A stretch of DNA of 64,000 nt from Gammaproteobacteria bacterium (GTDB lineage Bacteria > Pseudomonadota > Gammaproteobacteria > Eutrophobiales > Eutrophobiaceae). Numbering within the stretch: the first letter of the stretch is position 1; the number at the start of each line of letters is the position of its first letter. A program made the position numbers and the translations under genes. Below, in pieces: positions 1-64,000 of this stretch. The notes under the pieces were generated by a model that saw only the letters and a program-made list of their open reading frames with translations, was not told the DNA's origin and searched no databases. The DNA lies in the NCBI GenBank assembly GCA_041689615.1, contig JBDNFW010000033.1, forward strand, positions 258,520-322,519, written 5' to 3'.

Positions 1-1326
1 CTTTTACGTCCACAAAACCAGAGTCGATCTTGTCCATCTAAATAACCAATATCACCCATACGATGATAAAAACTATCTTTTGTTCTAATTTTAGCCAGCC
101 CTGTTTCTTTATTGCGATTAAAATAAGTGCGCGTCACCTGTGGTCCTTTAACACAAATCTCACCAATCTGGTTTATAGGTAATTCAATCTCATCACTCCA
201 TTCAGAAATAATATCATCAGTAAGTTTAATGATTCTGATATCAAGATTTGCTACCGGTTGACCAACACAAACGCCCTTACCTGTGGCGGTCTCTTTAGCC
301 GTTTCATTTAAGACTTCATCACTACCAATCGAGCTTACCGGTAATGATTCGGTCGCACCATAAGGAGTGAATATCTGTACATCTTTATTCAATAATGCTT
401 TGAATTTTTTTAATACCAATGGGGAAACTGGAGCACCAGCAGATAACGCTCGTTTTAATGATGGTAATTTTATTTCTTTATTCTCAGCCCATTTACCGAC
501 ACGGTTAAGCAATGCAGGTGAACCAAACATATTAGTGCATTTATATTGCGTAATGGCATCAACGATACTTTTTGGATCTACAGAGCCTGGCTTGGTAAAG
601 TCCATTTCTGGAATAATGGATGTCATTCCCAATGCCGGCCCAAATAAAGCAAACAATGGAAAAGTAGCTAGATCAACTTCACTCGGTTGAATATTATATA
701 GTTCTTTTAAGGCCTTAACTTGTGCAGTGAAATTGGCATGCGTATAAACGACTCCTTTAGGAACACCAGTACTGCCACTTGTAAAAAGAATTGCGGCGAT
801 GTCTTCTGCTTTTGTTTCTTTTTTTATACGCTTTGATTTCTTTCCAATTGATTTTATCTTATTAAGATCGGTTAAGAAGTTATTGCTAAGAAAATTACCT
901 CCGACCAGAATATTTTTGTGTATTGTTTTTTTTGACCAGCCAAATGCAAAGCGAGCCAAATGCGCTGTTGTAACACCTATAAATGCCTCAGGCTCTGCTT
1001 CTTCCAAACACTTACCGAGATTTTTAATCCCCATACCTGGATCAACTGCAACAAGAACTGCGTCTAACTTAAACAAGGCAAAGACTAATGCAAAAAAATC
1101 CAGTCCAGGCTTGACCATCAGCACTGTTCTTGTTCCCTTCTTTATTCCATATACTTCTAAACCATTAGCAATAAGATCACTCACTTCATCTAATTGCTTA
1201 TAGGTATAGGCAACATCATAAGATGCTTTTTTTAATTTCTTTTTACTCTGTTTGACAACTGCATAAGTATTGGGTTGTTTTTTTGCCAACACCGGTAAAT
1301 AAGATGCAATATTTGCCGTAATCATG
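1..1326 (-). CDS. oleC: AMP-dependent synthetase/ligase, OleC-like (olefin beta-lactone synthetase). The C-terminus lies beyond the window start; the N-terminal Met is at 1324-1326.
   Basis: My translation of the minus strand gives MITANIASYLPVLAKKQPN... with the AMP-binding motif LFTSGSTGVPKGVVYTHAN. The gene lies immediately downstream of the oleA-like and oleB-like genes on the same strand. Confidence 0.7.
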
Positions 1327-1336
1327 AGAACTTATT

Positions 1337-2221
1337 CTAAAGAGGGTTGTTTTGAAGAAATGTTTGAATAATCGGAATCACTTCATCACCCGCGTCTTCA
1401 AGTAAATAATGTCCGGCATCAAATTCATGGAACTCAGCATTCGGCATGCGTTTTTTCCATTCATCTAAATAGTGAACATCGAAAACAAAATCATTCAATC
1501 CCCAACAAACTAGCATTGGTAATTTTGAAAAATTTTGTAAATTTTTATCGACTTGGTCAACTATTTCATAAGAAGGATGATCTTTTTCTAATGGAATATC
1601 CTCAACAAATCGTAAAACGGAAAAACGATGCACCCAGCTATCATAAGGTGCGAGATATGCATTCTTTACATCTTTACTCATTGCCTTTCTTGTAACGCAT
1701 TGGATAACACCACCTCGACAAAAAGCATTCAAGCCTTGGATTAATAAGGCTCCTATAATTGGCATACGACTTAGCTTTAATTGCCAGGGAATTTGCTTAC
1801 CTGTTGGTATATGAAAAGCTGCTGTATTAGAGATAACCAGGCGTTTTATCTTATCGGGAAACCGAGTGGCATATGCCATTCCAATCATTCCACCCCAATC
1901 ATGAACAATTAAGGTTAAATTATTATCAACACCTAGAGATGCCAGTAAAGTATCAAGATCATCAACTCGCTGCTTCAAAGTAAATTCATAATTACCCTTA
2001 GCCGGTTTATCCGACAAACCCATACCAATGTGATCAGGAACAATGCAATGGTATTTGTCGATTAATGCAGTAAAGAGATGTCGATAATAAAAGGACCAAC
2101 TTGGATTGCCATGTAACATAACAACAGTTTCAGAATGCTTTATACCTCCATCGAGATAATGCATTCGTTTACCATTAATTACTGCATAAGATGAACTATC
2201 AGGATAATCCGGAAAAGACAT
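1337..2221 (-). CDS. oleB: alpha/beta-hydrolase, haloalkane-dehalogenase-like, OleB-type
   Basis: 294 aa. HGNPSWSFYYRH motif and IVHDWGG nucleophile elbow region are typical of OleB/HLD-like hydrolases. It sits between the FabH-like and AMP-ligase genes. Confidence 0.72.
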   Translation of the reverse strand: MSFPDYPDSSSYAVINGKRMHYLDGGIKHSETVVMLHGNPSWSFYYRHLFTALIDKYHCIVPDHIGMGLSDKPAKGNYEFTLKQRVDDLDTLLASLGVDNNLTLIVHDWGGMIGMAYATRFPDKIKRLVISNTAAFHIPTGKQIPWQLKLSRMPIIGALLIQGLNAFCRGGVIQCVTRKAMSKDVKNAYLAPYDSWVHRFSVLRFVEDIPLEKDHPSYEIVDQVDKNLQNFSKLPMLVCWGLNDFVFDVHYLDEWKKRMPNAEFHEFDAGHYLLEDAGDEVIPIIQTFLQNNPL

Positions 2222-2258
2222 AAAAAATTATTGCGGCAAAAGTTGTGTTAAATGGTAA

Positions 2259-3458
2259 TTACCATTCCCAACCAAGCATCAGGCAATTAAGACCACTACC
2301 TATACCAAGAAAGCTGACGCGGTCACCTTTCTTAAGGAATTGTCTTTGTTCAGCAATTGCTGCAGTTAAAGGAACAGAAACTGTACCAATATTGCCGAGA
2401 TATTTATAAGTACTAAAGTCTTTTTCAGGGGCAATACCCAGTTCTTTTAATATCGTATCGCGATGACCTTGGCCCACCTGATGACATATCACTTTATCGA
2501 CCTGATCTCTGGCCCAGCCCATCCTGCTAAGAAAGGAACCCCATGTTTTAACGCCCAACTTGGCACCATGTTTTAGTACAGCAACTGAATCAGTCGACAT
2601 GAACTCGGATAAAGCTGCTGGTAAAGTTTCCGATGGCATAATACCCGCCAAGGCTGGTGGTAATTTGTTACTCGTCATGACGTCTTTGATTGCTGAAGGT
2701 AGCACTTCCGGATGCATCACCTGATCAATTGCAGCAAGCAATTTGTCAGGAGAAAACATCAATTCACCAAGTGCCACTGGAGATAAAGTGACACCCCAAC
2801 GACAGAGTTTATGATGCTCTGGCGCAGATTGATTAGCGCCTCCAAGTAAGCGATGTGTTTCTTTATTATCAAAAGAACCATCCGTCAGTAATACTGCCGC
2901 CGCACCAGAACCACCGGTTAGTGTTGCTAATGATCTGGAAAACATATCCATCGTTCTGTCATTCAACATACGATCTATCATGATTTCGACGATTTCACGT
3001 GAAGTCTCGCAGGAAACGACCATACCAGCACGAATCTGCTTTAATTCAATCCGGTTAGCAATATCAATAATGCCATTCATGACGCCCAAACAGGCATTTG
3101 AAATATCATAAATATTGGCATCGTTACTAATACCCAATTGAGCCGCAACAGCGCAAGCCGTTGCCGGTTCAAAGTTTTCCCGACAAACACCAGTATAAAT
3201 AAGTGCCTCAACATCTTTTGCTACAACATTAGATTGTTCCAGAGCTTTGCGAGCTGCTGCTGCTGCGCCATCAGAAAGTACATGCCCTTCTTCCCACCAG
3301 CGACGCTCACTAATACCGGTCAAAGCCTGTAATTGACCAGGAGCAATATGTAGCGTGTCATACATAGGCATGAGGCGTTCTTCTAAATCTTCGGAAGTAA
3401 TGACTACAGGGGGTAATTCGTAGCCAATCGACTCCATTTGTACGCGAGTATATTTCAT
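2259..3458 (-). CDS. oleA: FabH-like thiolase-superfamily condensing enzyme, OleA-type (head-to-head Claisen condensation)
   Basis: 399 aa. FabH-like N-terminus (SIGYELPPVVITSEDLEERL), active-site Cys context SNACLGVMNGI, C-terminal GIGSGLNCLMLGWEW. It is the first gene of an oleA-B-C order. Confidence 0.68.
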   Translation of the reverse strand: MKYTRVQMESIGYELPPVVITSEDLEERLMPMYDTLHIAPGQLQALTGISERRWWEEGHVLSDGAAAAARKALEQSNVVAKDVEALIYTGVCRENFEPATACAVAAQLGISNDANIYDISNACLGVMNGIIDIANRIELKQIRAGMVVSCETSREIVEIMIDRMLNDRTMDMFSRSLATLTGGSGAAAVLLTDGSFDNKETHRLLGGANQSAPEHHKLCRWGVTLSPVALGELMFSPDKLLAAIDQVMHPEVLPSAIKDVMTSNKLPPALAGIMPSETLPAALSEFMSTDSVAVLKHGAKLGVKTWGSFLSRMGWARDQVDKVICHQVGQGHRDTILKELGIAPEKDFSTYKYLGNIGTVSVPLTAAIAEQRQFLKKGDRVSFLGIGSGLNCLMLGWEW

Positions 3459-3467
3459 CGGTGCATT

Positions 3468-6400
3468 CTATGTGATTCGGAGCGCAAAATCTTTCATCTG
3501 ATAGATAATTCTTCCATCAACGGTCAAAAATCCATCTGCTTTGATAGTTTCCTCAGCATCATCAATTTCAGTAATAACTGCCTGTATTGTTACTTTTTCA
3601 TCTACAGGCAAGATTTGCCCCCGATATACCCATTTATGAACCTGATTTAAAGCCATACTCTCAAAAGCAAACTCGCCTATATTCAGCTCATCCTGCCAAC
3701 GTTCCCAGGCAAATACTTTCAATAATTGCATAAATGATTCTAGCCCTAACGATCCTGGCCAAACCGGATCTTCATAAAAATGCGCCTTAAAAAACCATGC
3801 TTCTTCTTTAACTTTAGCAGTTCCTTCGATAAATCCGAGATTATTTGGCCCACCTTCAGGATCATACAAACTAATATCATCAACCATTCGCATCATATCT
3901 GCAGGCATTGGCGCATCGATCGGATACACAAAGGATTTACCTCGAGATCTTTCTAATTCTGTTGGAACATAAAGTTTAGCATCGCGAATACCGATTTGGT
4001 CAGCCAGAGCTTGTTTAGAAAAAAAGCCAAAATTGGTATCGCCTTTATAGACTAATCCCTGATCAGATGTCATTTCATAATCGTAAGTCTGAATAATCAT
4101 ACCACCCGATTGTGAAACGCTGGTCATCTTTACTTTAGTAGTAAGCGTTCCTATTTCTGGTGTTACTTTTATATATTGTGTTGCCGTGCCACCCAGGTTT
4201 CTAAAGGAAATATCGACTTCGCTAGTCAAGGCAGATCCCAAATACGCAGCTAACCAACCACATGGCTGCAATGCCACTTCTAGCAATACTGCAAAAGGCA
4301 TATAGGGCTGATTGTCTTCCGTGAAATACCATTCATCCACAGGCACGTCATATTTAGCTTCGATAATTCCTCCTGCTTTTAAGACCCATTGTTCACAATC
4401 TTTAATAGAGGTTATTCGATCGAGAAATTTATATGGTGGACCAGGTAAACGTGCAATCTTACGTTCGCTATCGAATATTTTATATCTATCACCAAAAGCT
4501 TCTGAAGGTTTACCAATAGCAAAAGCAAGTATCGATTCGTTATCAAATAGAACTTGTTTTGTTTCTGCCGTATTTTTGTGTTCCCAAAGTGCTTCCAGTC
4601 TTTCTCGTTTCAAACCAGTCAATTGAACAGACATATTCTTCATCTGCACAATGGCACGATGATCGCCATACATTAAGGCATCTGCCAATACATAAGGTGT
4701 ACCATCATCACGATAACCAATTTCCTTCAAGGTAATTTCATATTGAACTGCTTTCGTTTCTTCAGTGACCTGACCTCGACATTTCAATTGACTAACTTCA
4801 CCAATGATTGGTTCGTAAACAAATTCATCTTCTTCGCCAATCCAGCCCATGCGTAACAAATAAACACGTAAAGTATGTAAACAACATTCGTACATTAATG
4901 TACCGGGCATCACTCGATCATCAACAAAGTGACATGTTAGAAACCAGTCATCAGGATGAATATCTGCTTCGCCAGTAATCTGACCTATGCCAAAACGACC
5001 CGCATTTGGATCAAGCTTGAGTATGCGATGAACCAACGTCATACGTCCGCTTGGTAAACCAACTGGATTATTTAAATCAATATTATTAAATGACTCACCA
5101 AAACAAGCTGCTAAATTACCTTCTCGTAATACAGCTAATTGTTCATCGCTATAACTCTCAACTTGCATAGCAACAAGTTGTTTCCAATCTTCAGTAAATA
5201 CGCCTTGTTGTTGCTGTTTCTCCATATTGGTTAGCACTATGCCTTTACCCGCATCTAACTCCTGTTGCGTAAAGAAACCGGCACAACCTTGTGTCATCGT
5301 TAATAACGGCTCTCCATTAACGCTCCCTTCAAAGTTAAAACGAAATAGATAGGTATCATCCTGACGAAAGAATTCTTCTATGCGAATATCGTAATGAATA
5401 GTTTCCCCTGCCTTTGGCAAAGGGCCATGAAAAGTAATTTTTGCATCTAATAATCTGTAAACAGCCAAACCTTTCGCAATATGATCAATGCCTAAATAAC
5501 CTGACAAAAATAAATCAGCTTGCCCTGCTTCTACGGCAATACAAGTTGGTATACGTCCAAGATCCAGATACCATGCGTCGTACAAAACATCATGCTCCGT
5601 TATAACGCGACCATTGGTGTTTGGATTGTCTTTCAACGAATCTGCTACACCTTCAACACTTAATATTCGGTCAGCAAGCATTAAAGGTTCATCAGGTAAA
5701 CGCACTCGCGTGGGATACTGATCAATATCGGCAAATTCAGAACCAAGCATCTTACCAATCGAGCCCACCGCAAATTCCATACATTGTTCACGATCAAATA
5801 AACAATCTATTTTATTAGGCATCTCTTGTCTTACAGTTACTTGCGATAAATCATCATCTGTATTATTTAATAAATGCATTTGCATACTGATTGCTTGCGT
5901 GATGGTTTCTGTCATTCCCTGACTAACGCGTAAAAATGTTTCTTGCGCTTCTGAACGTGCTTGTTCAGCTAATTGCATTTGTTGAATCATCGGTTGAAAG
6001 TCACCATTCGCTGTCATAGGTAATGATGTAACACTGGAAGATGTATTAATCGTTTCAACTGAACTCTGTTTTACTTTAGGTTGTATATGCTCAATAACAT
6101 CAGGTTTTGCAGGTGGTGCTGACACTTTGAAAGGCTCACCCCCCGTTTTAACACTGATAAAGTTTTTATATTCTGTTTTTTGTTTTTCCTTATTAATATT
6201 CAACTTTGAAAAATTGACATCCACACCTTCAACATAAAGTCTGGCAAGTATCTGCAATAGGTTATCAACACTGTTTTGCCCTTTAACACAAACTGCTTTT
6301 GCGTAATGTGCTTTATCTTCAAGAATTTGATCAATCATTCTAGTACATGAACCACCCGGCCCCATTTCAACAAAAAAACGTACGCCGTCTTCATAAGCAC

Positions 6401-9400
6401 TATTAATCACCTTGGTATAATCAAACGGCGCTAAAGCTTGGTCTAAAATTGAATCAGCAGCAGAATCCTGTGTTACTTCATAAGCACCACCACGTATACC
6501 ACTATAAAAAGTAACGTCTTCCGGTGGTGTAGTTTCAAAGATATGCAGATCGCGATAAGCCTTTTCAACAGGTCTAGCAACTTCACAATGCACCGTCGTC
6601 ACACCCGACAAAGGATGATACTGAGCATTAAGCTCTTTAATTGCATTATTTAATTCAGTTTTATCGCCACCAATAACGCATTCATTTGGTGTATTAATAA
6701 TCAATAGATAAACATGTTTAAACTTTTCTAAAACAACTTTGACTTTGTCTTCACTGGTATTAATCACACCTAGTGCCCAATCAATAGGCTGTTCTGTTCC
6801 CCATGCCGTTTGTACAGAAGTACAGGGACCAGCAAGTTCTTCTGTAAACAAACTGCTTTGTTGAATTCGTTTCAACATTTCATCACGCGCTGTCCATGTT
6901 CGCGTTGAGAAAAAACCGGCAGTCTCGCCAAGACTATAACCAATCACAGCATCAGGTTTAACAGCAAAACTGGCAACCACATCACTGATAAACGTTCCTA
7001 GCCACACTTGTCCAAAAATAACTTCCTCATGACTGAGCTCTTTGCCATCGTCTTTTTGCCAGAAACGTCCTTGTGCAAACTGAGATGCAAGTGTTTCATT
7101 TTCATTATTTAATTTTTCTAATACGCCAGGAAAAGCAATTCCCAATTCCTGTCCCATACCAAAGAAATGATTGCCTGAACCCGGATAGACAAAAGCAACT
7201 TTGCCATTTTCAGTCAATGGAGAAACTGAAAAATAACAGCGCCCATTATCAATGGAATTATTACTTTTTATTGCAGCAAGCGTTTCTTCGCGGGCTAGAT
7301 TAAATTCTTTCTCATCATTAATTAATAAGACAACGCGATACTTCTCTTTTTTATCTTCGACAACTTCATCAAAAGATAAACTTTGAATCTTACTAATTAA
7401 TGAGTCTTTATCATCAGCAGAAAGAGAAAATAATTTGGCCGTAATATTTTTAACATCAATATTAACCTGTGTTTGCTTTTGGGCTTGCTCTAAAACCACA
7501 CTGATACAATTACCATCAATACTCGTGCTATTAACTAAAGCCCGTCTTGCCCCTTTAACACTATCCTTTAACCAATAGCGGGCCTGCCCACTATTTTCAG
7601 CTGGCAAAATACAATGATGCAAGGCACTTACTGAACTAGCGACACTCATTAATCCATTTGCAGCACCGGAATGTCCGAGAGGAAATGCGTTTGTTACAGC
7701 ATGTTGTAAAGCAGGAATATTAATTACATCATCGCCGGCAGATTGACTAATATAATCAATTGCATCTAAATGACATTGTGCATCTGAACAGGCATTTTGA
7801 ATTGCAGTTATCATCGCAGACTGTTCAGGTTTTATATCGCAACCGCCCGCAGAGGCAACGCCAATACCTTTAATCAAGGCATAAACATTATCACCATCAC
7901 GTATCGCATCTTCATGGCGTTTTAAAACAAAAGCAGTTGCAGCATCGGCAATATTATTAATCTGTTCGACACTTCCTTTAACTGCTCTAAGATCACTAGC
8001 AATATCTACAGCACCAACAATAACTTGATCGAGTTCTTTTAGTTGTAGGGCGCGTACACCGGACTCAAGCGCACGTAAGCCTGAAGTTTCTTCAGAAGAA
8101 ACCGTAAAAGCCGGACCACCGATATGAAAAGCGCGAGCAATACGACTGGCAACAATGCCGCCTAGCGCACCCATTGTGCGATTTGCAGTTAATGCAGGAC
8201 CAAACGCTTGCTTAAGGTTTTCTATCCATTCGAATAAATCATTTCCACTTAAATGAACACCCAGTTTTTTTAGCCATTCACTTGCATATTTTTTTTGCAT
8301 CCAGCGAAAATGAAAATTCGTTGTATTTAAATCAAGTGCAATTCCAATAAACACTCCCGTTCTACATTGTTGTTCTGCATTCAGTTCTGATAACCCTGCA
8401 TCTTCTAAAGCATTTGCTGCAACTTCGAGCATTAATAATTGTTGTGGCAACATTTCTTTTAACTCTGCCGGCGGAATTCGATAGCGTCCTAACGGAACAT
8501 TAACCTCTTCAATTAAATTTCCCTGACATTCTTTACTGTCTGCTCCCCACCAATTATTAGGAGGCATTAACTTCATATCAGAACCAAACAATACTGCTTG
8601 ATCAAATTCCTGTTGATTGCTCCATGGACCTAGACGTGACTCCATGCCGACTATGGCAATATCAGTTTGTGTAGAGTTAGACTGCGTAGAAACAGGAGTC
8701 ACTTTCTCTTTCGGTTTGTACTCTTGTAAAAGTACATGTGCATTAATTCCACCAAAACCAAAACCACTTATCGCTGCGCGTCGAGGCGTATTATCTTCAA
8801 TAGTCCATGACTCTGCTTTATTTAGTACTTTAAATGGGCTGTTAGCTAAATCAATTTTATTCGAAGGAGATTCGTAATTTGCAGTTGGCGGCAATACGCC
8901 ATGTTTCATAGCCAACAAAGTTTTCATTAATGCCGCAGCACCAGCTGCTGTTAATAAATGGCCAACGTTACTTTTGACTGAACCAATAACACATTCACCA
9001 TCAACATTATGGTTTTGCCAAAGATTTTTTAATGACGTGAATTCAACACCATCACCAACCGGTGTACCGGTACCATGACATTCAATATGTTGTACCTGAT
9101 TTGGCTTCCAATCTGCCATTTCATAAGCCGATTGCATGGCACGGCCTTGTCCTTCTGAATCCGGTGACATGATATTGCCTTCAATATCATTCGAAAGACC
9201 TATGCCTTCAATCGTCGCGTAGATATGATCATCTTGCTCTATCGCGTCACTTAAACGCTTAAGCACAAAAATACCTGCTCCCTCACCGACAACAAGACCA
9301 TCAGCTTTACTATCAAACGGCGAACATCGACCTGATTTTGAAATAGCATTAAGTTGGGAAAAACCCATTTGCGTATACAAACAATCCGGCCGAGATAAGC

Positions 9401-10040
9401 CACCTGCCAACATAACGTCAGTACGTCCTGCAATTAGTTCATCAACTGCATATTTCAGGGAATAGAGAGAAGAAGAACAAGCCGCATCTAATGTGTAAGC
9501 GCCTGCTCCTAAGCCTAAAGCTTTTGCCAACAAACCACCCGGCAATCCGGCAACGTATCGATTTAATGGTTCTATCTTTTCTTTTCCATCATCCGAGTCG
9601 ATATTTAACTGTGCTTCAAAAAGGTGTTTAAATATTTCGTCACTAAAGAGAGATGATGACTCTGTGGGAAGCGCAATATTGCCAATGACAATACCAACAC
9701 GTTCTTTATTAATAGCATTAGTCTTCGCATCTGCCCAGGCATCCCGACCTGCATGTAATAAAATTTGATACATCGGATCCAGACGTTGAAGCAAAGAAGC
9801 ATCAACATTAAATCCAGCAGGATTAAATTCAAAATTTTGAATTAAACAAGCGCGACGTGAATTTACTTTATCCGGAGCTAATTCTTCAGAATACAATTCA
9901 TCAGCTTCTAGTCGCCAGCGATCTGCACCAACATTAATGGCAGTGTCCTTTGCATCAAGAATATTTTTCCAGAATTCATCAAGATCACTAGAACCAGGAA
10001 AAACGCCACCAATACCAACAATTGCTATTCGTTCTGCCAT
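3468..10040 (-). CDS. pfaC: PUFA synthase subunit with fused PfaB/PfaC architecture: KS, CLF, acyltransferase (GYSLGE) and two FabA-like DH domains
   Basis: 2190 aa. KS Cys context DAACSSSLYSL. A second KS-like (CLF) domain lacks the active-site Cys. AT motif VIGYSLGETAGF. Two FabA-type hotdog domains (HFVDDRVMPGTLM; AHFYEDPVWPGSLG). Confidence 0.9.
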   Translation of the reverse strand: MAERIAIVGIGGVFPGSSDLDEFWKNILDAKDTAINVGADRWRLEADELYSEELAPDKVNSRRACLIQNFEFNPAGFNVDASLLQRLDPMYQILLHAGRDAWADAKTNAINKERVGIVIGNIALPTESSSLFSDEIFKHLFEAQLNIDSDDGKEKIEPLNRYVAGLPGGLLAKALGLGAGAYTLDAACSSSLYSLKYAVDELIAGRTDVMLAGGLSRPDCLYTQMGFSQLNAISKSGRCSPFDSKADGLVVGEGAGIFVLKRLSDAIEQDDHIYATIEGIGLSNDIEGNIMSPDSEGQGRAMQSAYEMADWKPNQVQHIECHGTGTPVGDGVEFTSLKNLWQNHNVDGECVIGSVKSNVGHLLTAAGAAALMKTLLAMKHGVLPPTANYESPSNKIDLANSPFKVLNKAESWTIEDNTPRRAAISGFGFGGINAHVLLQEYKPKEKVTPVSTQSNSTQTDIAIVGMESRLGPWSNQQEFDQAVLFGSDMKLMPPNNWWGADSKECQGNLIEEVNVPLGRYRIPPAELKEMLPQQLLMLEVAANALEDAGLSELNAEQQCRTGVFIGIALDLNTTNFHFRWMQKKYASEWLKKLGVHLSGNDLFEWIENLKQAFGPALTANRTMGALGGIVASRIARAFHIGGPAFTVSSEETSGLRALESGVRALQLKELDQVIVGAVDIASDLRAVKGSVEQINNIADAATAFVLKRHEDAIRDGDNVYALIKGIGVASAGGCDIKPEQSAMITAIQNACSDAQCHLDAIDYISQSAGDDVINIPALQHAVTNAFPLGHSGAANGLMSVASSVSALHHCILPAENSGQARYWLKDSVKGARRALVNSTSIDGNCISVVLEQAQKQTQVNIDVKNITAKLFSLSADDKDSLISKIQSLSFDEVVEDKKEKYRVVLLINDEKEFNLAREETLAAIKSNNSIDNGRCYFSVSPLTENGKVAFVYPGSGNHFFGMGQELGIAFPGVLEKLNNENETLASQFAQGRFWQKDDGKELSHEEVIFGQVWLGTFISDVVASFAVKPDAVIGYSLGETAGFFSTRTWTARDEMLKRIQQSSLFTEELAGPCTSVQTAWGTEQPIDWALGVINTSEDKVKVVLEKFKHVYLLIINTPNECVIGGDKTELNNAIKELNAQYHPLSGVTTVHCEVARPVEKAYRDLHIFETTPPEDVTFYSGIRGGAYEVTQDSAADSILDQALAPFDYTKVINSAYEDGVRFFVEMGPGGSCTRMIDQILEDKAHYAKAVCVKGQNSVDNLLQILARLYVEGVDVNFSKLNINKEKQKTEYKNFISVKTGGEPFKVSAPPAKPDVIEHIQPKVKQSSVETINTSSSVTSLPMTANGDFQPMIQQMQLAEQARSEAQETFLRVSQGMTETITQAISMQMHLLNNTDDDLSQVTVRQEMPNKIDCLFDREQCMEFAVGSIGKMLGSEFADIDQYPTRVRLPDEPLMLADRILSVEGVADSLKDNPNTNGRVITEHDVLYDAWYLDLGRIPTCIAVEAGQADLFLSGYLGIDHIAKGLAVYRLLDAKITFHGPLPKAGETIHYDIRIEEFFRQDDTYLFRFNFEGSVNGEPLLTMTQGCAGFFTQQELDAGKGIVLTNMEKQQQQGVFTEDWKQLVAMQVESYSDEQLAVLREGNLAACFGESFNNIDLNNPVGLPSGRMTLVHRILKLDPNAGRFGIGQITGEADIHPDDWFLTCHFVDDRVMPGTLMYECCLHTLRVYLLRMGWIGEEDEFVYEPIIGEVSQLKCRGQVTEETKAVQYEITLKEIGYRDDGTPYVLADALMYGDHRAIVQMKNMSVQLTGLKRERLEALWEHKNTAETKQVLFDNESILAFAIGKPSEAFGDRYKIFDSERKIARLPGPPYKFLDRITSIKDCEQWVLKAGGIIEAKYDVPVDEWYFTEDNQPYMPFAVLLEVALQPCGWLAAYLGSALTSEVDISFRNLGGTATQYIKVTPEIGTLTTKVKMTSVSQSGGMIIQTYDYEMTSDQGLVYKGDTNFGFFSKQALADQIGIRDAKLYVPTELERSRGKSFVYPIDAPMPADMMRMVDDISLYDPEGGPNNLGFIEGTAKVKEEAWFFKAHFYEDPVWPGSLGLESFMQLLKVFAWERWQDELNIGEFAFESMALNQVHKWVYRGQILPVDEKVTIQAVITEIDDAEETIKADGFLTVDGRIIYQMKDFALRIT

Positions 10041-10078
10041 AACTTTATTACTCGTTCAGATTTATAAGATCTAAACTT

Positions 10079-13000
10079 CTATATTGCTTCAAGACTTAAT
10101 TGATTTTTCTCAAATGCCATTTGCAAAGAACTGTCACGTACGCATTCATAACAATCGATCAATGCTATCAACTGCCCTTTACTATCGATGAACTCTATTG
10201 ATGCATTAGCCCTATGATCAGTTTTCTCATTAACTACAGTAATAATTCTTGCTCCATCTTTTGGATAGTTGCGTTGATATTGACGGTAACTGGAAATGGC
10301 CGTCGGCAAAGAAGCAATACCTCTCTCTTCAAAACTCCAGAGGATCATCATCTGGAAGGCAGAATCAAGAATTAAAGGATCAGTTAACCAACTCGAACGT
10401 ATCGGTTGGTTCATCCACGTTGATGGTTGCGGTGCTGCGTTTACATTGGCAGCAATACCTTTATCACTACAGTGAGTTACTTCTTTAATACCTTGTAGAT
10501 CTTGCCCGTGAAACAACTGTCCATTTTTATAATATTCACCTTGAGTTTTATTGTATTTCTTATTTACCACTTTTAATTGCGGTAACACATTCGTTTCATA
10601 ACTATCAGCCAAAATCATTATTGCACTGGCATGCAATAAGTCATCAGAACGTAATTCAACTGGCACTAAAGAAACATCACCTTTATGAATAATGTTGCCC
10701 GCAAGAATTCTCAAACGAATAGTTTCGTCAGCTTTTAAAGTAACACCTTTTAATACACGAAAATCGTCAAAGCCCTGAAACTGCATGCCCGGATTTAAAT
10801 GTAATGCACCATGTGCAAACCATTCGATAATAATAGCCACAGGCAAAACAGCCTGACCATTCATTACATGTGATTTTAGAAACGCATGTGTATTAACTGA
10901 AAGCTCACGTTCAAAAGCTAAAGACAGCTCGCTGTTTTCGACTGACAATGCTGAATAATTCTTTAAAGGTATTTTTTGTAAAATATTATCTGATTCACCG
11001 AGTACAACTGTCTCCACAGGTCCATCAGATTCTATCTCATTTATTAAATACTCAGCACCGGCTCTGAGTCCAATAACACCAACGCCTTCTTCTGCAAATA
11101 ATTTTTTTAATGCAGGAGTCACCATGCCACCATCCCAGGGACCCCAGTTAACTGATAAGACTTTGCAATCCTTTCTATTGTGATTTTCTTGTACTGCTTG
11201 CTTATTTAAGATTTCATTTGCCGCAGCGTAGTCAACCTGGCCTTTACGCCCCAATCTAGCTGTCGTCGATGAAAATAAAACTATCAGTTTTAATGTGTCA
11301 TTATTAGTTGCTGTCAATAAATTATCTAAACCATCTACCTTGGTAGAATAAACAGTATTGAATTGTTCTTCTGTTTTATCTTCTATCAAACGATCCGCAA
11401 GCACACCAGCAGCATGTATTATTCCAGTAACATTACCTAACTCAGCACGTGCTAAATCAATTGTATTTGTAACCGCATCAACATCAGTAACATCAACTGA
11501 GCTGTACTGAACTTTTGTACCCGTCTGTTCGATGCGTTCCAGCGTTGCTTTAATTTCACGATTAGCCAAAATGGATTGATATTGTTTTTCAAGTTCAGCA
11601 GGACGCAAATTTTTTTCTGCTTCATCCATAATCGCTTTCTTGATACTTGCCGCATCGGACAAAGATGATAACCATTCTGGTTCGTTCTTCGGTTCTGGAC
11701 TGCGGCCTAATAGTAACAAACTACATTGATATGTTTCGGCTAACTTAACCGCTACTTCAGCAGTCACGCCGCGCGCACCTCCGGAAATAACAATAAGATC
11801 GTCTTGATTTAAAGCTGTTCGTTCTTGTTTACTATCAGAGAGCGCCTCTTCTTCTAATAATAACTGACTTGCTTTTTCATCTGACAAACCGACTTCTAAA
11901 GGCCCATCGAGAAAGAGTTCATTTTGAATTAAATCAACTGATGCTGAAGCTTGATTAATATCAATCGATTTGCAATTAACATCAGACCATTCTTTATCTG
12001 CCGTTTTAATAATGCCATACAGCCCAGCCTGAACAGGATTAGTTTCAATACTGCCATTAAATCCAAAACTTCCGCCCAATGATGTTATTGAAGCAAGTAT
12101 GCCTTTTGATTTTTTTAGACTATCAGCACAACGCTGCACCAATGAAAATGTATCAAGCAAATATTGTTTATCCGCTTCTACTTTGGCGCAAATAATTAAA
12201 GCACCTAATTCATCAATTGCTGCTTGACCATTATTAATAAGCTTTGTTTTATATCCTTTTTCTTTTAATGTCGTTGCTAACTGATCAGCCAGTTCACCAC
12301 CCTCTTTCGTAATCCAGATTTCTTTATCTTTATTAAAGTCTATCTGTTGGCGAGACCCTGTTTCATCAAGTTCAGCAAGGTGAACAACACTGCGGACAAT
12401 TCTTGATTCTTTTTTGCTTTCAACGACTGCTTCTTTGACTGCTGCAACTGTTACTACTTTATTACCAGTAACAACTTGCTCGTTCATATAATCAATGATT
12501 TGTTGCAAGGTCTGTAAAGCAGCTAAATCATCCGCTGATACAGTCGGCAAGTCTGGCATTTTGTCTTGTAATGCCGATAAGATTTCCACACGTTTAATTG
12601 AGTCGATACCAAGATCACTATCCAGATTCATTTCCAGATTTAACATATCCACTGGATAACCGGTTTTATCTGCCACAACCTCTAATAATACTTCTGATAA
12701 ATTCGAATCACTTACTGGGAGTGACTGTTCTTGTTGATCAGAAGGTAATGCTTCAGAAATATTAAAAACATCAACAATCGATTGCAATGTTTGTAAGGTG
12801 GCCATGTCATCAGGACTAACTGAAGGTAATTCAGGTATGCGTTCTTGTATTGCAGATAAAATTTCAACGCGCTTAATCGAATCAATACCGAGATCGCTAT
12901 CCAGATTCATTTCCAGATTTAACATATCTACCGGATAACCGGTTTTGTCTGCCACAACTTCAAGTAGAGTATCTGCAAAACCGTTAATAACACTTGTCGT

Positions 13001-16000
13001 ATTAACAGCAACTACAACAGGTGCAGATTCCGTTTGTTCAGTGATAAATAATTCTGTTATAGATCGTAAGGTTTGCAATTGCCCCAATTCATCTGGACTG
13101 ATTGTTGGTAATTCTGGCATTGCTTCTTGCAATGCCGATAAAATCTCAACACGTTTGATCGAATCGATACCGAGGTCGCTATCAAGATTCATATCCAGTT
13201 CCAACATATCTATTGGATAACCGGTTTTTTCTGAAACGATTTCTAATAAAACTTTAGCGAAGTTGTCATCAACTTGAGTCGCTGCTGCCACAGTTTTTGT
13301 TGTAGTACTTGCGGCAATCCCCACCGGTCTACCGGCAGCAATAAATTCAACAATATGTTGCAAGAACTGGAAGGTGCCTAATTCTTCCGGATTAACAGCT
13401 TGCGACCAGGGTAATTGTTCTTGCAAGGCAGAAAGAATTTCAACACGCTTAATTGAATCAATTCCCAAATCAGTATCCAGACTCATATCGAGACTTAACA
13501 TTTCTAATGGATAACCCGTTTTTTCTGAGACGACTTTTAATAACAAATTATTTATATCAATATCCGTTGTTTCAATTGAAACTGGAGCAGACTGAATGGT
13601 TTCTTCTCTCTCTTTAACAAGCGGCGCTTTGATTAGATTATTTTTTTTTGGCTCAGATTTTATTGATTCTGTTTTTTGTGCCGGCGCACTGACTTGTGTT
13701 AGCTGTTGTACAGCTAAAGGTTGTCCTGACATTAATCGAAATTGCTGATCTAACAATGATTGAATTGATTTTTGTGCTGTCTCCTGTCCTTCAAGATACT
13801 GCTGATGTAAACGCGCGGTTTGTTCCTGCATTTTTTGTAAGGCAATAATGCTTTCCTGCGTAGCTTGTAATAAACCGCTGCTTGCAACAGTGCTAACTGA
13901 TGTTGTTACTTGTTCAGTTTCTTTAGAAGAAATATTTTTTACATCATTCGTCATGGCATTAACATTAATTACTGGTTTAGATTTTGGTTTACTTGCTGGA
14001 CGCGGCTTACGCGGCATTGTGTAATTCGCACCACTTATTGCTATGGTCATTACAGGTTTTACATCTTTAGCCGGTCTTTCCATGGTTGAACATGATGCAT
14101 CCCATTTATTAAGTTCAACTTGTTGTCCATTAACTGCTAACGTTGCTAACACAAGAGCCAAATCATATTGACCTTGCTTCTTGCCGACTGAGGCATCAAT
14201 AGCAATAGTAGTAATAGGTTTGTCTGCAAGAATTGAATTAATTAATCCGGTTAATATTTTTCCCGGGCCTACTTCAACAAAAGTCGTAATACCTTCTGCA
14301 TATAGTTTTTCAACCTGTTCGACAAAACGAACAGGCGATGCTAATTGATATGCTAATAGTTGTTTCGCTGCGTCAACATCTTTTGGATAAGTGTCAGTCG
14401 TTGTATTGGATAAAACCTGATAATTGTTTTTTTCGAACTTAAATGGCGCCAGTGCTTCAGCAAATGGTTTCGCAGCATCAGCAACAAATGAACTGTGAAA
14501 TGCTGCTGCTACAGGTAATTTAATTGCACGTATTTTTTCAGCTTTAGCAACTTTTGCAAAAGCATCCACTTGATCTGTTGAACCTGATAACACAACCTGT
14601 GTTGGTGAGTTATGATTTGCAATAACCAGTTCTAACTTATTTTTTTTCAATAAGGACTCTACTTGTTCATAAGGCGCAACGACTGCCAGCATAGAACCTC
14701 TATCACCTTCACCTGTAGCCATTAACTCACCACGAATTCGTGATAAGCGATGCAATGTTTCAGCGTTATACATGCCTGCTGCCGATAGTGCAGTTAATTC
14801 ACCATAACTATGACCAATCGCAGCTTTTGGCTTAACAGAAAAATAATTTAATACTTCAAGCGCACCAAGACTTACAGCACCAATGGCAGGCTGTGCATTT
14901 TGCGTTTGTCGTAAAGTTTCTTCCTGATGTTTTTGATCAGCTTTGGAAAAAACAGGAATAGGATAAAGCACATCACCCAAGCTTTCTTTTCCTAGGCTTT
15001 CTTTACCCGTCGCTTCTATGAAAATATTGTTTGCTTGTTCTAATACATTTAAAAACTGAGGAAACTGACAGGCTAGATCACGACACATGCCAGTGTATTG
15101 CGAACCTTGTCCCGGGAAAACAAAAGCAATGTTGTCGTTGTTTCTTTCAGAACTGTATGCAACACCATCAGGTCTTTGCCATGCTGATTCAGATGAAGAT
15201 GTTAATTGCTTTTTAATATCAGCAATAAACTTTTGTCTATCTTCATTTGATTTTTCAATGACTATCGTTAAACGATGAGCTGCATCGCTTTTAAAACTTT
15301 GACATGAATCATAAGCAAAAAACCTGAGTTCATTCCATGAATCAAGAATGGTAGACTCTGGTAACTGTTTTATTAATTCTTCTTTTGAATCTACGCTTAA
15401 AGCAATAATTAAAACAGTACCATCCCATTCAATTTCGGTTTTCGTTTCTTCAGCTTCTTCAAGTACACAATGAAAATTGCTGCCGCCAAAACCAAACGAA
15501 CTTAATCCCGCACGACGCGGAGTAGATTGTGTTTTTAACCATGGACGTTTCACGGTATTGAGATAAACAGGTGAAGTACCGGGATTAATAATTTCTAATG
15601 GTTCATCTACTTTAATACTCGGTGGTAAAACTTTATATTTTAAAGCCATGGCCGTTTTAATCAGTCCGGCAACACCGGCTGCAGCTTTGGTATGTCCGAT
15701 CATCGATTTTACTGATCCAATCGCACACCATGTTTCACCATCATTATCTTGTCCATAAACACCGGACAACGCAGTTGCTTCAACAGCATCACCAACTGAT
15801 GTACCTGTACCATGCGCTTCAACTAACTCAATGCTTCTTGGAGTAACATCCGCTTCACGATAGGCATTCCATAATGCTTTGGTTTGACCTGTAGCACTCG
15901 GTGCATAAATGGCATTACCTCTACCATCAGACGAAGAACCGATACCACGTAATACCGCATAGATTTTATCGTTGTCACGTTTAGCATCGTCAAGTCGTTT

Positions 16001-16843
16001 TAATACAACGGCACCAATGCCTTCACCTAAAATTGTTCCATCGCCTTCTTTAGCAAACGGACGACTATTACCTGTTGGCGATAAGGCCGGTGTTTTACTA
16101 AAACACATATACATAAAAATATCGTTAAAGGTATCGACACCACCGGTAATAGCCATATCAACTCTGCCGGCACTCAGTTCCATTGAAGCAAGGTGTAATG
16201 CACTTAATGAACTCGCACAAGCTGCATCAACAACACAATTGGTGCCACCAAAATCAAATCTATTAGCAATACGACCGGCTGCAACATTACCTAATAAACC
16301 AGGGAATGAATTCTCTTGCCAGGGCACATAACCATCAGCAATGCGTTGTACGACATCTTCTGCTGTTTCAGGATCTATTCCAGCATCGGCTAATGCTTTT
16401 CGCCATATTGGATGACCGAGTCGAGCACCTAACGGAATCACTAATTCTAATGTACCGGTCACACCCATAATGACGCTGGTGCGATCACGATCAAATTCAC
16501 GACCATCACCTGCATCTTTAGCAGTGGAATAATTCGCATCTAATAATGCCTGACGCGTAACCACCATACCTAATAATTGTGTGGTATCCGTCGCTTCAAT
16601 ATTGTTCGGACTTAGTCCGTATAACAGTGGGTTAAATTCTTGCGCATTAATAAAACCACCACGTTTAGCATAAGTCATATCTGGTGCAGTTTTATCCGCA
16701 TCAAAATAATCTTCCGGTTTCCAATGCGTATCAGGTATATCAGTTATCGCATCAACGCCTTCACGAATATTGGTCCAATACTCTTGAGGATTATCTGCTT
16801 TAGGAAATAGACAACCAATACCAACAATAGCAAGAGGCTTCAT
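10079..16843 (-). CDS. pfaA: PUFA synthase PfaA: KS-MAT-4xACP-KR-DH
   Basis: 2254 aa. KS motif VVDAACASSLSALH. MAT motif GHSYGE. Four ACP repeats (LGIDSIKRVEILSAL). KR Rossmann motif ISGGARGVTAEVA. PKS-type DH domain at the C-terminus. Confidence 0.92.
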   Translation of the reverse strand: MKPLAIVGIGCLFPKADNPQEYWTNIREGVDAITDIPDTHWKPEDYFDADKTAPDMTYAKRGGFINAQEFNPLLYGLSPNNIEATDTTQLLGMVVTRQALLDANYSTAKDAGDGREFDRDRTSVIMGVTGTLELVIPLGARLGHPIWRKALADAGIDPETAEDVVQRIADGYVPWQENSFPGLLGNVAAGRIANRFDFGGTNCVVDAACASSLSALHLASMELSAGRVDMAITGGVDTFNDIFMYMCFSKTPALSPTGNSRPFAKEGDGTILGEGIGAVVLKRLDDAKRDNDKIYAVLRGIGSSSDGRGNAIYAPSATGQTKALWNAYREADVTPRSIELVEAHGTGTSVGDAVEATALSGVYGQDNDGETWCAIGSVKSMIGHTKAAAGVAGLIKTAMALKYKVLPPSIKVDEPLEIINPGTSPVYLNTVKRPWLKTQSTPRRAGLSSFGFGGSNFHCVLEEAEETKTEIEWDGTVLIIALSVDSKEELIKQLPESTILDSWNELRFFAYDSCQSFKSDAAHRLTIVIEKSNEDRQKFIADIKKQLTSSSESAWQRPDGVAYSSERNNDNIAFVFPGQGSQYTGMCRDLACQFPQFLNVLEQANNIFIEATGKESLGKESLGDVLYPIPVFSKADQKHQEETLRQTQNAQPAIGAVSLGALEVLNYFSVKPKAAIGHSYGELTALSAAGMYNAETLHRLSRIRGELMATGEGDRGSMLAVVAPYEQVESLLKKNKLELVIANHNSPTQVVLSGSTDQVDAFAKVAKAEKIRAIKLPVAAAFHSSFVADAAKPFAEALAPFKFEKNNYQVLSNTTTDTYPKDVDAAKQLLAYQLASPVRFVEQVEKLYAEGITTFVEVGPGKILTGLINSILADKPITTIAIDASVGKKQGQYDLALVLATLAVNGQQVELNKWDASCSTMERPAKDVKPVMTIAISGANYTMPRKPRPASKPKSKPVINVNAMTNDVKNISSKETEQVTTSVSTVASSGLLQATQESIIALQKMQEQTARLHQQYLEGQETAQKSIQSLLDQQFRLMSGQPLAVQQLTQVSAPAQKTESIKSEPKKNNLIKAPLVKEREETIQSAPVSIETTDIDINNLLLKVVSEKTGYPLEMLSLDMSLDTDLGIDSIKRVEILSALQEQLPWSQAVNPEELGTFQFLQHIVEFIAAGRPVGIAASTTTKTVAAATQVDDNFAKVLLEIVSEKTGYPIDMLELDMNLDSDLGIDSIKRVEILSALQEAMPELPTISPDELGQLQTLRSITELFITEQTESAPVVVAVNTTSVINGFADTLLEVVADKTGYPVDMLNLEMNLDSDLGIDSIKRVEILSAIQERIPELPSVSPDDMATLQTLQSIVDVFNISEALPSDQQEQSLPVSDSNLSEVLLEVVADKTGYPVDMLNLEMNLDSDLGIDSIKRVEILSALQDKMPDLPTVSADDLAALQTLQQIIDYMNEQVVTGNKVVTVAAVKEAVVESKKESRIVRSVVHLAELDETGSRQQIDFNKDKEIWITKEGGELADQLATTLKEKGYKTKLINNGQAAIDELGALIICAKVEADKQYLLDTFSLVQRCADSLKKSKGILASITSLGGSFGFNGSIETNPVQAGLYGIIKTADKEWSDVNCKSIDINQASASVDLIQNELFLDGPLEVGLSDEKASQLLLEEEALSDSKQERTALNQDDLIVISGGARGVTAEVAVKLAETYQCSLLLLGRSPEPKNEPEWLSSLSDAASIKKAIMDEAEKNLRPAELEKQYQSILANREIKATLERIEQTGTKVQYSSVDVTDVDAVTNTIDLARAELGNVTGIIHAAGVLADRLIEDKTEEQFNTVYSTKVDGLDNLLTATNNDTLKLIVLFSSTTARLGRKGQVDYAAANEILNKQAVQENHNRKDCKVLSVNWGPWDGGMVTPALKKLFAEEGVGVIGLRAGAEYLINEIESDGPVETVVLGESDNILQKIPLKNYSALSVENSELSLAFERELSVNTHAFLKSHVMNGQAVLPVAIIIEWFAHGALHLNPGMQFQGFDDFRVLKGVTLKADETIRLRILAGNIIHKGDVSLVPVELRSDDLLHASAIMILADSYETNVLPQLKVVNKKYNKTQGEYYKNGQLFHGQDLQGIKEVTHCSDKGIAANVNAAPQPSTWMNQPIRSSWLTDPLILDSAFQMMILWSFEERGIASLPTAISSYRQYQRNYPKDGARIITVVNEKTDHRANASIEFIDSKGQLIALIDCYECVRDSSLQMAFEKNQLSLEAI
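12560..13560 (-). repeat. four tandem ~280-bp intragenic repeats encoding the ACP domains of pfaA
   Basis: Near-identical DNA blocks recur at about 12600, 12880, 13160 and 13445 (gaatcgataccgag.tcgctatc.agattcat...ggataaccggtttt). Confidence 0.85.
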
Positions 16844-16854
16844 CTGAGTACCTC

Positions 16855-17090
16855 CAAAAATGCACTTTTCCCGCGATCGCCGCGTCGGCTCCGTACTTGA
16901 ATACTCACAGAGTACGATGTTCTCATGTATGTTTTATACATTGCGATTCTCGGCAATTGCTCCCGGCATTGCTCTACCTCCTGCATCCATGCAGTCGTCC
17001 GCGTATGCATCCTTGCACTTATGTACAGGGATGTACTGTATACCGGTTTTGCAGGAGCAAAAACCGGACACGAAAAAATCACTATTTCTT
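16855..17090. repeat. intercistronic repeat element copy A (pfaD/pfaA spacer), flanked by 11-bp inverted repeats CTGAGTACCTC (16844-16854) and GAGGTACTCAG (17091-17101)
   Basis: Shares the core aaaaatgcactttt...atactcacagagtacgatgt.ctcatgtat with the copies at 49991-50120 and 32480-32592. The flanking inverted repeat contains the pfaA SD (GGAGG). Confidence 0.6.
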
Positions 17091-17128
17091 GAGGTACTCA
17101 GTTTTTTAATGTGTTTCTTTGACATAAC

Positions 17129-18817
17129 TTACTCAGATAAATAACTCTTAATTGTTTCTTGTTGCATAGGATGGAATTGCGTTAATGCAACAGGAAGTTC
17201 AACACCTTGCTTAAGCAAACCATTAATTCGATATAAAACAGCAGCACCAAATAAAATATTCATTGCCACAGTCACTGCATTTCTATTATTTGTTTCAGAT
17301 AAAAAAGTTTCGCGCGTCCATTCATTAAACGCTCCCATTGCTGGGCCACACCAAACTTGATAATCAACTTGGCGATCTTCAACGCCGGCATTTGCCCAAC
17401 GTGAAGACAGTCCTAAATACCATCGAAAAATTAATGCCATTTTATGTTTTGCATCTTTATGCGCTTTTTCAACTTGACGCGGATCTCGTTCAGTAAAAAA
17501 TTCTTCTGTCTTTTGCCATACTTCAGCTAATGACATTTTAAAAATTGTTTTTTCCAGATTCGCTTTTTCTGTTTCAGAAATTTCTTCTATCGATCCGTAT
17601 TTTTTATAAATGTCATAAAGCTTATTACCGCGCATCGCAAACATGGTGCCGCGTTTTAATACTTGTAACTTCACACCCATTTCAAACATATCTACTGCTG
17701 GTGCCATAGTGACGTCAGCTTGTTCTGCATTGGCTAACATTTCTCTAACAATGTCAGAGGAACCTGATTCTTTGCAGGCTTGATTAACAGTACCGGTAAC
17801 AATGTAAGCCGCACCCATAGCAAACGCACCTAATGCTGAAGCAGGTATTGCAATCCCTCCGGCAGCACCAACACGCAGTGGTTTTTCATAATTATGTTTT
17901 GCCTGATATTGATCGCGTAGTGATAACATCGTTGGTAATAATGTAATAGCAGGTCGATTGTCTGTATGACCACCCGAGTCAGCTTCGACCGTTAAGTCTT
18001 GCGCCATCGGAATATGTTTGGCCAAGTCTGCTTCTTCTTTTGTTATCGAACCCTGCTCTAATAATTTTTCCAATAATTTTTCAGGTGGAGGACTAAACCA
18101 TTTGCTTGCAAGCTCTACCCTCGATGCCTTAGCTATGATCCTATTAGGAACAATAATATTACCCTGCTTATCTTTATGAATTCCTTTCACTCGATAACGT
18201 ACAACTGGCAAAGTCAGTTTCATATAAGCAGATGTTTCAACCAGTGTAACTCCGTATTTTAAATAGAGATCAACAACCGCATCTTCATGTCCTATTTCAT
18301 TCGGGCTATAAATAAGGTTAAAGCAAAATGTTTTATCGCCTAAGGAAGTTTGCAGACGTTTAATTGCTGTTTCTATTTCAGTTAAAGACAAACCCGCTGC
18401 ACCGAATGATGCCAACATGCCTTCGCTTGCTAACGCTTCAACCAATTCAACAGAAGCAATGCCATTTGCCATTGAGCCTGCCATATAAGGATAATCAATT
18501 TGATAATCCTGACAAAAATTCTGATCACCTAAGGCTTTAATGGTTTGTGCCGAAGCAATGCCACGTAAACGATACTGTTTGTCGTCTTTTTGATAGTCAT
18601 CACCCTGACTATCAAACTGAATAGATCCACCCAAGGCAATTGCAGATCTGGATTTATTTTCAACTATACAAAATGGCACATCTAACTGATAAAGCTGTTC
18701 AGGCAATTTTTCCAAATCAGATAGACTAGCGCGACTATCCGATTGCCAAACATTTTGAGAATGACGCTTTGTTTCCGTCGAACGAGACGGACTAATAATT
18801 TCTGGTATGGAACTCAC
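17129..18817 (-). CDS. pfaD: PUFA synthase enoyl reductase PfaD (nitronate monooxygenase-like fold)
   Basis: 562 aa. YPYMAGSMANGIASVELVEALASEGMLASFGAAGL region is typical of PfaD-type ER. It lies upstream of and co-directional with pfaA. Confidence 0.85.
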   Translation of the reverse strand: MSSIPEIISPSRSTETKRHSQNVWQSDSRASLSDLEKLPEQLYQLDVPFCIVENKSRSAIALGGSIQFDSQGDDYQKDDKQYRLRGIASAQTIKALGDQNFCQDYQIDYPYMAGSMANGIASVELVEALASEGMLASFGAAGLSLTEIETAIKRLQTSLGDKTFCFNLIYSPNEIGHEDAVVDLYLKYGVTLVETSAYMKLTLPVVRYRVKGIHKDKQGNIIVPNRIIAKASRVELASKWFSPPPEKLLEKLLEQGSITKEEADLAKHIPMAQDLTVEADSGGHTDNRPAITLLPTMLSLRDQYQAKHNYEKPLRVGAAGGIAIPASALGAFAMGAAYIVTGTVNQACKESGSSDIVREMLANAEQADVTMAPAVDMFEMGVKLQVLKRGTMFAMRGNKLYDIYKKYGSIEEISETEKANLEKTIFKMSLAEVWQKTEEFFTERDPRQVEKAHKDAKHKMALIFRWYLGLSSRWANAGVEDRQVDYQVWCGPAMGAFNEWTRETFLSETNNRNAVTVAMNILFGAAVLYRINGLLKQGVELPVALTQFHPMQQETIKSYLSE

Positions 18818-19107
18818 TGTATTTAATCAATAAACTCTTCTGAATATGTAATGGCGGAAAGGACAATGCTTATTTATTTACATCCATCTGTTCTGATTGT
18901 AATGTGCGCGTCCTGAACAGCCCTAATTATTGAATAATATCATTTTTTTCGGGCAAAACCTTGTAGCATCGATGCTCTAAACGATTAAGATTTAGTGACT
19001 ACTTGTTCAAAATGAATGCTGAATTTAGTTATTTTGATGTGATTAACTAAAAAATAAAACCACAAAACATACTAAACCATTGTTTTTATAAGAGATATTT
19101 ATTTTTC

Positions 19108-20175
19108 ATGAAATCCAGAGAAGAATTTCAAACCAAACTTGATGACCTTGCCTATCAAAACAAGATTTTGCAGCATGTCTCTCGAACTTTTGCCTTAACT
19201 ATTCCGCAATTGCCTGAACCATTAAGCACGGTCGTAGCAAATGCCTACCTTTTGTGTCGTATTGCCGACACGATCGAAGATGATAAGAGCATGTCGGCTG
19301 AACAAAAAAAGGAATCTGCCGAGCTTTTTATCAAAGTTGTTAAGGAAAATGCTGAAGCTGAAGCATTTGCCGAAACCCTGTTTCCATTATTGTCACCGAC
19401 AGCAACTGAAGCTGAACATGATCTGATTTCCAATACGTCTCCTGTAATTAGAATTACTCACAGTTTCAATCAACGCCAACGCGCTGCTCTAGAACGTTGT
19501 GTCAAAATCATGGCCGATGGCATGGTAATGTATCAGGATGCTGAAACCCTTGATGGCGTTTCCGATCAGAGGGATATGGATCAATACTGTTATTACGTTG
19601 CGGGCGTTGTTGGCGAAATGTTGACTGAACTTTTCTGCGATCATTCGCCTGAAATCGATGCACATCGTGATGAGATGATGAAATTGGGAGTGTCATTTGG
19701 TCAGGGTTTGCAAATGACCAATATATTGAAAGATATCTGGGAAGATCATGAGCGCGGAGCTTGCTGGTTACCTCGCGATGTATTCGAAAAATACGGTATC
19801 GATATTCGTCATAAAGTACCAGGTAAAATGGGTGAAGGTTTTAATGAAGCTTTAATAGAATTGCTCGGTGTTGCCCATGCACATGTCTATAACGCTTTGC
19901 GCTATACTTTAATGATTCCCGAAAAAGAAAAAGGATTACGAAAATTCTGTTTGTGGGCCTTGGGTATGGCGGTATTAACTCTAGAAAAGATCAGACGACA
20001 GCCTGATTTCACGGAAGGTCAGCAAGTCAAAATCAGTCGTCGCAGTGTTAAAGTCACCCTCTTTTTGACAAGTCTTTTCGTTGGCCAAAATAGAATATTA
20101 AGTTATCTTTTCCAATTCAGTGGACGTCGTTTGCCTATGGCAAATATTCATGCGAAACTCTGCCAAAATCAGTGA
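19108..20175 (+). CDS. sqs: squalene synthase, single-enzyme eukaryote-like type
   Basis: 355 aa. SRTFALTIPQL...YLLCRIADTIEDD and YCYYVAGVVGEMLT match squalene/phytoene synthase motifs. It is the first gene of the hopanoid operon. Confidence 0.8.
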   Translation: MKSREEFQTKLDDLAYQNKILQHVSRTFALTIPQLPEPLSTVVANAYLLCRIADTIEDDKSMSAEQKKESAELFIKVVKENAEAEAFAETLFPLLSPTATEAEHDLISNTSPVIRITHSFNQRQRAALERCVKIMADGMVMYQDAETLDGVSDQRDMDQYCYYVAGVVGEMLTELFCDHSPEIDAHRDEMMKLGVSFGQGLQMTNILKDIWEDHERGACWLPRDVFEKYGIDIRHKVPGKMGEGFNEALIELLGVAHAHVYNALRYTLMIPEKEKGLRKFCLWALGMAVLTLEKIRRQPDFTEGQQVKISRRSVKVTLFLTSLFVGQNRILSYLFQFSGRRLPMANIHAKLCQNQ

Positions 20176-20274
20176 TATACATGACTATAACGCTGAAACA
20201 ACAAGGAGAATAAGGCGGCTTTCGACAGGGCAGTATGGTCTATCTGACTTCTTGCCCCACCTGTATTAAATAAC

Positions 20275-22221
20275 ATGACTTTTGAAACTAATAACGATAA
20301 TACGCCCAATCCAACGCTCGGAGAGTCGAACTCGAAGAAGCCTGCGATTAATTTAGACGAAGCGATTCAATCTGCTAAAAATAAATTACTCGAGCAACAA
20401 CAAGATGATGGGCATTGGGTCTATGAACTCGAAGCTGATTGCACTATTCCTGCTGAATATATATTAATGAATCATTTCGTCGATGAAGTCGATGATGATA
20501 CAGAACAAAAAATTGCCCAATACTTGCGTGACCAACAAAATGAAGATGGTGGTTGGTCGCTTTATACCGCTGGTGATTTTGATATTAGTTGTGCGGTAAA
20601 AAGCTACTACGCATTAAAAATCGTTGGTGATAATCCTCAAGAAGAACATATGGTCCGCGCAAGGAATATCATTTTAAATCATGGTGGCGCTGCTCGTAGT
20701 AATGTCTTTACCCGAATTTTGATGGCTCTGTTTCAACAAGTACCGTGGCGTGCGACACCTTTTATTCCGGCTGAAGTAATCATTCTTCCAAAGTGGTTTC
20801 CGTTTCATATCGACAAAGTATCTTATTGGTCACGTACAGTCATGGTGCCATTGTTTATTTTGTGCACCATAAAACCAAAAGCTGTAAACCCACGTGGTGT
20901 TGATATAAGAGAACTTTTTATAATACCGCCTGAAGATGAACAAAATTATTTTAAAGTAACAACTCCGCTGACTCGAGCGTTTCTAATACTCGACCACTTA
21001 GGTCGTTTAGCAGAAAAGATCGTACCTAAATTTGTACGACAATATTCTATTGATAAATGCGAACAATGGTCTCTTGCTCGAATGAACGAAGAATTTGGTA
21101 TCGGCGGTATTTTTCCTGCCATGGTTAATGTGTTTGAATCTTTAGTTATTCTTGGTTATAAAAAAGATCACCCGGCACGAATACAGGCACGACAAGCTAT
21201 TGATGCTTTACTAGTCAAGCGCGGTAACACGATGTATTGCCAACCTTGTGTTTCTCCTGTTTGGGATACTTGTTTAGCGGCGCAATCTCTTATCGAAACA
21301 GAAAATCAAAACGTCAGTACAGAAATAGAACATTCACTTGACTGGCTTAAGGATAGACAACTTAGCGATGAACCCGGTGACTGGCGCATCCCCAGAGCCA
21401 ATCTTGCTGGCGGCGGCTGGGCCTTTCAATATAGTAATTACTACTTCCCTGACCTCGATGATACTTCCATGGTGGCCTGGGCGATGCACAGAACTGGAAA
21501 TGATAAATATTCAGAACCGATTCAACGTGCAGCAAACTGGGTTGCCGGTATGCAATCGAATGGTGGTGGTTTCGGATCGTTTGAAGTAAATAACACGCAG
21601 TATTATTTAAACGCGATTCCTTTTGCGGATCATGGTGCTTTATTAGATCCACCCACAGCCGATGTGACCGGACGTGTTATTGCATTACTTAGTCTTGCCG
21701 ATAAAGAAAAATATAGCTCTGTTATTAAAGATGCGATTAATTTTATAAAATCTGATCAGGAAGAAGACGGTTCCTGGTTTGGTCGTTGGGGTACGAATTA
21801 TATATACGGCACCTGGTCGGTGCTAACCGCACTTGAACTTGCTGATGAAGATCTACAACAAGACTATATAAGAAAAGCTGTCTCGTATTTACAAGGCATG
21901 CAAAATGAAGATGGTGGTTGGGGCGAAAGTAATGATAGCTATTATCCTCCAAAACATTATCGTCCTTTTGAAAGCACCGCATACCAAACAGCATGGGCAT
22001 TACTTGCTTTATTGGCGGTTGGAGAAGCTGAAACAGAAACGGTTAGAAAAGGGATTGATTATTTGATCTCTAATCAATCCAATGATGGTCATTGGTATAA
22101 TGATAGTTATACTGCTCCAGGTTTTCCTCGCGTTTTCTATTTAAAATATCACGGCTACACAAAATATTTTCCGCTTTGGGCGTTAGCTCGTTACAGAAAC
22201 CTGTTGCACAATAAGGTTTGA
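20275..22221 (+). CDS. shc: squalene-hopene cyclase
   Basis: 648 aa. Multiple QxxxGxW (QW) repeats (QNEDGGW x3). DLDDTSMV matches the DxDDTA catalytic motif. Confidence 0.9.
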   Translation: MTFETNNDNTPNPTLGESNSKKPAINLDEAIQSAKNKLLEQQQDDGHWVYELEADCTIPAEYILMNHFVDEVDDDTEQKIAQYLRDQQNEDGGWSLYTAGDFDISCAVKSYYALKIVGDNPQEEHMVRARNIILNHGGAARSNVFTRILMALFQQVPWRATPFIPAEVIILPKWFPFHIDKVSYWSRTVMVPLFILCTIKPKAVNPRGVDIRELFIIPPEDEQNYFKVTTPLTRAFLILDHLGRLAEKIVPKFVRQYSIDKCEQWSLARMNEEFGIGGIFPAMVNVFESLVILGYKKDHPARIQARQAIDALLVKRGNTMYCQPCVSPVWDTCLAAQSLIETENQNVSTEIEHSLDWLKDRQLSDEPGDWRIPRANLAGGGWAFQYSNYYFPDLDDTSMVAWAMHRTGNDKYSEPIQRAANWVAGMQSNGGGFGSFEVNNTQYYLNAIPFADHGALLDPPTADVTGRVIALLSLADKEKYSSVIKDAINFIKSDQEEDGSWFGRWGTNYIYGTWSVLTALELADEDLQQDYIRKAVSYLQGMQNEDGGWGESNDSYYPPKHYRPFESTAYQTAWALLALLAVGEAETETVRKGIDYLISNQSNDGHWYNDSYTAPGFPRVFYLKYHGYTKYFPLWALARYRNLLHNKV

Positions 22222-22931
22222 GTAAGCTTGGTATTATTGCAGCCCTACCTGCTGAAGCAGCTTGTCTATATAATAAAAAACTAACTGTTCTTTCACCCAT
22301 AGAAATTCAGAAAGATGTCTTTTTGTGTTTATCAGGTATGGGGTATGAAGCAGCTTGTGGAGCTGCAAAAAAGTGTCTGGATTTCAAAGTAGATGCCTTA
22401 ATCAGTTGGGGGGTTGCTGGCGCAATAGAGTCTTCACTTAACTCGGGTGATTTAATTTTCGCTGATTCGATAATTGCTCAAGATAAAACTTTTCAAACAT
22501 CGACTGAATGGAAAAATAAATTACTGGCACACTTTCAGAAAACCCATACTAATGTGTTAAGTAGCGATATTGCTTCAAGTAAAGAGATATGTGCCTTAAC
22601 AACCGATAAAAATAATTTATTACATAAAACAGGCGCTGGCGCTGTCGATATGGAAAGTGCGGCTATTGCAGAAATAGCCATTAATAATCATCTCGATTTT
22701 TTGGTCATTCGTGCCATTGCTGACAAGGCTAATACCGTTATTCCAGAAGCGGTGTTAAAACACACAGATAATCTGGGCAATCCTGAAATATTAAAATTTG
22801 TATTGTCGTGTATTTTTAAGCCAGCACAAATTCGGGAGATTTTTATATTGGCAAAAAGCTACAAAATAGCTTTAAAAACATTAAGCAATATCGCCTCAGA
22901 TTTAAAAAAACAGAATTTCTTTTATACATAA
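22218..22931 (+). CDS. hpnG: hopanoid-associated phosphorylase (PNP/MTA nucleosidase family), HpnG-like
   Basis: 237 aa, N-terminus MSKLGIIAALPAEA. The TTG start overlaps the shc stop (gtTTGA). Hopanoid cluster context. Confidence 0.65.
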   Translation: MSKLGIIAALPAEAACLYNKKLTVLSPIEIQKDVFLCLSGMGYEAACGAAKKCLDFKVDALISWGVAGAIESSLNSGDLIFADSIIAQDKTFQTSTEWKNKLLAHFQKTHTNVLSSDIASSKEICALTTDKNNLLHKTGAGAVDMESAAIAEIAINNHLDFLVIRAIADKANTVIPEAVLKHTDNLGNPEILKFVLSCIFKPAQIREIFILAKSYKIALKTLSNIASDLKKQNFFYT

Positions 22932-23001
22932 CCTGGCCGCTTGTTATAAAATCTAAGCTGGTTTATAAGGAAACATAATCCCCCACTAGAAAGATATTAA
23001 T

Positions 23002-23748
23002 ATGAAAATAAGCAAAGAACAAATTGAAGAGTTTAAATCCACCGGCTTTCTCGTTATTCGTAAGTTGTACGATACGGAAAGAATGAAGGAAATTATTACC
23101 TGGACAGAAGAAGTACGCAATTATCCTGAAGTCCCTGGCAACGTCATGATGTATTTTGAACAGAGTAAATTAGAACCGGGAAAAAGAATTATATCCCGTA
23201 TAGAAGATGTCGAACCTTTCCATCAAGGATTCAGTGAGCTTTTTATGCGCGGTGAGATACAGCAAATTACATCTCAATTATTCGATGATAAGGCAATTTT
23301 GTTTAAGGATAAAATAAATTTCAAGATGCCGGGTGCAGATGGTTTCAAAGCGCATCAGGATGTACAGGCCGGCTGGGATCGTTATTCCAAGTTACATATC
23401 ACTGCTTTAGTAAGCGTTGATCCTTCCACCATTGAAAATGGCTGTCTGGAAGTGGCTAATGGTTATAATAATAAAGGACTTATAGGAGAACAGTGGGCAC
23501 CATTAGAAGAAGATGGCCTAGACTATATCGCACTACCAACAGAACCGGGTGATGCTGTTTTCTTTGATTCTTATGCCCCTCACCGTTCAAAAGCAAACCT
23601 GAGTAATGGTCAACGCCGCGTTCTGTATGTCACATACAACGCTGCGGCCGAAGGTGACCATCGTAGAAAATATTATGATGACAAACGTCTTAGCTATCCA
23701 CCAGACATTGAACGGGACACGGACAAAGAATACATATTCAGAGTTTAA
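23002..23748 (+). CDS. PhyH-family Fe(II)/2-oxoglutarate dioxygenase, uncharacterised, embedded in the hopanoid operon
   Basis: 248 aa. HQD (HxD) followed by a downstream His (APHRS) and an Arg, the typical phytanoyl-CoA dioxygenase facial triad arrangement. Confidence 0.6.
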   Translation: MKISKEQIEEFKSTGFLVIRKLYDTERMKEIITWTEEVRNYPEVPGNVMMYFEQSKLEPGKRIISRIEDVEPFHQGFSELFMRGEIQQITSQLFDDKAILFKDKINFKMPGADGFKAHQDVQAGWDRYSKLHITALVSVDPSTIENGCLEVANGYNNKGLIGEQWAPLEEDGLDYIALPTEPGDAVFFDSYAPHRSKANLSNGQRRVLYVTYNAAAEGDHRRKYYDDKRLSYPPDIERDTDKEYIFRV

Positions 23749-23763
23749 TCGATATAACTAAAA

Positions 23764-26388
23764 ATGAGTAAATCTCATTCATCATATCTAGATCGCTGGA
23801 TAATTAACTGGGTGCAATTCGTTGAGCGCTATCGAATTGCGATCATCATCAGCTTTGTCGCTCTCACTATTTTTTCAATTTTTTATATAAAAGATAACCT
23901 CGGTGTAAGTACAGATACAACCGACATGTTGTCGGAAGAACTGGCTTGGCGAAAACTTGATATTGAATACGAAAAACAATTTCCTCAATTTAATGACAAT
24001 GTTCTTGTTGTTATCGAATCAAACACGCCGGACCAAGCTACTGATACAGCAATAAAATTACATTCTGCTTTAAAAGAAAATCCTACATTAATTAGTAATA
24101 TTTATTATCCAAATTTATTACCTTATTTTCGTCAATCTGCTTTTTTATTTTTTGATGATGAAGAGTTACAAGATCTGGCAGATCAATTAGCAACCATACA
24201 AGCCTTTCTAGGAACCTTATTACAAGATAAAAATTTACGTGGCTTATTCACTATGTTGACTGATGCACTTCAGTACAAAGTGGATGGCGAAAAGATTGAA
24301 TTGAAACCACTATTACTAGAAATCAATCATGCATTAGAAAATGAAAAATATAATGTCTCATGGCAACATTTGATGAGTTCAGATAAAAGTCTAAAACCTG
24401 TTTATCGAGAATTTATCGTGTTACAAACGCTAGAGTCTGAAGAAGAACTTTTGCCCGGCCAAGATGTCCTCGCGCATATAAGAACCGTTATCAATTCACT
24501 TTCTTTGAATAATGAATCTGTACGGATACGTTTAACCGGTGGTACCGCACTGTCCTATGAAGAATTAAAAAGTGTTTCCGAAGCAAATATTCAAGCTATT
24601 GTTATTTCATTCATTCTGGTCGCCATTATTTTACTGATTGGTCTAGGCTCAGTCTGGCTGGTAGTGGCATCACTCATCACACTAATTTTCGGCTTAACTG
24701 CAACTACGGCTTTCGCGGCAGCAACTGTAGGCGAACTTAATCTTATTTCCGTTGCCTTTGCTGTGTTGTACATCGGTCTTGGTATTGATTTCACCATACA
24801 TTTGATATTACGTTATCGTGAACAAGTTATTTTATCGGGAGAACCTAATAATGCATTGAAAATATCAATGTCTTATATTTTTCGCTCTTTAATACTCTGC
24901 TCCATCACAACCGCGATTGGTTTTTATTCATTTATACCAACGGACTATCAAGGTGTAGCTGAACTCGGCTGGATTGCAGGCAGCGGCATGTTCATCAGTA
25001 TTCTTTTCACATTGACCTTATTACCTGCTTTATTAAGTTTAAAGCCTTACAAAGAAAGAGAAAAAACGAATAACCGTGGAAATCATTTAATTACTTTTTT
25101 AACCACCCTGCCCTACAAATATTCAAAACAGATATTAATATTTACACTCATTATTTTAATTGGGTTTATTAGCCAACTCTATAGAGTTAGTTTTGATATA
25201 AATACGCTTAACTTGCAAGATCCTGAAAATGAATCGGTGCAAACCTATCGTGATTTATTAAAAGACAGTGATTCTTCGCCTTGGAGCAGTGTTTTATTAA
25301 AAGAAAGTAGAAGTGAGGCTATCGCCGCGATAAAAGAAATTGAACAACTTGATTTGGTTGACAAGGTTATATGGTATGAAGATTTACTTCCTGAAGATCA
25401 AGAAGATAAATTATTCATTATTGATGAAATAAATCTATTTATGGGAATACTCTCTACAGACGAGACAAACGCAGAGATAAATAACAGCGATAGAATAAAT
25501 GCCATACAAAAACTTATAACAAAATTAGATTATTTTTCCAGTCATGAATTAGAGTCGAATCCTGAGCTATATAGCGAAATTAGAACACTAAAAACATATT
25601 TATCTATAATTCTAGATAACTCTTCTGATAACAAAAATTTATTGTCACTAGAAAAACAATTACTATCTAATCTTGATGGTCGAATTCATTCGTTGAACGA
25701 TGCTTTAAACGCCGAACAAGTCGAACTCAGTGATATCCCTGCGATTGTTCATGATAGATGGGTAAGTCATAAACACTATAAAATAGAAATTTTTCCAAGA
25801 GAAGATTTGAACGATAACGCAGCAATGGAACGTTTCGTTAACCAACTACAAGCCTATGATAATACCGTTATTGGTTCTCCTATTATTAATATTGAAGCGG
25901 GTAGTGCCGTCATCACTGCCTTCAAAACTGCACTCACTTATGCCTTAATTGCTATTGCATTATTGCTACTTGTTTTAATAAAACGGAAATCGGATGCGGT
26001 AATTATCCTAATCTCAGTACTCGTTGGCGCTGTTTTTACATTTGGCTTTATGTTGATATTTAATATCCCGCTTAACTTTGCCAATATTATTGGGCTCCCT
26101 TTATTACTTGGTATCGGCGTAGACAGTGGTATTCATATTGCTGATCGATTTCGTCAGGAACAAGGAACCAATAAAAATATTTTTATGACCAGCTCTTCTC
26201 GTGGCGTCATTGTCAGTTCTTTAACAACTATTTGCAGCATTGGCAACCTCGCTTTTTCTTCTCATACGGGTACGGCCAGCATGGGATTGCTATTAACTTT
26301 AGGTCTTGCCTCAATGATGATATCAACTATGATGATCCTTCCTGCCTTTCTTATATGGCAAAATTTATTGAAAAAAATAGCTTTATGA
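23764..26388 (+). CDS. hpnN: RND-superfamily (MMPL-like) hopanoid transporter, HpnN-like
   Basis: 874 aa. Two 6-TM bundles with large periplasmic loops. Hopanoid cluster context. Confidence 0.75.
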   Translation: MSKSHSSYLDRWIINWVQFVERYRIAIIISFVALTIFSIFYIKDNLGVSTDTTDMLSEELAWRKLDIEYEKQFPQFNDNVLVVIESNTPDQATDTAIKLHSALKENPTLISNIYYPNLLPYFRQSAFLFFDDEELQDLADQLATIQAFLGTLLQDKNLRGLFTMLTDALQYKVDGEKIELKPLLLEINHALENEKYNVSWQHLMSSDKSLKPVYREFIVLQTLESEEELLPGQDVLAHIRTVINSLSLNNESVRIRLTGGTALSYEELKSVSEANIQAIVISFILVAIILLIGLGSVWLVVASLITLIFGLTATTAFAAATVGELNLISVAFAVLYIGLGIDFTIHLILRYREQVILSGEPNNALKISMSYIFRSLILCSITTAIGFYSFIPTDYQGVAELGWIAGSGMFISILFTLTLLPALLSLKPYKEREKTNNRGNHLITFLTTLPYKYSKQILIFTLIILIGFISQLYRVSFDINTLNLQDPENESVQTYRDLLKDSDSSPWSSVLLKESRSEAIAAIKEIEQLDLVDKVIWYEDLLPEDQEDKLFIIDEINLFMGILSTDETNAEINNSDRINAIQKLITKLDYFSSHELESNPELYSEIRTLKTYLSIILDNSSDNKNLLSLEKQLLSNLDGRIHSLNDALNAEQVELSDIPAIVHDRWVSHKHYKIEIFPREDLNDNAAMERFVNQLQAYDNTVIGSPIINIEAGSAVITAFKTALTYALIAIALLLLVLIKRKSDAVIILISVLVGAVFTFGFMLIFNIPLNFANIIGLPLLLGIGVDSGIHIADRFRQEQGTNKNIFMTSSSRGVIVSSLTTICSIGNLAFSSHTGTASMGLLLTLGLASMMISTMMILPAFLIWQNLLKKIAL

Positions 26389-27371
26389 AGACATTAGTCA
26401 CAGGCGCAAATGGATTCATTGGCTCTGCTGTCGCACGCTTATTATTAGATAAAGGTCATGACGTACGCGTATTAGTTCGCCCTAACTCAGACAAGCGTAA
26501 CTTTGAAGGACTTGAGCTCGAAATAATTGAAGGTGATTTAAACGATAATGAATCCTTAAAACGTGCTGTTTCTGGCTGTAACACACTCTTTCATCTCGCT
26601 GCTGATTATCGTTTATGGATACCTGATCCAGATAACATGTACAAAACAAATGTTGATGGTACACGTAACCTTATTATTGCCGCAACTGAAGCTAACGTAG
26701 ATAAAATTGTTTATACCAGCAGTGTTGCTACTCTGGGAATAAATAAAGATGGGACGGCTTCTGATGAAACAACACCTGTTTCACTTGAAGAGATGACCGG
26801 TCATTACAAGCGCTCTAAATTTTTAGCAGAACAAGAAGTCAATAAACTCATAAAAGAACAATCTTGTCCTGTCACCATTGTGAATCCTTCGACGCCAGTT
26901 GGTCCACGAGATATTAAACCGACACCAACGGGAAAGATCGTGCTCGACACGATTCGCCATCGCATGCCGGCTTATGTCGACACCGGTTTGAATATCGTTC
27001 ACGTAGATGATGTTGCAAAAGGACATCTACTGGCGATGGATAAAGGCGAAATTGGAGAGCGATATATTCTCGGCGGCGATAATATGACCTTGGCATCGAT
27101 ACTGGAATATATCTGCGTCAGTCAGGGTATGTCTCCACCAACAATTAAATTACCGCATAATCTGGTATTACCCATTGCCTGGTTTATGGAACGTATTGCT
27201 AATATCACACATAAAGAACCTAGAGCCACGGTTGATAGTGTCAAAATGTCGAAAAAAATGATGTTCTTTTCAAGTGAAAAAGCAAAAGAAAAACTGGGAT
27301 ACCAATCACGTCCAGGTATTGAAGGTTTTAAGGATGCTATCGATTGGTTTAATGCAGAAAACTACTCTTAA
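26385..27371 (+). CDS. hpnA: NAD-dependent epimerase/dehydratase, HpnA-like
   Basis: N-terminus MKTLVTGANGFIGSAVARLL (Rossmann fold). The ATG overlaps the hpnN stop (ATGA). The 26232 start in the ORF track is an over-extension. Confidence 0.75.
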   Translation: MKTLVTGANGFIGSAVARLLLDKGHDVRVLVRPNSDKRNFEGLELEIIEGDLNDNESLKRAVSGCNTLFHLAADYRLWIPDPDNMYKTNVDGTRNLIIAATEANVDKIVYTSSVATLGINKDGTASDETTPVSLEEMTGHYKRSKFLAEQEVNKLIKEQSCPVTIVNPSTPVGPRDIKPTPTGKIVLDTIRHRMPAYVDTGLNIVHVDDVAKGHLLAMDKGEIGERYILGGDNMTLASILEYICVSQGMSPPTIKLPHNLVLPIAWFMERIANITHKEPRATVDSVKMSKKMMFFSSEKAKEKLGYQSRPGIEGFKDAIDWFNAENYS

Positions 27372-27410
27372 GACTCAAATAAAAATGCACTATTTTAAAA
27401 AGACTCTTTT

Positions 27411-27453
27411 AAAAAAAGCCTTTCCTAAAAACACAACGTATTTTTAGGAAAGG
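27411..27453 (-). terminator. rho-independent terminator hairpin (13-bp perfect stem cctttcctaaaaa/tttttaggaaagg), followed by a T-run on the minus strand and preceded by an A-run
   Basis: Perfect inverted repeat at 27419-27453 in the convergent spacer between hpnA and the minus-strand MnhD-like gene. Confidence 0.5.
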
Positions 27454-27622
27454 TGCGCCATCCATTGCGCGGGTTCATCCGTGACTGTTTCCATACAAGA
27501 ATATACGTCCTTGTGAGTAGAACTATAAATGTATTAATCGCGAATAGATATTATCGCAAAAGAGGACATGCAGTGAGTTAGGGTCTACTCACAAATAGGG
27601 AGAGCTAAAGATGAGCCTTTGT

Positions 27623-29293
27623 TTAAAGCAGAAAATAAGATAAGGAAATAATAAATACCACCATGATTAATCCCATACCCATTGCCAGAGAAAACTGAAT
27701 ATTTAATTTATTATCAACATAGTGACCAAGTTTCAAACCTGAATATTTATGACTTATGCCACTTTGAAGCAGACAAAGCTTCTTCAAAATACAATCTGAG
27801 ATTGTTTTGCCAAACTTTCTGTAAAACCAATCAAAATCAAGACTGATGGTTAATGTTCTTTTCATTAATGGCAACATGACAAAGAAAGCTAGACCTGAAA
27901 ACAAAAGCAACTGTAGTTGTGTCAATGTATGTGCTGCAGTGTATGGTACATAATTCACTTCATAAGGTAGCATTGCATATAACAAATTTGGAAAAACACC
28001 CAACAAAATACAGATGACCGCAAAAAATATCATACCCATCTGCATATTAAGCGGAGGATCATCTGGTCTCAAACCACTGTCTTTCTGAAAGAAAACAAAC
28101 CACGGAAATTTAATACCTGCATGTAAAAACACACCGGCGGAAGCTGCTTGCAACAGTAACCACACCCATAATAAATGTTCATCAACAGAAGCCTGCGTCA
28201 CCATAGACTTACTAACAAAGCCGGAGGTAAGAGGAAAAGAAGAAATCGCTAACGCACCGATAATCCCACAGACAGCAGTAACGGGCATAGTCTGAATTAA
28301 GCCGCCTAAATCAGTACATTTACGTTTACCGGTCATATATAAAACAGATCCGGCAGACATTAATAATAAAGCTTTATATATAATGTGTGTAAATGCATGA
28401 GCTGCAGCACCATTTAATGCCATCTCGGTACCAATGCCGATACCACAAAGCATGAACCCCACCTGATTAATAATGCTATAGGCAAGAATTCGACGCATAT
28501 CATTTTCAAGTAAGGCGTAAATGATCCCGTAAAAAATCATAAATAAACCGATATACACTAATAACTCTGTTCCGGGAAAACCTCTCAACAAAACATACAC
28601 TGCAGTTTTCGTCGTAAAGGCACTTAGAAACACAGTGCCACTAAATGAAGCTTCAGGATAAGCATCGGCCAACCATGCTGTTAATGGTGGTGCGCCTGCA
28701 TTTAATAAAAAGCCGCAAAGGATTAGCCACGTCGCAATACTATTAGGTTGCATCGCTGTAAATAATATTGAACCAGTTTCATTAACGTAGGCTGATATAC
28801 CGCACATCAATATGACACCACCTAATAAATGAATAACGATATAACGCATACCCGCTCGTCGAGAATTTTCATTCTGTGCCGACCAGATAACCAGTGTTGA
28901 AGATAATGCCATCAATTCCCAGAAAATAAACAACGTCAGAAGATCGCCTGCAAGTACGACAGACATCGCACCACCGGCATAAATAAAAGCTGCAGCTAAT
29001 TCTTTTGAACTAGCTTGCTTACAGCAAAACAAGCTTCCGGTGAAAACAGTAATAGAAAATACTGTAATAAATAATCGACTCAGTGCATCAAGATTAATAA
29101 GTGTTAATTCGAATCCAAGATATTGAATCGAACAAGCCGAACCAAATGACATATCCCAGACACTGGCTAAAGCTAGACAGGGAATTAATAAAACGAAGAG
29201 TGTTCTTTTTGTTCCATGTAAAAAAGGAATTAATAAGCCTGATAAGATTAGTAACAAACCTGGATGAAATAAACTACATGTCATAGTAATCAT
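27623..29293 (-). CDS. MnhD/NuoN-family proton-pumping antiporter-like membrane subunit
   Basis: 556 aa polytopic protein. WLADAYPEAS and TKTAVYVLLR resemble MrpD/NuoN motifs. Confidence 0.65.
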   Translation of the reverse strand: MITMTCSLFHPGLLLILSGLLIPFLHGTKRTLFVLLIPCLALASVWDMSFGSACSIQYLGFELTLINLDALSRLFITVFSITVFTGSLFCCKQASSKELAAAFIYAGGAMSVVLAGDLLTLFIFWELMALSSTLVIWSAQNENSRRAGMRYIVIHLLGGVILMCGISAYVNETGSILFTAMQPNSIATWLILCGFLLNAGAPPLTAWLADAYPEASFSGTVFLSAFTTKTAVYVLLRGFPGTELLVYIGLFMIFYGIIYALLENDMRRILAYSIINQVGFMLCGIGIGTEMALNGAAAHAFTHIIYKALLLMSAGSVLYMTGKRKCTDLGGLIQTMPVTAVCGIIGALAISSFPLTSGFVSKSMVTQASVDEHLLWVWLLLQAASAGVFLHAGIKFPWFVFFQKDSGLRPDDPPLNMQMGMIFFAVICILLGVFPNLLYAMLPYEVNYVPYTAAHTLTQLQLLLFSGLAFFVMLPLMKRTLTISLDFDWFYRKFGKTISDCILKKLCLLQSGISHKYSGLKLGHYVDNKLNIQFSLAMGMGLIMVVFIISLSYFLL

Positions 29294-29513
29294 CCTTACG
29301 CTTAATCAAGAAACCTAATACTTTTGCAAAAATGACCATTGCGACACAAGTTAGAAAACCATAGATCGCATGAAATACAAAAAAACCTTCTACTTTAAAA
29401 TGTGGATGCAACACCACGAAAACTTCGGCCAACACAGTTAATGCCAGAATAACAATGGCACCTATCCATAATTTTTTAATTGATGACTTTCTATAGAACC
29501 AGTTTTGATTCAT
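29274..29513 (-). CDS. small 2-TM membrane protein (possible Mrp accessory subunit)
   Basis: 79 aa, hydrophobic. Overlaps its neighbours by 4 and 20 nt, which suggests translational coupling. Confidence 0.35.
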   Translation of the reverse strand: MNQNWFYRKSSIKKLWIGAIVILALTVLAEVFVVLHPHFKVEGFFVFHAIYGFLTCVAMVIFAKVLGFLIKRKDDYYDM

Positions 29514-30976
29514 ATCATATTACCTGCCAGCAGTTGAACCAGTTGTAATGGAACTTCAGGAAATAAAAATAATAATACTGTCATTATTGCTGTAAATGTT
29601 AAGGCAAAAACAATAGCTAATGGTGCTTCACTGTAACTAAGTTCTTTGCCATCAACTGGTTTTTTAAAAAATGCAGCATAAATTATTGGCAAAAAATATC
29701 CTGCGTTTAATAAGGTACTGATGACAATAACTGTTATTGCAAAATAGGACTCAACTTCGAATGCGCCCTGTAGAATATACCATTTACTTAAAAAACCTGC
29801 TGTAGGCGGGACACCTATCATCGATAAACTGGCAATAGCAAAAGCACCCATCGTCCAGGGCATTGCTTTTCCTATACCATTAAGTTCACTCACAGCAGTT
29901 TTTTTCGTTGCCGTATAGATTGATCCGGCGGCAAAGAACAAAGTAATTTTACCAAACGCATGAGCAAGAATATGAAGTGCTGCACCCATTATAGATATCG
30001 GTGCCAGTAATGCCGTTGCTAATATGACATAAGATAATTGACTAATGGTTGAATAAGCCAAGCGACGTTTTAGATTGTCCGCTTGTAAGGCAATAATCGA
30101 AGCAACAATAATAGTCATGCCAGCTAGATAAAGCAGAACATTCACTTCAATCATTTCGGCCAATAAAGCAGGACTAAATATATAAGTCACAATCTTAACA
30201 ATACTAAAGACACCCGCTTTCACGACCGCAACCGCATGCAATAAAGCACTTACCGGGGTGGGAGCCACCATTGCCGCCGGTAACCAACGGTGCATAGGCA
30301 TTAATGCCGCTTTACCTATTCCGTAAGCAAACAACATTAATAAAATTAATATCACACAATGCCCAATATCATTATTCAAAATACCACCGTTGGTAAATTC
30401 GGTCGTGCCAGCCAACACATTCGTCCAGATAATAGCTGGCAGAAAAAAACAGATTGATGTTGAAAGAAGAACGCCTAAATAAACGCGGCCAGCACGCATC
30501 GCATCTTCACTACCTTTATGCGTTACCAGTGGATAAGTTGACAGCGTTAACGCTTCATAAAAAACAAATAATGTAATTAAGTTTGCCGAGAATGCAATCC
30601 CTATCGTGCTGGCAATGGCTATAGCAAAACAAATATAAAAGCGAGTTTGATGCTTTTCCTTATTACCACGCATATAACCGATAGAATAAATTGAGTTTAT
30701 TAACCATAAAAATGAAGCGATACAGGCGAACAACATGCCTAATGGTTCAATCTTGAAATGAATTGCAAGACCAGGCAAAAACTCTAATAAATGTAATTGT
30801 GGTTGTTCACCATTCAATACTTTTTGCAATAATGCATAAACGACGAAGATTAAACAAACAGAGCTAATTAATGTAACTGCTTCTCTGAGATTAATACTAT
30901 TATGAGTAGCCACAATAAAAACCGTCGCTATAACAGGAATACATAAAGCCAGTGTGATTAATAATTGATCGCTCAT
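29510..30976 (-). CDS. MnhD/NuoM-family antiporter-like subunit
   Basis: 488 aa. WLPAAMVAPTPVSALLHAVAVVKAG is an MrpD/NuoM hallmark. Confidence 0.7.
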   Translation of the reverse strand: MSDQLLITLALCIPVIATVFIVATHNSINLREAVTLISSVCLIFVVYALLQKVLNGEQPQLHLLEFLPGLAIHFKIEPLGMLFACIASFLWLINSIYSIGYMRGNKEKHQTRFYICFAIAIASTIGIAFSANLITLFVFYEALTLSTYPLVTHKGSEDAMRAGRVYLGVLLSTSICFFLPAIIWTNVLAGTTEFTNGGILNNDIGHCVILILLMLFAYGIGKAALMPMHRWLPAAMVAPTPVSALLHAVAVVKAGVFSIVKIVTYIFSPALLAEMIEVNVLLYLAGMTIIVASIIALQADNLKRRLAYSTISQLSYVILATALLAPISIMGAALHILAHAFGKITLFFAAGSIYTATKKTAVSELNGIGKAMPWTMGAFAIASLSMIGVPPTAGFLSKWYILQGAFEVESYFAITVIVISTLLNAGYFLPIIYAAFFKKPVDGKELSYSEAPLAIVFALTFTAIMTVLLFLFPEVPLQLVQLLAGNMI

Positions 30977-30978
30977 GA

Positions 30979-32463
30979 TTATTTAGTAAATAAATCTTTA
31001 GCGATGGCATTAGCCATATCAACATTAAAAGAAGAATCAAGTCCAAAATAAATATTGGCAACAACAAATAGAGATAATGCAAAAAATAATAAGTATGGCG
31101 TTTTCTGATCTTTATCTAATACGATAATTTCTTTTTCAGATGTTTTAAAATAAGCAACCTCAACAAACTTCCAGATATACATAATGGCTAACACAGATGA
31201 AAAAACAATAACTATCACGAGACCCCAGTAACCCGCTTCAAATGATGCTTTAATCAAGTACCATTTACTAACAAAACCAGCTGTCATGGGTACGCCGATC
31301 AAACTTAATCCGGAAATGAGAAAAGAAAGCATCAGTAAAGGCATTTTTTTAGCCAAACCTGCAAGCTGAGAAATTGAATCCGTCTTGCTATAAAAGATGA
31401 TTGTGACTACCGATAAAAACAGGGTTACTTTAATAATGGCATGATTAAAAATATGAATCAGGCCAGCAGCAAGTCCTGCTTCGGTTGCCAATGAAATACC
31501 TAATAACATATAGCCCAATTGCGCAATACTGGAATAAGCTAATAAACGTTTCAAACTATCTTGTTTAATTGCCAAATAAGAGCCATATAAAATTCCAGCA
31601 CAGGCTAATATCATTAATAAATAATTCAATGTCTCCTGAAAAAAGACATAGTCATGGCCAAATGTTGAATAAATAAATCTTATAAGAACATAGATAAAAA
31701 CTTTGGTCGTCGTGCCTGCAAGAAAAGTAGAGACTATTGACGGCGAATAGCTATAAGCATCGGGCAACCATAAATGCAGAGGAAAAATAGCAGCTTTTAT
31801 TCCAATACCTATGACAAAAAATACCAACGCTATCGTTAATGTCTTCGTATTTTCAACATCTGGCAAACGTTGAAATATATCCGCCATATTTAATGTGCCG
31901 GTAACAACATAAAGTAACCCAACAGCGATCAAAATAAAACTGGCGCCAATCGTTCCATAGATAAGATATTTAAAAGCAGCATATAAACAACGCTTATCTT
32001 TGCCAATACTAATCATAGCGTAAGATGATAGTGAAGCTATTTCTATAAAGACAAATAAATTAAACGCATCACCAGTCATAATGACGCCCAATAAACCGGT
32101 CAAATTTAACAAGAACGCCGTGTAAAATAAATAAAGACGATCAGATGAAATTTCATTCGCAATACTCGCTTTTGCACCGAGCAAAACAATTGCGGCGACA
32201 CCATTAACAATGAGCAACATAAATACCGTCAGCTTATCTAGCCGATATTCAATCCCCCAGGGACTAAGCCAACCACCAAGCGCATATGAAATAACACCTT
32301 CAGTTAAAACTTGGTCAAATAAAATGCAAGAGATAACAAAGGATAAGACACTAACCAGTGCTGTTAACAACCAACTTAATGTACCTTGACGTAAAATGAC
32401 ACATAAGGGTGCAGCTATTAAAGGTACAATTACTTGTAATACAGGCAAATGAGAACTAATCAC
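30979..32463 (-). CDS. MnhD/NuoM-family antiporter-like subunit (GTG start)
   Basis: 494 aa. WLPDAYSYSPSIVSTFLAGTTTKV is an MrpD/NuoM hallmark. Confidence 0.7.
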   Translation of the reverse strand: MISSHLPVLQVIVPLIAAPLCVILRQGTLSWLLTALVSVLSFVISCILFDQVLTEGVISYALGGWLSPWGIEYRLDKLTVFMLLIVNGVAAIVLLGAKASIANEISSDRLYLFYTAFLLNLTGLLGVIMTGDAFNLFVFIEIASLSSYAMISIGKDKRCLYAAFKYLIYGTIGASFILIAVGLLYVVTGTLNMADIFQRLPDVENTKTLTIALVFFVIGIGIKAAIFPLHLWLPDAYSYSPSIVSTFLAGTTTKVFIYVLIRFIYSTFGHDYVFFQETLNYLLMILACAGILYGSYLAIKQDSLKRLLAYSSIAQLGYMLLGISLATEAGLAAGLIHIFNHAIIKVTLFLSVVTIIFYSKTDSISQLAGLAKKMPLLMLSFLISGLSLIGVPMTAGFVSKWYLIKASFEAGYWGLVIVIVFSSVLAIMYIWKFVEVAYFKTSEKEIIVLDKDQKTPYLLFFALSLFVVANIYFGLDSSFNVDMANAIAKDLFTK

Positions 32464-32479
32464 CCAGGACTCCTCTGAA

Positions 32480-32592
32480 AATGTCTTTTATTCGCGATAG
32501 CGGCGTCAGCACTGTGCTCGAATCCTCATGTATTACATATACACTGCGGTTCTGTGCGCAGTGCTTCCTTACTCTCACAAAAAAATCCTATC
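32480..32592. repeat. intercistronic repeat element copy B (mnhC/mnhD spacer), flanked by 14-bp inverted repeats AGGACTCCTCTGAA (32466-32479) and TTCAGAGGAGTCCT (32593-32606)
   Basis: Core cgcgatagcggcgtcagcactgtgctcgaat.ctcatgtat...ccttactc.cacaaaaaaa is shared with copies A and C. It lacks the 18-bp acTCacaGAgtacgatgt hairpin segment. Confidence 0.6.
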
Positions 32593-32952
32593 TTCAGAGG
32601 AGTCCTTAAACTCCTGTTGTATTTCATCATCTTCAACTGAACCAAAGGCATGATAAAGCCGAATAACGATGGCGAGCCCTAATGCGGTCGTTGATATGCC
32701 CACGACAATCGCAGTCAGAATTAACACATGTGGTAAGGGACTCGAATAAAGCGTATTTGATTCATTTAGAATCGGGGCTGTACCACCCGTAATTTTTCCC
32801 ATTGAGATAAATAGAATAAAAATGGATGTTTGAAAGATATTGATGCCTATTAATTTCTTTACCAGATTCTTATGCGCAATAACAATATACAGCCCTATCA
32901 TCATTAATATGACGACGACCCAGTAATTAAACGCCCCCAGAATATCCATCAA
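32575..32952 (-). CDS. MnhC/NuoK-like small antiporter subunit
   Basis: 125 aa, 3 TM, NuoK/MrpC-like profile. Confidence 0.6.
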   Translation of the reverse strand: MMDILGAFNYWVVVILMMIGLYIVIAHKNLVKKLIGINIFQTSIFILFISMGKITGGTAPILNESNTLYSSPLPHVLILTAIVVGISTTALGLAIVIRLYHAFGSVEDDEIQQEFKDSSEDRIFL

Positions 32953-33036
32953 AGTTAAAACCTGTTTTATTTTTTATTTAACTGAAAAAGCTCGTAGTAA
33001 AAAGAGCTTAATTTTAGAGGATATTATATAGAAAAA

Positions 33037-33062
33037 AACCGGACGCGTCGGCATCCGGTTTT
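33037..33062 (-). terminator. bidirectional rho-independent terminator (stem aaccgga/tccggtt flanked by A7 and T4)
   Basis: Hairpin about 45 nt downstream of the NhaD-like stop. It separates that gene from the mnhC-D cluster. Confidence 0.55.
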
Positions 33063-33106
33063 CATTATTAAATACTTATAAGAATTATGTTGCCATGGCT
33101 AATAAC

Positions 33107-34558
33107 TTAGCCATTAACAAGAAAATGCACCCAAATGCTTGCCGCATAACCCAGGGCAATGGCCCAGGTCCACTTAAGATGACCAAAAAAAGTATAGATC
33201 CCTCTAGCCTGTCCCATTACAGCGACGCCTGCAGCCGATCCAACAGACAACATAGACCCACCTGTACCTGCAGTTAAAGTCACTAACAACCATTGCGTCG
33301 TATCCATATCAGGTAACATAGTCAATACAGCAAACATTACCGGGATATTGTCAATAATCGCAGAGAGGATTCCAACCAGCACGTTCGCTGTCGTTGGCCC
33401 TAAATCGACATACATAAATTCTGATAATGCAGCGAGATATCCCATCGTCCCCAAGCCACCAACACAGAGAATAACACCATAGAAAAACATTAATGTGTCC
33501 CACTCTGCTCGAGCTAATTTTTTGAAGATATTAAACTCTTCTTCCTGCTTTCCTTCATTATTATTATCGCCAAATGATTCTACACCCAACGCACCGGCAC
33601 CATTGTCGACAACAGTTACTTTATTTTGACGTTTGATTTTCATTTTTAGAAAATAGCCAAATATTTTAAGAAACGCTAAACCGGTCATCATGCCTAGTAC
33701 TGGAGGCATATGAAGGAAATTGTGTGCGCATACGGCCATAATAATTGTCACAATAAATAATATGACAACAACGACAGCACCATCTTTTAACTCCACTTTC
33801 TCATCAATTGCATCGGGTTTCTCACTCGATACAAAACATGACATGATTGCCGCAGGTATTAGCCAGTTAACTAATGAAGGAACAAACAAAACAAAGAACT
33901 GTTGAAAATCAAGAATTCCTTTTTGCCATACCATTAATGTGGTGATATCTCCAAACGGACTAAATGCGCCACCTGCATTTGCAGCAACAACGATATTGAT
34001 ACACGCTATTGAAACAAACTTAATGTTCGTTCCGCCTACTGCCATAACCACAGTCGACATTAATAACGCCGTTGTCAGGTTATCGGCTATGGGCGATAAA
34101 ACAAATGAGATAGCACCGGTAATCCAGAAAATCGTGCGTAATGAAAAACCTTGCGACACAAGCCATGAACGTAATTTGTCAAAAACATTACGATCTTCCA
34201 TGGTATTGATATAGGTCATTGCAGCGAGTAAAAATAAAAATAACTCGCTAAACTCAAGCAAATTATGTCTTACCATGATTTCAGCCGTATGCTGATCACC
34301 ATGTTGCCCATAGACAATGGCAACTATCATCCAGATGATACCGGCAGCAAGCATTACCGGCTTGGATTTACGCATATGAATTTGTTCTTCTACAATAACC
34401 AGGCTATACGCCAAACAGAAAACAATGACGCATATTATGCCGCCCCAATGAGCAGTGAAATCCTGCAAATGTGCTTCTCCAGAAGCAAAAACAGACATTG
34501 GCAAGAGCAATAAAACTGATAGCACATATATAAAGAATTGCTTTCCACGTATTTGCAT
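33107..34558 (-). CDS. NhaD/ArsB-superfamily ion transporter (likely NhaD-type Na+/H+ antiporter)
   Basis: 483 aa polytopic protein with signal-like N-terminus and SPFGDITTLMVWQ motif. Confidence 0.5.
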   Translation of the reverse strand: MQIRGKQFFIYVLSVLLLLPMSVFASGEAHLQDFTAHWGGIICVIVFCLAYSLVIVEEQIHMRKSKPVMLAAGIIWMIVAIVYGQHGDQHTAEIMVRHNLLEFSELFLFLLAAMTYINTMEDRNVFDKLRSWLVSQGFSLRTIFWITGAISFVLSPIADNLTTALLMSTVVMAVGGTNIKFVSIACINIVVAANAGGAFSPFGDITTLMVWQKGILDFQQFFVLFVPSLVNWLIPAAIMSCFVSSEKPDAIDEKVELKDGAVVVVILFIVTIIMAVCAHNFLHMPPVLGMMTGLAFLKIFGYFLKMKIKRQNKVTVVDNGAGALGVESFGDNNNEGKQEEEFNIFKKLARAEWDTLMFFYGVILCVGGLGTMGYLAALSEFMYVDLGPTTANVLVGILSAIIDNIPVMFAVLTMLPDMDTTQWLLVTLTAGTGGSMLSVGSAAGVAVMGQARGIYTFFGHLKWTWAIALGYAASIWVHFLVNG

Positions 34559-34643
34559 CGACTTACTCCCGTCCTAAATATCCTTTAAATTATCTAATAA
34601 ACCTACCAATCGGCAATTGTTGTTCGATACTATGCAGCAAAAA

Positions 34644-36407
34644 TCAAGCCACATTTGCCACACGTTCAAGCTGCCATTCATATTCAACATTCAATGTACG
34701 GCCACCATCACTGTATTCACATTTTCGACATAAATCATATAGTAGAGCGATTCCCCTGCCACTTTTCATTGTGTTTTTTGAAAGTTCAGCCATAACCTGA
34801 GTATGATCGAAACCTATGCCATTATCTTTCATCGTAAAAGAAACAATGCCTTTTTCGTTTTCAACATAGTGATTAATTTCAATCAAAATATTTCCATCAG
34901 TCAATGAATTAAGCTTCGTCTGACGTAAATCATAATATTTAACAAAGCCATTTTCTTCTTCTTTAATAGATGAATCTAAATTTAAAATACCATGCTCTAC
35001 CGCATTTGAGTACATTTCGGTCAAGATTAAAAATATTTTTTCACGGTGACCACCAAAACCTTGCATCTCTACTATCGCCTGAATTAGACCGGGTATAGGA
35101 TTTGTTTTGCTAATAACATCCGTTTTTAAATCAAATTTAACATGCCAATCCATTGGCTTTATTTCATTAGTATGAATTTTATTTTTTCCACGCTTTTTAA
35201 TGAGTTTTTTATCACAATTAATTTCCAGCAATAAAACATCATCTGTTACGGAGGCATTGTTGCTAAATTTTTTAGTCTGATTAACAATAGCATCAACCCT
35301 CTGTTCTAAAGTGCAACTGGACCTAATTGCTTTCAGCAAACCTTCCTCACCAAACATCTCACCCCTTGCATTAAAAACTTCAATTAGCCCATCAGTATAA
35401 GCATAGATACGATCATTTTCTTCAAGGTTGACACTAATAGGAACAACATCTTTTTTATCAAACAATATTATACCTAAAGGCATGTGCATGGAATTCAAGG
35501 TTGTTTTTAATGCCCCATTAGAATTAATGACTAGTACATTAGGCATTCCGGCAATCCATAATTTCATTGATTTATAATCAAAATTGAATTCAATGATAGT
35601 TGCAGCAAGAAAACGGTCCGTAGGCAATAAGAAAAAAATCTTTTTGTTAATTGCTTCTATGATAACCTGGATATCAAAACCTTTGTTGACCATAGAATAA
35701 AATGTTTCACAGGTAATAATTGAACCTATCGCAGCAGGCAAACCATGGCCAGTATTGTCACCAATTAATACAACATGATTTCCGGAAGGTGTTTCTGCTG
35801 AACAGACAATATCACCGCTTAATATATTTTGCGCAACATAAGACCATTCAATATTTCCTGAATTATGAAAACGTGGTTTATGTATATTATAAATAATACT
35901 TTTTGCATCATACAAATCTTTTAATTGCTCATCGCTATGGCTTGCTAAGACTTTTTTTTCATCATACATATCATCATGTATTTTTTTTATACGCAGCAAA
36001 GAGTTTATTTTTGCGTTCAGCAAACCCTCTCTTATTGGTTTTACAAAAAAATCATCTCCGCCAGAGTCAAAACATCTCCCTAAAAATTCATCATCACTTG
36101 CTCCGGTAACGAATACGATTGGTATATATTTATCTGTCGACAACCTTTTCAGTATTCTTGTTAAATCATAACCACTAATATCAGGCAAATTTAAATGCAT
36201 GAAAACAATATCTGGTTTATATTCATTAAATTTATGAATTGCTGCATCACCATTCGGAGCAATGCAAACATCAAAATTATTATTAATGAGCAACCTGCTC
36301 AAAATAATTTGATCCATTCTTGATTCGCCAACAATAAGCGCTTTTACAGAATTATTATCTTCAGAATTAGTTGTATGCTGTACTATTGCAAAAGGGTTTG
36401 TGACCAT
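34644..36407 (-). CDS. three-domain partner-switching regulator: REC (apparently degenerate) - PP2C/SpoIIE phosphatase - RsbW-like HATPase serine kinase
   Basis: 587 aa. REC fold from residue ~20. PP2C metal-binding motif IGDNTGHGLPAA. Kinase N-box LTEMYSNAVEHG and G-box DNGIGFD. Confidence 0.8.
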   Translation of the reverse strand: MVTNPFAIVQHTTNSEDNNSVKALIVGESRMDQIILSRLLINNNFDVCIAPNGDAAIHKFNEYKPDIVFMHLNLPDISGYDLTRILKRLSTDKYIPIVFVTGASDDEFLGRCFDSGGDDFFVKPIREGLLNAKINSLLRIKKIHDDMYDEKKVLASHSDEQLKDLYDAKSIIYNIHKPRFHNSGNIEWSYVAQNILSGDIVCSAETPSGNHVVLIGDNTGHGLPAAIGSIITCETFYSMVNKGFDIQVIIEAINKKIFFLLPTDRFLAATIIEFNFDYKSMKLWIAGMPNVLVINSNGALKTTLNSMHMPLGIILFDKKDVVPISVNLEENDRIYAYTDGLIEVFNARGEMFGEEGLLKAIRSSCTLEQRVDAIVNQTKKFSNNASVTDDVLLLEINCDKKLIKKRGKNKIHTNEIKPMDWHVKFDLKTDVISKTNPIPGLIQAIVEMQGFGGHREKIFLILTEMYSNAVEHGILNLDSSIKEEENGFVKYYDLRQTKLNSLTDGNILIEINHYVENEKGIVSFTMKDNGIGFDHTQVMAELSKNTMKSGRGIALLYDLCRKCEYSDGGRTLNVEYEWQLERVANVA

Positions 36408-36410
36408 GAA

Positions 36411-36710
36411 TCAGGTCACAGTGAACAATTTATCAAAATGTGCGATCTGTATTATTTGCATAACGTTTTTGCTGGCATTTTTTATACTGATTTTGCCATT
36501 GTTTTTATCAGTATATTCCTTAAGCTGTAATAACATTCCAAGTGCAGAACTATCCATATACTGCGTTTTATTCATATCTAACACGAGTGATTTAGCGGAG
36601 GCTTCTTCATAAGCTTGTCTAAACTCTTTATGTAATTGAAAATCAAATTTTTCAGGCAAAGAAATTGTTATTTCATTACCATCGCTAGATTTATTTTTTA
36701 GTAGTCTCAT
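36411..36710 (-). CDS. STAS-domain anti-sigma-factor antagonist (RsbV/SpoIIAA/SypA-like)
   Basis: 99 aa. DSSALGMLL serine-containing STAS motif. Confidence 0.75.
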   Translation of the reverse strand: MRLLKNKSSDGNEITISLPEKFDFQLHKEFRQAYEEASAKSLVLDMNKTQYMDSSALGMLLQLKEYTDKNNGKISIKNASKNVMQIIQIAHFDKLFTVT

Positions 36711-36731
36711 AGTTATTTACCTGGTTTATTA

Positions 36732-37991
36732 TTAAAATAAGTCAATTTCACCTTCAGCCATCGAATTTTGAACTGCAGGTCTTTTATTAGGAAGACTGGT
36801 CAATTCTTCAGCGATTTGATTAATTCTTGATTGCACGTCATTAATCATCTGTTCTGCACGAACGGCATCTTCACATTCTTCTATTTCACACACACCTTCA
36901 GTAAATTTTTGCATAAACTCTGAAAGCACGTTTATTTTTTCGTCGGCATGAATAACAACTTGCCTGACAATATCTTCAAACTGAAGGTTCCTGATAGCGA
37001 CACTTGTTTTGTCTGATATCTCTGTATTAATAACGCCTGCCTGCTCGATTGACTCATCAATAAACGTTTCGAGTAGAGAGAGTGACCCCATCATCGTATC
37101 CACACTCTTTGTGCTTAACATAACCTGTGTCACATCCTCACTAGCAGTATCACCTACCATTTTACTGGCTGTCTGTAGTTTTGATTGAGCTGATGTAACA
37201 CAGCTTTTAATTTCATTATTTAAAATGTTCGACGTTATTGAAAGATTTCTAACTTCATCAGCAACGACAGCAAAACCACGACCTGCTTCTCCAGCTCTTG
37301 CAGCTTCAATAGCGGCATTAAGTGCTAATAAATTTGTTTGATCAGCAATTTGTTTAACTTCATCCAGAAATTTAAATATGGTTGCCATCTCAGTAGATAA
37401 ATCATCTATTGATAAAACAACGTCCATGCTGTGTTTACTGTTCTGGATCATTGTATTAACAAATTCCTCAAGAATTCCTGATGTTTTAGATATAAAACTA
37501 CCGATACTAACTATCTCTTCTTCAAGCTCTTTCTCACCTTCCGAATGTTTTTTTCCCACCACATGTAATCGGCCTGAAAGTTTACTAATCAACTCACCTT
37601 GTGATGACACATCACCACTAATCCCGTAAAAACTTTCATTCAAGTTCATTACTGAATTTGAAATAAGATCCCTGACTTGCCCAAGTTCAGTTTTAATTGA
37701 AGTCATGGACTCACCAATGATGTCATTGACTTTTCCTATCAAATTATGAACGGAGTCTTTTGTTTCTTTTTTATTCGAGCTATTGCCGGAACCCACAGCA
37801 ACATCACCGATTTGACCCTGTATTTGTTTTTCACGACGCATCACCGTCGATACCCAGGAAACAAGAATAAAAATAGAAATCAGCGACTCATGACTCGTAT
37901 TATCAACTATAGAAAAATAGACCAAAGCACCCCCACTCACTAAAAGAGGAAATATATAATTCTTAAGAGATTTGCTACTCTTAATGATCAT
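36732..37991 (-). CDS. methyl-accepting chemotaxis protein, membrane-anchored, without a periplasmic sensor domain
   Basis: 419 aa. Two N-terminal TM helices. Highly conserved MCP tip [32 protein letters not shown]. Confidence 0.85.
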
Positions 37992-38188
37992 TAAAAAGCT
38001 CCATTACATTACATTACATTGTCGTTCCATAAAATAATATCGACACAACTCATTAAAACTTTAAGGAACTTCGACGTTATTTATACTTTTTATAGTCCGC
38101 CATCACTTATCTTATAATGGTTATTTCACAAACAAACTAAATTTCTATCTTATTGATAAAAATAGATTTATTAGCTATTAATCAGAAA

Positions 38189-39298
38189 TTAAGCCGCCAT
38201 GGAAGCGCTTAAAGAAACCAGTCTGTCAACAATCTTATTAAGCGGTAATATGATATCTACAGCGTCGCGTTTTACAGCTTCACCCGGCATTCCCCAAACA
38301 ACACTGCTACGCTCATCCTGAGCAATAGTCACTGCGCCTGCTTGTTTCATTTCCAGCATACCTTCGGCACCATCGTCACCCATACCCGTTAAAATAACAC
38401 CCATGGCATTTTGCCCAAGTTGATTAGCAACAGAGCGAAACAAAACATTAACCGAAGGCCTATGCCGATTAACAGTCGGACCATCGTTTAAACGACAAAT
38501 ATAACGAGCACCGCTTTTTTCAACTAACAAGTGTCTGTTTCCAGGTGCAATATAAGCATGTCCTGCTAGTATCTGTTGTCCATCTGTCGCTTCACAAACT
38601 TTCATTGCCGATAAGCTATCCATTCTCAGAGCAAAGCTAGTGCTAAATTTTTCTGGAATATGCTGTGTAATAACAATACCCGGAGAAGTTGCAGGCATGT
38701 CTTCAAGAAGTTCCCTGATAGCTTCAGTGCCACCGGTAGATGCACCGATAGCAATGATTGAATCTGTTAATTTATAGTTTCGTTTTTTATTATTAAGCTG
38801 CAATACCACATCAGCATTATTCTTTCTGGTAACTTCATGCTTTTTAACCCCCTTATTACTCTTCTTCCGTTTTTCAGAACTTGATTTAACTTGTGCTACC
38901 GATGCAACTTTAACTTTTTCGATTAACTCTGTTGCATAGTCCTGTATAGAGTTACCAAAATTTATTTTTGGCTTAGCTATAAAATCGACGGCGCCCAATT
39001 CCAATGCATCCAGCGTTATCTCTGCTCCCGCTTCAGTTAATGTTGAAACCATTACCACTGGCATCGGTCGTAAACGCATCAAATTAGCAAGAAAGGTAAT
39101 ACCGTCCATATTAGGCATTTCCACATCCAACGTTAATACATCCGGCTTTAACTGCTTAATCTTATCTCTTGCCATTATTGGATCAGCCGCAGTACCAACA
39201 ACGTCTATTCCCTTGTCTGAATTGAGGATCTCAGTCAACATTTTTCTAACCAGTGCTGAGTCATCGATTATTAATACTTTAATTTTTTCAATTGACAT
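38189..39298 (-). CDS. cheB: chemotaxis methylesterase CheB (REC + methylesterase)
   Basis: 369 aa. REC motifs DDSALVRKML and DVEMPNMDG. C-terminal CheB_methylest domain. Confidence 0.9.
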   Translation of the reverse strand: MSIEKIKVLIIDDSALVRKMLTEILNSDKGIDVVGTAADPIMARDKIKQLKPDVLTLDVEMPNMDGITFLANLMRLRPMPVVMVSTLTEAGAEITLDALELGAVDFIAKPKINFGNSIQDYATELIEKVKVASVAQVKSSSEKRKKSNKGVKKHEVTRKNNADVVLQLNNKKRNYKLTDSIIAIGASTGGTEAIRELLEDMPATSPGIVITQHIPEKFSTSFALRMDSLSAMKVCEATDGQQILAGHAYIAPGNRHLLVEKSGARYICRLNDGPTVNRHRPSVNVLFRSVANQLGQNAMGVILTGMGDDGAEGMLEMKQAGAVTIAQDERSSVVWGMPGEAVKRDAVDIILPLNKIVDRLVSLSASMAA

Positions 39299-39318
39299 GT
39301 TTACCTACATTGAGTTTA

Positions 39319-39987
39319 TTAAAATAATTCTACATCACCTTCAATCTTGTCTTCTTCTAAATGTTTCTTATAGTCTTGCTCACGCATGACCACAGTATCA
39401 TTATTCATGGATCGTAATTTTTTAACCTGAAGTTTTCCTGTTTTTGGAAAATAACGCACTTTGCGTGGACAAACATCACCGACATCCTCACTCGCAATAT
39501 CGTAACCTTCCATTTCCAAATATTTTTTTATGAATGAAATGTTCTTACCACCAATATCATTCATTTTTGCCATGATCCTGCCTCCGCCAGTAATCTTAAT
39601 TTCAAAATTATTTTTCCTGCCACCATTTTTTAATAAGTCGTTAACAAGATGTTCCATCGCATCTGAACCATAACGTGCTGCTTTATCTATTTTGTTATAT
39701 TTCCAGCTGTCATCACCTTTCATATTATTCTCCGGCAACATAAAATGGTTCATACCACCGATACCCAATTTAGCATCACGAATACAAACTGAAATACAAG
39801 AACCCAATACGGTCGCAATTATTTCATTTGAACTTGTAACATAGAATTCACCAGGAAGAATTTTGACCATCTCCATATTCATCTGTCGACACCAAAAACG
39901 GTTTATGTTTTCAAAACCCGGTAAGACTTGATTAGATTGATTATTTATTGAATGTATTCCATTCGTTTTTGAAGAAGATTTATTCAT
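39319..39987 (-). CDS. cheD: chemoreceptor glutamine deamidase CheD
   Basis: 222 aa. LGSCISVCIRD...GGMNHFMLP matches the CheD catalytic Cys/His region. Confidence 0.75.
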   Translation of the reverse strand: MNKSSSKTNGIHSINNQSNQVLPGFENINRFWCRQMNMEMVKILPGEFYVTSSNEIIATVLGSCISVCIRDAKLGIGGMNHFMLPENNMKGDDSWKYNKIDKAARYGSDAMEHLVNDLLKNGGRKNNFEIKITGGGRIMAKMNDIGGKNISFIKKYLEMEGYDIASEDVGDVCPRKVRYFPKTGKLQVKKLRSMNNDTVVMREQDYKKHLEEDKIEGDVELF

Positions 39988-40005
39988 AAATAATATCTCT
40001 TTAAA

Positions 40006-40857
40006 TCAGGCTGCCTTCTGGTGTATGGTCTTTCCTATCAGCGTAAATCTATCAGTTACTTTATAAAGGCTTTCTGAATGACCAATAAACATATGTGCGT
40101 CTTCTTTAAGTTTGTTTGCAAATTTCTCAAACAAAACACGTTGTGTATCTTTATTAAAGTAAATCACTACGTTTCGACAAAACAAAACATCAAATTGGCC
40201 TTGCATTGGCCAATCTCCCATCAAATTTAACTCTTTAAAAGTGATTAATTCTCTGAGTTTCGGACTAACTTTTACTTCACTAGATTCACATTCAATTCCT
40301 GGTTTTGAGAACCATTTATTAAAACGCTCCTTACTTACACCGCTAATTTTATCTTTTAGATAGATACCTTGACTGGCTTTAGAAAGAACATTGGTATCGA
40401 TATCGGTTGCCAATATTTTAACGTCCCAACTATTAATATTTGGAATGGATTCGAGCAAGGTCATCGCAATCGTGTAAGGCTCTTCACCGGTAGAACAACC
40501 GGCAGACCATATTCGTATTTGTTTTTCTCGTTTTCGCTGTTGTAATAAATATTTAACGACGGTATCGCCTAAATATTCAAAATGATGTGCCTCACGATAA
40601 AAACTGGTTAAGTTGGTGGTAATTGAATTAACAAACTCAACCAGCTCACCTTCCGGATTATTTTTAAGTAAATGACAATATTGATCAAAATTATCAAGAT
40701 CGAGTTTCCTTACACGTCGCGCCAATCGACCATAGACAAGATCTCTTTTCTTTTCGGTAAGAGCAATACCCGTTTTTTCCAAAACCATTTTAATAAGCCA
40801 GTTAAAATGCTTATCAGTAAACTTAAATTCACGTCTGGATTCCATCTTTATCCCCAA
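40006..40857 (-). CDS. cheR: chemotaxis methyltransferase CheR
   Basis: 283 aa. FFREAHHFEYL and IWSAGCSTGEEPYTIAM SAM-binding motif. Confidence 0.9.
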   Translation of the reverse strand: MGIKMESRREFKFTDKHFNWLIKMVLEKTGIALTEKKRDLVYGRLARRVRKLDLDNFDQYCHLLKNNPEGELVEFVNSITTNLTSFYREAHHFEYLGDTVVKYLLQQRKREKQIRIWSAGCSTGEEPYTIAMTLLESIPNINSWDVKILATDIDTNVLSKASQGIYLKDKISGVSKERFNKWFSKPGIECESSEVKVSPKLRELITFKELNLMGDWPMQGQFDVLFCRNVVIYFNKDTQRVLFEKFANKLKEDAHMFIGHSESLYKVTDRFTLIGKTIHQKAA

Positions 40858-40883
40858 GAGGAAGATGTGTTAAACAATCTTTC

Positions 40884-41342
40884 TTATGCTGCTATCGAAG
40901 GAAGGTTTACAATATCTTTCATACCTAGTAATTCTACTGCGTGACAAAAAGCCTCACTGGGTTTATCCCAGATAACCTTTTTGCCTCCCTCTATAGCGAA
41001 CAAATAGAACCCCAATAATAATTGCAAGGCTGCTGTATCAACTTTCTCTACCTGATCTGATTCGAATACCAACTCAGTTTCATCAGGACTAATATTATTT
41101 AACTCCTCCATTAATTCTGCGATGTCTCTAATAGTAATGGAGCTTTGCAGCTTAATTAAATAGGGAGCATTTCCTTTCTCTTCAACAACACTATCTCCTG
41201 TTGTCACCGCCTCTATATTCTCATTAAGCACTGAGATTTTTTCTTCTTCGCTTAACCATGCAAGAGGATCAACACCAATCAAATTCGTTTTATCTTTTGT
41301 TTTATCATTCATAGTTTTATCCTGTTTATATCGTTCGTCCAT
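40884..41342 (-). CDS. STAS-domain protein (anti-sigma antagonist-like) inside the che operon
   Basis: 152 aa. The C-terminal half has the STAS pattern (VDTAALQLLLGF). Confidence 0.5.
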   Translation of the reverse strand: MDERYKQDKTMNDKTKDKTNLIGVDPLAWLSEEEKISVLNENIEAVTTGDSVVEEKGNAPYLIKLQSSITIRDIAELMEELNNISPDETELVFESDQVEKVDTAALQLLLGFYLFAIEGGKKVIWDKPSEAFCHAVELLGMKDIVNLPSIAA

Positions 41343-42078
41343 GTGCTAAATCCAGCGCTAATGATCCATAATCAGCAGCACCATTACTATTTTTCCTGTA
41401 TTCAAATATAGTCTTTCCAAAACTGGGACATTCAGCAAGAGCCGCCGCTTCACGTATCCGGGTAGCGAGAACCTGTTTAGGGAAATATTGTTTCAACGTA
41501 TCCATCACTTGTTGTGGTAATCGACGGCGTGTATTAAATCGTGTCATAACAAACGATTCATGGATCTTATGCCCAAGTTTTTCAAAATTTTTGAATGTCC
41601 CTATCAGGTAAGATAAACCTTGCAAGGAGAGGTAATCACCCGCTACCGGAATCAAAGCTTCGTTAGTGGAGAAAAGTGCATTTATGACAAGCAAACCAGA
41701 AGCAGGTGGACAATCAATCAACACATAATCCTGATCCTGAAAACGACCTTTCATGGCATCTCGTAATAAAGTACCGCGTTTAATACCTCGCATCGCTTTA
41801 TATTCAAGACTTCCTAACTCAGGCCCTGAAGGTATGAGTGATAAACCAGGCCGTACTTGTTTGACACAGTCCTCGATCGGATATTCATCCAGCAACACTG
41901 AGTCGAGCCCAGGATTTTGCAAATAATCTTCACCCAAACTCGTCGTCAAATGTCCCTGTGGGTCAAGATCGATGACTGTGACCTTGTGTTGGTTCAAAAC
42001 AAGAGCGTGAGCTAAATTCGCTGTCGTCGTTGTTTTACCAACACCGCCCTTTTGGTTGATAACTGCTATTGTGCGCAT
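41326..42078 (-). CDS. ParA/MinD-family ATPase associated with the chemosensory cluster
   Basis: 250 aa. Deviant Walker A motif NQKGGVGKTTT. Confidence 0.8.
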   Translation of the reverse strand: MRTIAVINQKGGVGKTTTTANLAHALVLNQHKVTVIDLDPQGHLTTSLGEDYLQNPGLDSVLLDEYPIEDCVKQVRPGLSLIPSGPELGSLEYKAMRGIKRGTLLRDAMKGRFQDQDYVLIDCPPASGLLVINALFSTNEALIPVAGDYLSLQGLSYLIGTFKNFEKLGHKIHESFVMTRFNTRRRLPQQVMDTLKQYFPKQVLATRIREAAALAECPSFGKTIFEYRKNSNGAADYGSLALDLAHGRTI

Positions 42079-42153
42079 AAGTTCCCTCCATGCTGTTGTC
42101 CACTAAAGACAAACCTCTACCCAAAGCTTCTAGGGAAATTTCCAGAAACTATC

Positions 42154-45100
42154 CTAGAACTCATCCCACTCACTATCGCTACCAGCACCGGCGGCTTTGG
42201 ATTGTACTTTAGCCGCTGATTTCTTAGGTTGTGATTTTTCTGGAGTCCATGGTCGTTCATCTCTACTACGGCGTTCACCTGCAGCTGCTGTGCTACCGCC
42301 TGTTGAATTATTTCCTGTATTGAAAAATGATATCAACTCAGTTAAACCTTTGGCCTGCTCATCCATGGATTCACTAGCCGCTGCCGCTTCTTCAACCAAT
42401 GATGCGTTTTGTTGCGTCATCTCGTCCATTTGCGCTATGGCTTTATTAATCTGGTCTATACCGGTTGATTGCTCACTACTGGCTGCAGCTATCTCGGCAA
42501 TGATATCGTTAACTTTTTGCACTGAATCAACAATTTGTCCTAAGTTGGTACCGGATTCATTAACAAGTTTTGAACCTTCTTCAACTTTCTGTACGCTATC
42601 ATTAATCAGTGTCTTGATTTCCTTAGCAGCTCCGGCACTACGTTGAGCCAGATTTCGAACTTCGGCAGCAACAACCGCAAAGCCTCGACCCTGTTCACCT
42701 GCTCGGGCTGCTTCAACTGCGGCATTTAAAGCCAACAAATTAGTCTGGAAAGCAATCTCATCAATAACACCTATGATATCTGCAATCTTCTTGCTCGCCT
42801 GATTGATTTCACTCATTGCGGCAATCGCATCAGTCACTACAGCTCCACCTTTTTCAGCTTCAGTTCGTGCGCCCGCAGCCAATTGATTTGCCTGCTGTGC
42901 ATTGTCTGCATTTTGTTTCACTGTGCCAGTTAGCTCTTCAATACTGGAGGCTGTTTCTTCTAACGAAGACGCCTGCTCTTCAGTACGTTGACTTAGATCC
43001 AGGTTGCCCTGTGCAATTTCATTCGCAGAAGTATTAATAGAGCTTGCACTTTCACGAATCTCACCTACCATTTTCATTAGATTGGAAATTGAAGTATTCA
43101 CCGCACCTTGCATCGTCAAGAACTGACCTTCGAATTCACCATTCATCGTCTGTGTTAAATCACCATCAGACAAACTTTCAATAACACGAGTTGACTCATT
43201 GATAGGCACAACAACTGCATCCATCAAATTGTTAATCGATGAAGCCAATCTCTTTGTAAAACCGGAAAAGTCATCGACTTCAAGTCGAGTACCCAATTCA
43301 CCATTAGTTGCAGCATTGATAAGATTTTCTATTTGTCGCTCTGCATTTTTTTCCTCAGTAATATCACGCCATTCAACCATGTTGCCCATGTAGTTGCCTT
43401 CGGGATCTGTAATGGCAGTGGCATTCAATCCAAACTCCATGCCACCTACTTTTATTTCAGCATTGGCAGGCAAACTAGCCACATCACCTAACAAACGTCG
43501 TTGATGTGCCGGATTTTTATGAAACTGATCTATACATTCGCCTACCAACTTATCAACATTCAGACTAGGCCAGATAGAACGTAATTCAGTTTGTCGATTT
43601 CTTAACATTTCAACAACAGCAGGGTTAACATAAGTGATATTCAAATCCTCATCACAAAGCATCAAGTTAGCCTGTGCGCCATCAACAGCCGATTGCAAAC
43701 GTGCCACTTCAAGATCACGTTGACGCATTGCAGTCACGTCTTCCCATTCCAGTGTTGTACCGATGTAAGTACCGTTCAGATCCATTTGTGCTGAAACCAC
43801 CAGTTTGAACTTGAGATCAAGAATTTCAATATCGGTTGTGTAAGGTAGGTTCTTTGGATCATCTAATAATTTACGTTGATGCGCTGGGTTTTTATGAAAC
43901 ACATCGATACACGTACCCATAACATTGTTTGCATCAAAACCAGGCCAATTCTCAGCGAATTTAGCCTGATGTTTTGCCAATAATGCGTTAGTTGATTCAT
44001 TAACATAAGTAATGATGAAATCACGGTCGATCATGATCATTGGTGATTGCGCACCATCAACAGCGACTTGTAAGCGAGCTGAGGCTATTTGTTGTTGACG
44101 TAATGCGGTACCATCAGTTGCATATTTGACAACTTTAAAAGTATTTCCATTCATATCAAAAACGGCGTTGTAACTTGCATTGAGCCAAAGCTCTTCACCT
44201 TTCTTATTTAAACGTTTGAATTGACCGCTCTGTGATTCGCCGTTACTTAACTTTTTCCAAAAATCCTTGTATTCCTGACTTCCTGCATAGGTAGCATCAA
44301 CAAACATACTGTGATGTTTTCCTTTGATCTCTTCTAACGTGTAACCAACTGCATTAGTAAAATTTTCATTCGCAGTAATAATCGTACCATCGAGATTAAA
44401 CTCGATCGCTGCTTGAGTTTTACTTATAGCGTCCAACTTTCCTGAAAAATCGGCATACTCAAGTTTTTGAGCGGTCACGTCAGTCGCAAACTTCACAACT
44501 TTATAAGCCTTTCCATCTTTAAAGACTGGGTTGTAAGAGGCATTAATCCAGATTTCTTTACCACCCTTTCCGATACGTTTGTATTCACCGGCATCGAACT
44601 CACCACGATTCAGTTTTTCCCAGAATTGTTTGTATTCCGGACTTGCTGCATAAGTAGGCTCAACAAACATACTGTGATGCTTACCTTGAATCTCTTCCAA
44701 ACTATAATCTATGACATTTAGAAAATTTTCATTCGCTGTGATGACTGTACCATCCAGATTGAATTCAATCGTTCCCTGTACCTTATCTATTGCGGTAATC
44801 TTGCCCAACAACTCTTCATGTTGTTTTTTAAGACTATCCAATTCTTGTTTCAATGTTTCGTTGTTATCTAAATTATCCATTTTTTGATCCTCTTCTTTCA
44901 TTTCTTCATTTCCCGAATTTTCGTATGCACCCAACATTGCTGATGCGACCGTGTTTAAAGCATTTGTCCAGGCCTGTTTAACATCATCGGTCCACAGGTC
45001 TCCTGCAAATTCACTCATTACTTCAAGTAATACTTCTGCTACTGCCGGATACTGCTCGGCAACAACACCATATTTCTGATGATTCTTTCCCAGATTACTT

Positions 45101-45336
45101 AGGGCTGGCCCTAATACATCGGGCTTACGAATGTTATTAACTACCAGCGCCAATCCGGACAAGAGTTTCTTTTCTTGCTCTTTCTGATCAACATTGGCAA
45201 ACATCGGTTTCACATCCGGGTAGCGTGAAAACAATTCACTGTAGAATTTTTCTACCAATGCCTCACCCTGAGGTGCAAGTTTGGCAAAGGTGTCTTCGAC
45301 TAATTTAATCTGTCTTTGGGTCAGCTTTTTGCTCAT
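42154..45336 (-). CDS. soluble chemoreceptor: N-terminal Vgb/Hmp-type globin, 4 PAS domains (two tandem pairs), MCP signalling domain
   Basis: 1060 aa. Globin domain (KNHQKYGVVAEQYPAVAEVLLEVM, proximal His context). PAS repeats (GTIEFNLDGT.ITANENF; FHKNPAHQR). MCP tip [32 protein letters not shown]. No TM segments are evident. Confidence 0.85.
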   Translation of the reverse strand: MSKKLTQRQIKLVEDTFAKLAPQGEALVEKFYSELFSRYPDVKPMFANVDQKEQEKKLLSGLALVVNNIRKPDVLGPALSNLGKNHQKYGVVAEQYPAVAEVLLEVMSEFAGDLWTDDVKQAWTNALNTVASAMLGAYENSGNEEMKEEDQKMDNLDNNETLKQELDSLKKQHEELLGKITAIDKVQGTIEFNLDGTVITANENFLNVIDYSLEEIQGKHHSMFVEPTYAASPEYKQFWEKLNRGEFDAGEYKRIGKGGKEIWINASYNPVFKDGKAYKVVKFATDVTAQKLEYADFSGKLDAISKTQAAIEFNLDGTIITANENFTNAVGYTLEEIKGKHHSMFVDATYAGSQEYKDFWKKLSNGESQSGQFKRLNKKGEELWLNASYNAVFDMNGNTFKVVKYATDGTALRQQQIASARLQVAVDGAQSPMIMIDRDFIITYVNESTNALLAKHQAKFAENWPGFDANNVMGTCIDVFHKNPAHQRKLLDDPKNLPYTTDIEILDLKFKLVVSAQMDLNGTYIGTTLEWEDVTAMRQRDLEVARLQSAVDGAQANLMLCDEDLNITYVNPAVVEMLRNRQTELRSIWPSLNVDKLVGECIDQFHKNPAHQRRLLGDVASLPANAEIKVGGMEFGLNATAITDPEGNYMGNMVEWRDITEEKNAERQIENLINAATNGELGTRLEVDDFSGFTKRLASSINNLMDAVVVPINESTRVIESLSDGDLTQTMNGEFEGQFLTMQGAVNTSISNLMKMVGEIRESASSINTSANEIAQGNLDLSQRTEEQASSLEETASSIEELTGTVKQNADNAQQANQLAAGARTEAEKGGAVVTDAIAAMSEINQASKKIADIIGVIDEIAFQTNLLALNAAVEAARAGEQGRGFAVVAAEVRNLAQRSAGAAKEIKTLINDSVQKVEEGSKLVNESGTNLGQIVDSVQKVNDIIAEIAAASSEQSTGIDQINKAIAQMDEMTQQNASLVEEAAAASESMDEQAKGLTELISFFNTGNNSTGGSTAAAGERRSRDERPWTPEKSQPKKSAAKVQSKAAGAGSDSEWDEF

Positions 45337-45380
45337 ATCAATATCCTTGGCATACTATAAAATAACCATTTTTAAATTAA

Positions 45381-45824
45381 TTAAACTGCAATTTTATGTT
45401 CAATTTCATCATAGGCCGCCAGCATTATTTCGGCGACGGTGTTCAGTGCATTGGTCCAGGCTTGTTTAACGTCATCCGTCCATAAGTCACCCGCCATGTC
45501 GCTCATGACACTCAGTAATGTCTCTGCCACTACCGGATAATGTGCGGCAACTGCACCGTAGCCTTGATGTTTTTTACCGAGATTACTCAAGGCAGGGCCT
45601 AAGTCCTCTGGTTTACGTAAGTTATTAATCACTAGCACCAGACCCGACAGAAGCTTCTTTTCTTGTTCCTTTTGATTAACATTCTTAAACATCGGCTTCA
45701 CTTCAGGATGACGAGAAAATAATTCACTGTAAAATTTTTCAACCAGAACCGCACCCTGAGGCGCAAGTTTACCGAACGTTTCTTCGAGTAGTTCTATTTG
45801 TGTCTCGTTTAGTGGTTCGTTCAT
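45381..45824 (-). CDS. single-domain haemoglobin (Vitreoscilla Vgb / flavohaemoglobin N-domain type)
   Basis: 147 aa. About 75 % identical to the globin domain of the adjacent MCP. KKHQGYGAVAAHYPVVAETLL aligns with Vgb [20 protein letters not shown]. Confidence 0.8.
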   Translation of the reverse strand: MNEPLNETQIELLEETFGKLAPQGAVLVEKFYSELFSRHPEVKPMFKNVNQKEQEKKLLSGLVLVINNLRKPEDLGPALSNLGKKHQGYGAVAAHYPVVAETLLSVMSDMAGDLWTDDVKQAWTNALNTVAEIMLAAYDEIEHKIAV

Positions 45825-45868
45825 TTTTTTGCTCTCTGATTCGACTAAATTATTATTCTGATTAATGT

Positions 45869-46411
45869 TTAGTGTGTTGTTGGACTTTTTTTTTGAGCAT
45901 TAGCTGAATTAACAACTTGAGTAATATCAATATCTGCATCAATAAGATGATCAATATCCAGCAAGATCAACATCTTTTCATCAACCGTTGCCAGTCCTTT
46001 GACAAACTTTGTATTAACGGCTTTACCAAAATCTGGCGATGGTTTTAATTGTTCTTCGGTCAAGTTATAAACATCGGATACGGCATCAACAATAAAACCG
46101 ATAGTTTTTTCCTTTTTCTCGGTTTTTGTCTTTAAGACGATAACAACTGTCGTATTGCTATATTCAACTTGTTCAAGTTCAAATCGACTTCGAAGATCGA
46201 CAATTGGCACTATCGTGCCACGCAGGTTCATAACGCCTTGTATATATTTAGGCGTATTTGGAATTTCTGTAGCACTTTCCCAACCTTTGATTTCCTGAAC
46301 CCTTAAAATATCCACACCATATTCTTCACCCGCTAACATAAACGTCAGAAATTGATTGGCATTATCTGAATCTAATTCAACAACACTTTCTTCTCTAACT
46401 TCAGCGTTCAT
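45869..46411 (-). CDS. cheW: CheW coupling protein
   Basis: 180 aa. GVMNLRGTIVPIVDLR CheW motif. Confidence 0.85.
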   Translation of the reverse strand: MNAEVREESVVELDSDNANQFLTFMLAGEEYGVDILRVQEIKGWESATEIPNTPKYIQGVMNLRGTIVPIVDLRSRFELEQVEYSNTTVVIVLKTKTEKKEKTIGFIVDAVSDVYNLTEEQLKPSPDFGKAVNTKFVKGLATVDEKMLILLDIDHLIDADIDITQVVNSANAQKKSPTTH

Positions 46412-46423
46412 AATTCCTTACTC

Positions 46424-48493
46424 CTATGCTGCTTGGTTATTCATAACAGATGATGTTTTATATTCTTCTTGCTTACGATAGAGACCTAATAGACTTGTTA
46501 CATCTAGAATCATTGCGACGGTACCATCACCTAAAATAGTCGCACCAGATACGCCTTCTACCTTTTGGAAATTTGTTTCCAGACTTTTTATAACAACTTG
46601 TTGCTGAGCAAGTAAGTCGTCAATAAACAAACCTACTTTTTGACCTTCTGATTCAACAACAACTAATAGACCATTTACAAGTTCTGTATTATTACTAGCG
46701 ACATTAAATATTTCATGTAAACGTAATATAGGTAGATAATCTTCACGTAACCTATAAACCTCTGCATCACCTGTAATCGATTTAGTGTGCTCTTCTTTTA
46801 TTTGTATTGATTCGATAATTGAAACTAAAGGAATAATGTAAGTTTGAGTACCTACTTTAATGAGTTGTCCATCGAGTATTGCCAGTGTTAATGGTAAGCG
46901 TATTGTAAAGACTGAACCTTTACCTTCTTCTGATTTAACTTCGACAGTTCCACCAAGGTCATGAATATTACGTTTGACAACATCCATACCGACGCCGCGA
47001 CCGGATACATCACTAACTACTTCAGCGGTTGAAAAACCGGCATGGAAAATAAGTTCATTAATTCTTCTATCCGATAGTGTTTCGCCTTCCTTAACGAGTC
47101 CACGTTCAATTGCTTTACTTAGAATTCGTTCTCTATTAAGGCCAGCGCCGTCATCTTCAATATCAATAACGATATTGCCACCCTCATGATAAGCATTAAG
47201 ATGTATTGTGCCTGTTTCCGGCTTACCTGCAGCAAGACGAACTTCAGGCATTTCGATGCCATGATCGAGTGAATTTCTTACCAGATGAACAAGTGGATCA
47301 CCAATCTTCTCCATGACTGTCTTATCAAGTTCTGTTCCTTCACCTGACAATTTAAGCTCGATTTTTTTATTCAACTTGCTACTTAAATCATGAACCAGTC
47401 GAGGAAATCGGTTAAACGAAAAACTGATTGGCAACATACGAATTTGCATCACATTTTCTTGTAGTTCACGCGTATTTCGTTCCAACTGTTTTAGACCATC
47501 GCTTAACTTCTCAACATCTTTCATATCAAAGTCTTCACCAAATTGTCCTAGCATCGATTGAGTGATAACCAGTTCGCCGACCATATTAATCAATGTATCA
47601 ATTTTATCTGTATTAACTCGTATAGAAGATGATTCGCTACTAGCACCATGGCGGTCAGTACTTCTTCTATCTCCTGCTCTTCTATCTCCTGCTCTTCTAT
47701 CTTCTGCTGATGCTACTTCTTTTACTTGATTATCAGTTGATGGCTTATTGTCATTATTTGTTTCAATTGAATCACTAGAACTAATTTGAGTGATAATTAA
47801 CTCGCAATCATCTTCTACCCATTCAAAGACTTCTTTCACTTTATCTTCGTCAACATCCGTCGTAAGAGTTAGATCCCATGACAAATAACATTCTTCAGTA
47901 TCGTATTTATCAAAGGGAGGCAGATTATCAATATGAAGCTCGGTGGATAATTCACCAAACTCTTCCAGTTCGCGGAACATGCGTAAAGGGTCATTGCCTG
48001 TCTGGAACATATGATGATGAGGTACAAAATTAATATGCCAACCAGAACCGGCTAGACTACTGTCACTACTTTCACCAGCGTCCACTTCAGTCTGAGAATT
48101 TGATTCAACTCCCAATGCCTTTTCTAGTTCACTCTGGACTGACTTGATATGCTCTTCGTCTATTTCTGTTTTATCTCGTGCTGCTGATAGCATCTCACGT
48201 AAGCAATCAACTGAAGTTAGTAATAAATTGACCTCTTCCTGATTCAGCTCATGTTTCCCTGAACGAACATCATCAAGTAGCGTTTCAAGAACATGCGTAA
48301 AACCGGTTATCTCATTAAAACCAAAACTACCACTACCACCTTTGATAGAATGCGCGGCACGAAATATTTTGTTTATTTCTTCATCACCAGGATCTTTATA
48401 ATCGAGCTCAAGAAGCTCGGTTTCCATAATTTCCAAGCCTTCAAAACTTTCTTCAAAGAAGACACCGTGAAACTGAGTTAGGTCAATCGACAT
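46424..48493 (-). CDS. cheA: CheA histidine kinase (Hpt-linker-dimerisation-HATPase-CheW)
   Basis: 689 aa. Hpt motif FRAAHSIKGGSGSFGF. HATPase G-boxes. C-terminal CheW-like domain. RRAGDRRAGDRRSTDR low-complexity linker. Confidence 0.9.
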   Translation of the reverse strand: MSIDLTQFHGVFFEESFEGLEIMETELLELDYKDPGDEEINKIFRAAHSIKGGSGSFGFNEITGFTHVLETLLDDVRSGKHELNQEEVNLLLTSVDCLREMLSAARDKTEIDEEHIKSVQSELEKALGVESNSQTEVDAGESSDSSLAGSGWHINFVPHHHMFQTGNDPLRMFRELEEFGELSTELHIDNLPPFDKYDTEECYLSWDLTLTTDVDEDKVKEVFEWVEDDCELIITQISSSDSIETNNDNKPSTDNQVKEVASAEDRRAGDRRAGDRRSTDRHGASSESSSIRVNTDKIDTLINMVGELVITQSMLGQFGEDFDMKDVEKLSDGLKQLERNTRELQENVMQIRMLPISFSFNRFPRLVHDLSSKLNKKIELKLSGEGTELDKTVMEKIGDPLVHLVRNSLDHGIEMPEVRLAAGKPETGTIHLNAYHEGGNIVIDIEDDGAGLNRERILSKAIERGLVKEGETLSDRRINELIFHAGFSTAEVVSDVSGRGVGMDVVKRNIHDLGGTVEVKSEEGKGSVFTIRLPLTLAILDGQLIKVGTQTYIIPLVSIIESIQIKEEHTKSITGDAEVYRLREDYLPILRLHEIFNVASNNTELVNGLLVVVESEGQKVGLFIDDLLAQQQVVIKSLETNFQKVEGVSGATILGDGTVAMILDVTSLLGLYRKQEEYKTSSVMNNQAA
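47637..47702 (-). repeat. 15-bp tandem repeat (ctcctgctcttctat, about 2.5 copies) encoding the RRAGD repeats in the CheA linker
   Basis: Direct tandem copies are visible in the DNA. Confidence 0.7.
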
Positions 48494-48551
48494 TATTTCT
48501 CTTCCTTAATGTATTCTTCATTTAAAATTCTTCCCTTAATAATTTTTCTAA

Positions 48552-48932
48552 TCAGGCAATAACTTTTTTAATGGTTGCGAGCAATTGATCTGGATTAAAT
48601 GGTTTAACTAACCAGCCTGTCGCTCCAGCAGTCTTTCCTTTGCCTTTCATATCGGCTGATGATTCAGTAGTTAACATCAACATAGGCGTATGTTTATAAT
48701 TAGGTAACTTACGTAACTCCTGTATTAATGTGATGCCATCCATATTCGGCATATTGACATCCGTCAATACTGCGTCAGAATTACTAGCTTTCGCTTTGTT
48801 TAGAGCATCCACTCCATCCACAGCTTCTATCACATCGTAACCTGCTCCTTTTAATGTGAATGCCACCATTTGGCGCATTGAAGCTGAATCATCTACTGTA
48901 AGAATTGTTGCCATAATAATTGATATCCTCAA
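48552..48932 (-). CDS. cheY: CheY response regulator
   Basis: 126 aa. Intact DD (TVDDSASM), phospho-Asp context LTDVNMPNMDG and KP. Confidence 0.9.
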   Translation of the reverse strand: MRISIIMATILTVDDSASMRQMVAFTLKGAGYDVIEAVDGVDALNKAKASNSDAVLTDVNMPNMDGITLIQELRKLPNYKHTPMLMLTTESSADMKGKGKTAGATGWLVKPFNPDQLLATIKKVIA

Positions 48933-49321
48933 TAATCAATTTAAATCCATTAAAAAACGTTGCATTTTACAGCGCTACATTCTTTATCGGCATTCAGTTT
49001 CTTTTCTTTAACGCTTGAATCAACAAAATTAAGAAAAATAAATAATCCTGCTTTTGAATGTACCTGCATAAAGTTTGCCAATTAGAGTCAAGATTAATCC
49101 TTTTCAAATGTACTTATAATTCATGTGCTTACGAATACAGGATGTAGAAGGTGAAATCTAACTTTGAGAAGATGTCAAATAGACGTCACCATCGGGAAAA
49201 TACTTACCGGCTTTGTCTATCAATAATGCTAAATGTTTTAGCAAAGCTCTGTGCGTATTACCGAACATGGAATGATGAATATAGAGTAATCACCTAAAGA
49301 GATTTCTGATAGAATGGGCGC

Positions 49322-49987
49322 ATGCTTAAAGTACTCAGTAACAGTAAATTTTTAATCCCAGCGATGGTCATCCTCGCCGTATTAGCGGCAAGCAGTGGCT
49401 TTTATATCTCGTTAAAGCAATCACAAAATCAACAGCAACCAGACTTTGGATCGTCGCCAAATATCGAAGGCTTATTCTGGCCAAACCCGAAACAAATACT
49501 CGATTTCAATACACTGGATCAAACAGGTAATACATTTGGACTTGAACAGGTAAAAGGCAAATGGTCGTTTGTTTTCTTCGGCTACACACACTGTCCCGAT
49601 GTCTGTCCTGTTACTATGTCAGTCATGAGCGAAACATATAAGCAACTTTCAGTTGATTACGATGACTTACAAATTCTCTTTGTCAGTGTTGATCCTGAAC
49701 GCGATACCACAGAAAAGCTGGCTCAATATGTTTCCTATTTTAATGAAGATTTTATTGGCTTGGGTGGTGATACTGAAAAAGTTGACAGCTTAACGAAACA
49801 AATTGGCGTAGCGTACTATCTAAATAATGAGGAACAAGAAGATGGGTATTTAGTTGATCATTCAGCATCAATTTTTGTCTTTGATCCTAAAGCGCGCTTA
49901 GTTGGAAAACTATCAGCACCACATGAGTCAGCAAAGGTTATCGAGCAGTTCACTAATATAAAAAACTTCATTGACGGAACCCTATAA
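49322..49987 (+). CDS. sco1: SCO1/SenC copper chaperone (thioredoxin-like)
   Basis: 221 aa. N-terminal TM helix. FFGYTHCPDVCP Cu-binding CxxxC motif. Confidence 0.8.
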   Translation: MLKVLSNSKFLIPAMVILAVLAASSGFYISLKQSQNQQQPDFGSSPNIEGLFWPNPKQILDFNTLDQTGNTFGLEQVKGKWSFVFFGYTHCPDVCPVTMSVMSETYKQLSVDYDDLQILFVSVDPERDTTEKLAQYVSYFNEDFIGLGGDTEKVDSLTKQIGVAYYLNNEEQEDGYLVDHSASIFVFDPKARLVGKLSAPHESAKVIEQFTNIKNFIDGTL

Positions 49988-49990
49988 AAA

Positions 49991-50120
49991 TGCACTTTTT
50001 TCACAATAGCTGTGTCAGTGTCGTGCTCAAATACTCACAGAGTACGATGTCCTCATTTATTATTAATACACTCCGGTTTTCCGCGCGCGCCTTCCTTACT
50101 CGTGCAAAAAAAATTACTAT
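49991..50120. repeat. intercistronic repeat element copy C (sco1/pcuAC spacer), flanked by inverted repeats GGAACCCTATAAAAA (49976-49990, contains the sco1 stop) and TTTTTATAAGGTTCC (50121-50135, contains the pcuAC SD)
   Basis: aaaaatgcactttttt...gtgctcaaatactcacagagtacgatgtcctcat...ccttccttactcgtgcaaaaaaaa matches copies A and B. Confidence 0.6.
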
Positions 50121-50135
50121 TTTTATAAGGTTCCT

Positions 50136-50600
50136 ATGCACAAAATTAAACAGCTCTTATTAGTATCTACCCTATTCTTTTCCTGTTTTGTATCTGCTGA
50201 TGAAAATATTAACATCACAGATGTATGGATTAGTGAAGCGCCACCGACTGTGTCTGTACTGGCTGCTTATGCAACGATTCAGAATACATCGAATGAAGAA
50301 CAAATCTTAACATCGGCAACAAGTCCGATATTTTCAAAAATAGAACTTCATTTAAGTAAAGTCATTGATGAAATGGCAACAATGGAAAAACAAGACTCTC
50401 TGAGAATACCAGCACAAAATTCTATCGAACTATCACCCGGCGCTTTTCATCTCATGTTATTTTATCCAAAAGCCCCATTAAAAGTTGGCGATACAACAAC
50501 AATCACCTTTACCTTTGCCGATGGTACTTCAAACACTGTAGAAGCAACCGTAAAAAAACGAAACAATGATGGCCATGAACACCATGATGGTCATCACTAG
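50136..50600 (+). CDS. periplasmic copper chaperone PCu(A)C (DUF461)
   Basis: 154 aa. Signal peptide. H/M-rich Cu motif region (HLSKVIDEMATM). His-rich C-terminal tail. Confidence 0.65.
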   Translation: MHKIKQLLLVSTLFFSCFVSADENINITDVWISEAPPTVSVLAAYATIQNTSNEEQILTSATSPIFSKIELHLSKVIDEMATMEKQDSLRIPAQNSIELSPGAFHLMLFYPKAPLKVGDTTTITFTFADGTSNTVEATVKKRNNDGHEHHDGHH

Positions 50601-50614
50601 GGCGCTCATTAATT

Positions 50615-51502
50615 ATGTCTTTACTATCATCAATGGCAACTCGACTGCTCGACTACATCAAAGTATTGCCGCTATATTGCATGCCGCAACATGGCTTAAC
50701 CTCGATTGTTTATAAACTAACCAGAATTGAAAATAAACGCTGGAAGAATTTTTTAATCAAGACATTCGTTAAGTACTTTAAAGTCGATATGAGTCAGGCT
50801 ATTTGGCCTAGCGAAGAAGATTATTCTACTTTCAATGCTTTCTTTACCCGACATTTAAAACCCGATGCAAGAAGCTTGAAAAAAGATAAGAGCGTAATCC
50901 TGTCTCCTGTCGATGGTGCCGTCAGTCAAATTGGCATTATTAATAGTGACAAATTAATACAAGCCAAAGGCATTGATTACAGTCTGACACAACTACTAGC
51001 CAATGATGTCGAAGCCGTTAAAACATTTCATGACGGCAATTTCACCACACTCTATCTATCCCCACGCGACTATCACCGAATACACATGCCAGTCAGAGGT
51101 AAATTAATAAAAACCATCTTCGTCCCCGGCGATCTATTCCCCGTTAATAGCGCCAGCGTTAGAACAGTAGATCAACTATTCGCAAGAAACGAACGCTTCA
51201 TCAGCCTATTTGAAACTGAACTAGGACTAGTAGCACAAATCATGGTTGGGGCAACTTTCGTCGGCAGTATGGAAACCGTCTTCGCCGGACAAATCACCCC
51301 AACAAAACACCGGGAAATCAGTATTAAAGAATACGAAGAAGAAGAAAAAACAATCCAACTAAACCAAGCCGAAGAATTCGGCCACTTCAACATGGGCTCA
51401 ACTGTGATTCTATTATTTGAGAAAGATAAAATAACTTGGGAAGAAAAACTAAAAGAAAACGATCCAATCCAAGTTGGGCAAGTAATAGGGAAAAGTAAAT
51501 AG
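50615..51502 (+). CDS. psd: phosphatidylserine decarboxylase proenzyme
   Basis: 295 aa. Self-cleavage motif FNMGST (LGST-type) near the C-terminus. PSD family N-terminus. Confidence 0.85.
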   Translation: MSLLSSMATRLLDYIKVLPLYCMPQHGLTSIVYKLTRIENKRWKNFLIKTFVKYFKVDMSQAIWPSEEDYSTFNAFFTRHLKPDARSLKKDKSVILSPVDGAVSQIGIINSDKLIQAKGIDYSLTQLLANDVEAVKTFHDGNFTTLYLSPRDYHRIHMPVRGKLIKTIFVPGDLFPVNSASVRTVDQLFARNERFISLFETELGLVAQIMVGATFVGSMETVFAGQITPTKHREISIKEYEEEEKTIQLNQAEEFGHFNMGSTVILLFEKDKITWEEKLKENDPIQVGQVIGKSK

Positions 51503-51526
51503 TTAAAAATAGATTCTATAACAATC

Positions 51527-51685
51527 GTTATGCAGCTATTTCAACATAGGATGAACCGCTTATTGGCTCAAGAATCTCATAACCCTCCTTAAGTCCATCA
51601 ATATGAAATGCCATAGCTTCACGCATATTTTTTTCAGTATCCGTGAGAGTGATCCCGGTTGAGACATAACCGTGAAAATACAGAA
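51527..51685 (-). pseudogene. start-less gene remnant (52 codons with no ATG at the frame start; partial product ...GYVSTGITLTDTEKNMREAMAFHIDGLKEGYEILEPISGSSYVEIAA)
   Basis: Open frame with protein-like composition but no start codon, sitting in the psd/DUF454 spacer. I could not identify its family. Confidence 0.25.
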
Positions 51686-51858
51686 ATTATAAGCTGATTA
51701 TTTAGAAAATAACTCGGACAAATCTCGAACTGTAGAATAATAATTCTAGGATAGAACATATATCTTTTTTAATAATCACTAAAGGTTGCACAACTACAGC
51801 CGATAAAATGACCATCGGAAAATAAGATATTTATAAAAAACAAACGGGCGGCAAGTCG

Positions 51859-52302
51859 ATGAATATAATAAATGAAAAAATGAAAACATATTTCTTCTCG
51901 ATTATCGGTTTTATGGCCACGACATTAGGTATTATAGGCTTGTTTTTGCCATTAATGCCTACGACATGTTTCCTAATAGTTGCTGTTTGGGCATTTTCCA
52001 AGTCTAATCCTGAATTAAGTAAAAAAATCCTTCAACATCCACGATTCGGCTCCACTATTAGTAACTGGATGAAATATAAATCGATCGATAGAAAAACGAA
52101 GTGTACGATTAGCTTGTCGATTGTAGTTGGATTTTCAATAACACTATTGATATCAACACCATCATTAATAATAAGTGCACTTCTTATTTCCAGCATGCTA
52201 CTGCTATTGGGATATATAAATACACGACCCCAGTATAACAACAATAGCAATCAGAAACATTTGCATACAATAAGACTATCAACTAAAAAAGTACTAACTT
52301 GA
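51859..52302 (+). CDS. DUF454/YbaN-family inner-membrane protein
   Basis: 147 aa. GLFLPLMPTTCFLIVAVWAFSKSNPEL resembles YbaN. Confidence 0.55.
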   Translation: MNIINEKMKTYFFSIIGFMATTLGIIGLFLPLMPTTCFLIVAVWAFSKSNPELSKKILQHPRFGSTISNWMKYKSIDRKTKCTISLSIVVGFSITLLISTPSLIISALLISSMLLLLGYINTRPQYNNNSNQKHLHTIRLSTKKVLT

Positions 52303-52332
52303 TACAGATAATGAATATATCTGTTAACCTAA

Positions 52333-52462
52333 TAATGCCGACAAACACAAAGCCATCAACGCATTAGGCGCCAATCCCAATAACACTAAATCAAGCCGAA
52401 GAATTCGGCCACTTCAACATGGGCTCAACCGTCATCCTATTATTCGAGAAAGATAAAATAAG
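52333..52462. other. chimeric duplication scar: about 54 bp copy of the nuoN 3' end (matches 53180-53233) joined to about 76 bp copy of the psd 3' end (matches 51364-51439)
   Basis: Alignment by eye gives about 53/54 and about 70/76 identities. The junction lies at cccaataaca|ctaaatcaagcc. Confidence 0.8.
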
Positions 52463-52505
52463 CAAGGACAGGAAGACTAATTATCCAATATAAAATAAAC
52501 AAACT

Positions 52506-52805
52506 TTATGCTGCATGAGGAACAACTTCTTTATCCAACCGTTTACTTAAATCCACTTCAGCTTTCTGTAAATCAAAACGAGATTGCAGATTCAACCAAA
52601 ATTGCGCTTCCATTTTAAAGTATCGGCCTAATCGAAGTGCCGTATCTGCTGTAATAGAACGCTTTCCCTGGGTAATTTCACTAATACGGCGTTGAGGTAC
52701 ACTTATGTTTTTCGCTAAACGGTATTGAGATATTTCCATAGGCTGTAAAAATTCTTCAAGCAGAATTTCGCCGGGATGAATAGGTTGAAAGTCTCTTTTA
52801 GTCAT
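52506..52805 (-). CDS. higA: HigA antitoxin (XRE-family HTH)
   Basis: 99 aa. YRLAKNISVPQRRISEITQGKRSITADTALRLGRYF HTH motif. Confidence 0.8.
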   Translation of the reverse strand: MTKRDFQPIHPGEILLEEFLQPMEISQYRLAKNISVPQRRISEITQGKRSITADTALRLGRYFKMEAQFWLNLQSRFDLQKAEVDLSKRLDKEVVPHAA

Positions 52806-52814
52806 TTTACACCT

Positions 52815-53096
52815 CTAATGATAATCAATTATTTCCAAATCGTAAGCATCACCATTCTTCCATGTAAAGCATAGACGCCATTGGTCATTAATACGAATGC
52901 TATGTTGCCCGGATCGCTTACCTTTAAGTTTCTCAAGTCGGTTAGCCGGTGGTATTTTCAATGATTTCAATTGGCTAGCTGCATGCAACATTTCAAGTTT
53001 TCTTGCTGCAATTCGTTGTAGATTATTCGGCAGTCTTCTAAAAAATAAACCATTGAATATGCGCTCAGTTTCTCGACATTTGAATGACTTAATCAC
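52815..53096 (-). CDS. higB: HigB toxin (RelE/ParE superfamily, plasmid-maintenance killer)
   Basis: 93 aa. IKSFKC...PPANRLEKLKGKRSGQHSIRINDQWRLCFTW...EIIDYH matches the HigB family consensus. Confidence 0.85.
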   Translation of the reverse strand: MIKSFKCRETERIFNGLFFRRLPNNLQRIAARKLEMLHAASQLKSLKIPPANRLEKLKGKRSGQHSIRINDQWRLCFTWKNGDAYDLEIIDYH

Positions 53097-53170
53097 TCTA
53101 TAATACTAACGTTTCTCGTTAGTATTATCAAGTGATAGTACTATGAATAAAAATGAAGTAGAAAGAAATA

Positions 53171-54601
53171 TTAACCAGCTAATGCCGACAAACACAAAGC
53201 CATCAACGCATTAGGCGCCAAGCCCAATAACAAGATCAACAATCCATTAACACTTAATACCATTCGCATTTGCTTAGATGCTTTAATCGCTGTCATCGAA
53301 TCTGCTTTATCAAAATACATCAGCTTAACTATACGCAAGTAGTAGTAAGCCCCGATAATAGAAAAGACTACGGCAACGGCAGCTAGGGTTACAAAACCCG
53401 ATGCCACCAGTTCTTTTAAGACAAACCATTTTGACCAGAAGCCAAGAAACGGTGGAACACCTGCCATTGAAAACATTAGACACAACATAATAAAAGCAAA
53501 CCAGGGACTACGGTCTGACAGGCCTTTAAAGTCATCCAGCATTTCAGCTTCAAAACTATTTCGACTTAACAGGATAATCATACCAAACGCACCCATGCTC
53601 ATTAGCGCATAGCTGATAATATAAAACATCGAACCGGAAAAACCGGTACCTGTTCCTGCAATAAGGCCGAGGAATAAAAATCCAACATGTGCAATCGTTG
53701 AATAAGCCAACATGCGTTTTATATTTGTCTGGGCTATAGCAATGATGTTACCGAGGCCCATTGATAGAACAGCAAGTATCATTAAGATTGACTGCCAGTC
53801 AGAAATTAATGGAAACAAACCATCAACCAATACACGCATTGCCATAGCAAAGGCCGCAAGTTTTGGAGCGGTACTAATGAACAAGGTTACTGAGGTTGGC
53901 GCACCTTGATAAACATCGGGTACCCACATATGAAATGGTGCAGCACCTAATTTGAATGCTATTCCAATAATCATAAAGATCATGCCAAAGACAAGATAGG
54001 AACGATTAATAGAATCACTGCTTGCCGCTTCAGCGATACTAGCTAATTGTAAATGTCCGGTAAGTCCATAAATCATTGAAATACCATATAACAACATACC
54101 CGATGCCAAGGCACCGAGAATAAAATATTTCATCGCCGCTTCAGAGGCTGATTCGGAATCACGTTGCATGGCAACCATGGCATACAAAGACAGTGATAAT
54201 AATTCCAGACCAAGATACACAGATAAAAGACTCGCAGCAGAAGCCATAATCATCATGCCAAGTACCGCAAATAATCCCAGGACAAAGTATTCGCCTTTTA
54301 GAGATCGTTGTTCTTTCAGGTATTCATAGGAATAAAGAAAAACAAAGAAGGTAATACCACACATAAAGGCTTTGAGCGTCGCACTCATGGCATCACTAAT
54401 AAAACCATTATTAAATGCATATGCAACATCAGTTGGAAAGTTATTCAACACTAATACTAGTGTGATTAACAAAGTTGCCTGAGTAACCCAGTATGTTAAT
54501 GAATGTAGTGGGTCTTTATTAAAGGCATCGACAATCAATACCAGACACGCTAAAGCAAATAAGGTGATTTCGGGTATAGCCAGTATTAAGTCAGCATTCA
54601 T
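53171..54601 (-). CDS. nuoN: NADH-quinone oxidoreductase subunit N
   Basis: 476 aa. Last gene of the nuo operon. Confidence 0.9.
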   Translation of the reverse strand: MNADLILAIPEITLFALACLVLIVDAFNKDPLHSLTYWVTQATLLITLVLVLNNFPTDVAYAFNNGFISDAMSATLKAFMCGITFFVFLYSYEYLKEQRSLKGEYFVLGLFAVLGMMIMASAASLLSVYLGLELLSLSLYAMVAMQRDSESASEAAMKYFILGALASGMLLYGISMIYGLTGHLQLASIAEAASSDSINRSYLVFGMIFMIIGIAFKLGAAPFHMWVPDVYQGAPTSVTLFISTAPKLAAFAMAMRVLVDGLFPLISDWQSILMILAVLSMGLGNIIAIAQTNIKRMLAYSTIAHVGFLFLGLIAGTGTGFSGSMFYIISYALMSMGAFGMIILLSRNSFEAEMLDDFKGLSDRSPWFAFIMLCLMFSMAGVPPFLGFWSKWFVLKELVASGFVTLAAVAVVFSIIGAYYYLRIVKLMYFDKADSMTAIKASKQMRMVLSVNGLLILLLGLAPNALMALCLSALAG

Positions 54602-56118
54602 AAAATTTTACTCTGCAATACATGTTTAATCAGTTCTTCTACAGTCACATGCATAACATCAAAGATAGGTGCAGGCCAAACACCGAACATTATGACAACA
54701 ATAGCTAACATAAAGAGAATAAAACCTTCTCTACTGTTAATGTCTTTTAACTCAGCGACGTCTTCTTTGGTAACATCGCCGAAGATCACCCGTTTGTACA
54801 TCCATAAACTATAAGCTGCACCAAGGATTAATGTTAATGCCGCAGTAAAGGCAATCCAGAAACTGGCTTTGAAACTACTCAGTATCACCAGAAATTCGCC
54901 AACAAAACCTGAAGTTCCGGGCAATCCTGAATTAGCCAGAACAAAGAGCATCATAAAAGCCGCGAAGTAAGGCATGCTATTAACCACACCACCATAGTCT
55001 TTAATCATTCGGCTGTGTAAACGATCGTACATCACACCAACGCAAAGAAACATGGCGGCTGAAATAAAACCATGAGAAATCATTTGCATCATGGCGCCTT
55101 CCATCCCCATGATTGCACCTGAATCTGACCCTGTAGCTGCAACAATCGCGAAAGGAATAAAGAAACCCAGTGTGACAAAACCCATATGTGATATTGATGA
55201 GTAAGCAATTAACTTTTTCATATCTTCCTGAACCAGTGCCACAAAGCCGATATAAACAATTGCTATTAATGAAAGAACAATCATTGCATCACTAAAAAAT
55301 AAACTGGCATCTGGTGTAATCGGCAAACTAAATCTGAGAAAACCATAACCACCCATCTTCAACATAATGGCAGCAAGCACCACTGAACCACCGGTTGGTG
55401 CTTCAACATGCGCATCCGGCAACCAGGTATGTACTGGCCACATGGGGATCTTCACAGCAAAGGCCAGAAAGAACGCAATAAAGATAAGTTTTTGAGCTGA
55501 TAAACTTAGCGGAACATCATGTAAAGCTTCAATATTAAAACTACCTGCTACGGAATACAGATAGAGAAAAGCGACTAGCATAAAGACCGAACCCAGGAAG
55601 GTATAAAGAAAAAACTTTATTGTAGCGTAAACTCGGTTTGGCCCACCCCAAATACCAATGATTAAAAACATCGGTATCAACATTGCTTCCCAGAACACAT
55701 AAAACAAGATGACATCGAGTGCGATAAAAACCGCATTCATTAATCCAGTAAGAATTAAAAAGGCACACATATAATAAGAAATGCGTTTCTCTATCACTTC
55801 CCATGAAGCCAGAATAACAAGTATTGTAGTGAACGTGGTCAGCAAGATTAATGGCAAGGCAATACCATCAACACCAAGATGATATTTAATATTAAATGCA
55901 CTTATCCATTCCGTCTCTTCAACAAACTGCATACCGGAATAAGAGATATCAAATTGACAATACAACATAATAGAAAAAACAAAGGTAATAATAGAAACAG
56001 CAAGCGAAAAGTATTTCACCGTTTCTTCCTGACGATCACCCGCAATCAAAACCCAGATGCCACCGAGTATCGGTGTCCAGATAAGCATACTTAATAAAGG
56101 TAAATTACTTAATGTCAT
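54598..56118 (-). CDS. nuoM: NADH-quinone oxidoreductase subunit M
   Basis: 506 aa. WLPDAHVEAPTGGS motif. Confidence 0.9.
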   Translation of the reverse strand: MTLSNLPLLSMLIWTPILGGIWVLIAGDRQEETVKYFSLAVSIITFVFSIMLYCQFDISYSGMQFVEETEWISAFNIKYHLGVDGIALPLILLTTFTTILVILASWEVIEKRISYYMCAFLILTGLMNAVFIALDVILFYVFWEAMLIPMFLIIGIWGGPNRVYATIKFFLYTFLGSVFMLVAFLYLYSVAGSFNIEALHDVPLSLSAQKLIFIAFFLAFAVKIPMWPVHTWLPDAHVEAPTGGSVVLAAIMLKMGGYGFLRFSLPITPDASLFFSDAMIVLSLIAIVYIGFVALVQEDMKKLIAYSSISHMGFVTLGFFIPFAIVAATGSDSGAIMGMEGAMMQMISHGFISAAMFLCVGVMYDRLHSRMIKDYGGVVNSMPYFAAFMMLFVLANSGLPGTSGFVGEFLVILSSFKASFWIAFTAALTLILGAAYSLWMYKRVIFGDVTKEDVAELKDINSREGFILFMLAIVVIMFGVWPAPIFDVMHVTVEELIKHVLQSKIL

Positions 56119-56140
56119 GTGTTTATTCTTTAATAAATAA

Positions 56141-58117
56141 TTAGTTCAATATTCCATGTACAAATACGCCAAGCAGTACAAGCAAACCGATAATGATGGC
56201 AAAGGCATAATCATAGAGATAACCCGTCTGTATCTTGCGGACAACACTTGAAATAATTCCGACACTTCGTGCAGTACCGTTAACAAACAAACCATCAATA
56301 ATTTTCTCATCACCAATTTTCCAAAGCAGCTGCCCTATTTCTCTTGTACCTCTGGCAAAAACCAGTTGATTAAAATCATCAAAACCATATTTGTTGAGTA
56401 AAATTTTATGAATAAATCCGGTCTTACTCACGATCTTGGCTGGCAGTTCCGGAAACTTGATGTAACAAAGCCATGCAACGAATATTCCTGAGGACATTAA
56501 AATAAGAACCAGAGGATGTTGAATAGAATGCATCAAAAATCCGCCTATACCATGATAGTTGTGCCCCATTTCTGCCAACACATCATGTTCGGAAGCTACA
56601 TAAATAGCGTCGCCAAAATAGCCACCGAATAACATCGGACCAATTAAAAATGCACCTAATATTAATGAAGGTATTGCCAGGATTGATAAAGGCACGGTAA
56701 CGACAGCTGGTGCTTCATGCAAATGCTTCCATGTTTCGATATCCATTCTTTGCTCGCCATGAAAGGTCATAAAAAGTAAACGAAAGCTATATAAGGCCGT
56801 GATGAATACACCAATCAGAACAGAGTAGTAAGCGAACTGCGCGCCATATAATGAAGAGTGATGAACTGCTTCAATAATCGCATCTTTGGAAAAGAAACCC
56901 GAAGTACCGGGAAAACCAATCAATGCCAGAGTACCAAAGAAGCAGGTTATCCAGGTAATCGGCATGGCTTTATATAAGCCACCCATTTTTCGCATATCCT
57001 GTTCGTGATGCATAACAATAATCACTGCACCTGCGGCCAGGAATAATAATGCTTTAAAGAAAGCATGTGTCACTAGATGAAACATTGCTGCCGCATAAGC
57101 TGAAGCACCTAAAGCAACCGTCATATAACCGAGTTGCGACAAGGTTGAGTAAGCAACAACACGTTTAATATCGTTTTGCACCAGACCAAGAAAGCCCATA
57201 AACAGCGCAGTAATCGAGCCAATGATTAAAATAAAACTGAGTGCGGTTTCTGATAATTCAAATAACGGTGACATCCTCGATACCATAAAGATACCAGCAG
57301 TCACCATAGTTGCGGCATGGATTAATGCAGAGATAGGTGTTGGACCTTCCATTGAATCAGGTAGCCAAACATGTAATGGGACTTGTGCTGATTTACCCAT
57401 CGCACCGATAAATAGACAGATACATATTACTGTCATTAATGACCAGGGCTCGTTACCAAAAATTGTTATTGTTGTTTCTGCATGTCGTCCAACATCGGCA
57501 AAGACAGTCGCATAATCTAATGAATTGAAATACATTAGTACTGCGGCAATACCCAGTAGAAAACCAAAGTCACCTACTCTGTTCACTAAAAAGGCTTTCA
57601 TATTAGCGAAGATGGCTGTTTCTTTTTTGTACCAGAAACCAATCAATAAATATGAAATAACCCCCACTGCTTCCCAACCGAAAAATAACTGTAGGAAGTT
57701 ATTCGACATCACCAGCATCAACATGGCAAAGGTAAACATGGAGATATAACTAAAAAAACGTTGATAGCCCGGATCATCATGCATGTAACCAATGGTATAT
57801 ATATGGATCATCCAGGAAACAAAGGTCACAACAACCATCATCGTTACAGAAAGTGGATCAATCAAAAATCCAATTTGAAAATCAATGCCGCCACTACTTA
57901 ACCATGTGTATAGCGCCTGATTGTACACGGCAGCTCCATCAAACATATGATGTTTATAAGCCACCATAGAAAGAATACTAGAGACTGCCACACCAATGAT
58001 AGTGACCCAATGCGCGCCACTTCTTCCAATCACTTTGCCAAACAAACCCGCGATCAAAGAACCAACTAACGGTGCTAGCACAATGATTAAATAAATTGTT
58101 TCCATGTTCTCAAACAT
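56141..58117 (-). CDS. nuoL: NADH-quinone oxidoreductase subunit L
   Basis: 658 aa. WLPDSMEGPTPISALIHAATMVTAG motif. Confidence 0.9.
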   Translation of the reverse strand: MFENMETIYLIIVLAPLVGSLIAGLFGKVIGRSGAHWVTIIGVAVSSILSMVAYKHHMFDGAAVYNQALYTWLSSGGIDFQIGFLIDPLSVTMMVVVTFVSWMIHIYTIGYMHDDPGYQRFFSYISMFTFAMLMLVMSNNFLQLFFGWEAVGVISYLLIGFWYKKETAIFANMKAFLVNRVGDFGFLLGIAAVLMYFNSLDYATVFADVGRHAETTITIFGNEPWSLMTVICICLFIGAMGKSAQVPLHVWLPDSMEGPTPISALIHAATMVTAGIFMVSRMSPLFELSETALSFILIIGSITALFMGFLGLVQNDIKRVVAYSTLSQLGYMTVALGASAYAAAMFHLVTHAFFKALLFLAAGAVIIVMHHEQDMRKMGGLYKAMPITWITCFFGTLALIGFPGTSGFFSKDAIIEAVHHSSLYGAQFAYYSVLIGVFITALYSFRLLFMTFHGEQRMDIETWKHLHEAPAVVTVPLSILAIPSLILGAFLIGPMLFGGYFGDAIYVASEHDVLAEMGHNYHGIGGFLMHSIQHPLVLILMSSGIFVAWLCYIKFPELPAKIVSKTGFIHKILLNKYGFDDFNQLVFARGTREIGQLLWKIGDEKIIDGLFVNGTARSVGIISSVVRKIQTGYLYDYAFAIIIGLLVLLGVFVHGILN

Positions 58118-58363
58118 GAGTAACCCGTAAATTGTATAAGTTGCCGAAATGATAGCGCTGTGTTGGTGCGAACATGAGCGTGCTCACGACCGTAATCATA
58201 GCAGTAGCTATGGTGAAGGGAGTATGTGCGCTCATGGCGTGCCAAAACAAGCTAGCACTCGGCAAACATAATTTCCTGCCATTTCGATTTTCACCATATT
58301 TATAAAATATTAGATTCATAATTTTTTAAAAATTGTTCATATGTACTTGTGCAATTTACGGGT
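58118..58363. mobile_element. MITE-like element of about 246 bp inserted exactly between the nuoK stop and the nuoL start, with about 20-bp terminal inverted repeats (AACCCGTAAATTGtAtAAGT / ACTTgTgCAATTTACGGGTT)
   Basis: The terminal inverted repeats match 19/21. There is an internal 8-bp stem (CATGAGCG/CGCTCATG). nuoK-nuoL are normally adjacent, and the 69-aa ORF inside is not credible. Confidence 0.55.
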
Positions 58364-58669
58364 TTAACCCTTCATTGTTCCAAGATCATCAACATTGATA
58401 GAATTTTTCTTACGGAATAAAACGATGAGAATAGCCAAACCAATCGCAGATTCAGCTGCAGCCACCGTCAATATAAAAAAGACAAATACTTGTCCATGAA
58501 TATCGCCAAGAAAATGAGAAAAAGCGATAAAGTTCATGTTCACGGAAAGCAACATCAATTCAACACACATTAGTAATATAAGAATGTTTTTTCTATTTAG
58601 AAAAATACCTGCAACACTGATACAAAATAACAGTGCTGCTAATGATAAGACTTCAGGTAAAGTAATCAT
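58364..58669 (-). CDS. nuoK: NADH-quinone oxidoreductase subunit K
   Basis: 101 aa, 3 TM. Confidence 0.9.
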
Positions 58670-59289
58670 GCATCTGATTCCCCATTCTTTGCCTTAGGCT
58701 CTGATTGCATTTTGATGATACGTAAACGATCCTTCTTTTTAACAAACACTTGCTTATTCGGATTGATTGATTTGTTTATTTTCAATTTACTCATGCCCAA
58801 GGTAATTGCCGCAATAATTGCCACTAACAAAATGGCGCCGGCAATCTCAAACTGAAAAAGATATTGCGTATAAATCGCTATACCCAGTTCTCGTGCATTA
58901 CTGTAATTCGGGTCAAGTTGTGGTGTTGCTGTATAACGTTCAGATAAAAAGTAATCCGAACCAACAACCAATCCCATTGAGATCACCATTAATACCGCGA
59001 CGATAATACCGGCCGGCAAATAGCGTGCGAATCCTTCCTTCACAGTCACCTGATTAATATCCAGCATCATGACAACAAAAATAAACAACACCATTACCGC
59101 ACCGACATAAACCAGCACCAATGTTATTGCCAAAAATTCTGCTTCTAATAACAACCAGATTGCAGATGATGCAAAAAACGAAAGAATAAGAAACAAAGCA
59201 GCATGAATCGGATTACGCACAACCACGACCATTGATGCTGAGAAGATCAACATACCCGCAAAAAGATAAAAAATAATTTGCTCAATCAT
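58666..59289 (-). CDS. nuoJ: NADH-quinone oxidoreductase subunit J
   Basis: 207 aa. Confidence 0.85.
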
Positions 59290-59344
59290 TCGCTATATCT
59301 CTTTTTTTCTTTAAACATTTTTCTATCATAATCACACTTTATAT

Positions 59345-59836
59345 TTATCGATAAAAAGCATCTCTGGCACGGTCTTCGGCAATCTGTTTTTCTTCCCTAT
59401 CACCTACTGCTAACAACTTTTCTTTGGTCATCAATAAGTCATCGCGATTTTCACCGTGGTATTCGAATATTCTTGTTTCAACGATGGCATCAACCGGACA
59501 TGATTCTTCACAAAAACCACAAAAGATACATTTAGCCAGATCAATATCGTATTTCGTTGTACGTCGACTTCCATCATCACGTGCTTCAGATTCAATCGTA
59601 ATGGCTACAGCCGGACAAACAGCTTCACATAACTTGCAAGCAATACAACGTTCTTCACCATTAGGATAACGACGTAAAGCATGTAATCCACGGAAACGAT
59701 GTGACTGTGGTGTTTTTTCTTCCGGGTATTGCACGGTAACTTTTCGTTTAAACATATACCGTCCGGTAAGCTGTAAACCTTTTAACAGTTCCCAAAGAAA
59801 CAAGCTTTGAATGTAATTTTTAATATTATTCATCAT
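59345..59836 (-). CDS. nuoI: NADH-quinone oxidoreductase subunit I (2x[4Fe-4S] ferredoxin)
   Basis: 163 aa. Two CxxCxxCxxxCP motifs. Confidence 0.9.
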
Positions 59837-59838
59837 AA

Positions 59839-60954
59839 TTAATCAAACCAGGGCGGTACATCTGCTACGACCATTGCTGACACCACAACTAACCAGACTA
59901 TGGTTAAAGGAATAAATACTTTCCAGCCTAAACGCATGATTTGATCATAACGGTATCGCGGGAAAGTAGCTCTGAACCATAAAAATAAAAACATGAAAAA
60001 GGATGTCTTAGCTAACAACCAAAGTATTGGTGGCACCCATGCAAACAAATCTTCGAGAACAGGTATTCCCTGAACGGGCGATAACCAACCACCACAAAAT
60101 AGTATTGCTGATAATATAGCAATCAAAATCATATTGGCGTATTCCGCCATAAAAAAGACCGAGAATGCCATGCCACCGTATTCAACGTGAAACCCAGCAA
60201 CGATTTCAGATTCACCTTCGGCAACATCGAACGGGGCTCGGTTTGTTTCAGCGAGACCTGAAATAAAGTAAATAACAAATAAAGGAAACAAAGGTAGCCA
60301 GTACCAGTGAATAACACTGCCCGCTTGAGAATCAACAATGTCGCCCAGATTCAAACTACCGGCGGCAACCAAAACGCCAACCAAGGCAAAGCCCATGGCA
60401 ATTTCATAAGACACAATTTGAGCAGCCGATCGCATAGCACCTAAAAATGCATATTTTGAATTCGATGCCCAACCGGCAATGATGACGCCGTAAACCGCCA
60501 ACGATGTCAGCGCTAATACATATAATAAACCAGCATTAATATCAGCTAGAACTTTCGTGTCATCAAAAGGAATTACGGCCCATGCTGCAACTGAAGGTGC
60601 TAAAGATAATATCGGCGCGATAACAAATAAGGAACGATTTGATCCTGTTGGAATAACAATTTCTTTAAACATTAATTTGACTGCATCCGCGATAGGTTGA
60701 CCAAGACCCCACAAACTAAAACCAAAGAAGCCAACCCGGTTTGGTCCAATACGACCTTGAATATAACCAATCACCTTGCGTTCGGCATAAGTAAAATACG
60801 CAACCGTTATCAATACAGGAACTAATATAGATAGAATTTTTATGATTGTTTGCAATACAGTCAGCGCTTGAGCTTGATAATCAATCGGAACAATCAGTGT
60901 GGTTATAGGTAACAACACATGTTGACTGATAAATTGGTAGAGTATATCCAACAT
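59839..60954 (-). CDS. nuoH: NADH-quinone oxidoreductase subunit H
   Basis: 371 aa. [19 protein letters not shown] motif. Confidence 0.9.
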
Positions 60955-63335
60955 TAGCTCTTCGCAATCCTTATAGCACCAAATGATGCGCCCAGATTTA
61001 TTTGATCAGGATGTGCCGAATGAATTAATACACAATCATCTGCTACACGCTCATCAATAATCACTTTCAAAATAACACTACTTTCATCCTGCTCAACTTT
61101 TGCATTGTCATCGTTAGCTAATTTATGCTTCGCTGCTAACACAGAGTTAATATGAATTGCGCCATCAGAAACATCTTTTGTTTTTTGTAGGGAAACTGCT
61201 CGGCGGCTTATCGAATCAATCATATTCATCGGTGTTTCAGTAATTCGCTGCACACCATTAGAACTGGTGTTTATTGAAACTAATACTTTCCATTTTTCCG
61301 AATTATCACCTTTGATATCACCTGTCTCTTTCATTACTTCATCAAGTACATCAGTTGAAGACTGATAGTCAAATCCATCAAGCTCAAAATAATTACCTAA
61401 CACTCTTAATACTTTCCAGGCGGGTCTTGCTTCAGATAAAGGAGCAACAACGCCAGCAAAACTCTGGCTAGTTCCTTCATTATTAATATAAGTGCCGGAC
61501 GTTTCAGTAAACACAGAGATTGGTAATAGGACATCTGCATATTCGTTCATTTCATCACTGCGGAACGACGTTAAAGAAACAACAAAATCAGCATTCTTCA
61601 TTGCTTCACGAGCTAAACGACTGTCATAACAATCCAGTTCAGGTTCAACACCCATTAATACATAAGCTTTTAATTTTTCTTGCAGCATTTCCAGTGTATT
61701 CATGCCTGCATTTGTTTGTTGTTTAACTCCCGCTAAACGATGAGGCACTGCACCTGCTAACCATGCGCCGGATGTATTTGCATTCTCTGATAAATAACCC
61801 AGTTTTGAATTACTTAATTTAGTAATCCATCCAGCAAGTGAGCGTAGTATTGAAAACTGTGGATGCGCCATTGCCAGATTACCTAACATGACAATCGCAT
61901 TGTCCGCATTAACAAGATTAGCTGCTATGGTTTTATGAACGTCATTAACAACTGCTTTATCAACACTCTGTTTTACCAGTAGATCTACATCCTTATCAGA
62001 AGACTCAACAAGCGCTTTCAATATAGAAGCTAACTCCATCGCCATCATGTCAGGAGCAACAATACTTTTTGCTGCCACTGGAAAATTAAAATCGTAATCA
62101 ACCGGATTCAAGGCCATAACTGTTGCGCCATGTAATACTGCTTTACGAATTCGATGATTAATAATCGGTTGATCTTTTCGGACATTACTACCTATGAGCA
62201 ATACTGATTGCAAGGTATCAAACTCAGCAATACTTTGACCTAAATAAGGAAAGCTTGGCGCAGTATCTTGATCTGAAAAATCAGATTGCTTTAAACGGCT
62301 ATCGATATTGCTTGAACCAATACCACGTATGAATTTTTGTAACAGGTATAATTCTTCGAGTGTCGATGACGCAGAAGCAATCGCACCTATTTGGTTTGAC
62401 TCTTCTGAATCAATAAGCACTTTCAAACTATTTTTAACAACATCCAATGCTGTTTCCCAATCTACTTCATGCCATGTTCCCTTTTCTTTAACCATTGGCA
62501 TTTGTAATCGGTCGTCACTATAAACCGCTTCATAACTAAAACGATCACGATCGGATAACCATACTTCATTAATAGCTTCATTGTTTGCCGGAACAACACG
62601 TTTAACCTGATTGCCTTTTACGTGAACATGAATATTTGAACCGACAGAATCATGCGGAGCAATAGCATCTTTTTGTACTAGCTCCCATGTTCTTGCAGAA
62701 TAACGGAAAGGCTTGGAAGTTAATGCACCAACAGGACAGAGATCAATAATATTGCCTGACATTTCAGAACTGACACTTTTTTCAATGTAGGTTCCGATTT
62801 GCATGTTCTCGCCACGACCGGTTGCACCCATTTCTCGTAGACCAGCGATTTCTTCACCAAAACGAACACAGCGCGTGCAATGAATACAACGTGTTAAATC
62901 TGTCTGGATTAATGGACCAATATTTTTATCTTCAACTACACGTTTCTTTTCTTGATAACGTGATACATCCTGACCATAGCCCATGGCCAAATCCTGTAAT
63001 TCACATTCACCACCCTGATCACAAATAGGACAATCTAAAGGATGGTTAATCAGTAAAAATTCCATAACTGATTTTTGTGCATTAATAGCTGCTTTAGATC
63101 GGGTTTTAACTTTCATCCCTTCCATAACTGGCGTTGCACAAGCCGGTAACACTTTTGGTGCTTTTTCAACTTCAACCAAACACATTCTGCAACTTGCAGC
63201 GATAGTTAATTTGTTGTGATAACAAAAGCGAGGCACATAGATATCATTGGCATCCGTTACCTCAATCAGCATTTGTCCCTTATTAGCTGTTAAGGTTTGG
63301 CCATCAACTTCAATTGTTATTTTATCTTCTGACAT
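60954..63335 (-). CDS. nuoG: NADH-quinone oxidoreductase subunit G
   Basis: 793 aa. N-terminal 2Fe-2S and 4Fe-4S cysteine clusters. Confidence 0.9.
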
Positions 63336-63352
63336 AATTTTTTATTCATATC

Positions 63353-64000
63353 TCAAGCCGCTTCATCGTCTTTAGATTTACTCGTATCCACCATGCAACG
63401 CTTATGGTCGATGTGATACTGAAATTCATCTCTGAATTGCTTAACGAAACTTCTTACTGGCCACGCTGCTGCATCACCAAAAGCACAAATCGTACGTCCT
63501 TCAATCTTGCTGGCAACATCATCAAGCTTATCCAAGTCACCTTGCTCACCTTTGCCTTCTTCAATGCGTTTTACAACACGATACAACCAACCGGTGCCTT
63601 CGCGACAAGGCGTACATTGACCACAAGATTCGGAATAATAAAAACGTGAAAGACGTTCTAAAGCTTTAACCATACAAGTTGTATCATCCATTACGATAAC
63701 AGCACCAGAACCTAACATTGAACCGGATTTAGAAACGGAATCGTAATCCAGATTTGTTTCCAACATCACATCACCATGTACAACCGGCATAGAACAGCCA
63801 CCCGGAATAACCGCTTTCAAACCGCGACCATTACGTACACCACCGGCCATCTCAAGCAATTTTGAAAAAGGTGTTCCTAAAGGTATTTCAAAGTTACCGG
63901 GATTGTTAACGTGTCCGCTAACAGAAAAACATTTCATGCCACCACTGTTCGGCACACCTTTATCAGCAAACCAGGTTCCACCATTTTTAAGTATGCTAGG
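63353..64000 (-). CDS. nuoF: NADH-quinone oxidoreductase subunit F, C-terminal part (the 5' end is beyond the window)
   Basis: 4Fe-4S motif ESCGQCTPCREGTGW. The open frame runs to the window edge. Confidence 0.85.
   Translation of the reverse strand, partial: PSILKNGGTWFADKGVPNSGGMKCFSVSGHVNNPGNFEIPLGTPFSKLLEMAGGVRNGRGLKAVIPGGCSMPVVHGDVMLETNLDYDSVSKSGSMLGSGAVIVMDDTTCMVKALERLSRFYYSESCGQCTPCREGTGWLYRVVKRIEEGKGEQGDLDKLDDVASKIEGRTICAFGDAAAWPVRSFVKQFRDEFQYHIDHKRCMVDTSKSKDDEAA

Follow-up and report, generated by a model that had tools for sequence, protein, structure and literature searches.

Gene clusters in which a Pfa (PUFA-type) synthase is associated with head-to-head olefin (ole) genes have been described in several bacteria. 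Geobacter bemidjiensis carries a tandem pfaD-A-B-C-oleABCD-pfaE arrangement for which the C31:9 product has been demonstrated (Yoshida et al. 2016, PMC4882568), Shulse and Allen in 2011 called ole genes 'often linked' to clusters of this kind (PMC3098273), and the pfa and ole operons of Photobacterium profundum SS9 are adjacent (PMC6463001). OleA ties the Pfa synthase to hydrocarbon formation in vivo, probably drawing its chains from ACP (PMC6463001). The original prediction for the DNA analysed here implied that the pfa-ole linkage was new and suggested that the synthase may pass acyl-ACP directly to OleA; these reports anticipate both, the linkage having been published (PMC4882568, PMC3098273, PMC6463001) and the hand-off proposed from experiments (PMC6463001).

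The window, a stretch of 64,000 nucleotides, comes from an uncultured marine gammaproteobacterium and contains PUFA-synthase genes followed by head-to-head olefin genes in a real gene cluster. The genes pfaD, pfaA, a fused pfaBC-type gene, oleA, oleB and oleC are all located on the minus strand of positions 1-18817. The outermost, pfaD (17129..18817, 562 aa), would encode the stand-alone enoyl reductase of the synthase and is followed by a spacer of 285 nt (16844..17128, minus strand) and by pfaA (10079..16843, 2254 aa), with the predicted domain order KS-MAT-4xACP-KR-DH(PS-DH). Next are the pfaBC-type gene (3468..10040, 2190 aa; KS-CLF-AT-DH(FabA)-DH(FabA)), oleA (2259..3458, 399 aa), encoding a putative head-to-head Claisen-condensing thiolase, and oleB (1337..2221, 294 aa), encoding a putative beta-lactone decarboxylase of the subfamily-III haloalkane-dehalogenase-like type. 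The last gene, oleC (1..1325), a predicted olefin beta-lactone synthetase, is cut by the window start, which leaves 441 N-terminal residues out of about 551. According to the coordinates, 38 nt separate pfaA from pfaC, 9 nt pfaC from oleA, 37 nt oleA from oleB, and 11 nt oleB from oleC. Thus, the predicted picture of six genes on one strand with short spacers holds for the strand and for four spacers (9-38 bp), but not for the 285 nt between pfaD and pfaA.

The family model scan assigned PfaD to TIGR02814 (638 bits; cutoff 449), and Pfam identified the NMO and FabD_helical_ins domains; its relatives measure 556-562 aa, and the alignment covers 100% of its length. PfaA scored 1689 bits against TIGR02813 (cutoff 1010), is 86% identical to the PfaA of related locus L087, and bears the Pfam domains ketoacyl-synt, Acyl_transf_1, four PP-binding stretches, KR, and PS-DH. 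The fused PfaBC protein includes two ketoacyl-synt stretches, an Acyl_transf_1 domain at residues 950-1252, and three FabA stretches (Pfam), with FabA models reaching 206 bits, while its residues 935-1271 resemble the PfaB-family AT at 103.5 bits, under the cutoff of 144. PfaA and PfaD scores above cutoff, four tandem ACPs, and a FabA-type DH pair mark the system as a Pfa synthase, and the arrangement of pfaD first, then pfaA, a fused pfaBC (KS-CLF-AT-DH2), and linked ole genes corresponds to Type I clusters. No separate pfaB, acyltransferase (AGPAT) domain, or thioesterase gene was found within the cluster, and no phosphopantetheinyl transferase (PPTase, pfaE) was found among the 45 scanned window ORFs of at least 120 aa, five further listed ORFs lying outside that scan.

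The OleA candidate matched NF006720 with 484 bits (cutoff 285) and aligned with Xanthomonas OleA at E = 8e-58, compared to 1.9e-18 for the best FabH. Its residues C123, H326, N356, and E97 align with C143, H285, N315, and E117 of X. campestris OleA, Glu117 being OleA-specific, and are invariant or nearly so across 28 homologues. The predicted structure (AlphaFold with a diverse alignment, pLDDT 87.7) was searched with Foldseek, and the top 28 PDB matches were Xanthomonas OleA, namely 27 X. campestris chains and 3fk5, an X. oryzae entry deposited as FabH, with target-normalised TM values of 0.93-0.96. E-values ranged from 1e-42 to 1e-37 for Xanthomonas OleA against 1e-29 for FabH, and identity to Xanthomonas OleA in the structural alignment was about 32%. 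Smith et al. (2020) assign OleA when at least two of oleB, oleC, and oleD occur in the gene neighbourhood (PMC7064751); here, oleB and oleC adjoin after 37 and 11 nt. By sequence and predicted fold, the window protein is OleA-type and nearest to the characterised Xanthomonas OleA. The predicted enzyme would join two long acyl chains head-to-head in a non-decarboxylative condensation. It also has an insert specific to its clade, about 63 residues long (approximately residues 223-286), whose pLDDT in the AlphaFold model is low (<50-66), and the fold of the insert therefore cannot be stated.

In the NCBIfam scan, OleB matched haloalkane-dehalogenase models only (151-157 bits, under their cutoffs), and no match was described as OleB. 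The pentad that defines subfamily III (Asn, Asp-Trp, Asp, His; PMC10503415) is found as N39, D108, W109, D244, and H271, invariant in 12 cluster-linked homologues, and homologues 80-88% identical to OleB are called 'cis-3-alkyl-4-acyloxetan-2-one decarboxylase' (EC 4.1.1.114) by JGI, which is a name and not a test. The 441 residues of OleC scored 579 bits against NF006754 (cutoff 478), and 537 and 513 bits against the OleC models NF045785 and NF045786, with the next family at 184 bits. OleC shares 87% identity with its full-length counterpart in locus L003, and the full-length relative obtained 664 and 653 bits with the same two models; over both proteins, the next-best family reached 184-202 bits. 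Both remain under the NCBIfam equivalog cutoffs (850 bits for NF045785, 900 bits for NF045786), and the OleD proteins of relatives scored 489 bits (cutoff 580) and 428 bits on two OleD models versus 150 on HpnA. OleC and the relative's OleD, being under the equivalog cutoffs, therefore fall outside the Shewanella and Xanthomonas subgroups, and the window oleC product is, judging by these scores, OleC-like and outside the two curated subgroups. In loci L002, L003, and L004, oleD and then a HetI-like PPTase gene are located 3' of oleC, and a full oleABCD-PPTase series lies downstream of pfaC in relatives whose OleA is 97% and 88% identical to ours. From these relatives, oleD and a pfaE-like phosphopantetheinyl transferase gene are expected past the window edge. 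An HpnA-like epimerase gene at 26232-27371 was considered as a misplaced OleD and rejected, since it scored 504 bits with the HpnA model versus 125 and 102 with the OleD models. The OleA residues and match, the OleB pentad, and the OleC models as best hits bear out the original prediction that the candidates are OleA/B/C-type proteins; its expectation of oleD and pfaE downstream agrees with the closest relatives (OleA 97% identical), and on this contig both genes would lie outside the window.

Species-representative genomes were surveyed using a 9-sequence OleA alignment, which puts a number on a linkage that the literature states only qualitatively. In 50 of 62 loci, the end of a pfaC homologue lay at most 300 nt upstream of oleA, so that the pfa and ole adjacency is far from chance; in 64 of 70, OleB was encoded no more than 400 nt downstream. 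Among the 55 loci with enough downstream sequence, OleC was present in 47, OleD in 44, and a HetI-like PPTase after oleD in 20, while pfaA immediately preceded pfaC in 44 of 54. The loci span Planctomycetota, Desulfuromonadales/Geobacter, Gammaproteobacteria, Elusimicrobiota, and Verrucomicrobiota, and for both OleA and PfaC the nearest relatives come from groups that were named for Type I, those of Planctomycetes and Geobacter; the 80 OleA loci closest to ours include no Shewanella-group genome. The make-up of the cluster varies between relatives: oleBCD are lost beside oleA in L001, extra genes stand between oleA and oleB in L006, L007, and L015, and pfaD-pfaA occupy a separate locus in L002 and L090-92. 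What is conserved at the core of the linkage, within this OleA clade, is the junction between pfaC and oleA.

The pfaD-pfaA spacer measures 2-93 nt in relatives versus 285 nt here, and the extra sequence is accounted for by an element of roughly 258 nt (17101..16844) bounded by an inverted repeat with 18-nt arms (16/18 complementary) that are 222 nt apart. The pfaA Shine-Dalgarno sequence (GGAGG) lies within the 3' arm. The spacer folds at -96.9 kcal/mol (z = -5.65), and none of 200 shuffles was equally stable. Related TIR-bounded copies of the element occur in other contexts, and metagenome matches were found with its inner 25-mer; a metagenome scan with its TIR pattern gave no matches. Searched against Rfam, the spacer had no match at gathering scores, and the matches below them did not rise above chance (E > 3); a riboswitch or known RNA was rejected on this basis. 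On the minus strand of the spacer, a consensus scan detected neither promoter-like nor terminator-like sites, and its totals were not above shuffles (43 promoter-like sites versus 58.5 expected, 12 terminator-like sites versus 13.7 expected). The AT-rich divergent intergenic region of 290 nt between pfaD and a squalene synthase gene (18818..19107) is presumed to be the pfa-ole promoter region, a role assigned with nothing above chance in the consensus scan. The pfa-ole genes may form the single transcriptional unit of the original prediction; the 285-nt insert could split pfaD from the other genes transcriptionally.

Taken together, the locus is likely a 'Type I' secondary-lipid cluster as Shulse and Allen use the term, to which ole genes are attached, predicted from its sequence to direct the synthesis of a very long polyunsaturated hydrocarbon. 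In the proposed pathway, the PPTase would prime the four ACP domains of PfaA, and PfaA, PfaBC, and PfaD would iteratively assemble a cis-polyunsaturated acyl chain on ACP, the cis double bonds arising from the FabA-type dehydratase/isomerase domains. OleA would then join two chains head-to-head into a 2-alkyl-3-ketoacid. Since the cluster has no thioesterase gene, the chains probably come straight from the synthase, which points to an acyl-ACP to OleA hand-off. Subsequently, OleD would reduce the ketoacid, OleC would close the beta-lactone using ATP, and OleB would decarboxylate the lactone to the cis-olefin. By analogy with Geobacter bemidjiensis and Shewanella, the product is plausibly C31:9.

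A different role for the synthase, mainly making membrane PUFA (EPA/DHA-like) for phospholipids with Ole only siphoning off an intermediate as in Shewanella, would fit a PfaA score that clearly exceeds the cutoff of the omega-3 PfaA family model, the Shewanella precedent of one synthase serving both products (PMC6463001), and the relatives in which pfaD-pfaA lie apart from pfaC-oleABCD. We consider it unlikely, however, given that the cluster has no separate pfaB, AGPAT domain, or thioesterase gene, that pfaC is tight to oleA in 50 of 62 loci, and that the cluster type matches that of Geobacter, whose reported product is C31:9. It is less probable still that the pathway ends in some other condensed lipid, such as a beta-lactone or a ketone: although actinobacterial OleA/C/D homologues make beta-lactones (PMC7064751) and OleC and OleD score under the equivalog cutoffs, an oleB with an intact catalytic pentad lies between oleA and oleC, and it is the absence of oleB that marks beta-lactone clusters, its presence going with olefins (PMC7064751). 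The chance that the two gene sets are unrelated and lie together by accident, or through faulty joining during metagenome assembly, is practically negligible; the source genome is uncultured and a repeat element sits inside the cluster, but the same gene order recurs across independent ENA, JGI, and NCBI assemblies, some of which are isolate genomes and some contigs 1.5-2.7 Mb long. A dedicated polyolefin pathway, as originally predicted, is the best reading of the locus.

A hopanoid operon stands back-to-back with the pfa-ole genes, an arrangement that is conserved: the divergent pfaD/squalene synthase layout is kept in L087, L088, L089, L093, and L090-92. No literature linking hopanoid with pfa/ole clusters was found. 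A bolder and doubtful proposal is that, in this gammaproteobacterial clade, the pfa-ole genes and the hopanoid operon, diverging from the 290-nt region, form a conserved co-regulated neutral-lipid island and that OleA docks on the PfaC/ACP part of the synthase. That pfaC, and not pfaA, stays with oleA when the cluster splits, together with the approximately 63-residue helical/disordered insert of OleA, could mean such docking, which, if true, would provide a structural basis for direct acyl-ACP hand-off.

The locus raises no new question on how the pathway works. The OleABCD enzymes of Xanthomonas campestris, characterised biochemically and structurally, share with it the OleA fold and catalytic tetrad, the OleB pentad, and OleC/OleD homology, but they draw on ordinary fatty acyl-CoA supplied by type II FAS, and no Pfa synthase lies beside the ole genes. 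Lipstatin and nocardiolactone beta-lactone clusters have the same condensation, reduction, and lactonisation chemistry and consist of oleA/C/D homologues without oleB, whereas oleB is present and intact in the window. Shewanella oneidensis and S. pealeana possess the same two enzyme systems, their OleA condensing Pfa-derived 16:4 chains to C31:9 (PMC6463001). They differ from the window in having unlinked gene sets, a separate pfaB, the order pfaA-B-C-D, and a synthase that makes EPA as well. In P. profundum SS9, pfa and ole are physically linked on the chromosome as in our locus (PMC6463001), but as two operons with the thioesterase gene pfaT between them, in contrast to the 9-38 nt junctions and missing thioesterase gene here. 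The closest counterpart, G. bemidjiensis Bem, matches our locus in gene order: its cluster also opens at the 5' end with pfaD, contains the same fused KS-CLF-AT-DH2 subunit, and continues immediately into the ole genes. Compared with the window proteins, the Geobacter-group homologues show identities of 53-56% for OleA and 42-49% for PfaC. Geobacter OleA is without the approximately 63-residue insert of the window clade, the window cluster differs in being flanked by the divergent hopanoid operon, and our host is an uncultured marine gammaproteobacterium. The tandem pfa-ole layout is thus known from Geobacter and common in several phyla, and what is new is its occurrence in this lineage. The Geobacter/Planctomycete-type tandem cluster is thereby extended to an uncultured marine gammaproteobacterial lineage that is present in many metagenome assemblies and likely produces polyunsaturated hydrocarbons such as C31:9.

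In the ORF listing and translation of the window, six genes point the same way on the minus strand, and family scans, together with further evidence for the ole genes given below, identified them as pfaD (18817–17129; 562 aa; TIGR02814, 638 bits, cutoff 449), pfaA (16843–10079; 2254 aa; TIGR02813, 1689 bits, cutoff 1010), a pfaBC-type subunit gene (10040–3468; 2190 aa), oleA (3458–2259; 399 aa, FabH-like; NF006720, 484 bits, cutoff 285), oleB (2221–1337; 294 aa, haloalkane-dehalogenase-like hydrolase), and oleC, an AMP-ligase gene that begins at 1325 and is cut off by the window start, leaving 441 codons (NF006754, 579 bits, cutoff 478). This confirmed the original prediction of pfa genes followed by ole genes on one strand. 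According to the NCBIfam and Pfam scans, PfaA has the domain order KS-MAT-4xACP-KR-DH, while the PfaBC-type subunit (KS-CLF-AT-DH-DH) carries FabA-type dehydratase domains and an AT region whose likeness to PfaB (103.5 bits, NCBIfam) is under the cutoff of 144. The short spacers that had been described were found at pfaA–pfaBC (38 nt), pfaBC–oleA (9 nt), oleA–oleB (37 nt), and oleB–oleC (11 nt), but pfaD and pfaA are 285 nt apart. Judging from the 9–38 nt junctions, co-transcription is plausible, and the pfaD–pfaA junction is the sole place where a single operon could fail; a consensus promoter and terminator scan of the window was uninformative.

The assignment of the three downstream genes to oleA, oleB, and oleC was borne out by several lines of evidence besides the family scores. 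The solved structures nearest to the window OleA were those of Xanthomonas campestris OleA (E = 8e-58), with FabH enzymes far weaker (1.9e-18). Residues C123, H326, N356, and E97 align with C143, H285, N315, and the OleA-specific E117 of the X. campestris enzyme and are invariant or nearly so in an alignment of 28 diverse homologues. The AlphaFold model was confident (pLDDT 87.7, pTM 0.85), and its top 28 PDB matches were Xanthomonas OleA (target-normalised TM 0.93–0.96; 27 X. campestris chains and 3fk5, an X. oryzae entry deposited as FabH), followed by FabH and PqsD. X. campestris OleB is a subfamily-III haloalkane-dehalogenase-like protein with an Asn, Asp-Trp, Asp, His pentad (PMC10503415); the corresponding residues N39, D108, W109, D244, and H271 were invariant in 12 of 12 cluster-linked homologues from Gammaproteobacteria, the Geobacter group, Planctomycetota, Elusimicrobiota, and Verrucomicrobiota, and homologues at 80–88% identity are named EC 4.1.1.114 in the JGI orthology-based annotation. 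The partial OleC scored 537 and 513 bits on OleC models, compared to 184 bits for the next family, and its 441 visible residues share 87% identity with the complete 551-aa protein of a close relative (L003), which itself scored 664 and 653 bits, about three times the next family, though under the narrow equivalog cutoffs of 850 and 900. Additionally, the window OleA has at least two flanking ole genes, the neighbourhood by which Smith et al. recognize high-confidence OleA (PMC7064751).

Between its LCRWG and FM(S/T)TDS motifs, OleA bears an insert of about 63 residues (residues ~223–286; window 2600–2790, minus strand) containing three loosely repeated LPxAhxxhM-like segments. The insert is clade-specific: all 120 closest homologues (392–399 aa) have it, as do Phycisphaeraceae MAGs (L014, L016); Schlesneria and Gemmataceae carry a shorter version, and X. 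campestris and the Geobacter and Isosphaeraceae loci examined have none. AlphaFold confidence over it was only 42–66.

The sequence past the window edge was read from relatives rather than from the window's own contig. In L003 and L004 (OleA 97% identical), pfaC is followed by oleA, oleB, oleC (551 aa), oleD (328 aa), and a phosphopantetheinyl transferase (PPTase) gene (240 aa), and the same order was found in L002 (88%, 2.4-Mb contig). A relative's OleD scored 489 and 428 bits on two OleD models versus 150 bits on HpnA, and its PPTase is HetI-like. An oleD gene and a pfaE-like PPTase gene were thus both found after oleC in these relatives, and we strongly infer that oleD and pfaE are also present on the window's own contig, which was read only to its edge.

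The best-supported reading, which we consider likely, is a pathway dedicated or largely dedicated to a long polyunsaturated olefin. The Pfa-type synthase would assemble a cis-polyunsaturated chain on ACP, OleA would condense two chains, OleD would reduce the product, OleC would form a beta-lactone, and OleB would decarboxylate it; since oleB is present, the product is more likely an olefin than a beta-lactone. The cluster contains no thioesterase gene, no separate pfaB, and no acyltransferase, which is consistent with direct hand-off from the synthase to OleA and argues, weakly, against phospholipid PUFA supply as the main role of the synthase. The sequence does not fix the chain length of the olefin, whether C31:9 or another.

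Regarding the pfaD–pfaA spacer, its 285 nt compare with 2–93 nt in relatives, and its predicted fold (-96.9 kcal/mol, z = -5.65) is far more stable than that of shuffled sequences. An 18-nt inverted repeat flanks 222 nt. The pfaD stop is directly followed by ATG TCA AAG AAA, resembling the pfaA start of L093 (ATG TCT AAG AAA), and the present pfaA start codon aligns with Met10 of L087 PfaA, so the element appears to have inserted within the first codons of pfaA. The GGAGG ahead of the present start derives from the element's 3' arm, and the cluster is probably still functional. Relatives of the element bounded by terminal inverted repeats (TIRs) occur in metagenomes in unrelated contexts. The element (16844–17101, minus strand) holds a two-hairpin unit without an Rfam match, whose 25-nt core, CCGGTTTTTGCTCCTGCAAAACCGG (17043–17067), has at least 120 exact copies on metagenome contigs of 38–70% GC (L094–L213) and whose second hairpin covaries (GCCATCCATGGC / GTACATCCTGTAC / CGCCATCCATGGCG). 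Of 122 copies of the unit, at least 41 lie at one fixed site within the reading frames of IS91-like transposases, where excision of 49 nt gives back ..AAM|TWAQRLKRVF..; at least 10 lie in TIR-bounded elements resembling that of the window, and at one locus (L118) two copies stand in tandem, 49 nt from each other.

Back-to-back with pfaD is a plus-strand hopanoid gene set (19108–27371) comprising squalene synthase (19108–20175), squalene-hopene cyclase (20275–22221), HpnG (22218–22931), a PhyH-type dioxygenase (23002–23748), the HpnN transporter (23764–26388; TIGR03480, 842 bits, cutoff 752), and HpnA (26232–27371; 504 bits, cutoff 368). This divergent pairing is kept in L087–L089, L093, and L090–L092 (the last three without HpnA), down to 71% PfaD identity, and our literature search found no paper on it. 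Further along, a minus-strand chemotaxis cluster (36732–48932) encodes CheA, CheW, CheR, CheD, CheB, a CheY-like receiver, a STAS protein, and a ParA-like ATPase, together with a 1060-aa globin-PAS-HAMP methyl-accepting protein (42154–45336, minus strand) and a separate 147-aa globin (45381–45824, minus strand), which suggest oxygen sensing or aerotaxis. Two minus-strand Proton_antipo_M (Mrp/NuoLMN-like) sets (27623–32463 and 53171–63955) are separated by genes including SCO1, PCuAC, phosphatidylserine decarboxylase, and DUF454 (49322–52302); the second runs into a NuoG-like subunit (60954–63335) and is probably complex I. Searches for tRNA genes and Rfam families across the entire window found none.

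An OleA-alignment scan of species-representative genomes, with neighbours identified by tblastn using the window proteins, returned 80 loci, among them Gammaproteobacteria MAGs (closest 'Thiotrichaceae bacterium UBA973', OleA 90% identical), Phycisphaeraceae, Schlesneria, Gemmataceae, and Isosphaeraceae (including the isolates Aquisphaera insulae, Singulisphaera sp. GP187, and Tundrisphaera sp. TA3), Ca. Uabimicrobium amorphum, Geobacter and Desulfuromonadales including Pelotalea chapellei DSM 13688, Elusimicrobiota, and Limisphaerales. Among loci with enough sequence for each feature, a pfaC homologue ended within 300 nt upstream of oleA in 50/62, oleB lay within 400 nt downstream in 64/70, and oleC, oleD, and a PPTase gene were downstream in 47, 44, and 20 of 55, respectively. 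pfaA was directly upstream of pfaC in 44/54; seven of the ten exceptions were gammaproteobacterial MAGs. A split form exists in this gammaproteobacterial clade, in which pfaD–pfaA stand beside the hopanoid genes and have epimerase genes after them (L090–L092), and pfaC-oleABCD-PPTase occupies a separate locus (L002, L007, L008, L010–L013, L017), adjoined in L002 by an RND efflux system. Since split clusters keep pfaC with oleABCD, the pfaC–oleA junction is the most conserved link. The cluster is plastic among relatives: L001 lacks oleBCD beside oleA, with transposase debris next, and L006 has four genes between oleA and oleB. L087, which shares a contig with L003, has hopanoid genes and then, divergently, pfaD-pfaA-pfaC-oleABCD-PPTase, with three small ORFs between pfaA and pfaC (18629–20381, equal to L003 1459–3211; those of 231 and 155 aa run opposite to the cluster, that of 76 aa runs with it, and none matches Pfam) where the window has 38 nt. 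Compared with L003/L087, the window OleA is 97% identical, more conserved than its neighbours PfaA, OleB, and OleC (86–87%).

When compared to published systems, the function originally proposed was right, but the implied novelty was not. Shulse and Allen (2011) defined the Type I cluster, with a pfaBC fusion, in Geobacter, Desulfuromonas, Pelobacter, and Gemmata, and noted that ole genes frequently accompany such clusters (PMC3098273); the tandem pfaD-A-B-C-oleABCD-pfaE of Geobacter bemidjiensis, with C31:9 as its product, was reported by Yoshida et al. (2016; PMC4882568); and in P. profundum SS9 the pfa and ole operons are adjacent, with co-expression experiments indicating that OleA probably draws its substrates straight from the synthase ACP domains (Allemann et al. 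2019, PMC6463001). Both the arrangement and the mechanistic idea were therefore already known, and the contrast drawn with unlinked gene sets is correct for Shewanella but not the general case. The cluster is a further example, in a marine gammaproteobacterial lineage that is uncultured, of a type already known; its remaining points of interest are the OleA insert specific to its clade, the hopanoid genes conserved beside it, the pfaC–oleA core, and the small repeat.

Follow-up and report, generated by a model that had tools for sequence, protein, structure and literature searches.

The question raised by this locus is which product is made by a PUFA synthase whose enoyl reductase (ER) is encoded first and whose acyltransferase (AT) domain is fused into the KS-CLF-DH-DH subunit. 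It lies at the beginning of the 64-kb stretch of DNA that was analysed (the window), which derives from an uncultured gammaproteobacterial lineage of low GC content (about 38%). From the fused AT and the gene order, the preliminary description had proposed products other than EPA or DHA. This guess went in the right direction, although the fused AT alone is not diagnostic, as it is also found in Type D clusters, whose products are ARA and EPA (PMC4882568). The real evidence for a non-PUFA product is provided by oleA, oleB and oleC. These genes fell outside the region described at that time, which ended at position 3468, and were missed; they begin 9 bp downstream. The features of the extended region are, in the order of transcription:

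17129-18817, minus strand: pfaD-type enoyl reductase, 562 aa, first gene of the predicted operon (TIGR02814 pfaD_fam, 638 bits)
16844-17128, minus strand: ER-pfaA spacer, 285 nt, strongly folding, with a dispersed palindromic repeat inside
10079-16843, minus strand: pfaA-type subunit, 2254 aa, KS-MAT-4 ACP-KR-DH
15608-16840, minus strand: KS domain of PfaA
14219-15124, minus strand: MAT domain of PfaA
about 12479-13561, minus strand: the four ACP domains of PfaA
11132-11791, minus strand: KR domain of PfaA
10139-10924, minus strand: PS-DH domain of PfaA
3468-10040, minus strand: fused pfaB/C subunit (PfaBC), 2190 aa, KS-CLF-AT-DH-DH
8691-10034, minus strand: KS domain of PfaBC
about 7341-8663, minus strand: CLF domain of PfaBC
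6285-7193, minus strand: AT domain of PfaBC
about 4617-5813, minus strand: DH1 of PfaBC (pseudo-DH plus FabA-like)
about 3495-4553, minus strand: DH2 of PfaBC
2259-3458, minus strand: oleA, head-to-head condensing thiolase, 399 aa, starting 9 nt past pfaBC
1337-2221, minus strand: oleB-like alpha/beta hydrolase, predicted beta-lactone decarboxylase, 294 aa
1-1325, minus strand: oleC, olefin beta-lactone synthetase, first 441 codons, the rest lying beyond the window start

The three synthase ORFs (ER, PfaA-like and PfaBC-like) are intact, share the minus strand and have exactly the boundaries given before. Their domain order had also been described correctly, as judged from Pfam and NCBIfam profiles and from motifs, and the E-values of the domain and family matches are effectively zero, which excludes chance. 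The ER belongs to the PfaD family of trans-acting enoyl reductases of Pfa synthases: its TIGR02814 score exceeds the cutoff of 449 bits, with the match covering residues 92-530, and the Pfam families NMO and FabD_helical_ins are matched as well. The PfaA-like protein scores 1689 bits against TIGR02813 omega_3_PfaA (cutoff 1010) and displays the KS-MAT-tandem ACPs-KR(-DH) arrangement of PfaA-type subunits, with Pfam matches to KS, Acyl_transf_1, four PP-binding stretches, KR and PS-DH. Its catalytic motifs comprise Cys209, His344 and His384 in the KS, GHSYGE at 677 in the MAT and HxxxGxxxxP at 1992 (H1992) in the DH. The count of four ACPs stands, since the four PP-binding stretches are accompanied by four LGIDSIKRVEIL motifs (LGIDS) with Ser1130, 1228, 1322 and 1415. 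Of the 46 related loci with enough upstream DNA, 40 have an ER gene on the same strand ahead of pfaA-pfaBC. In the window, the spacer behind the ER gene (MFE -96.3 kcal/mol, z = -5.67) has a core that is 92% identical to the corresponding spacer of locus L026, and partial copies occur in unrelated intergenic sites, including window positions 49986-50084. It is probably a REP/MITE-like element that stands outside the mechanism.

PfaBC starts with a KS (Cys188, His322 and His361) followed by a second KS-like domain that contains Glu650 instead of the catalytic Cys and is therefore a CLF. The best solved match to residues 3-685 is 6riw, named 'ORF10' (E 6e-119), which we take to be a PfaC KS-CLF didomain. 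The AT is of the PfaB type, with a GYSLG motif around Ser1036 and 103 bits to TIGR02816 pfaB_fam versus 63 bits to FabD. It is followed by two FabA-type DH domains (His1704 and His2087), so that the KS-CLF didomain and the two FabA-like DH/isomerase domains typical of Pfa synthases are both present. All of these catalytic residues are invariant or nearly so among 77 homologues. Annotation of the domains turned up neither a stand-alone PfaB nor an overlooked AGPAT, and the earlier claims that both are lacking are thus borne out. In a tblastn search of the 64-kb window with the AT and MAT domains, AT-type domains were found only inside PfaA and PfaBC. Furthermore, PfaBC has no PF01553 match and no HxxxxD in its last 400 residues, it stops 8 residues past the last FabA domain, and a C-terminal extension occurs in 0 of the 77 aligned homologues.

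The protein encoded directly downstream is an OleA. Among solved structures, it matches the 3ROW, 3S21, 4KU2 and 5VXD series best (E 8e-58, versus 2e-18 for the best FabH). These entries are presumably OleA of Xanthomonas campestris, while their molecule name in the PDB is only '3-oxoacyl-[ACP] synthase III'. In addition, it scores 484 bits against NF006720, and some homologues carry the JGI name acyl-CoA:acyl-CoA alkyltransferase. Cys123, Glu97-Pro98, His326 and Asn356 align with Cys143, Glu117-Pro, His285 and Asn315 of OleA, so that the OleA-specific set of catalytic Cys, Glu-Pro general base, His and Asn is complete; the Glu-Pro pair is regarded as an OleA hallmark (PMC7064751). The protein also contains a conserved, clade-specific insertion of 52 aa (about residues 226-279), apparently helical and with three 'LPxAL..M' repeats, which is absent from the characterised OleAs and from Geobacter-type OleA. 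This insertion could alter substrate choice.

OleB matches Abhydrolase_1 and contains the nucleophile motif HDWG at 107. In both the profile and the structure searches it comes closest to haloalkane dehalogenases (E 2e-34), always under the equivalog cutoffs, and no OleB-specific model or solved structure was returned. Its identification is based on family-level and context evidence, as a haloalkane-dehalogenase-like hydrolase encoded beside oleA and oleC; in most related loci with ole genes, oleB likewise lies between these two. The partial OleC matches NF045785, the Shewanella-type olefin beta-lactone synthetase, over profile positions 1-443 of 552 with 537 bits, compared to 184 bits for a generic long-chain fatty-acid-CoA ligase. 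This score is below the full-length cutoff of 850, the last ~110 residues being missing from the partial protein. It is 81% identical to the homologue in locus L002, where oleD and a PPTase gene come next.

From pfaA through oleC the same-strand gaps are 38, 9, 37 and 11 nt, and no internal terminator signal rises above the shuffled background. The remainder of the gene set is seen in three relatives (L002, L026 and L081), where OleC is followed by OleD and then by a HetI-like PPTase of 240 aa. In L002, OleC (650 bits, equivalog cutoff 850) and OleD (470 bits to the 2-alkyl-3-oxoalkanoate reductase model, equivalog cutoff 580) both have these models as their best in the library, and the PPTase is of the Sfp/HetI type. 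The ole genes are thus flanked by the synthase genes on one side and, on the other, by the gene for the PPTase, which the synthase requires. The tandem oleABCD downstream of the synthase is thus represented in the window by oleA, oleB and the 5' part of oleC, and by oleD in the relatives only. No PPTase was found among the scanned window ORFs of at least 120 aa (three such ORFs lie outside the scan), and oleD and pfaE are expected just beyond the window start, as judged from the relatives. The region probably constitutes the 5' two-thirds of one co-directional operon, pfaD-pfaA-pfaBC-oleA-oleB-oleC, with the short gaps pointing to co-transcription. A divergently transcribed hopanoid gene cluster adjoins it.

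Taken together, we consider it likely that the locus encodes a Pfa synthase of Type I and, coupled to it, the Ole head-to-head pathway. The most likely product is a polyunsaturated hydrocarbon of very great chain length, and not EPA or DHA. In the proposed pathway, the MAT would put malonyl units onto the four ACPs of PfaA, and the PfaA KS and the PfaBC KS-CLF would elongate the chain. A polyunsaturated acyl chain with methylene-interrupted double bonds, presumably 16:4n-3 by analogy with Shewanella, would result from iterative processing by the KR, by the DH/isomerase domains (PS-DH and FabA-type) and by the trans-acting ER. OleA would then join two such chains in a non-decarboxylative Claisen condensation, probably taking them straight from the Pfa ACPs. 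Without pfa, C31:9 is no longer formed in Shewanella oneidensis, and the 16:4n-3 chains used by OleA appear to come directly from the Pfa ACPs (PMC6463001). Subsequently, OleD would reduce the beta-keto acid, OleC would close the beta-lactone and OleB would decarboxylate it to a cis-olefin. The expected end product is hentriacontanonaene (C31:9) or a close analogue, which would reside in the membrane.

This arrangement has been described before, and it is only in comparison with Shewanella-type clusters that the layout is non-canonical. The Type I clusters of Geobacter, Desulfuromonas, Pelobacter and Gemmata contain the same pfaBC fusion and have been proposed to feed olefin synthesis (Shulse and Allen 2011, PMC3098273). 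In Geobacter bemidjiensis, pfaD comes first, followed in tandem by pfaA, B, C, oleA-D and pfaE, and C31:9 hentriacontanonaene is the reported product (PMC4882568). G. bemidjiensis is the cultured organism with the order pfaD-pfaA-pfaBC-oleABCD-pfaE. The window shares with Type I the leading ER, here a 5' pfaD as in G. bemidjiensis, the KS-MAT-ACPn-KR-DH organization of PfaA, the fused KS-CLF-AT-DH2 subunit without AGPAT, the ole genes directly downstream and the PPTase in last position (oleD and the PPTase being taken from its relatives). Loci from Geobacteraceae, Desulfuromonadales and Singulisphaera have the same synteny and are 44-50% identical over the full 2190 residues. The cluster is best read as a new copy of the Geobacter-type Type I system, an assignment made by architecture, synteny and this full-length identity and not by a KS tree with all Types A-T. 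It differs from Type I as described, in Deltaproteobacteria and one planctomycete only (PMC3098273), in its uncultured low-GC gammaproteobacterial host, in the insertion in OleA, in the abutting hopanoid gene cluster and in its PfaBC, which falls into a separate subclade with planctomycete sequences.

The other known systems are less similar. The Types A and B of Shewanella and Photobacterium combine these two enzyme systems as well, and the chemistry is presumably shared: a Pfa-derived 16:4n-3 chain is condensed by OleA to C31:9 (PMC6463001). The OleC and OleD of the relatives and the partial OleC of the window also match the Shewanella-type NCBIfam models best. However, these types possess a stand-alone PfaB, an ER gene in last position after pfaC and a pfaT thioesterase, their main products are EPA or DHA, and their pfa and ole genes form separate operons (adjacent in P. 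profundum). The window differs in its fused AT, its leading ER gene and the position of the ole genes within the operon, and its pfa-ole cluster shows no thioesterase gene. The likeness to the myxobacterial pfa1-2-3 organization pointed out in the preliminary description is fair, as Type L (Aetherobacter and Sorangium) also has the ER first, a three-gene synthase, no pfaB and the AT inside a PfaC-like protein, but the nearest known system is Type I. Type L is characterised by a C-terminal AGPAT on Pfa3 and makes linoleic acid, ARA, EPA and DHA (PMC4882568); identity with it is rejected, because PfaBC of the window ends right after DH2 and the ole genes come next. Type D (Psychroflexus torquis and Aureispira marina) shares the fused pfaBC [KS-CLF-AT-DH2], but its KR region is split from pfaA as a gene of its own, whereas PfaA of the window is a single polypeptide with KR and DH. 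Moreover, the window has the ER first and ole genes behind the synthase genes; in the reviewed literature, no ole genes are described for the Type D cluster.

The linkage was followed across 80 related genome loci, 63 of which are informative for the position of oleA. The gene lies directly after pfaBC in 53 of these 63, in about ten phyla, and somewhere in the locus in 58; the other five (L034, L039, L045, L072 and L077) have no ole gene nearby, and the synthase type can thus exist without adjacent ole genes. The hosts include Gammaproteobacteria, Desulfuromonadales/Geobacteraceae, Planctomycetota, Elusimicrobiota, Gemmatimonadota, Acidobacteriota, Verrucomicrobiota and others. In a neighbour-joining tree of PfaBC from 77 loci, which contains no reference sequences of Types A-H or K-T, the window falls into a gamma/planctomycete subclade that is related to, yet distinct from, the Geobacteraceae/Desulfuromonadales clades. 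The gammaproteobacterial clade of the window copy, next to the planctomycete copies, consists of uncultured MAGs throughout. The same gamma-plus-planctomycete grouping recurs in the OleA tree, where the OleA insertion marks it, and this suggests that the two proteins were inherited together as one unit.

It is unlikely, though the strongest of the alternatives, that the cluster is primarily a membrane PUFA synthase making EPA, ARA, a DHA-like or a shorter acid for phospholipids, with Ole skimming off a minor intermediate. The domain set is indeed complete, including the two FabA-type DH/isomerase domains and the PfaB-type AT, the Type D producers of ARA and EPA share the fusion, and in Shewanella and Photobacterium a single Pfa synthase supplies PUFA as well as hydrocarbon formation (PMC6463001). 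Against this, the ole genes sit inside the operon between pfaBC and the PPTase gene, across a gap of 9 nt, and have been kept there in about ten phyla. An AGPAT is lacking, no plsC-like gene occurs among the scanned window ORFs of at least 120 aa (again with three such ORFs outside the scan), and C31:9 is the sole product reported for G. bemidjiensis in the reviewed literature (PMC4882568).

The two halves might also work independently, with OleABCD condensing type II FAS chains as in Xanthomonas and Micrococcus, Pfa making a separate secondary lipid, and the adjacency reflecting shared regulation or co-transfer only. Characterised Xanthomonas OleA enzymes do use FAS-derived acyl-CoAs (PMC6463001), five related loci carry the synthase without ole genes, and unrelated genes are inserted between the cluster genes in several loci (L002, L026 and L081). 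This is nevertheless quite improbable, since OleA in PUFA-synthase-containing bacteria uses only the Pfa-derived chain despite the presence of FAS II (PMC6463001), the linkage persists across phyla with the PPTase after oleD, and the OleA and PfaBC trees share the insertion-marked subclade. Least probable of all is a pathway ending in a polyunsaturated ketone, a beta-lactone or a lipid-linked product: OleA alone gives ketones in heterologous hosts (31:8 ketone, PMC6463001), oleACD clusters without oleB make beta-lactones (PMC7064751) and the OleA insertion is uncharacterised, but oleB is intact with its nucleophile motif and conserved in most ole-bearing relatives, and the relatives carry the complete oleABCD set.

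Within the preferred reading of a synthase coupled to Ole, a more specific proposal is made with considerable reserve, namely that the gamma/planctomycete subclade represents a distinct pfa-ole variant. The 52-residue insertion could be a docking element through which OleA receives its acyl chains straight from the ACP domains of Pfa. In that case, the system would do without a thioesterase or CoA ligase step, and its product might differ from C31:9. In the lineage of the window, the pfa-ole operon may be co-regulated with the divergent hopanoid cluster as one membrane-lipid island.

The region is accordingly re-read as a probable hydrocarbon (polyolefin) operon and not as an unusual PUFA synthase. 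The profiling of hydrocarbons suggested in the preliminary description points the right way. The current understanding is not overturned; the conserved OleA insertion and the adjacent hopanoid gene cluster are minor new points. The Geobacter-type pfa-ole operon is widespread, with full-length syntenic copies in about ten phyla, and a large clade of uncultured Gammaproteobacteria is among its carriers. This distribution is relevant to the question of where C31:9-type polyunsaturated hydrocarbons in the environment come from, to the spread of lipid pathways by horizontal transfer and to the selection of compact nine-gene operons when olefins are to be produced in heterologous hosts.

The interval at 3468-18817 holds three intact open reading frames on the minus strand, with ends that agree exactly with those of the preliminary description:

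17129-18817, minus strand: PfaD-family enoyl reductase (ER), the 5'-most gene (562 aa; TIGR02814, 638 bits against a cutoff of 449)
10079-16843, minus strand: PfaA-type subunit, the second gene (2254 aa; TIGR02813, 1689 bits against a cutoff of 1010)
3468-10040, minus strand: fused PfaB/C subunit (PfaBC), the third gene (2190 aa; KS, CLF, AT and two FabA-type domains)

The PfaA-type subunit is composed of KS, MAT, four ACP, KR and PS-type DH domains. The catalytic residues of its KS (Cys209, His344 and His384) are in place, the MAT carries the motif GHSYGE, the ACPs carry four LGIDSIKRVEIL motifs (Ser1130, 1228, 1322 and 1415) and the DH has His1992. The first KS of PfaBC is an active KS with the active-site set Cys188, His322 and His361, while in the second KS-like domain Glu650 replaces the Cys, which identifies it as the chain-length factor. 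The AT domain is PfaB-type (GYSLG, Ser1036; 103 bits to pfaB_fam versus 63 to FabD) and is accompanied by two FabA-type dehydratase/isomerase domains (His1704 and His2087). The AT nucleophile is Ser in 75 of the 77 homologues and Cys in the loci L015 and L018 (GYCLG and GHCLG). Profile matches and catalytic residues thereby confirm in every detail the proposed layout of ER, KS-MAT-4ACP-KR-DH and KS-CLF-AT-DH-DH. Its two stated absences hold as well. Just two AT-type domains occur across the whole 64 kb window, so that there is no stand-alone pfaB. PfaBC ends eight residues past the last FabA domain and has neither a Pfam match to AGPAT nor an HxxxxD motif, and a C-terminal extension is found in none of the 77 aligned homologues.

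The extent of the operon was missed in the preliminary description, the interpretation of which was only partly right. Beyond position 3468, the operon continues on the minus strand with oleA, oleB and a partial oleC:

2259-3458, minus strand: OleA-type thiolase (399 aa), starting nine nucleotides downstream of pfaBC
1337-2221, minus strand: OleB-like alpha/beta hydrolase (294 aa), after a gap of 37 nt
1325 to before position 1, minus strand: OleC-type AMP-dependent ligase, after a gap of 11 nt, with 441 codons visible before it runs off the window start

The thiolase matches PDB chains 3ROW, 3S21, 4KU2 and 5VXD with an E-value of 8e-58, compared to 2e-18 for the best FabH. These chains, labelled '3-oxoacyl-[ACP] synthase III' in the PDB, we take to be the Xanthomonas campestris OleA. 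In the alignment, Cys123, Glu97-Pro98, His326 and Asn356 of the thiolase correspond to Cys143, Glu117-Pro, His285 and Asn315 of OleA, and it is the Glu-Pro pair that sets OleA apart from other thiolases (PMC7064751). The hydrolase is haloalkane-dehalogenase-like with an HDWG nucleophile motif, which fits the expectation for OleB. The truncated ligase scores 537 bits with the NCBIfam olefin beta-lactone synthetase (OleC) model versus 184 with that of a generic fatty-acid-CoA ligase.

Related loci were collected by scanning one genome per species with a degenerate pattern, which yielded 594 confirmed relatives. The best 80 of these align across essentially all 2190 residues of PfaBC, and the architecture is therefore shared. 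The end of the operon is seen in the loci L002 (80% identity), L026 and L081, the last obtained from a separate look-up, where the genes past oleC encode first a 3-beta-HSD-family reductase (470 bits against the OleD model in L002) and then a 240-aa HetI/Sfp-type phosphopantetheinyl transferase (PPTase). Since the Pfa ACPs need a PPTase and its gene lies past oleD, the ole genes are embedded in the pfa operon instead of just lying alongside it. Among the 63 loci with enough flanking DNA, oleA directly follows pfaBC in 53 and is present anywhere in the locus in 58. The same ER-PfaA-PfaBC synthase occurs in four loci (L034, L045, L072 and L077) with no ole genes within 9-10 kb downstream, showing that this synthase type is not always physically linked to ole. 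The order ER-PfaA-PfaBC is kept in 40 of the 46 loci with enough upstream DNA. Of the six that depart from it, at least one (L002) is accounted for by unrelated genes (6580-9395; GDP-mannose dehydratase, epimerase and APS kinase) that separate pfaA from pfaBC and put the ER past the 10-kb flank; L081 has similar insertions, with three small ORFs at the same position (1459-3211). In L026, a DinB-like polymerase (18302-19408) separates oleA from oleB, and pfaBC (10001-16613) is broken into two ORFs (1486 and 719 aa), the cause being either a frameshift or a faulty assembly.

A neighbor-joining tree of 77 PfaBC proteins groups the window with L007, L003 and L002 (the latter labelled Thiotrichaceae) within a clade of gammaproteobacterial MAGs (53-81% identity). 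This clade adjoins Phycisphaerae, Pirellulales and other planctomycetes, and the Geobacteraceae/Desulfuromonadales proteins are more distant (44-50% identity). Hosts of the best 80 loci comprise Gammaproteobacteria, Geobacteraceae/Desulfuromonadales, Planctomycetota, Elusimicrobiota, Gemmatimonadota, Acidobacteriota, Verrucomicrobiota, Hydrogenedentota, Nitrospirota and others.

Clusters of pfa-like genes have been sorted into Types A-T (Shulse and Allen 2011, PMC3098273). The canonical Types A/B are rejected on their defining features, as the window has no stand-alone PfaB and the ER is the first gene. The resemblance to the myxobacterial pfa1-2-3 organisation put forward earlier stands for the position of the ER, which is likewise first in Type L; however, Type L clusters, which make PUFAs, are defined by a C-terminal AGPAT that is absent from the PfaBC of the window, and membership is rejected. 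A fused pfaBC is also found in Type D clusters, the products of which are ARA and EPA. The fusion alone is therefore no predictor of the product, whereas the attached ole genes are. The Geobacter-type pfa-ole cluster (Type I) was proposed as a source of olefin precursors because G. bemidjiensis makes hentriacontanonaene (C31:9) (PMC3098273). In that organism pfaD, A, B, C, oleA, B, C, D and pfaE lie in tandem (Yoshida et al. 2016, PMC4882568), which is exactly the order reconstructed here, with the oleD and PPTase end taken from the relatives. The layout is a documented type that matters for the ole genes joined to it.

In Shewanella, C31:9 is lost in pfa mutants, and the proposal is that OleA joins two 16:4n-3 chains of Pfa origin, taken straight from the Pfa ACP domains, since the ketone forms even without the acyl-CoA synthetase (PMC6463001; PMC4882568). 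Homology and synteny point to a Shewanella-type route from Pfa to Ole here. The Pfa synthase would produce polyunsaturated acyl-ACP, OleA would condense two Pfa-derived chains and OleD would reduce the condensation product, after which OleC would form a beta-lactone that OleB would decarboxylate to the olefin. The gene content, the catalytic residues and the conservation of the linkage are observed directly, while it is by inference that the genes are taken to be co-transcribed, and that a route of hand-off and an exact product are assigned.

The OleA of the window contains a 52-residue insertion at residues about 226-279, SPVALGELMFSPDKLLAAIDQVMHPEVLPSAIKDVMTSNKLPPALAGIMPSETLPAAL, with three LPxAL..M repeats. 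It is absent from the 3ROW-series chain and from Geobacter- and Singulisphaera-type OleA; overall, it occurs in all 23 members of the gammaproteobacterial and planctomycete subclade and in none of 33 other OleAs. Within the insertion, conservation is 0.73, versus 0.88 over the remaining protein. Among the 120 top-scoring matches to OleA in public data, nearly all have the 399-aa form and a few are somewhat shorter or incomplete; all the sources named for them are uncultured MAGs. An AlphaFold model (shallow alignment of 18 sequences; mean pLDDT 40) was too poor to place the insertion.

The spacer between the ER gene and pfaA (16844-17128, minus strand) shows unusually strong folding (z = -5.67), and its core shares 92% identity with the equivalent spacer in L026. 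Partial copies are present at 49986-50084 of the window, between oleA and oleB in L017 and downstream of the cluster in L006. As these copies occupy unrelated sites between genes, both in the window and in relatives, a role as riboregulator is rejected; the spacer resembles a dispersed palindromic repeat of the REP/MITE kind. Rfam families were found nowhere in the window, and a scan for promoters and terminators was uninformative, with 43 promoter-like sites versus 58.5 expected and 12 terminator-like sites versus 13.7 expected.

Divergent from the ER gene and 290 nt apart from it lies a cluster for hopanoid biosynthesis and transport (19108-27371, plus strand):

19108-20175, plus strand: squalene synthase-like gene
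20275-22221, plus strand: squalene-hopene cyclase (789 bits)
22218-22931, plus strand: HpnG-like gene (phosphorylase)
23002-23748, plus strand: PhyH-family Fe(II)/2-oxoglutarate dioxygenase, between hpnG and hpnN
23764-26388, plus strand: HpnN transporter (842 bits)
26232-27371, plus strand: HpnA epimerase (504 bits)

In L005 and L026, too, the squalene synthase gene adjoins that of the ER, and the hopanoid and pfa genes may form a membrane-lipid island in which one control region serves both. The PhyH-family dioxygenase may be a hopanoid-modifying enzyme; its score against a methylphosphonate hydroxylase model, 177 bits, is far under the cutoff of 500. The HpnA-like epimerase was rejected as a displaced oleD, its HpnA score being above cutoff versus 125 bits for the OleD model.

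The remaining window, including psd, is ordinary chromosomal content. Three Proton_antipo_M-family genes in a row, for Mrp/Nuo-like antiporter subunits, occupy 27623-32463 (minus strand) in a region of strong AT skew, and a standard nuoG-nuoN operon segment lies at 53171-63955 (minus strand). A chemotaxis cluster at 36732-48493 (minus strand) encodes CheA, CheW, CheR, CheD, CheB, a ParA-like ATPase and a STAS protein. It also contains a receptor of globin-PAS-HAMP-MCP architecture (1060 aa; 42154-45336) and a free-standing globin (147 aa; 45381-45824), which suggests oxygen-sensing taxis.

Taken together, the operon is an uncultured gammaproteobacterial member of the already described pfa-ole type, to which it adds, as minor novelties, an insertion in OleA, a neighbouring hopanoid cluster and the wide range of hosts in which this operon occurs.

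Follow-up and report, generated by a model that had tools for sequence, protein, structure and literature searches.

A probable MITE family with Shine-Dalgarno motifs in its inverted ends at tight gene boundaries of a gammaproteobacterium

How can a short repeat settle at the junctions of closely spaced genes, or even within one, and yet leave the gene that follows active? The question is raised by a 64,000-nt stretch of a gammaproteobacterial contig (hereafter the window), in which three related repeats, A, B and C, occupy such positions and each is bracketed by an inverted repeat that takes in the ribosome-binding region of the next gene. The first-pass annotation read the brackets as an inverted flank duplication, and the repeats as either a new ERIC/Correia-like element class or a translational-coupling device. 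In our assessment, A, B and C are very probably old, diverged copies of a ~140-nt non-autonomous DNA transposon (MITE), whose Shine-Dalgarno (SD)-bearing terminal inverted repeats (TIRs) are tolerated at gene junctions. The comparison with small palindromic repeats of the ERIC/Correia kind was apt as to kind, a MITE, which is an ordinary sort of mobile element; the family itself has some neat features, and literature searches on TIR and core sequences and on the subject brought no description of it to light.

Three copies and their terminal repeats

The three related copies that had been reported are real, and the window holds no others: pairwise nhmmer E-values range from 5e-5 to 3e-13, and a family HMM (141 nt, built from 16 copies) run over the window matches A, B and C only (Table 1), aligning to B over model positions 2-140 with E = 1.4e-29. 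The elements measure 139-258 nt and lack a transposase gene, the reading frames that cross them are relic or fused ones only, and neither promoter nor terminator signals were found in them on the sense strands. Their orientation to transcription differs, A and B being antisense to genes on the - strand and C sense to genes on the + strand.

Table 1. Coordinates of the three copies, their inverted ends and the adjoining gene boundaries in the window
Feature	Position	Strand	Extent	Basis or detail
Copy A, long form	16844..17101	+	~254 nt by family ends 16846-17099	Pairwise and HMM matches
Arms of A (extended inverted repeat)	16844-16854 / 17091-17101			11/11 paired
New PKS start (2254 aa)	16841..16859	-		TIR's GGAGG, 7-nt spacer, ATG 16843-16841
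Relic leader ORF	16923..17125	-	63 codons + stop	Ancestral PKS start, arm, TAA inside A
Ancestral PKS start	17125-17123			ATG, 3 nt after pfaD stop 17131-17129
Copy B, short form	32467..32605	+	139 nt by family ends	Family HMM
Arms of B	32466-32479 / 32593-32606			14/14 paired
MrpC	32575-32952	-		Crosses arm, runs 31 nt into B; stop TGA 32577-32575
MrpD start	32463	-		GTG, 6 nt past TIR's GAGGAG
Copy C	49976..50134	+	159 nt	Family HMM; 20-nt hairpin module present
Arms of C	49976-49990 / 50120-50134			14/15 paired; single C·A mismatch, hence imperfect
SCO1 stop	49985-49987			TAA within left TIR of C
PCuAC start	50136	+		ATG, 5 nt past AAGG in right TIR of C

The inverted repeat reported around each copy is present at A, B and C. 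These inverted 'flanks' are the element's own TIRs, diverged from the consensus GGGCACCTCTAAAAA ... TTTTTAGAGGTGCCC of the flank-aligned copies. They had been called unique to their loci; they align instead to positions 1-16 and 126-141 of the family model. Copies may have or lack the 18-20-nt hairpin (ACTCacaGAGT), an optional module whose 20-nt form is present in only 5 of the ~90 scorable copies among the matches listed, A and C included, so that B represents the hairpin-less majority state and not, as had been proposed, a clean 18-bp deletion. Copy A contains two further modules besides the hairpin (about 16955-17065), and its long-form modules match another family locus, L094, at 80% across 180 nt.

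A core-pattern scan of 185,579 species genomes located at least 119 family loci in Gammaproteobacteria, Nitrospirales, Burkholderiales and other groups, many of them, among the matches listed, within single Nitrospirales chromosomes; the pattern demanded the core, and a comparison of conservation between core and termini is therefore subject to ascertainment. One relative, PRO17, carries a family copy at another locus, L030. The core contains TCGAATCC, which is T-loop-like, and a tRNA-derived origin is speculation only. Neither Rfam (0 matches in the whole window at gathering thresholds, and chance-level ones only in a permissive search of a consensus-like copy) nor a plasmid collection searched by blastn matched the family, and the one match in a scan of viral contigs, whose flanks were without family features, was judged to be chance.

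The mode of insertion is best read from the well-preserved members. Of the 59 full-length copies among the matches listed, 30 lie between perfect 4-bp direct repeats, versus 0-1 in shifted controls, and among the same 59 copies no 5-mer flank matches were found; the duplicated target is variable and AT-rich. These are ordinary direct duplications and not the unusual insertion signature that had been proposed, and a 4-bp duplication suggests a DDE enzyme as the mover. At A, B and C the duplication is not recognisable, so their own insertion chemistry is taken over from the family. No autonomous element whose TIRs match turned up in ~0.9 Mb of family loci: the only TIR pairs spaced 0.3-5 kb belonged to neighbouring MITEs, and a solo TIR in one locus (L009) adjoined no evident transposase.

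The gene boundaries at A, B and C

Relatives with 79-87% protein identity provide empty versions of two of the sites. Site B is empty in L004 (where it reads GAGATAGAGTGATTAG), L005 and L006, and site C in L003, L004, L128 and L129. Neither arm is present at any of them, so both arms came with the insertion; the arms did not pre-exist it, nor are they the inverted duplicate of flanking target that the annotation had supposed. Three other origins were considered and set aside: insertion into an existing palindrome, as the empty sites show none; template switching that would have carried a palindrome on into the flanks, which is superfluous once the arms are TIRs; and integron attC sites, as the core sites are absent and the interior is common to the family.

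In the empty-site relatives mrpC and mrpD overlap by GTGA, and the SCO1-PCuAC overlap is 14 nt in all four, so that B and C have broken up overlapping, translationally coupled gene pairs. The proposal that the upstream arm holds the stop of the upstream gene stands for C and fails for B, where the upstream ORF crosses the arm and stops 17 nt beyond it. Logan fragments of the source organism end at copy C.

Copy A is placed differently. Compared with the undisrupted PKS of relatives (MSKKE...PLAIVG, with N-termini MSKKEDKNRMQPLAIVG and MSKKEKNEHTVPLAIVG), the order in the window is pfaD stop, 3 nt, ATGTCAAAGAAA, element A and then MKPLAIVG, with which the PKS product now starts; the relic leader ORF begins MSKKHIKK and continues into the upstream arm and the element. 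On this evidence, A sits within the ancestral first ~9-10 codons of a pfaA-like PKS gene and is not intercistronic. The intercistronic siting that had been claimed for all three thus holds for the gene junctions at B and C but not for A, and a placement solely within operons does not hold for the family, which among the matches listed also has copies with convergent (14) or divergent (5) neighbours.

Gene models are altered accordingly. MrpC gains 10 residues (125 aa versus 115 aa in relatives), SCO1 has a new C-terminus, and the PKS is shortened by its first ~10 codons and now has a leader ORF of 63 codons ahead of it. The elements are also points at which assemblies break.

Shine-Dalgarno motifs, folding and rival explanations

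Read outward, the TIR (...TTTTTAGAGGTGCCC) contains the SD GAGGTG, so that an SD is on offer whichever way the element lies; read inward, GGGCACCTCTAAAAA is anti-SD-like and has TAA in one frame. GAGG or GGAG occurs in 79 of the 108 outward ends of family copies among the matches listed. The well-spaced SD-like motif reported in each downstream arm was confirmed (GGAGG in A, GAGGAG in B and AAGG in C), and all three downstream genes begin 5-7 nt after it. Across the family, with gene contexts taken from naive ORF calls, gene starts lie +1 to +6 nt beyond the element eight times among the matches listed, versus 1.3 expected (Poisson p = 6e-5). The motif is no commoner at the start-adjacent ends (7/9) than at the others (72/99, among the matches listed), which makes it a family trait and not a locally selected one.

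The complete element forms a long hairpin, with 93.3% of cells paired versus 32-52% in slid controls, and double changes occur at 27 of 38 pairs, a level reached by 0 of 500 shuffles. All statements on RNA here are thermodynamic predictions. Folding agrees with the earlier suggestion that a terminal stem hides the downstream SD, which has a predicted probability of being unpaired of 0.20, 0.00 and 0.26 for A, B and C, respectively; with the stretch through the upstream stop +12 nt held open, these values climb to 0.50, 0.50 and 0.69.

A coupling mechanism can be proposed from these properties. Whichever way round it inserts, a copy that comes to lie at a start codon or immediately before one would close the upstream frame soon after entry and at the same time offer the downstream gene a correctly spaced SD. 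In the mRNA the two TIRs are predicted to pair and so mask this SD, while ribosomes on the upstream ORF would reach or cross the upstream, anti-SD arm at A, B and C. These ribosomes would open the stem and bare the SD, keeping downstream translation coupled to upstream translation. In A the stop of the leader ORF lies ~90 nt upstream of the new PKS start, so coupling by melting would be less direct there. The SD carried in the element's own inverted ends probably explains how it can be sited between or inside packed genes without silencing the downstream gene. A role in translational coupling, as raised at first pass, is plausible; it would be a side effect that a mobile element brings and the host tolerates, not the work of a dedicated device.

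Could the repeats instead be a dedicated structured cis-regulatory RNA, translational-coupling or riboregulatory in nature, that is kept for its function and is not mobile DNA? Strong covariation and optional hairpin modules are as in structured RNAs, in the predicted fold the SD is tied up in the terminal stem, and among the matches listed there is a modest orientation bias (co-directional contexts 18 versus 7, p = 0.04), with the same end facing the start codon in eight of nine start-adjacent copies. We nevertheless regard this as quite unlikely, since both orientations are found even inside the window, some copies have convergent or divergent neighbours, presence and absence differ among close relatives, target-site duplications exist and Rfam is without a match. 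Another candidate is an element of the REPIN or PATE type, which a Y1 HUH transposase (RAYT or IS200/IS605 TnpA) would move in the form of a single-strand hairpin. It would account for the full-element hairpin, for the compensatory changes in internal stems and for a G·T wobble kept on one strand (all 32 of 32 sequences have U·G at column pair 59-87). REPIN/RAYT and IS200/IS605 systems, however, are not known to duplicate their target site, and they insert beside a fixed tetra- or pentanucleotide, whereas the family has a 4-bp duplication of a variable, AT-rich target, and we consider such an element very unlikely. A new class of element whose insertion duplicates locus-specific target in inverted form, the downstream ribosome-binding region included, would fit arms of 11-15 bp that differ between A, B and C and include the SD; it is extremely unlikely given empty sites without either arm, arms that fit the family TIR consensus, and direct 4-bp duplications at 30/59 copies among the matches listed.

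The MITE reading, which we prefer, has its own complication. The covariation reaches internal stems, which the binding of duplex TIRs by a transposase does not explain, so that selection on the RNA, or a stage as a single-strand hairpin, may lie behind it. A broader proposal, which we put forward tentatively and think doubtful as a whole, is a multi-phylum MITE superfamily with a conserved ~90-nt central hairpin domain and SD:anti-SD termini, operon-compatible, under RNA or single-strand selection and re-creating coupling through melting by ribosomes. If true, such a superfamily could settle, whichever way round, at overlapping junctions and inside 5' coding sequence too, closing the upstream frame and bringing in a fresh SD as it does so. 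The window offers a clean natural case of how a mobile element can occupy tight operons with no polar damage, probably because the SD is carried in both ends, and the family is common in uncultivated Gammaproteobacteria and Nitrospirales.

Comparison with known repeats

Bacterial MITEs, like the family here, may lengthen an adjoining ORF or become fused to it, and may bring expression signals with them (PMC3184786). Those of Neisseria (Correia/NEMIS), enterobacteria (ERIC/IRU), Bacillus (bcr1) and cyanobacteria (Nezha) are likewise ~100-250 bp long without an ORF and, as in the family here, have TIRs, target-site duplications and filled and empty sites between relatives, lie at gene ends, are co-transcribed and form long hairpins with compensatory changes. 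The family described here differs in the signal carried, an SD in both TIRs and not a promoter, and in its occurrence in several phyla. The target duplication of Correia and ERIC is TA, unlike the variable 4-bp one of the family, and the family differs from Correia/NEMIS in its TIR sequence as well. The Correia interior (GGCGTTG...GCTCAAAG...CTGCGGCTT...CGCCTTG) may have its motifs in the same order as the family. The Correia TIR is 26 bp long and begins TATAGTGGATTAA... (PMC5039591). As to ERIC/IRU (127 bp, 19 copies; PMC5172473), a blastn search of 5426 E. coli genomes with the family consensus (E <= 1) gave no IRU match; its sole match was a repeat between glrK and qseG, in 2 genomes, and this repeat has ~150 bp and 5-8 copies.

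In E. coli K-12 this ~150-bp repeat of the glrK-qseG spacer shares the ~50-nt core of the family (nhmmer E = 1.4e-5), the common core being GTGCTCGAAATC.TCA.GTA...TAC.CTCCGGTTTCTCCGCGC, and the repeat is present in 5426/5426 genomes at 1-8 places (median 5). It has the same hairpin architecture as the family and compensatory changes in the apical stem, whereas only the core aligns, the termini read CCTATCC.../...GGATAGG and an SD-bearing TIR is not visible. From its length and copy number it is probably RSA (BEE95), which is listed at 150/151 bp and 6 copies in K-12 (PMC5172473). The family may be distantly related to the little-studied RSA repeats of E. coli, and such a kinship would open a way to their nature and to what moves them.

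A ribosome-binding site supplied by a repeat to the downstream gene is also known from REP2, a dispersed repeat of Neisseria, which differs from MITEs, lacks TIRs and brings a promoter and an ATG as well (PMC3184786). The unfolding of hairpins at ribosome-binding sites by ribosomes is a known means of translational coupling, with examples in RNA phages and operons (cf. PMC2978339 for Qβ). In our model the family would resemble those systems in that the downstream SD is paired with a stretch that upstream ribosomes translate or reach, and would differ from them in that the hairpin is imported ready-made by a mobile element.

Copies, family and terminal inverted repeats

Copies A, B and C are indeed related, as the first-pass annotation proposed: pairwise nhmmer comparisons gave E-values of 5e-5 to 3e-13, and a direct-repeat search recovered the identical A/B/C pairs. 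On the window's plus strand A and B lie the same way round, and their flanking genes are on the minus strand; the genes around C are on the plus strand. Relative to transcription, both orientations of the element are thus represented. All three copies are bracketed by inverted repeats, imperfectly in C because of one C·A mismatch. These arms had been considered unique to each locus. With a degenerate pattern drawn from the core that the copies have in common, CTCATNTATN{4,6}ATACAYTNCGNTTYT, a scan of 185,579 species, each represented by a single genome, returned at least 119 loci, and the family is very widely distributed. Among the matches listed, MAG labels include Gammaproteobacteria, Nitrospirales/Nitrospirota, Burkholderiales, Methylophilaceae, Rickettsiales, Holosporales, Vampirovibrio and others, and single Nitrospirales/Nitrospirota chromosomes carry many loci each. 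Placed in register, the listed copies have the majority form (4 nt) GGGCACCTCTAAAAATGCAC ... core ... TCACTATTTTTAGAGGTGCCC (same 4 nt), and by sequence comparison the window arms are diverged versions of this family terminal inverted repeat (TIR), not locus-specific sequence. A family HMM (16 clean copies, 141 positions) covers B at model positions 2-140 (E = 1.4e-29), C at 6-132 and A at 3-92, beyond which A's extra modules start; searched with this model, the window held no further copies. Paired TIR variation is also seen elsewhere in the family (GGGCATCTC/GAGATGCCC, GGGTACCTC/GAGGTACCC, GGATGCCTC/GAGGCATCC).

Repeat copies, neighbouring genes and other repeats of the window (P, predicted probability that the downstream SD is unpaired, with the fold free / with the upstream stretch held open)
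Feature	Position	Strand	Detail
Copy A arms	16844-16854, 17091-17101		match 11/11; TIR GAGTACCTCC; P 0.20 / 0.50
PfaD-type enoyl reductase	17129-18817	-	neighbour of A
PKS, 2254 aa	10079-16843	-	neighbour of A
Copy B arms	32466-32479, 32593-32606		match 14/14; TIR GGACTCCTCTGAAAA; P 0.00 / 0.50
MrpC-like	32575-32952	-	neighbour of B
MrpD-like	30979-32463	-	neighbour of B
Copy C arms	49976-49990, 50120-50134		match 14/15; TIR GGAACCCTATAAAAA; P 0.26 / 0.69
SCO1	49322-49987	+	neighbour of C
PCuAC	50136-50600	+	neighbour of C
PKS tandem repeats	12491-13542		four, ~280 bp each, 71-76% identity
Direct repeat	44921-45220 / 45409-45708		300 nt, 73% identity
psd 3' end, duplicated	51351-51434 / 52378-52461		90% identity
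nuoN-like 3' end, duplicated	52324-52385 / 53171-53232		94% identity

The tandem repeats in the PKS are probably carrier-protein domains of a PUFA-type synthase, and the direct repeat reflects a resemblance between the globin domain of a 1060-aa chemoreceptor and the neighbouring stand-alone globin gene (147 aa). The psd and nuoN-like duplications enclose a ~1.7-kb block of small ORFs, which looks like a variable islet because two relatives (L003, L004) have other genes in its place (TIR-domain, HD-domain).

Insertion sites and genomic context

Identical 4-mers lie directly outside both TIRs in 30 of the 59 full-length copies among the matches listed, whereas comparisons offset by 1-4 nt in the same copies gave 0-1 matches and 5-mers gave none, so the target duplication measures 4 bp exactly. 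Most of the duplicated 4-mers are AT-rich (TTAA, ATAT, TCAA, TTAT, ATTT and others). Around A, B and C the duplication is no longer visible, which fits their divergence of 25-40% from the family consensus. At site C, SCO1 and PCuAC overlap by 14 nt in four relatives (SCO1 identity 79-87%; e.g. ...TTTATCAATGCACAAAATTAA), and none of the four has a GGAACC or GGTTCC arm. At site B, three contigs of one relative have an mrpC/mrpD overlap, GTGA (...GAGATAGAGTGATTAG), and no arm; MrpC is 115 aa in this relative versus 125 aa in the window, and elsewhere in this MAG, PRO17, a family copy lies at locus L030. Because both empty sites are without either arm, the arms arrived with the insertion, and the earlier reading as an inverted duplication of target sequence fails. 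A, B and C are old copies of a MITE, an element of an ordinary kind; the supposed duplicated flanks are its TIRs.

The placement of all copies between genes of operons holds for B and C. Two relatives start the PKS with MSKKEDKNRMQPLAIVG or MSKKEKNEHTVPLAIVG, and the window retains ...GAGTAAGTTATGTCAAAGAAA..., in which the pfaD stop is followed after 3 nt by the ancestral PKS start. The ancestral frame runs for eight codons (MSKKHIKK) and then into the element, where a TAA closes a relic ORF of 63 codons; the PKS restarts with MKPLAIVG at ATG 16843, 7 nt past the GGAGG of the TIR. Taken together, these features identify A as an insertion into 5' coding sequence that a new start has rescued, and not as an element between genes. 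Small palindromes unrelated to the family occupy the pfaD-PKS spacer of relatives (L131 3178-3275; L133 3190-3260): GGCCACAGAG...CTCTGTGGC and three hairpins of REP-like type. Small repeats seem to land at this junction repeatedly. Assembly appears to be interrupted by these repeats: short-read contigs from the source organism (L001, L002; Logan SRR9199117) terminate within copy C, and a relative's contig (L130, GCA_041601315.1) stops after the first 4 nt of the PKS gene.

The outward end of the TIR (...TTTTTAGAGGTGCCC) contains GAGGTG, which matches the SD consensus at six bases. In the inward direction the TIR gives GGGCACCTCTAAAAA, which has TAA in one frame and is similar to the anti-SD end of 16S rRNA. 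Among the matches listed, GAGG or GGAG occurs in 79/108 outward ends, with or without an adjoining gene start. Naive ORF calls for 54 listed copies placed 25 between co-directional genes (18 in the A/B and 7 in the C orientation, p = 0.04), 14 between convergent and 5 between divergent genes, so the family is not operon-specific. Outward-reading genes start 1-6 nt past the element eight times versus 1.3 expected (p = 6e-5), and upstream stops cluster within ~25 nt of its opposite end. This distribution is consistent with a preference for AT-rich targets together with the survival of those insertions that the SD renders harmless. Of nine start-abutting copies, eight (L022, L030, L070, L084, L086, L088, L112 and window B) turn the same 'left' end, defined by the asymmetric core, to the start codon, and L078 the opposite one; window A also turns its left end, and C is the exception.

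Hairpin structure and predicted coupling

Each element with its arms is predicted to fold into a single long imperfect hairpin (mRNA-strand z-scores -5.8 for A and -8.6 for B). In a structure alignment of 32 non-redundant short copies, the consensus hairpin comprises 38 pairs with 93.3% of cells paired, and 27 of these pairs are kept through two-sided changes. None of 500 shuffles reached the observed pairing and covariation values, and pairing falls to 32-52% when the 3' partners are slid by 1-3 columns. One transposase binding two duplex ends is an insufficient explanation because covariation extends beyond the TIRs to helices 2-4; the pattern suggests that a hairpin formed by a single DNA or RNA strand is under constraint, and the same has been reported for other bacterial MITEs (PMC3184786). 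Column pairs 59-87, 51-96 and 18-128 of the A2 alignment are conserved G·U (G·T) wobbles of one hairpin strand, the first being U·G in 32/32 copies, a hint that the structure is formed by one strand in particular.

The 18-20-nt hairpin (ACTCacaGAGT), formerly taken as core and deleted in B, was found in 5 of ~90 scorable copies among the matches listed, including A and C; the other three carry covarying stems (ACCCAGAGGGC, GCCCACAGGGC, ACCCACAGGGT). Most copies, B among them, lack it, and its rarity makes it a module gained by some lineages, so that B has not lost it through an 18-bp deletion. The extra ~120 nt of A are further modules, also carried by other long copies (matched at 80% over 180 nt in the copy at L094).

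Scans found no promoter- or terminator-like sites inside the elements on the transcribed strand, so they should be co-transcribed with their genes. The proposed mRNA stem that sequesters the downstream RBS is upheld in predicted folds, where the SD pairs with the upstream arm and is freed in part when the stretch to the upstream stop + 12 nt is kept open as a ribosome proxy. The upstream frame reaches the arm at each junction: the relic leader ORF crosses it in A, MrpC continues 31 nt inside element B, and the SCO1 stop lies within the arm of C, the stop having been assigned to the arm correctly for C and wrongly for B. Upstream ribosomes entering or crossing the arm would melt the hairpin and free the downstream SD, and such coupling may have replaced the original overlap coupling (GTGA; 14-nt overlap). 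With TIR ends that form an SD:anti-SD pair, the element could occupy coupled gene junctions and a 5' coding region. The stem may equally well be a target of RNase cleavage, which has been described for Correia elements.

Relation to known repeats

The family appears undescribed: neither the window nor a consensus-like copy matched an Rfam family, the plasmid collection gave no match, and literature searches by sequence strings and topic found no description. A viral-contig scan gave one hit, judged a chance match since its flanks lack family features. Correia TIRs differ from those of the family; the Correia interior may resemble the family interior. Across 5426 E. coli genomes, the family consensus did not match ERIC; its only match was a repeat in the glrK-qseG spacer. 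This repeat (~150 bp) shares a ~50-nt core with the family, the apical stem differing by compensatory changes (CACGTAC...GTACG versus CATGTAT...ATACA), and has the same terminal-stem, inner-stem, apex architecture. It occurs in 1-8 places (median 5) in each of the 5426 genomes, and in 6 places in ER1709 (4.58 Mb, K-12-sized), which we take to be a K-12 derivative. In NC_000913.3 (2689507-2689670; E. coli locus L127 3508-3671) the spacer is nearly all palindromic repeat, unannotated in the current RefSeq record. RSA repeats in K-12 are listed at 150/151 bp with 6 copies (PMC5172473), and the alias BEE95 appears in the reference list of PMC3751351. We infer that the glrK-qseG repeat is RSA, whose listed length and copy number it fits.

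Follow-up and report, generated by a model that had tools for sequence, protein, structure and literature searches.

How does a bacterium make squalene and elaborate hopanoids when the gene cluster around its cyclase holds hpnG but neither hpnH nor hpnCDE? The question is raised by six tightly packed plus-strand genes at positions 19108-27371 of a 64,000-nucleotide stretch of DNA (the window) from an uncultured, AT-rich gammaproteobacterium. Profile searches of the open reading frames identify them as sqs, shc, hpnG, a PhyH-family oxygenase gene, hpnN and hpnA (Table 1), which bears out the gene order and identities given in a preliminary description of this DNA. We consider it very probable that the genes of the hopanoid pathway are divided between two loci and that the window carries one of the two operons. 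The cluster is real and largely ordinary, and the conserved oxygenase within the operon is its only unexplained part. What is new here is the conservation and context of that oxygenase, together with a conserved noncoding block between pfaD and sqs.

Table 1. Features of the window that bear on the hopanoid locus, in order of position
Feature	Position	Strand	Basis or remarks
oleC, partial	3-1331	-	olefin beta-lactone synthetase, 537 bits
oleB-like	1337-2221	-	haloalkane-dehalogenase-like alpha/beta hydrolase
oleA-like	2259-3458	-	PRK09258 KAS III, 484 bits
pfaC/B-like fusion	3468-10040	-	KS-AT-2xFabA domains
pfaA	10079-16843	-	TIGR02813 PfaA, 1689 bits
pfaD, PUFA synthase enoyl reductase	17129-18817	-	TIGR02814, 638 bits against a cutoff of 449
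Conserved noncoding block, probably promoter/operator	18840-18995	.	pfaD-sqs intergenic region, roughly 150 nt
sqs, predicted single-enzyme squalene synthase (bacterial Sqs clade), 355 aa	19108-20175	+	PF00494 SQS_PSY
shc (hpnF), squalene-hopene cyclase, 648 aa	20275-22221	+	TIGR01507
hpnG-like nucleoside phosphorylase/nucleosidase, 237 aa	22218-22931	+	PNP_UDP_1, TIGR03468
PhyH-family Fe(II)/2-oxoglutarate oxygenase, 248 aa	23002-23748	+	PF05721
hpnN, RND-type hopanoid transporter, 874 aa	23764-26388	+	TIGR03480, PF03176
hpnA, hopanoid-associated SDR/epimerase-family protein, 328 aa	26385-27371	+	TIGR03466
Hairpin, 16-bp stem	27419-27453		between convergent hpnA and mrp-like operon; predicted minus-strand terminator; A-run on + side
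psd	50615-51502		

From sqs to hpnA the genes are separated by 99, -4, 70, 15 and -4 nt, a spacing that fits a single transcription unit and from which we infer cotranscription. Classical hpn clusters, as in Rhodopseudomonas palustris, Zymomonas and Burkholderia, run hpnC-D-E-F(shc)-G-H, with hpnN and hpnA nearby. The window shares with them the adjacency of shc and hpnG and the presence of hpnN and hpnA in the cluster, but a single Sqs replaces HpnC, HpnD and HpnE as the source of squalene, and an additional PhyH-family oxygenase gene separates hpnG from hpnN. A scan of all 36 window reading frames that reach 150 aa revealed none of HpnC, HpnD, HpnE, the radical-SAM protein HpnH or HpnI/J/K/O/P/R, so that the cluster lacks the internal hpnH and hpnC/D/E of a classical single-locus arrangement.

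The catalytic motifs of the cluster enzymes are all intact. Shc passes the TIGR01507 cutoff (789 bits against 431), matches both cyclase domains (PF13249 and PF13243), contains QW repeats and aligns end to end with the SHC of A. acidocaldarius (1gsz; 434 bits). The worry that it might lack a functional DxDDTA motif was allayed by this solved enzyme, to whose catalytic DVDDTA (D374, D376, D377) the sequence DLDDTS at residues 393 to 398 aligns; the same DLDDTS variant occurs in 28 of 39 related loci. HpnN exceeds the TIGR03480 cutoff (842 bits against 752) and matches the MMPL family PF03176, while scoring below the stricter NF052374 cutoff (584 against 1100). HpnA passes TIGR03466 (504 bits against 368) and has the Rossmann motif VTGANGF. 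Its open reading frame is listed from a TTG at 26232, but the family model begins at residue 52 of that frame, and the ATG at 26385 is supported by the model, by ATGAAGACATTAGTCACAGGCGCAAATGGA (M-K-T-L-V-T-G-A-N-G) and by the gene calls of relatives; this start overlaps the hpnN stop by 4 nt (ATGA).

In the oxygenase, residues H118-x-D120, H194 and R205, which make up the HxD...H iron triad and the 2-oxoglutarate-binding Arg, do not vary among 19 orthologues and correspond in alignment to those of the solved PhyH-family enzymes 7e01 and 7dzz; the same triad and Arg are shared with the Fe(II)/2-oxoglutarate phosphonate hydroxylases PhnY and PhnY* and with EctD and GriE. In some 20 loci from genomes and another 20 or so from metagenomes, the gene keeps its place between hpnG and hpnN, and no gene of the cluster is more conserved; its dN/dS is the lowest, a value that is approximate as dS exceeds 1. 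As a putative accessory enzyme of the pathway, it most likely modifies either the polar side chain or the head group.

The strongest competing explanation is that phyH is a passenger, unrelated to hopanoids and belonging to a pathway for phosphonates or other small molecules. Among NCBIfam models, the methylphosphonate hydroxylase PhnY* (NF052437) is indeed the nearest, and the window protein aligns to it over its full length; relatives at 52 to 58% identity adjoin genes for PEP mutase, phosphonopyruvate decarboxylase and AEP transaminase or for LPS decoration. The gene is also missing from some otherwise identical clusters (e.g., L005, L010 and L012). However, the score against PhnY* is 177 bits, far below the equivalog cutoff of 500, and the window holds no phosphonate genes. 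All relatives of at least 59% identity whose flanks are visible on the contig sit between hpnG and hpnN, and a second, more distant group, in a neighbor-joining tree built without support values, is found directly upstream of hpnB-hpnC-hpnD-hpnE-shc, so the link of phyH to hopanoids recurs in two cluster architectures. Taken with a constraint stronger than that on any other gene of the operon, these contexts make a passenger role doubtful. The sister clades of the oxygenase, which sit in 2-aminoethylphosphonate and LPS-decoration clusters, suggest that these enzymes may have a chemistry in common, directed at envelope lipids with aminoalkyl or phosph(on)ate-like head groups. If the enzyme does tailor hopanoids, it would be a candidate for, as an example, the missing hydroxylase of BHpentol/hexol-type lipids, the genes for which were still unknown in a 2025 survey. 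The only paper found to name hopanoids together with PhyH in fact dealt with ectD.

Dissecting the role of hpnG requires a look beyond the window, which, as had been described, contains hpnG and no hpnH. The HpnG-like protein, read from a TTG start and overlapping the shc stop, falls under the curated TIGR03468 cutoff (166 bits against 187), which is nevertheless by far its best model, the next scoring 102 bits. The protein has an MTAN-like (PNP/MTAN) fold with conserved E14, D145-M146-E147 and D170, of which E14, M146-E147 and D170 align to E12, M173-E174 and D197, which we take to be the catalytic residues of E. coli MTAN. It is also the fastest-evolving gene of the cluster, at two to three times the rate of its neighbors; in one relative (L004), identity is 57% for HpnG and 85% for SHC and PhyH. 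Together with the absence of hpnH from the window and the subthreshold score, this rapid change could be read as a sign that the organism makes C30 hopanoids only, with diploptene and diplopterol as sole products in a genome without hpnH, and that the hpnG-like gene is decaying or has come to serve a different nucleoside substrate. Against this, HpnG retains the majority residue at every column conserved to at least 85% among 49 homologues, copies adjoining hpnH included, and its dN/dS is about 0.12 to 0.2, approximate values given a dS above 1.

In three relatives, with 72 to 74% Sqs identity and the same synteny, hpnH and the sqs cluster share a contig, in agreement with one alternative offered in the preliminary description, that side-chain genes lie elsewhere. 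Where both sets of coordinates are available, HpnH (P0248) falls at 306995-328134 and the sqs cluster at 438479-459534 of a 2,852,178-bp contig, some 120 kb apart; in the other two, the longest shared contigs are 487,306 bp (HpnH P0215 and Sqs P0054) and 2,210,108 bp (HpnH P0321 and Sqs P0050). Unlike in classical clusters, hpnH there belongs to a second locus, an hpnH-hpnB-hpnM-mlaA-like operon that is divergent to dxs and that in one relative has HpnH (552 bits), HpnB (385 against 379) and HpnM (185 against 160) all passing their curated cutoffs. For the clade closest to the window (at least 81% Sqs identity), Sqs (P0018) and HpnH (P0246 and P0313) come from nonoverlapping samples, and hpnH lies within 10 kb of the cluster only in distant relatives (L047, L051, L068 and L070). 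Surveys report HpnG only from genomes that also have SHC and HpnH (PMC12324291), and hpnA, hpnB and hpnM are absent from genomes without hpnH (PMC12583986), reports that likewise argue against a pathway ending at C30 hopanoids, which we judge improbable. The puzzle of hpnG without hpnH is thus resolved in relatives by a second locus, and we infer from them that hpnH is encoded elsewhere in the window's own genome.

That a single Sqs-type enzyme occupies the usual place of hpnCDE was also upheld. The PF00494 match spans residues 21 to 312 of the protein (198 bits). Among NCBIfam models the squalene synthase model TIGR01559 leads with 124 bits (HpnD, 75; HpnC, 45; CrtB, 45), and among solved structures squalene synthases are best (1e-21 to 1e-17), followed by phytoene synthase (3e-15) and CrtM (1e-10); a grouping with phytoene synthases, named earlier as a possible outcome, did not emerge. 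The motifs DTIED (54-58), YCYYVAGVVG (at 160) and DIWED (209-213) are present, and the first Asp-rich motif, D54-T-I-E-D58, is invariant in 20 homologues and of the DTxxD type, which is specific to Sqs, while CrtB, CrtM and HpnC/D have DDxxD (PMC7306690). By best score, the protein is a predicted squalene synthase, which would convert FPP to squalene with NADPH. It is very improbable that it is a carotenoid-type enzyme (a dehydrosqualene or phytoene synthase or HpnD-like), with squalene supplied by hpnCDE elsewhere, as might be argued from its failure to reach the TIGR01559 equivalog cutoff and from the annotation of several relatives as 4,4'-diapophytoene synthase by JGI, since these scores and the DTIED motif favor Sqs, dozens of genomes have the gene immediately 5' of shc and lack hpnC/D/E in its vicinity, and the hpnCDE-type clusters that were found (L132 and others) have no Sqs.

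The label "eukaryote-type," which the enzyme had been given, is a misnomer, as the protein belongs to the bacterial Sqs clade. TIGR01559 was built mainly on eukaryotic SQS, so the score of 124 bits against a trusted cutoff of 287 speaks against a eukaryotic type and not against Sqs activity; by this curated model the protein is not an orthologue of the eukaryotic enzyme, and no C-terminal membrane anchor region aligned to eukaryotic SQS. Bacterial Sqs, a large clade of the trans-IPPS head-to-head family for which a bacterial origin has been inferred, occurs in Beta- and Gammaproteobacteria, Cyanobacteria and others and has been described as an alternative to HpnCDE in Gammaproteobacteria (PMC7306690). 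At about 60% identity, its members include proteins of Nitrosomonas, Thiomargarita and many gammaproteobacterial MAGs. The window protein shares with the clade the DTxxD motif, best scores against squalene synthases and an adjoining triterpene cyclase gene.

Such clusters had been called uncommon in AT-rich gammaproteobacteria, and a horizontal origin had been raised. The order sqs-shc-hpnG(-phyH)-hpnN-hpnA instead recurs in dozens of species-level uncultured gammaproteobacterial genomes of 32 to 69% GC, and synteny is kept in relatives with 71 to 92% Sqs identity. Purifying selection acts on each of the six genes (dN/dS, 0.03 to 0.2); these values are only approximate because dS exceeds 1 in every comparison. 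The GC content of the cluster equals that of the window (0.384 in both), and recent horizontal transfer was rejected on this composition; the synteny, too, is old. By these measures the cluster is judged neither rare nor recently acquired.

As described earlier, the operon is divergent to a PUFA/olefin array, with pfaD on the minus strand beside sqs, followed by pfaA, the pfaC/B-like fusion, the oleA-like and oleB-like genes and a partial oleC (3-16843). This adjacency is conserved among relatives, which sustains part of a claim that three lipid pathways are colocalized. The third, represented by psd, lies behind Mrp, NhaD and chemotaxis operons and measures 23 kb from hpnA, not the 25 kb first given; it has no meaningful link to the hopanoid cluster. 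A Shewanella system of pfa and oleABCD genes, described by Sukovich and coworkers in 2010, reportedly yields a polyunsaturated C31 hydrocarbon. The window shares with it a PUFA synthase (pfaA, pfaC/B and pfaD) and homologues of oleA, oleB and oleC, but here the pfa and ole genes follow one another without interruption on a single strand, divergent to the hopanoid operon, whereas in Shewanella they presumably occupy separate loci.

Between the two transcription units lies the conserved block, whose core reads TTGTAATGTGCGCGTC ... CTAAT..TTGAATAATATCATTTTTT. An intergenic 16-mer is exact in all relatives in which pfaD adjoins sqs, even at a Sqs identity as low as 71%, a distance at which dS is saturated. 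Rfam gave no match across the whole window and none for the intergenic region at a relaxed threshold, and RNAalifold found essentially no structure in the block (-0.6 kcal/mol) and no covariation. As no RNA fold is conserved, an RNA element was rejected and a site acting at the DNA level is preferred. A promoter scan returned fewer sigma-70-like matches than shuffled sequences did, so no promoter can be called reliably. The 16-mer is absent from hpnH loci and was rejected as a general motif of a hopanoid regulon. The block may be a shared operator that coregulates the synthesis of polyunsaturated lipids and hopanoids. Joined to this, the reading that the PhyH protein is an unrecognized hopanoid-tailoring enzyme makes up a proposal that we put forward tentatively, as the less probable outcome.

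A pathway can be proposed from these parts. Sqs would condense two farnesyl diphosphates and reduce the resulting presqualene diphosphate to squalene, both steps in one enzyme, and hpnCDE would therefore not be needed. Shc would cyclize squalene to diploptene and diplopterol. HpnH, presumably encoded elsewhere in the genome in a dxs-divergent operon as in relatives, would add 5'-deoxyadenosyl to diploptene, and HpnG, from the window, would cleave off adenine and so form ribosylhopane, from which C35 bacteriohopanepolyols (BHPs) are made; this succession of HpnH and HpnG is the logic shared with classical clusters. HpnN would export hopanoids towards the outer membrane, with HpnA, an SDR protein, and the PhyH-family oxygenase as putative accessory tailoring enzymes. 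The hopanoid operon would be transcribed divergently from the PUFA-synthase/olefin operon across the conserved noncoding control region.

Hopanoids rank among the main biomarkers of the geological record, which gives weight to the question of which marine bacteria are able to produce them and what genes they use. The locus shows that an abundant gammaproteobacterial group, as yet uncultured, has what looks like a complete set of hopanoid genes. The set is based on Sqs and, if relatives are a guide, divided between two loci, and cluster searches that expect hpnH or hpnCDE beside shc would misjudge this group. The conserved PhyH oxygenase is a testable candidate for a still-unassigned modification of the hopanoid side chain, and the tight, conserved pairing with the PUFA/olefin operon hints at joint regulation of membrane-ordering and membrane-fluidizing lipids.

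The six genes from sqs to hpnA are intact and make up a hopanoid operon of known type; the lineage is an uncultured member of the Gammaproteobacteria. The family matches of the six ORFs agree with the gene reading of the preliminary description, and the intergenic gaps, 99, -4, 70, 15 and -4 nt, are compatible with a single operon. The hpnG gene begins at a TTG, sharing TTGA with the shc stop codon. For hpnA, the mechanical ORF has a TTG start at 26232, and the family model, the reading ATG AAG ACA TTA GTC ACA GGC GCA AAT GGA and the gene calls of relatives place the start at 26385, giving a 4-nt overlap with the hpnN stop. The hairpin beyond hpnA, with a T-run on the minus strand only, may be a bidirectional terminator. 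The adjacency of hpnA and the three Proton_antipo_M genes is kept in relatives; a separate nuo operon is also present.

Features of the hopanoid cluster and its surroundings (window positions)
Feature	Position	Strand	Match or remark
pfaD, pfaA, KS-AT-2xFabA pfaC/B-like fusion, oleA-like KAS III, oleB-like alpha/beta hydrolase, partial oleC-like beta-lactone synthetase	3-18817	-	
Conserved non-coding block	18840-18995		~150 nt
sqs, SQS_PSY protein	19108-20175	+	PF00494, 198 bits
shc, squalene-hopene cyclase	20275-22221	+	TIGR01507, 789 bits (cutoff 431)
HpnG-like phosphorylase-superfamily protein	22218-22931	+	TIGR03468, 166 bits (below cutoff 187)
PhyH-family dioxygenase	23002-23748	+	PF05721
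HpnN	23764-26388	+	TIGR03480, 842 bits (cutoff 752)
HpnA	26385-27371	+	TIGR03466, 504 bits (cutoff 368)
Perfect 16-bp-stem hairpin	27419-27453		between hpnA and convergent mrp-like genes
Three successive Proton_antipo_M (MrpD/NuoL-like) subunit genes	27623-32463	-	downstream of and convergent to hpnA
1060-aa chemoreceptor	42154-45336	-	N-terminal globin, several PAS, HAMP, MCP signalling domains
psd	50615-51502		
nuo operon	53171-63955		

The catalytic motif of the cyclase had been named beforehand as the point on which its identification could fail. The protein aligns end to end with the solved Alicyclobacillus enzyme (434 bits), its DLDDTS falling on the catalytic DVDDTA, and QW repeats are found; the cyclase reading stands. 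The Ser-for-Ala variant is usual in this family (28 of 39 related loci). The possibility that sqs encodes a phytoene synthase was likewise raised at the outset, and squalene synthases outscore the alternatives both among models (124 bits, against 75 for HpnD and 45 each for HpnC and CrtB) and among solved proteins (1e-21 to 1e-17, against 3e-15 for phytoene synthase and 1e-10 for CrtM). The first Asp-rich motif is DTIED, and DTxxD is the signature of Sqs as opposed to the DDxxD of carotenoid-type enzymes (Santana-Molina et al., PMC7306690). The same 124 bits fall far under the squalene-synthase equivalog cutoff of 287, and the origin of Sqs is inferred to be bacterial, with frequent lateral transfer that includes Gammaproteobacteria (PMC7306690); we therefore replace the label "eukaryote-type" with "bacterial Sqs-type." The proposal that Sqs stands in for hpnCDE is supported: the operon has a bacterial Sqs, and a scan of the window's 36 ORFs of 150 aa or more turned up no hpnC, hpnD, hpnE or hpnH and no hpn genes beyond those of the operon.

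Hundreds of close homologues, labeled Thiotrichaceae or Gammaproteobacteria MAGs, were returned by protein search, the top one 92% identical and none identical. A scan of species-representative genomes gave at least 600 candidate stretches, 579 of them confirmed relatives; the best 80 of these 579 are mainly gammaproteobacterial MAGs, together with Nitrosomonas, Thiomargarita and a few other phyla. Tabulating the window proteins against these loci revealed the order sqs-shc-hpnG-(phyH)-hpnN-(hpnA) in ~35 loci, whose GC ranges from 32% to 69%. The cluster has the GC of the window (0.384, against 38.4% throughout), and its GC3 resembles that of adjacent housekeeping genes. The cluster is thus not peculiar to AT-rich genomes and was not recently acquired, and its recurrence goes against the suggestion that such clusters are uncommon. 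Parts of the cluster are optional: phyH is missing in L005, a close relative, and hpnA is missing after hpnN in the related loci L003, L014 and L085.

The presence of hpnG without hpnH had been taken to mean that side-chain genes lie elsewhere or are absent; none lie in the window, and "elsewhere" is what relatives show. A motif search of related loci for the HpnH radical-SAM signature placed hpnH within 10 kb of sqs in four distant relatives only; sequences from these four, and then one closer sequence, served as queries. HpnH P0248 and Sqs P0053, the latter 74% identical to the window Sqs and in the same synteny, share a contig of 2,852,178 bp, with hpnH at 306,995-328,134 and the sqs cluster at 438,479-459,534, ~120 kb apart. 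HpnH P0215 and Sqs P0054 are each on a contig of 487,306 bp, and HpnH P0321 and Sqs P0050 each on a contig of 2,210,108 bp. This second locus is conserved in relatives as dxs <> hpnH-hpnB-hpnM-mlaA-like (L084, L086-L093, L104-L108), and its HpnH, HpnB and HpnM pass their curated cutoffs; glycolate-oxidase-like genes follow in most of these loci. The window HpnG retains MTAN-type catalytic residues and all family-wide conserved positions, and its dN/dS of ~0.12-0.2, rough because dS is saturated, indicates purifying selection with evolution 2-3 times faster than that of its neighbors. In L004, HpnG is 57% identical, against 85% for SHC and PhyH, and its fast divergence spans loci L001-L014. HpnG is reported solely in genomes having SHC and HpnH (PMC12324291), and hpnA, hpnB and hpnM are reported absent from genomes without hpnH (PMC12583986). 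There is good support from relatives for an hpnH elsewhere in this genome, and, judging from the same relatives, the hopanoid pathway would be divided between two loci.

The PhyH protein carries an H118-x-D120...H194 triad and R205, unchanged across 19 orthologues, and its dN/dS (0.03-0.05, a rough value given saturated dS) is below that of every other gene in the operon. Its nearest curated model is methylphosphonate hydroxylase PhnY* (177 bits, under the cutoff of 500), and the solved proteins closest to it are hydroxylases of small molecules (7e01/7dzz, EctD and a leucine hydroxylase). We examined the hopanoid link from the PhyH side by scanning metagenome contigs with a PhyH alignment. All relatives of at least 59% identity with flanks on the contig lie between hpnG and hpnN, and some at 52-58% immediately precede hpnB-hpnC-hpnD-hpnE-shc (L132 and ~12 others; L134, L151 and L153 share this setting). 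That phyH is a mere passenger in the operon is argued against by this recurrence of the hopanoid association in two cluster architectures. Other relatives at 52-58% adjoin PEP mutase, phosphonopyruvate decarboxylase and AEP transaminase, predicted 2-aminoethylphosphonate biosynthesis genes (L167, L158, L159, L181), or sit in an aminotransferase/glycerophosphotransferase-like/PEtN-transferase-like/YidC-like array beside LPS-core genes (L154, L160). The contexts are hopanoid at 31 loci, phosphonate at 8, both at 1 and uninformative at 40. In a neighbor-joining tree without support values, the window clade has the phosphonate/LPS clade as its sister, and the hpnCDE-type hopanoid clade branches outside these two. 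Homologues on Rhizobium rhizogenes plasmids are flanked by a cytidylyltransferase gene on one side and a LicD gene on the other. These other settings suggest that the family modifies polar, aminoalkyl or phosph(on)ate-like head groups, not the hopane rings. Our literature search found no paper tying PhyH to hopanoids. According to a 2025 survey, no genes are known for BHpentol/hexol formation or BHP desaturation, and the surroundings of alphaproteobacterial hpn clusters yielded no candidates (PMC12583986); the oxygenase is thus a reasonable but unproven candidate for such BHP side-chain modification.

The co-localization with the olefin/PUFA genes proved real, the whole layout pfaA-pfaD <> sqs...hpnA | mrp being retained to ~71% Sqs identity. 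The pfa and ole genes form a single contiguous array on one strand, whereas in Shewanella the PUFA-synthase and olefin genes are reportedly separate loci; the arrangement suggests a dedicated polyunsaturated-hydrocarbon operon. We find no support for a functional link to psd, put forward as a third co-localized lipid pathway, which is 23 kb from the cluster with Mrp-like, NhaD and chemotaxis operons in between. The chemoreceptor is a globin-coupled sensor within the che operon.

Within the 290-bp pfaD-sqs spacer, the non-coding block is conserved well above synonymous sites, which are saturated across relatives. Its core, TTGTAATGTGCGCGTC ... CTAAT..TTGAATAATATCATTTTTT, contains a TTACA-N16-TGTAA inverted repeat, and the 16-mer TTGTAATGTGCGCGTC is exact in all relatives with the pfaD-sqs arrangement and occurs once in the window. 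Neither the hpnH loci nor those sqs clusters that lack an adjoining pfaD contain the block. An RNA element was dropped, as the block has neither an Rfam match nor a conserved fold, and it therefore probably serves one or both of the divergent operons as a promoter/operator. Follow-up is merited for the conserved PhyH-family oxygenase and for this conserved, probable control region between the hopanoid and PUFA/olefin operons.
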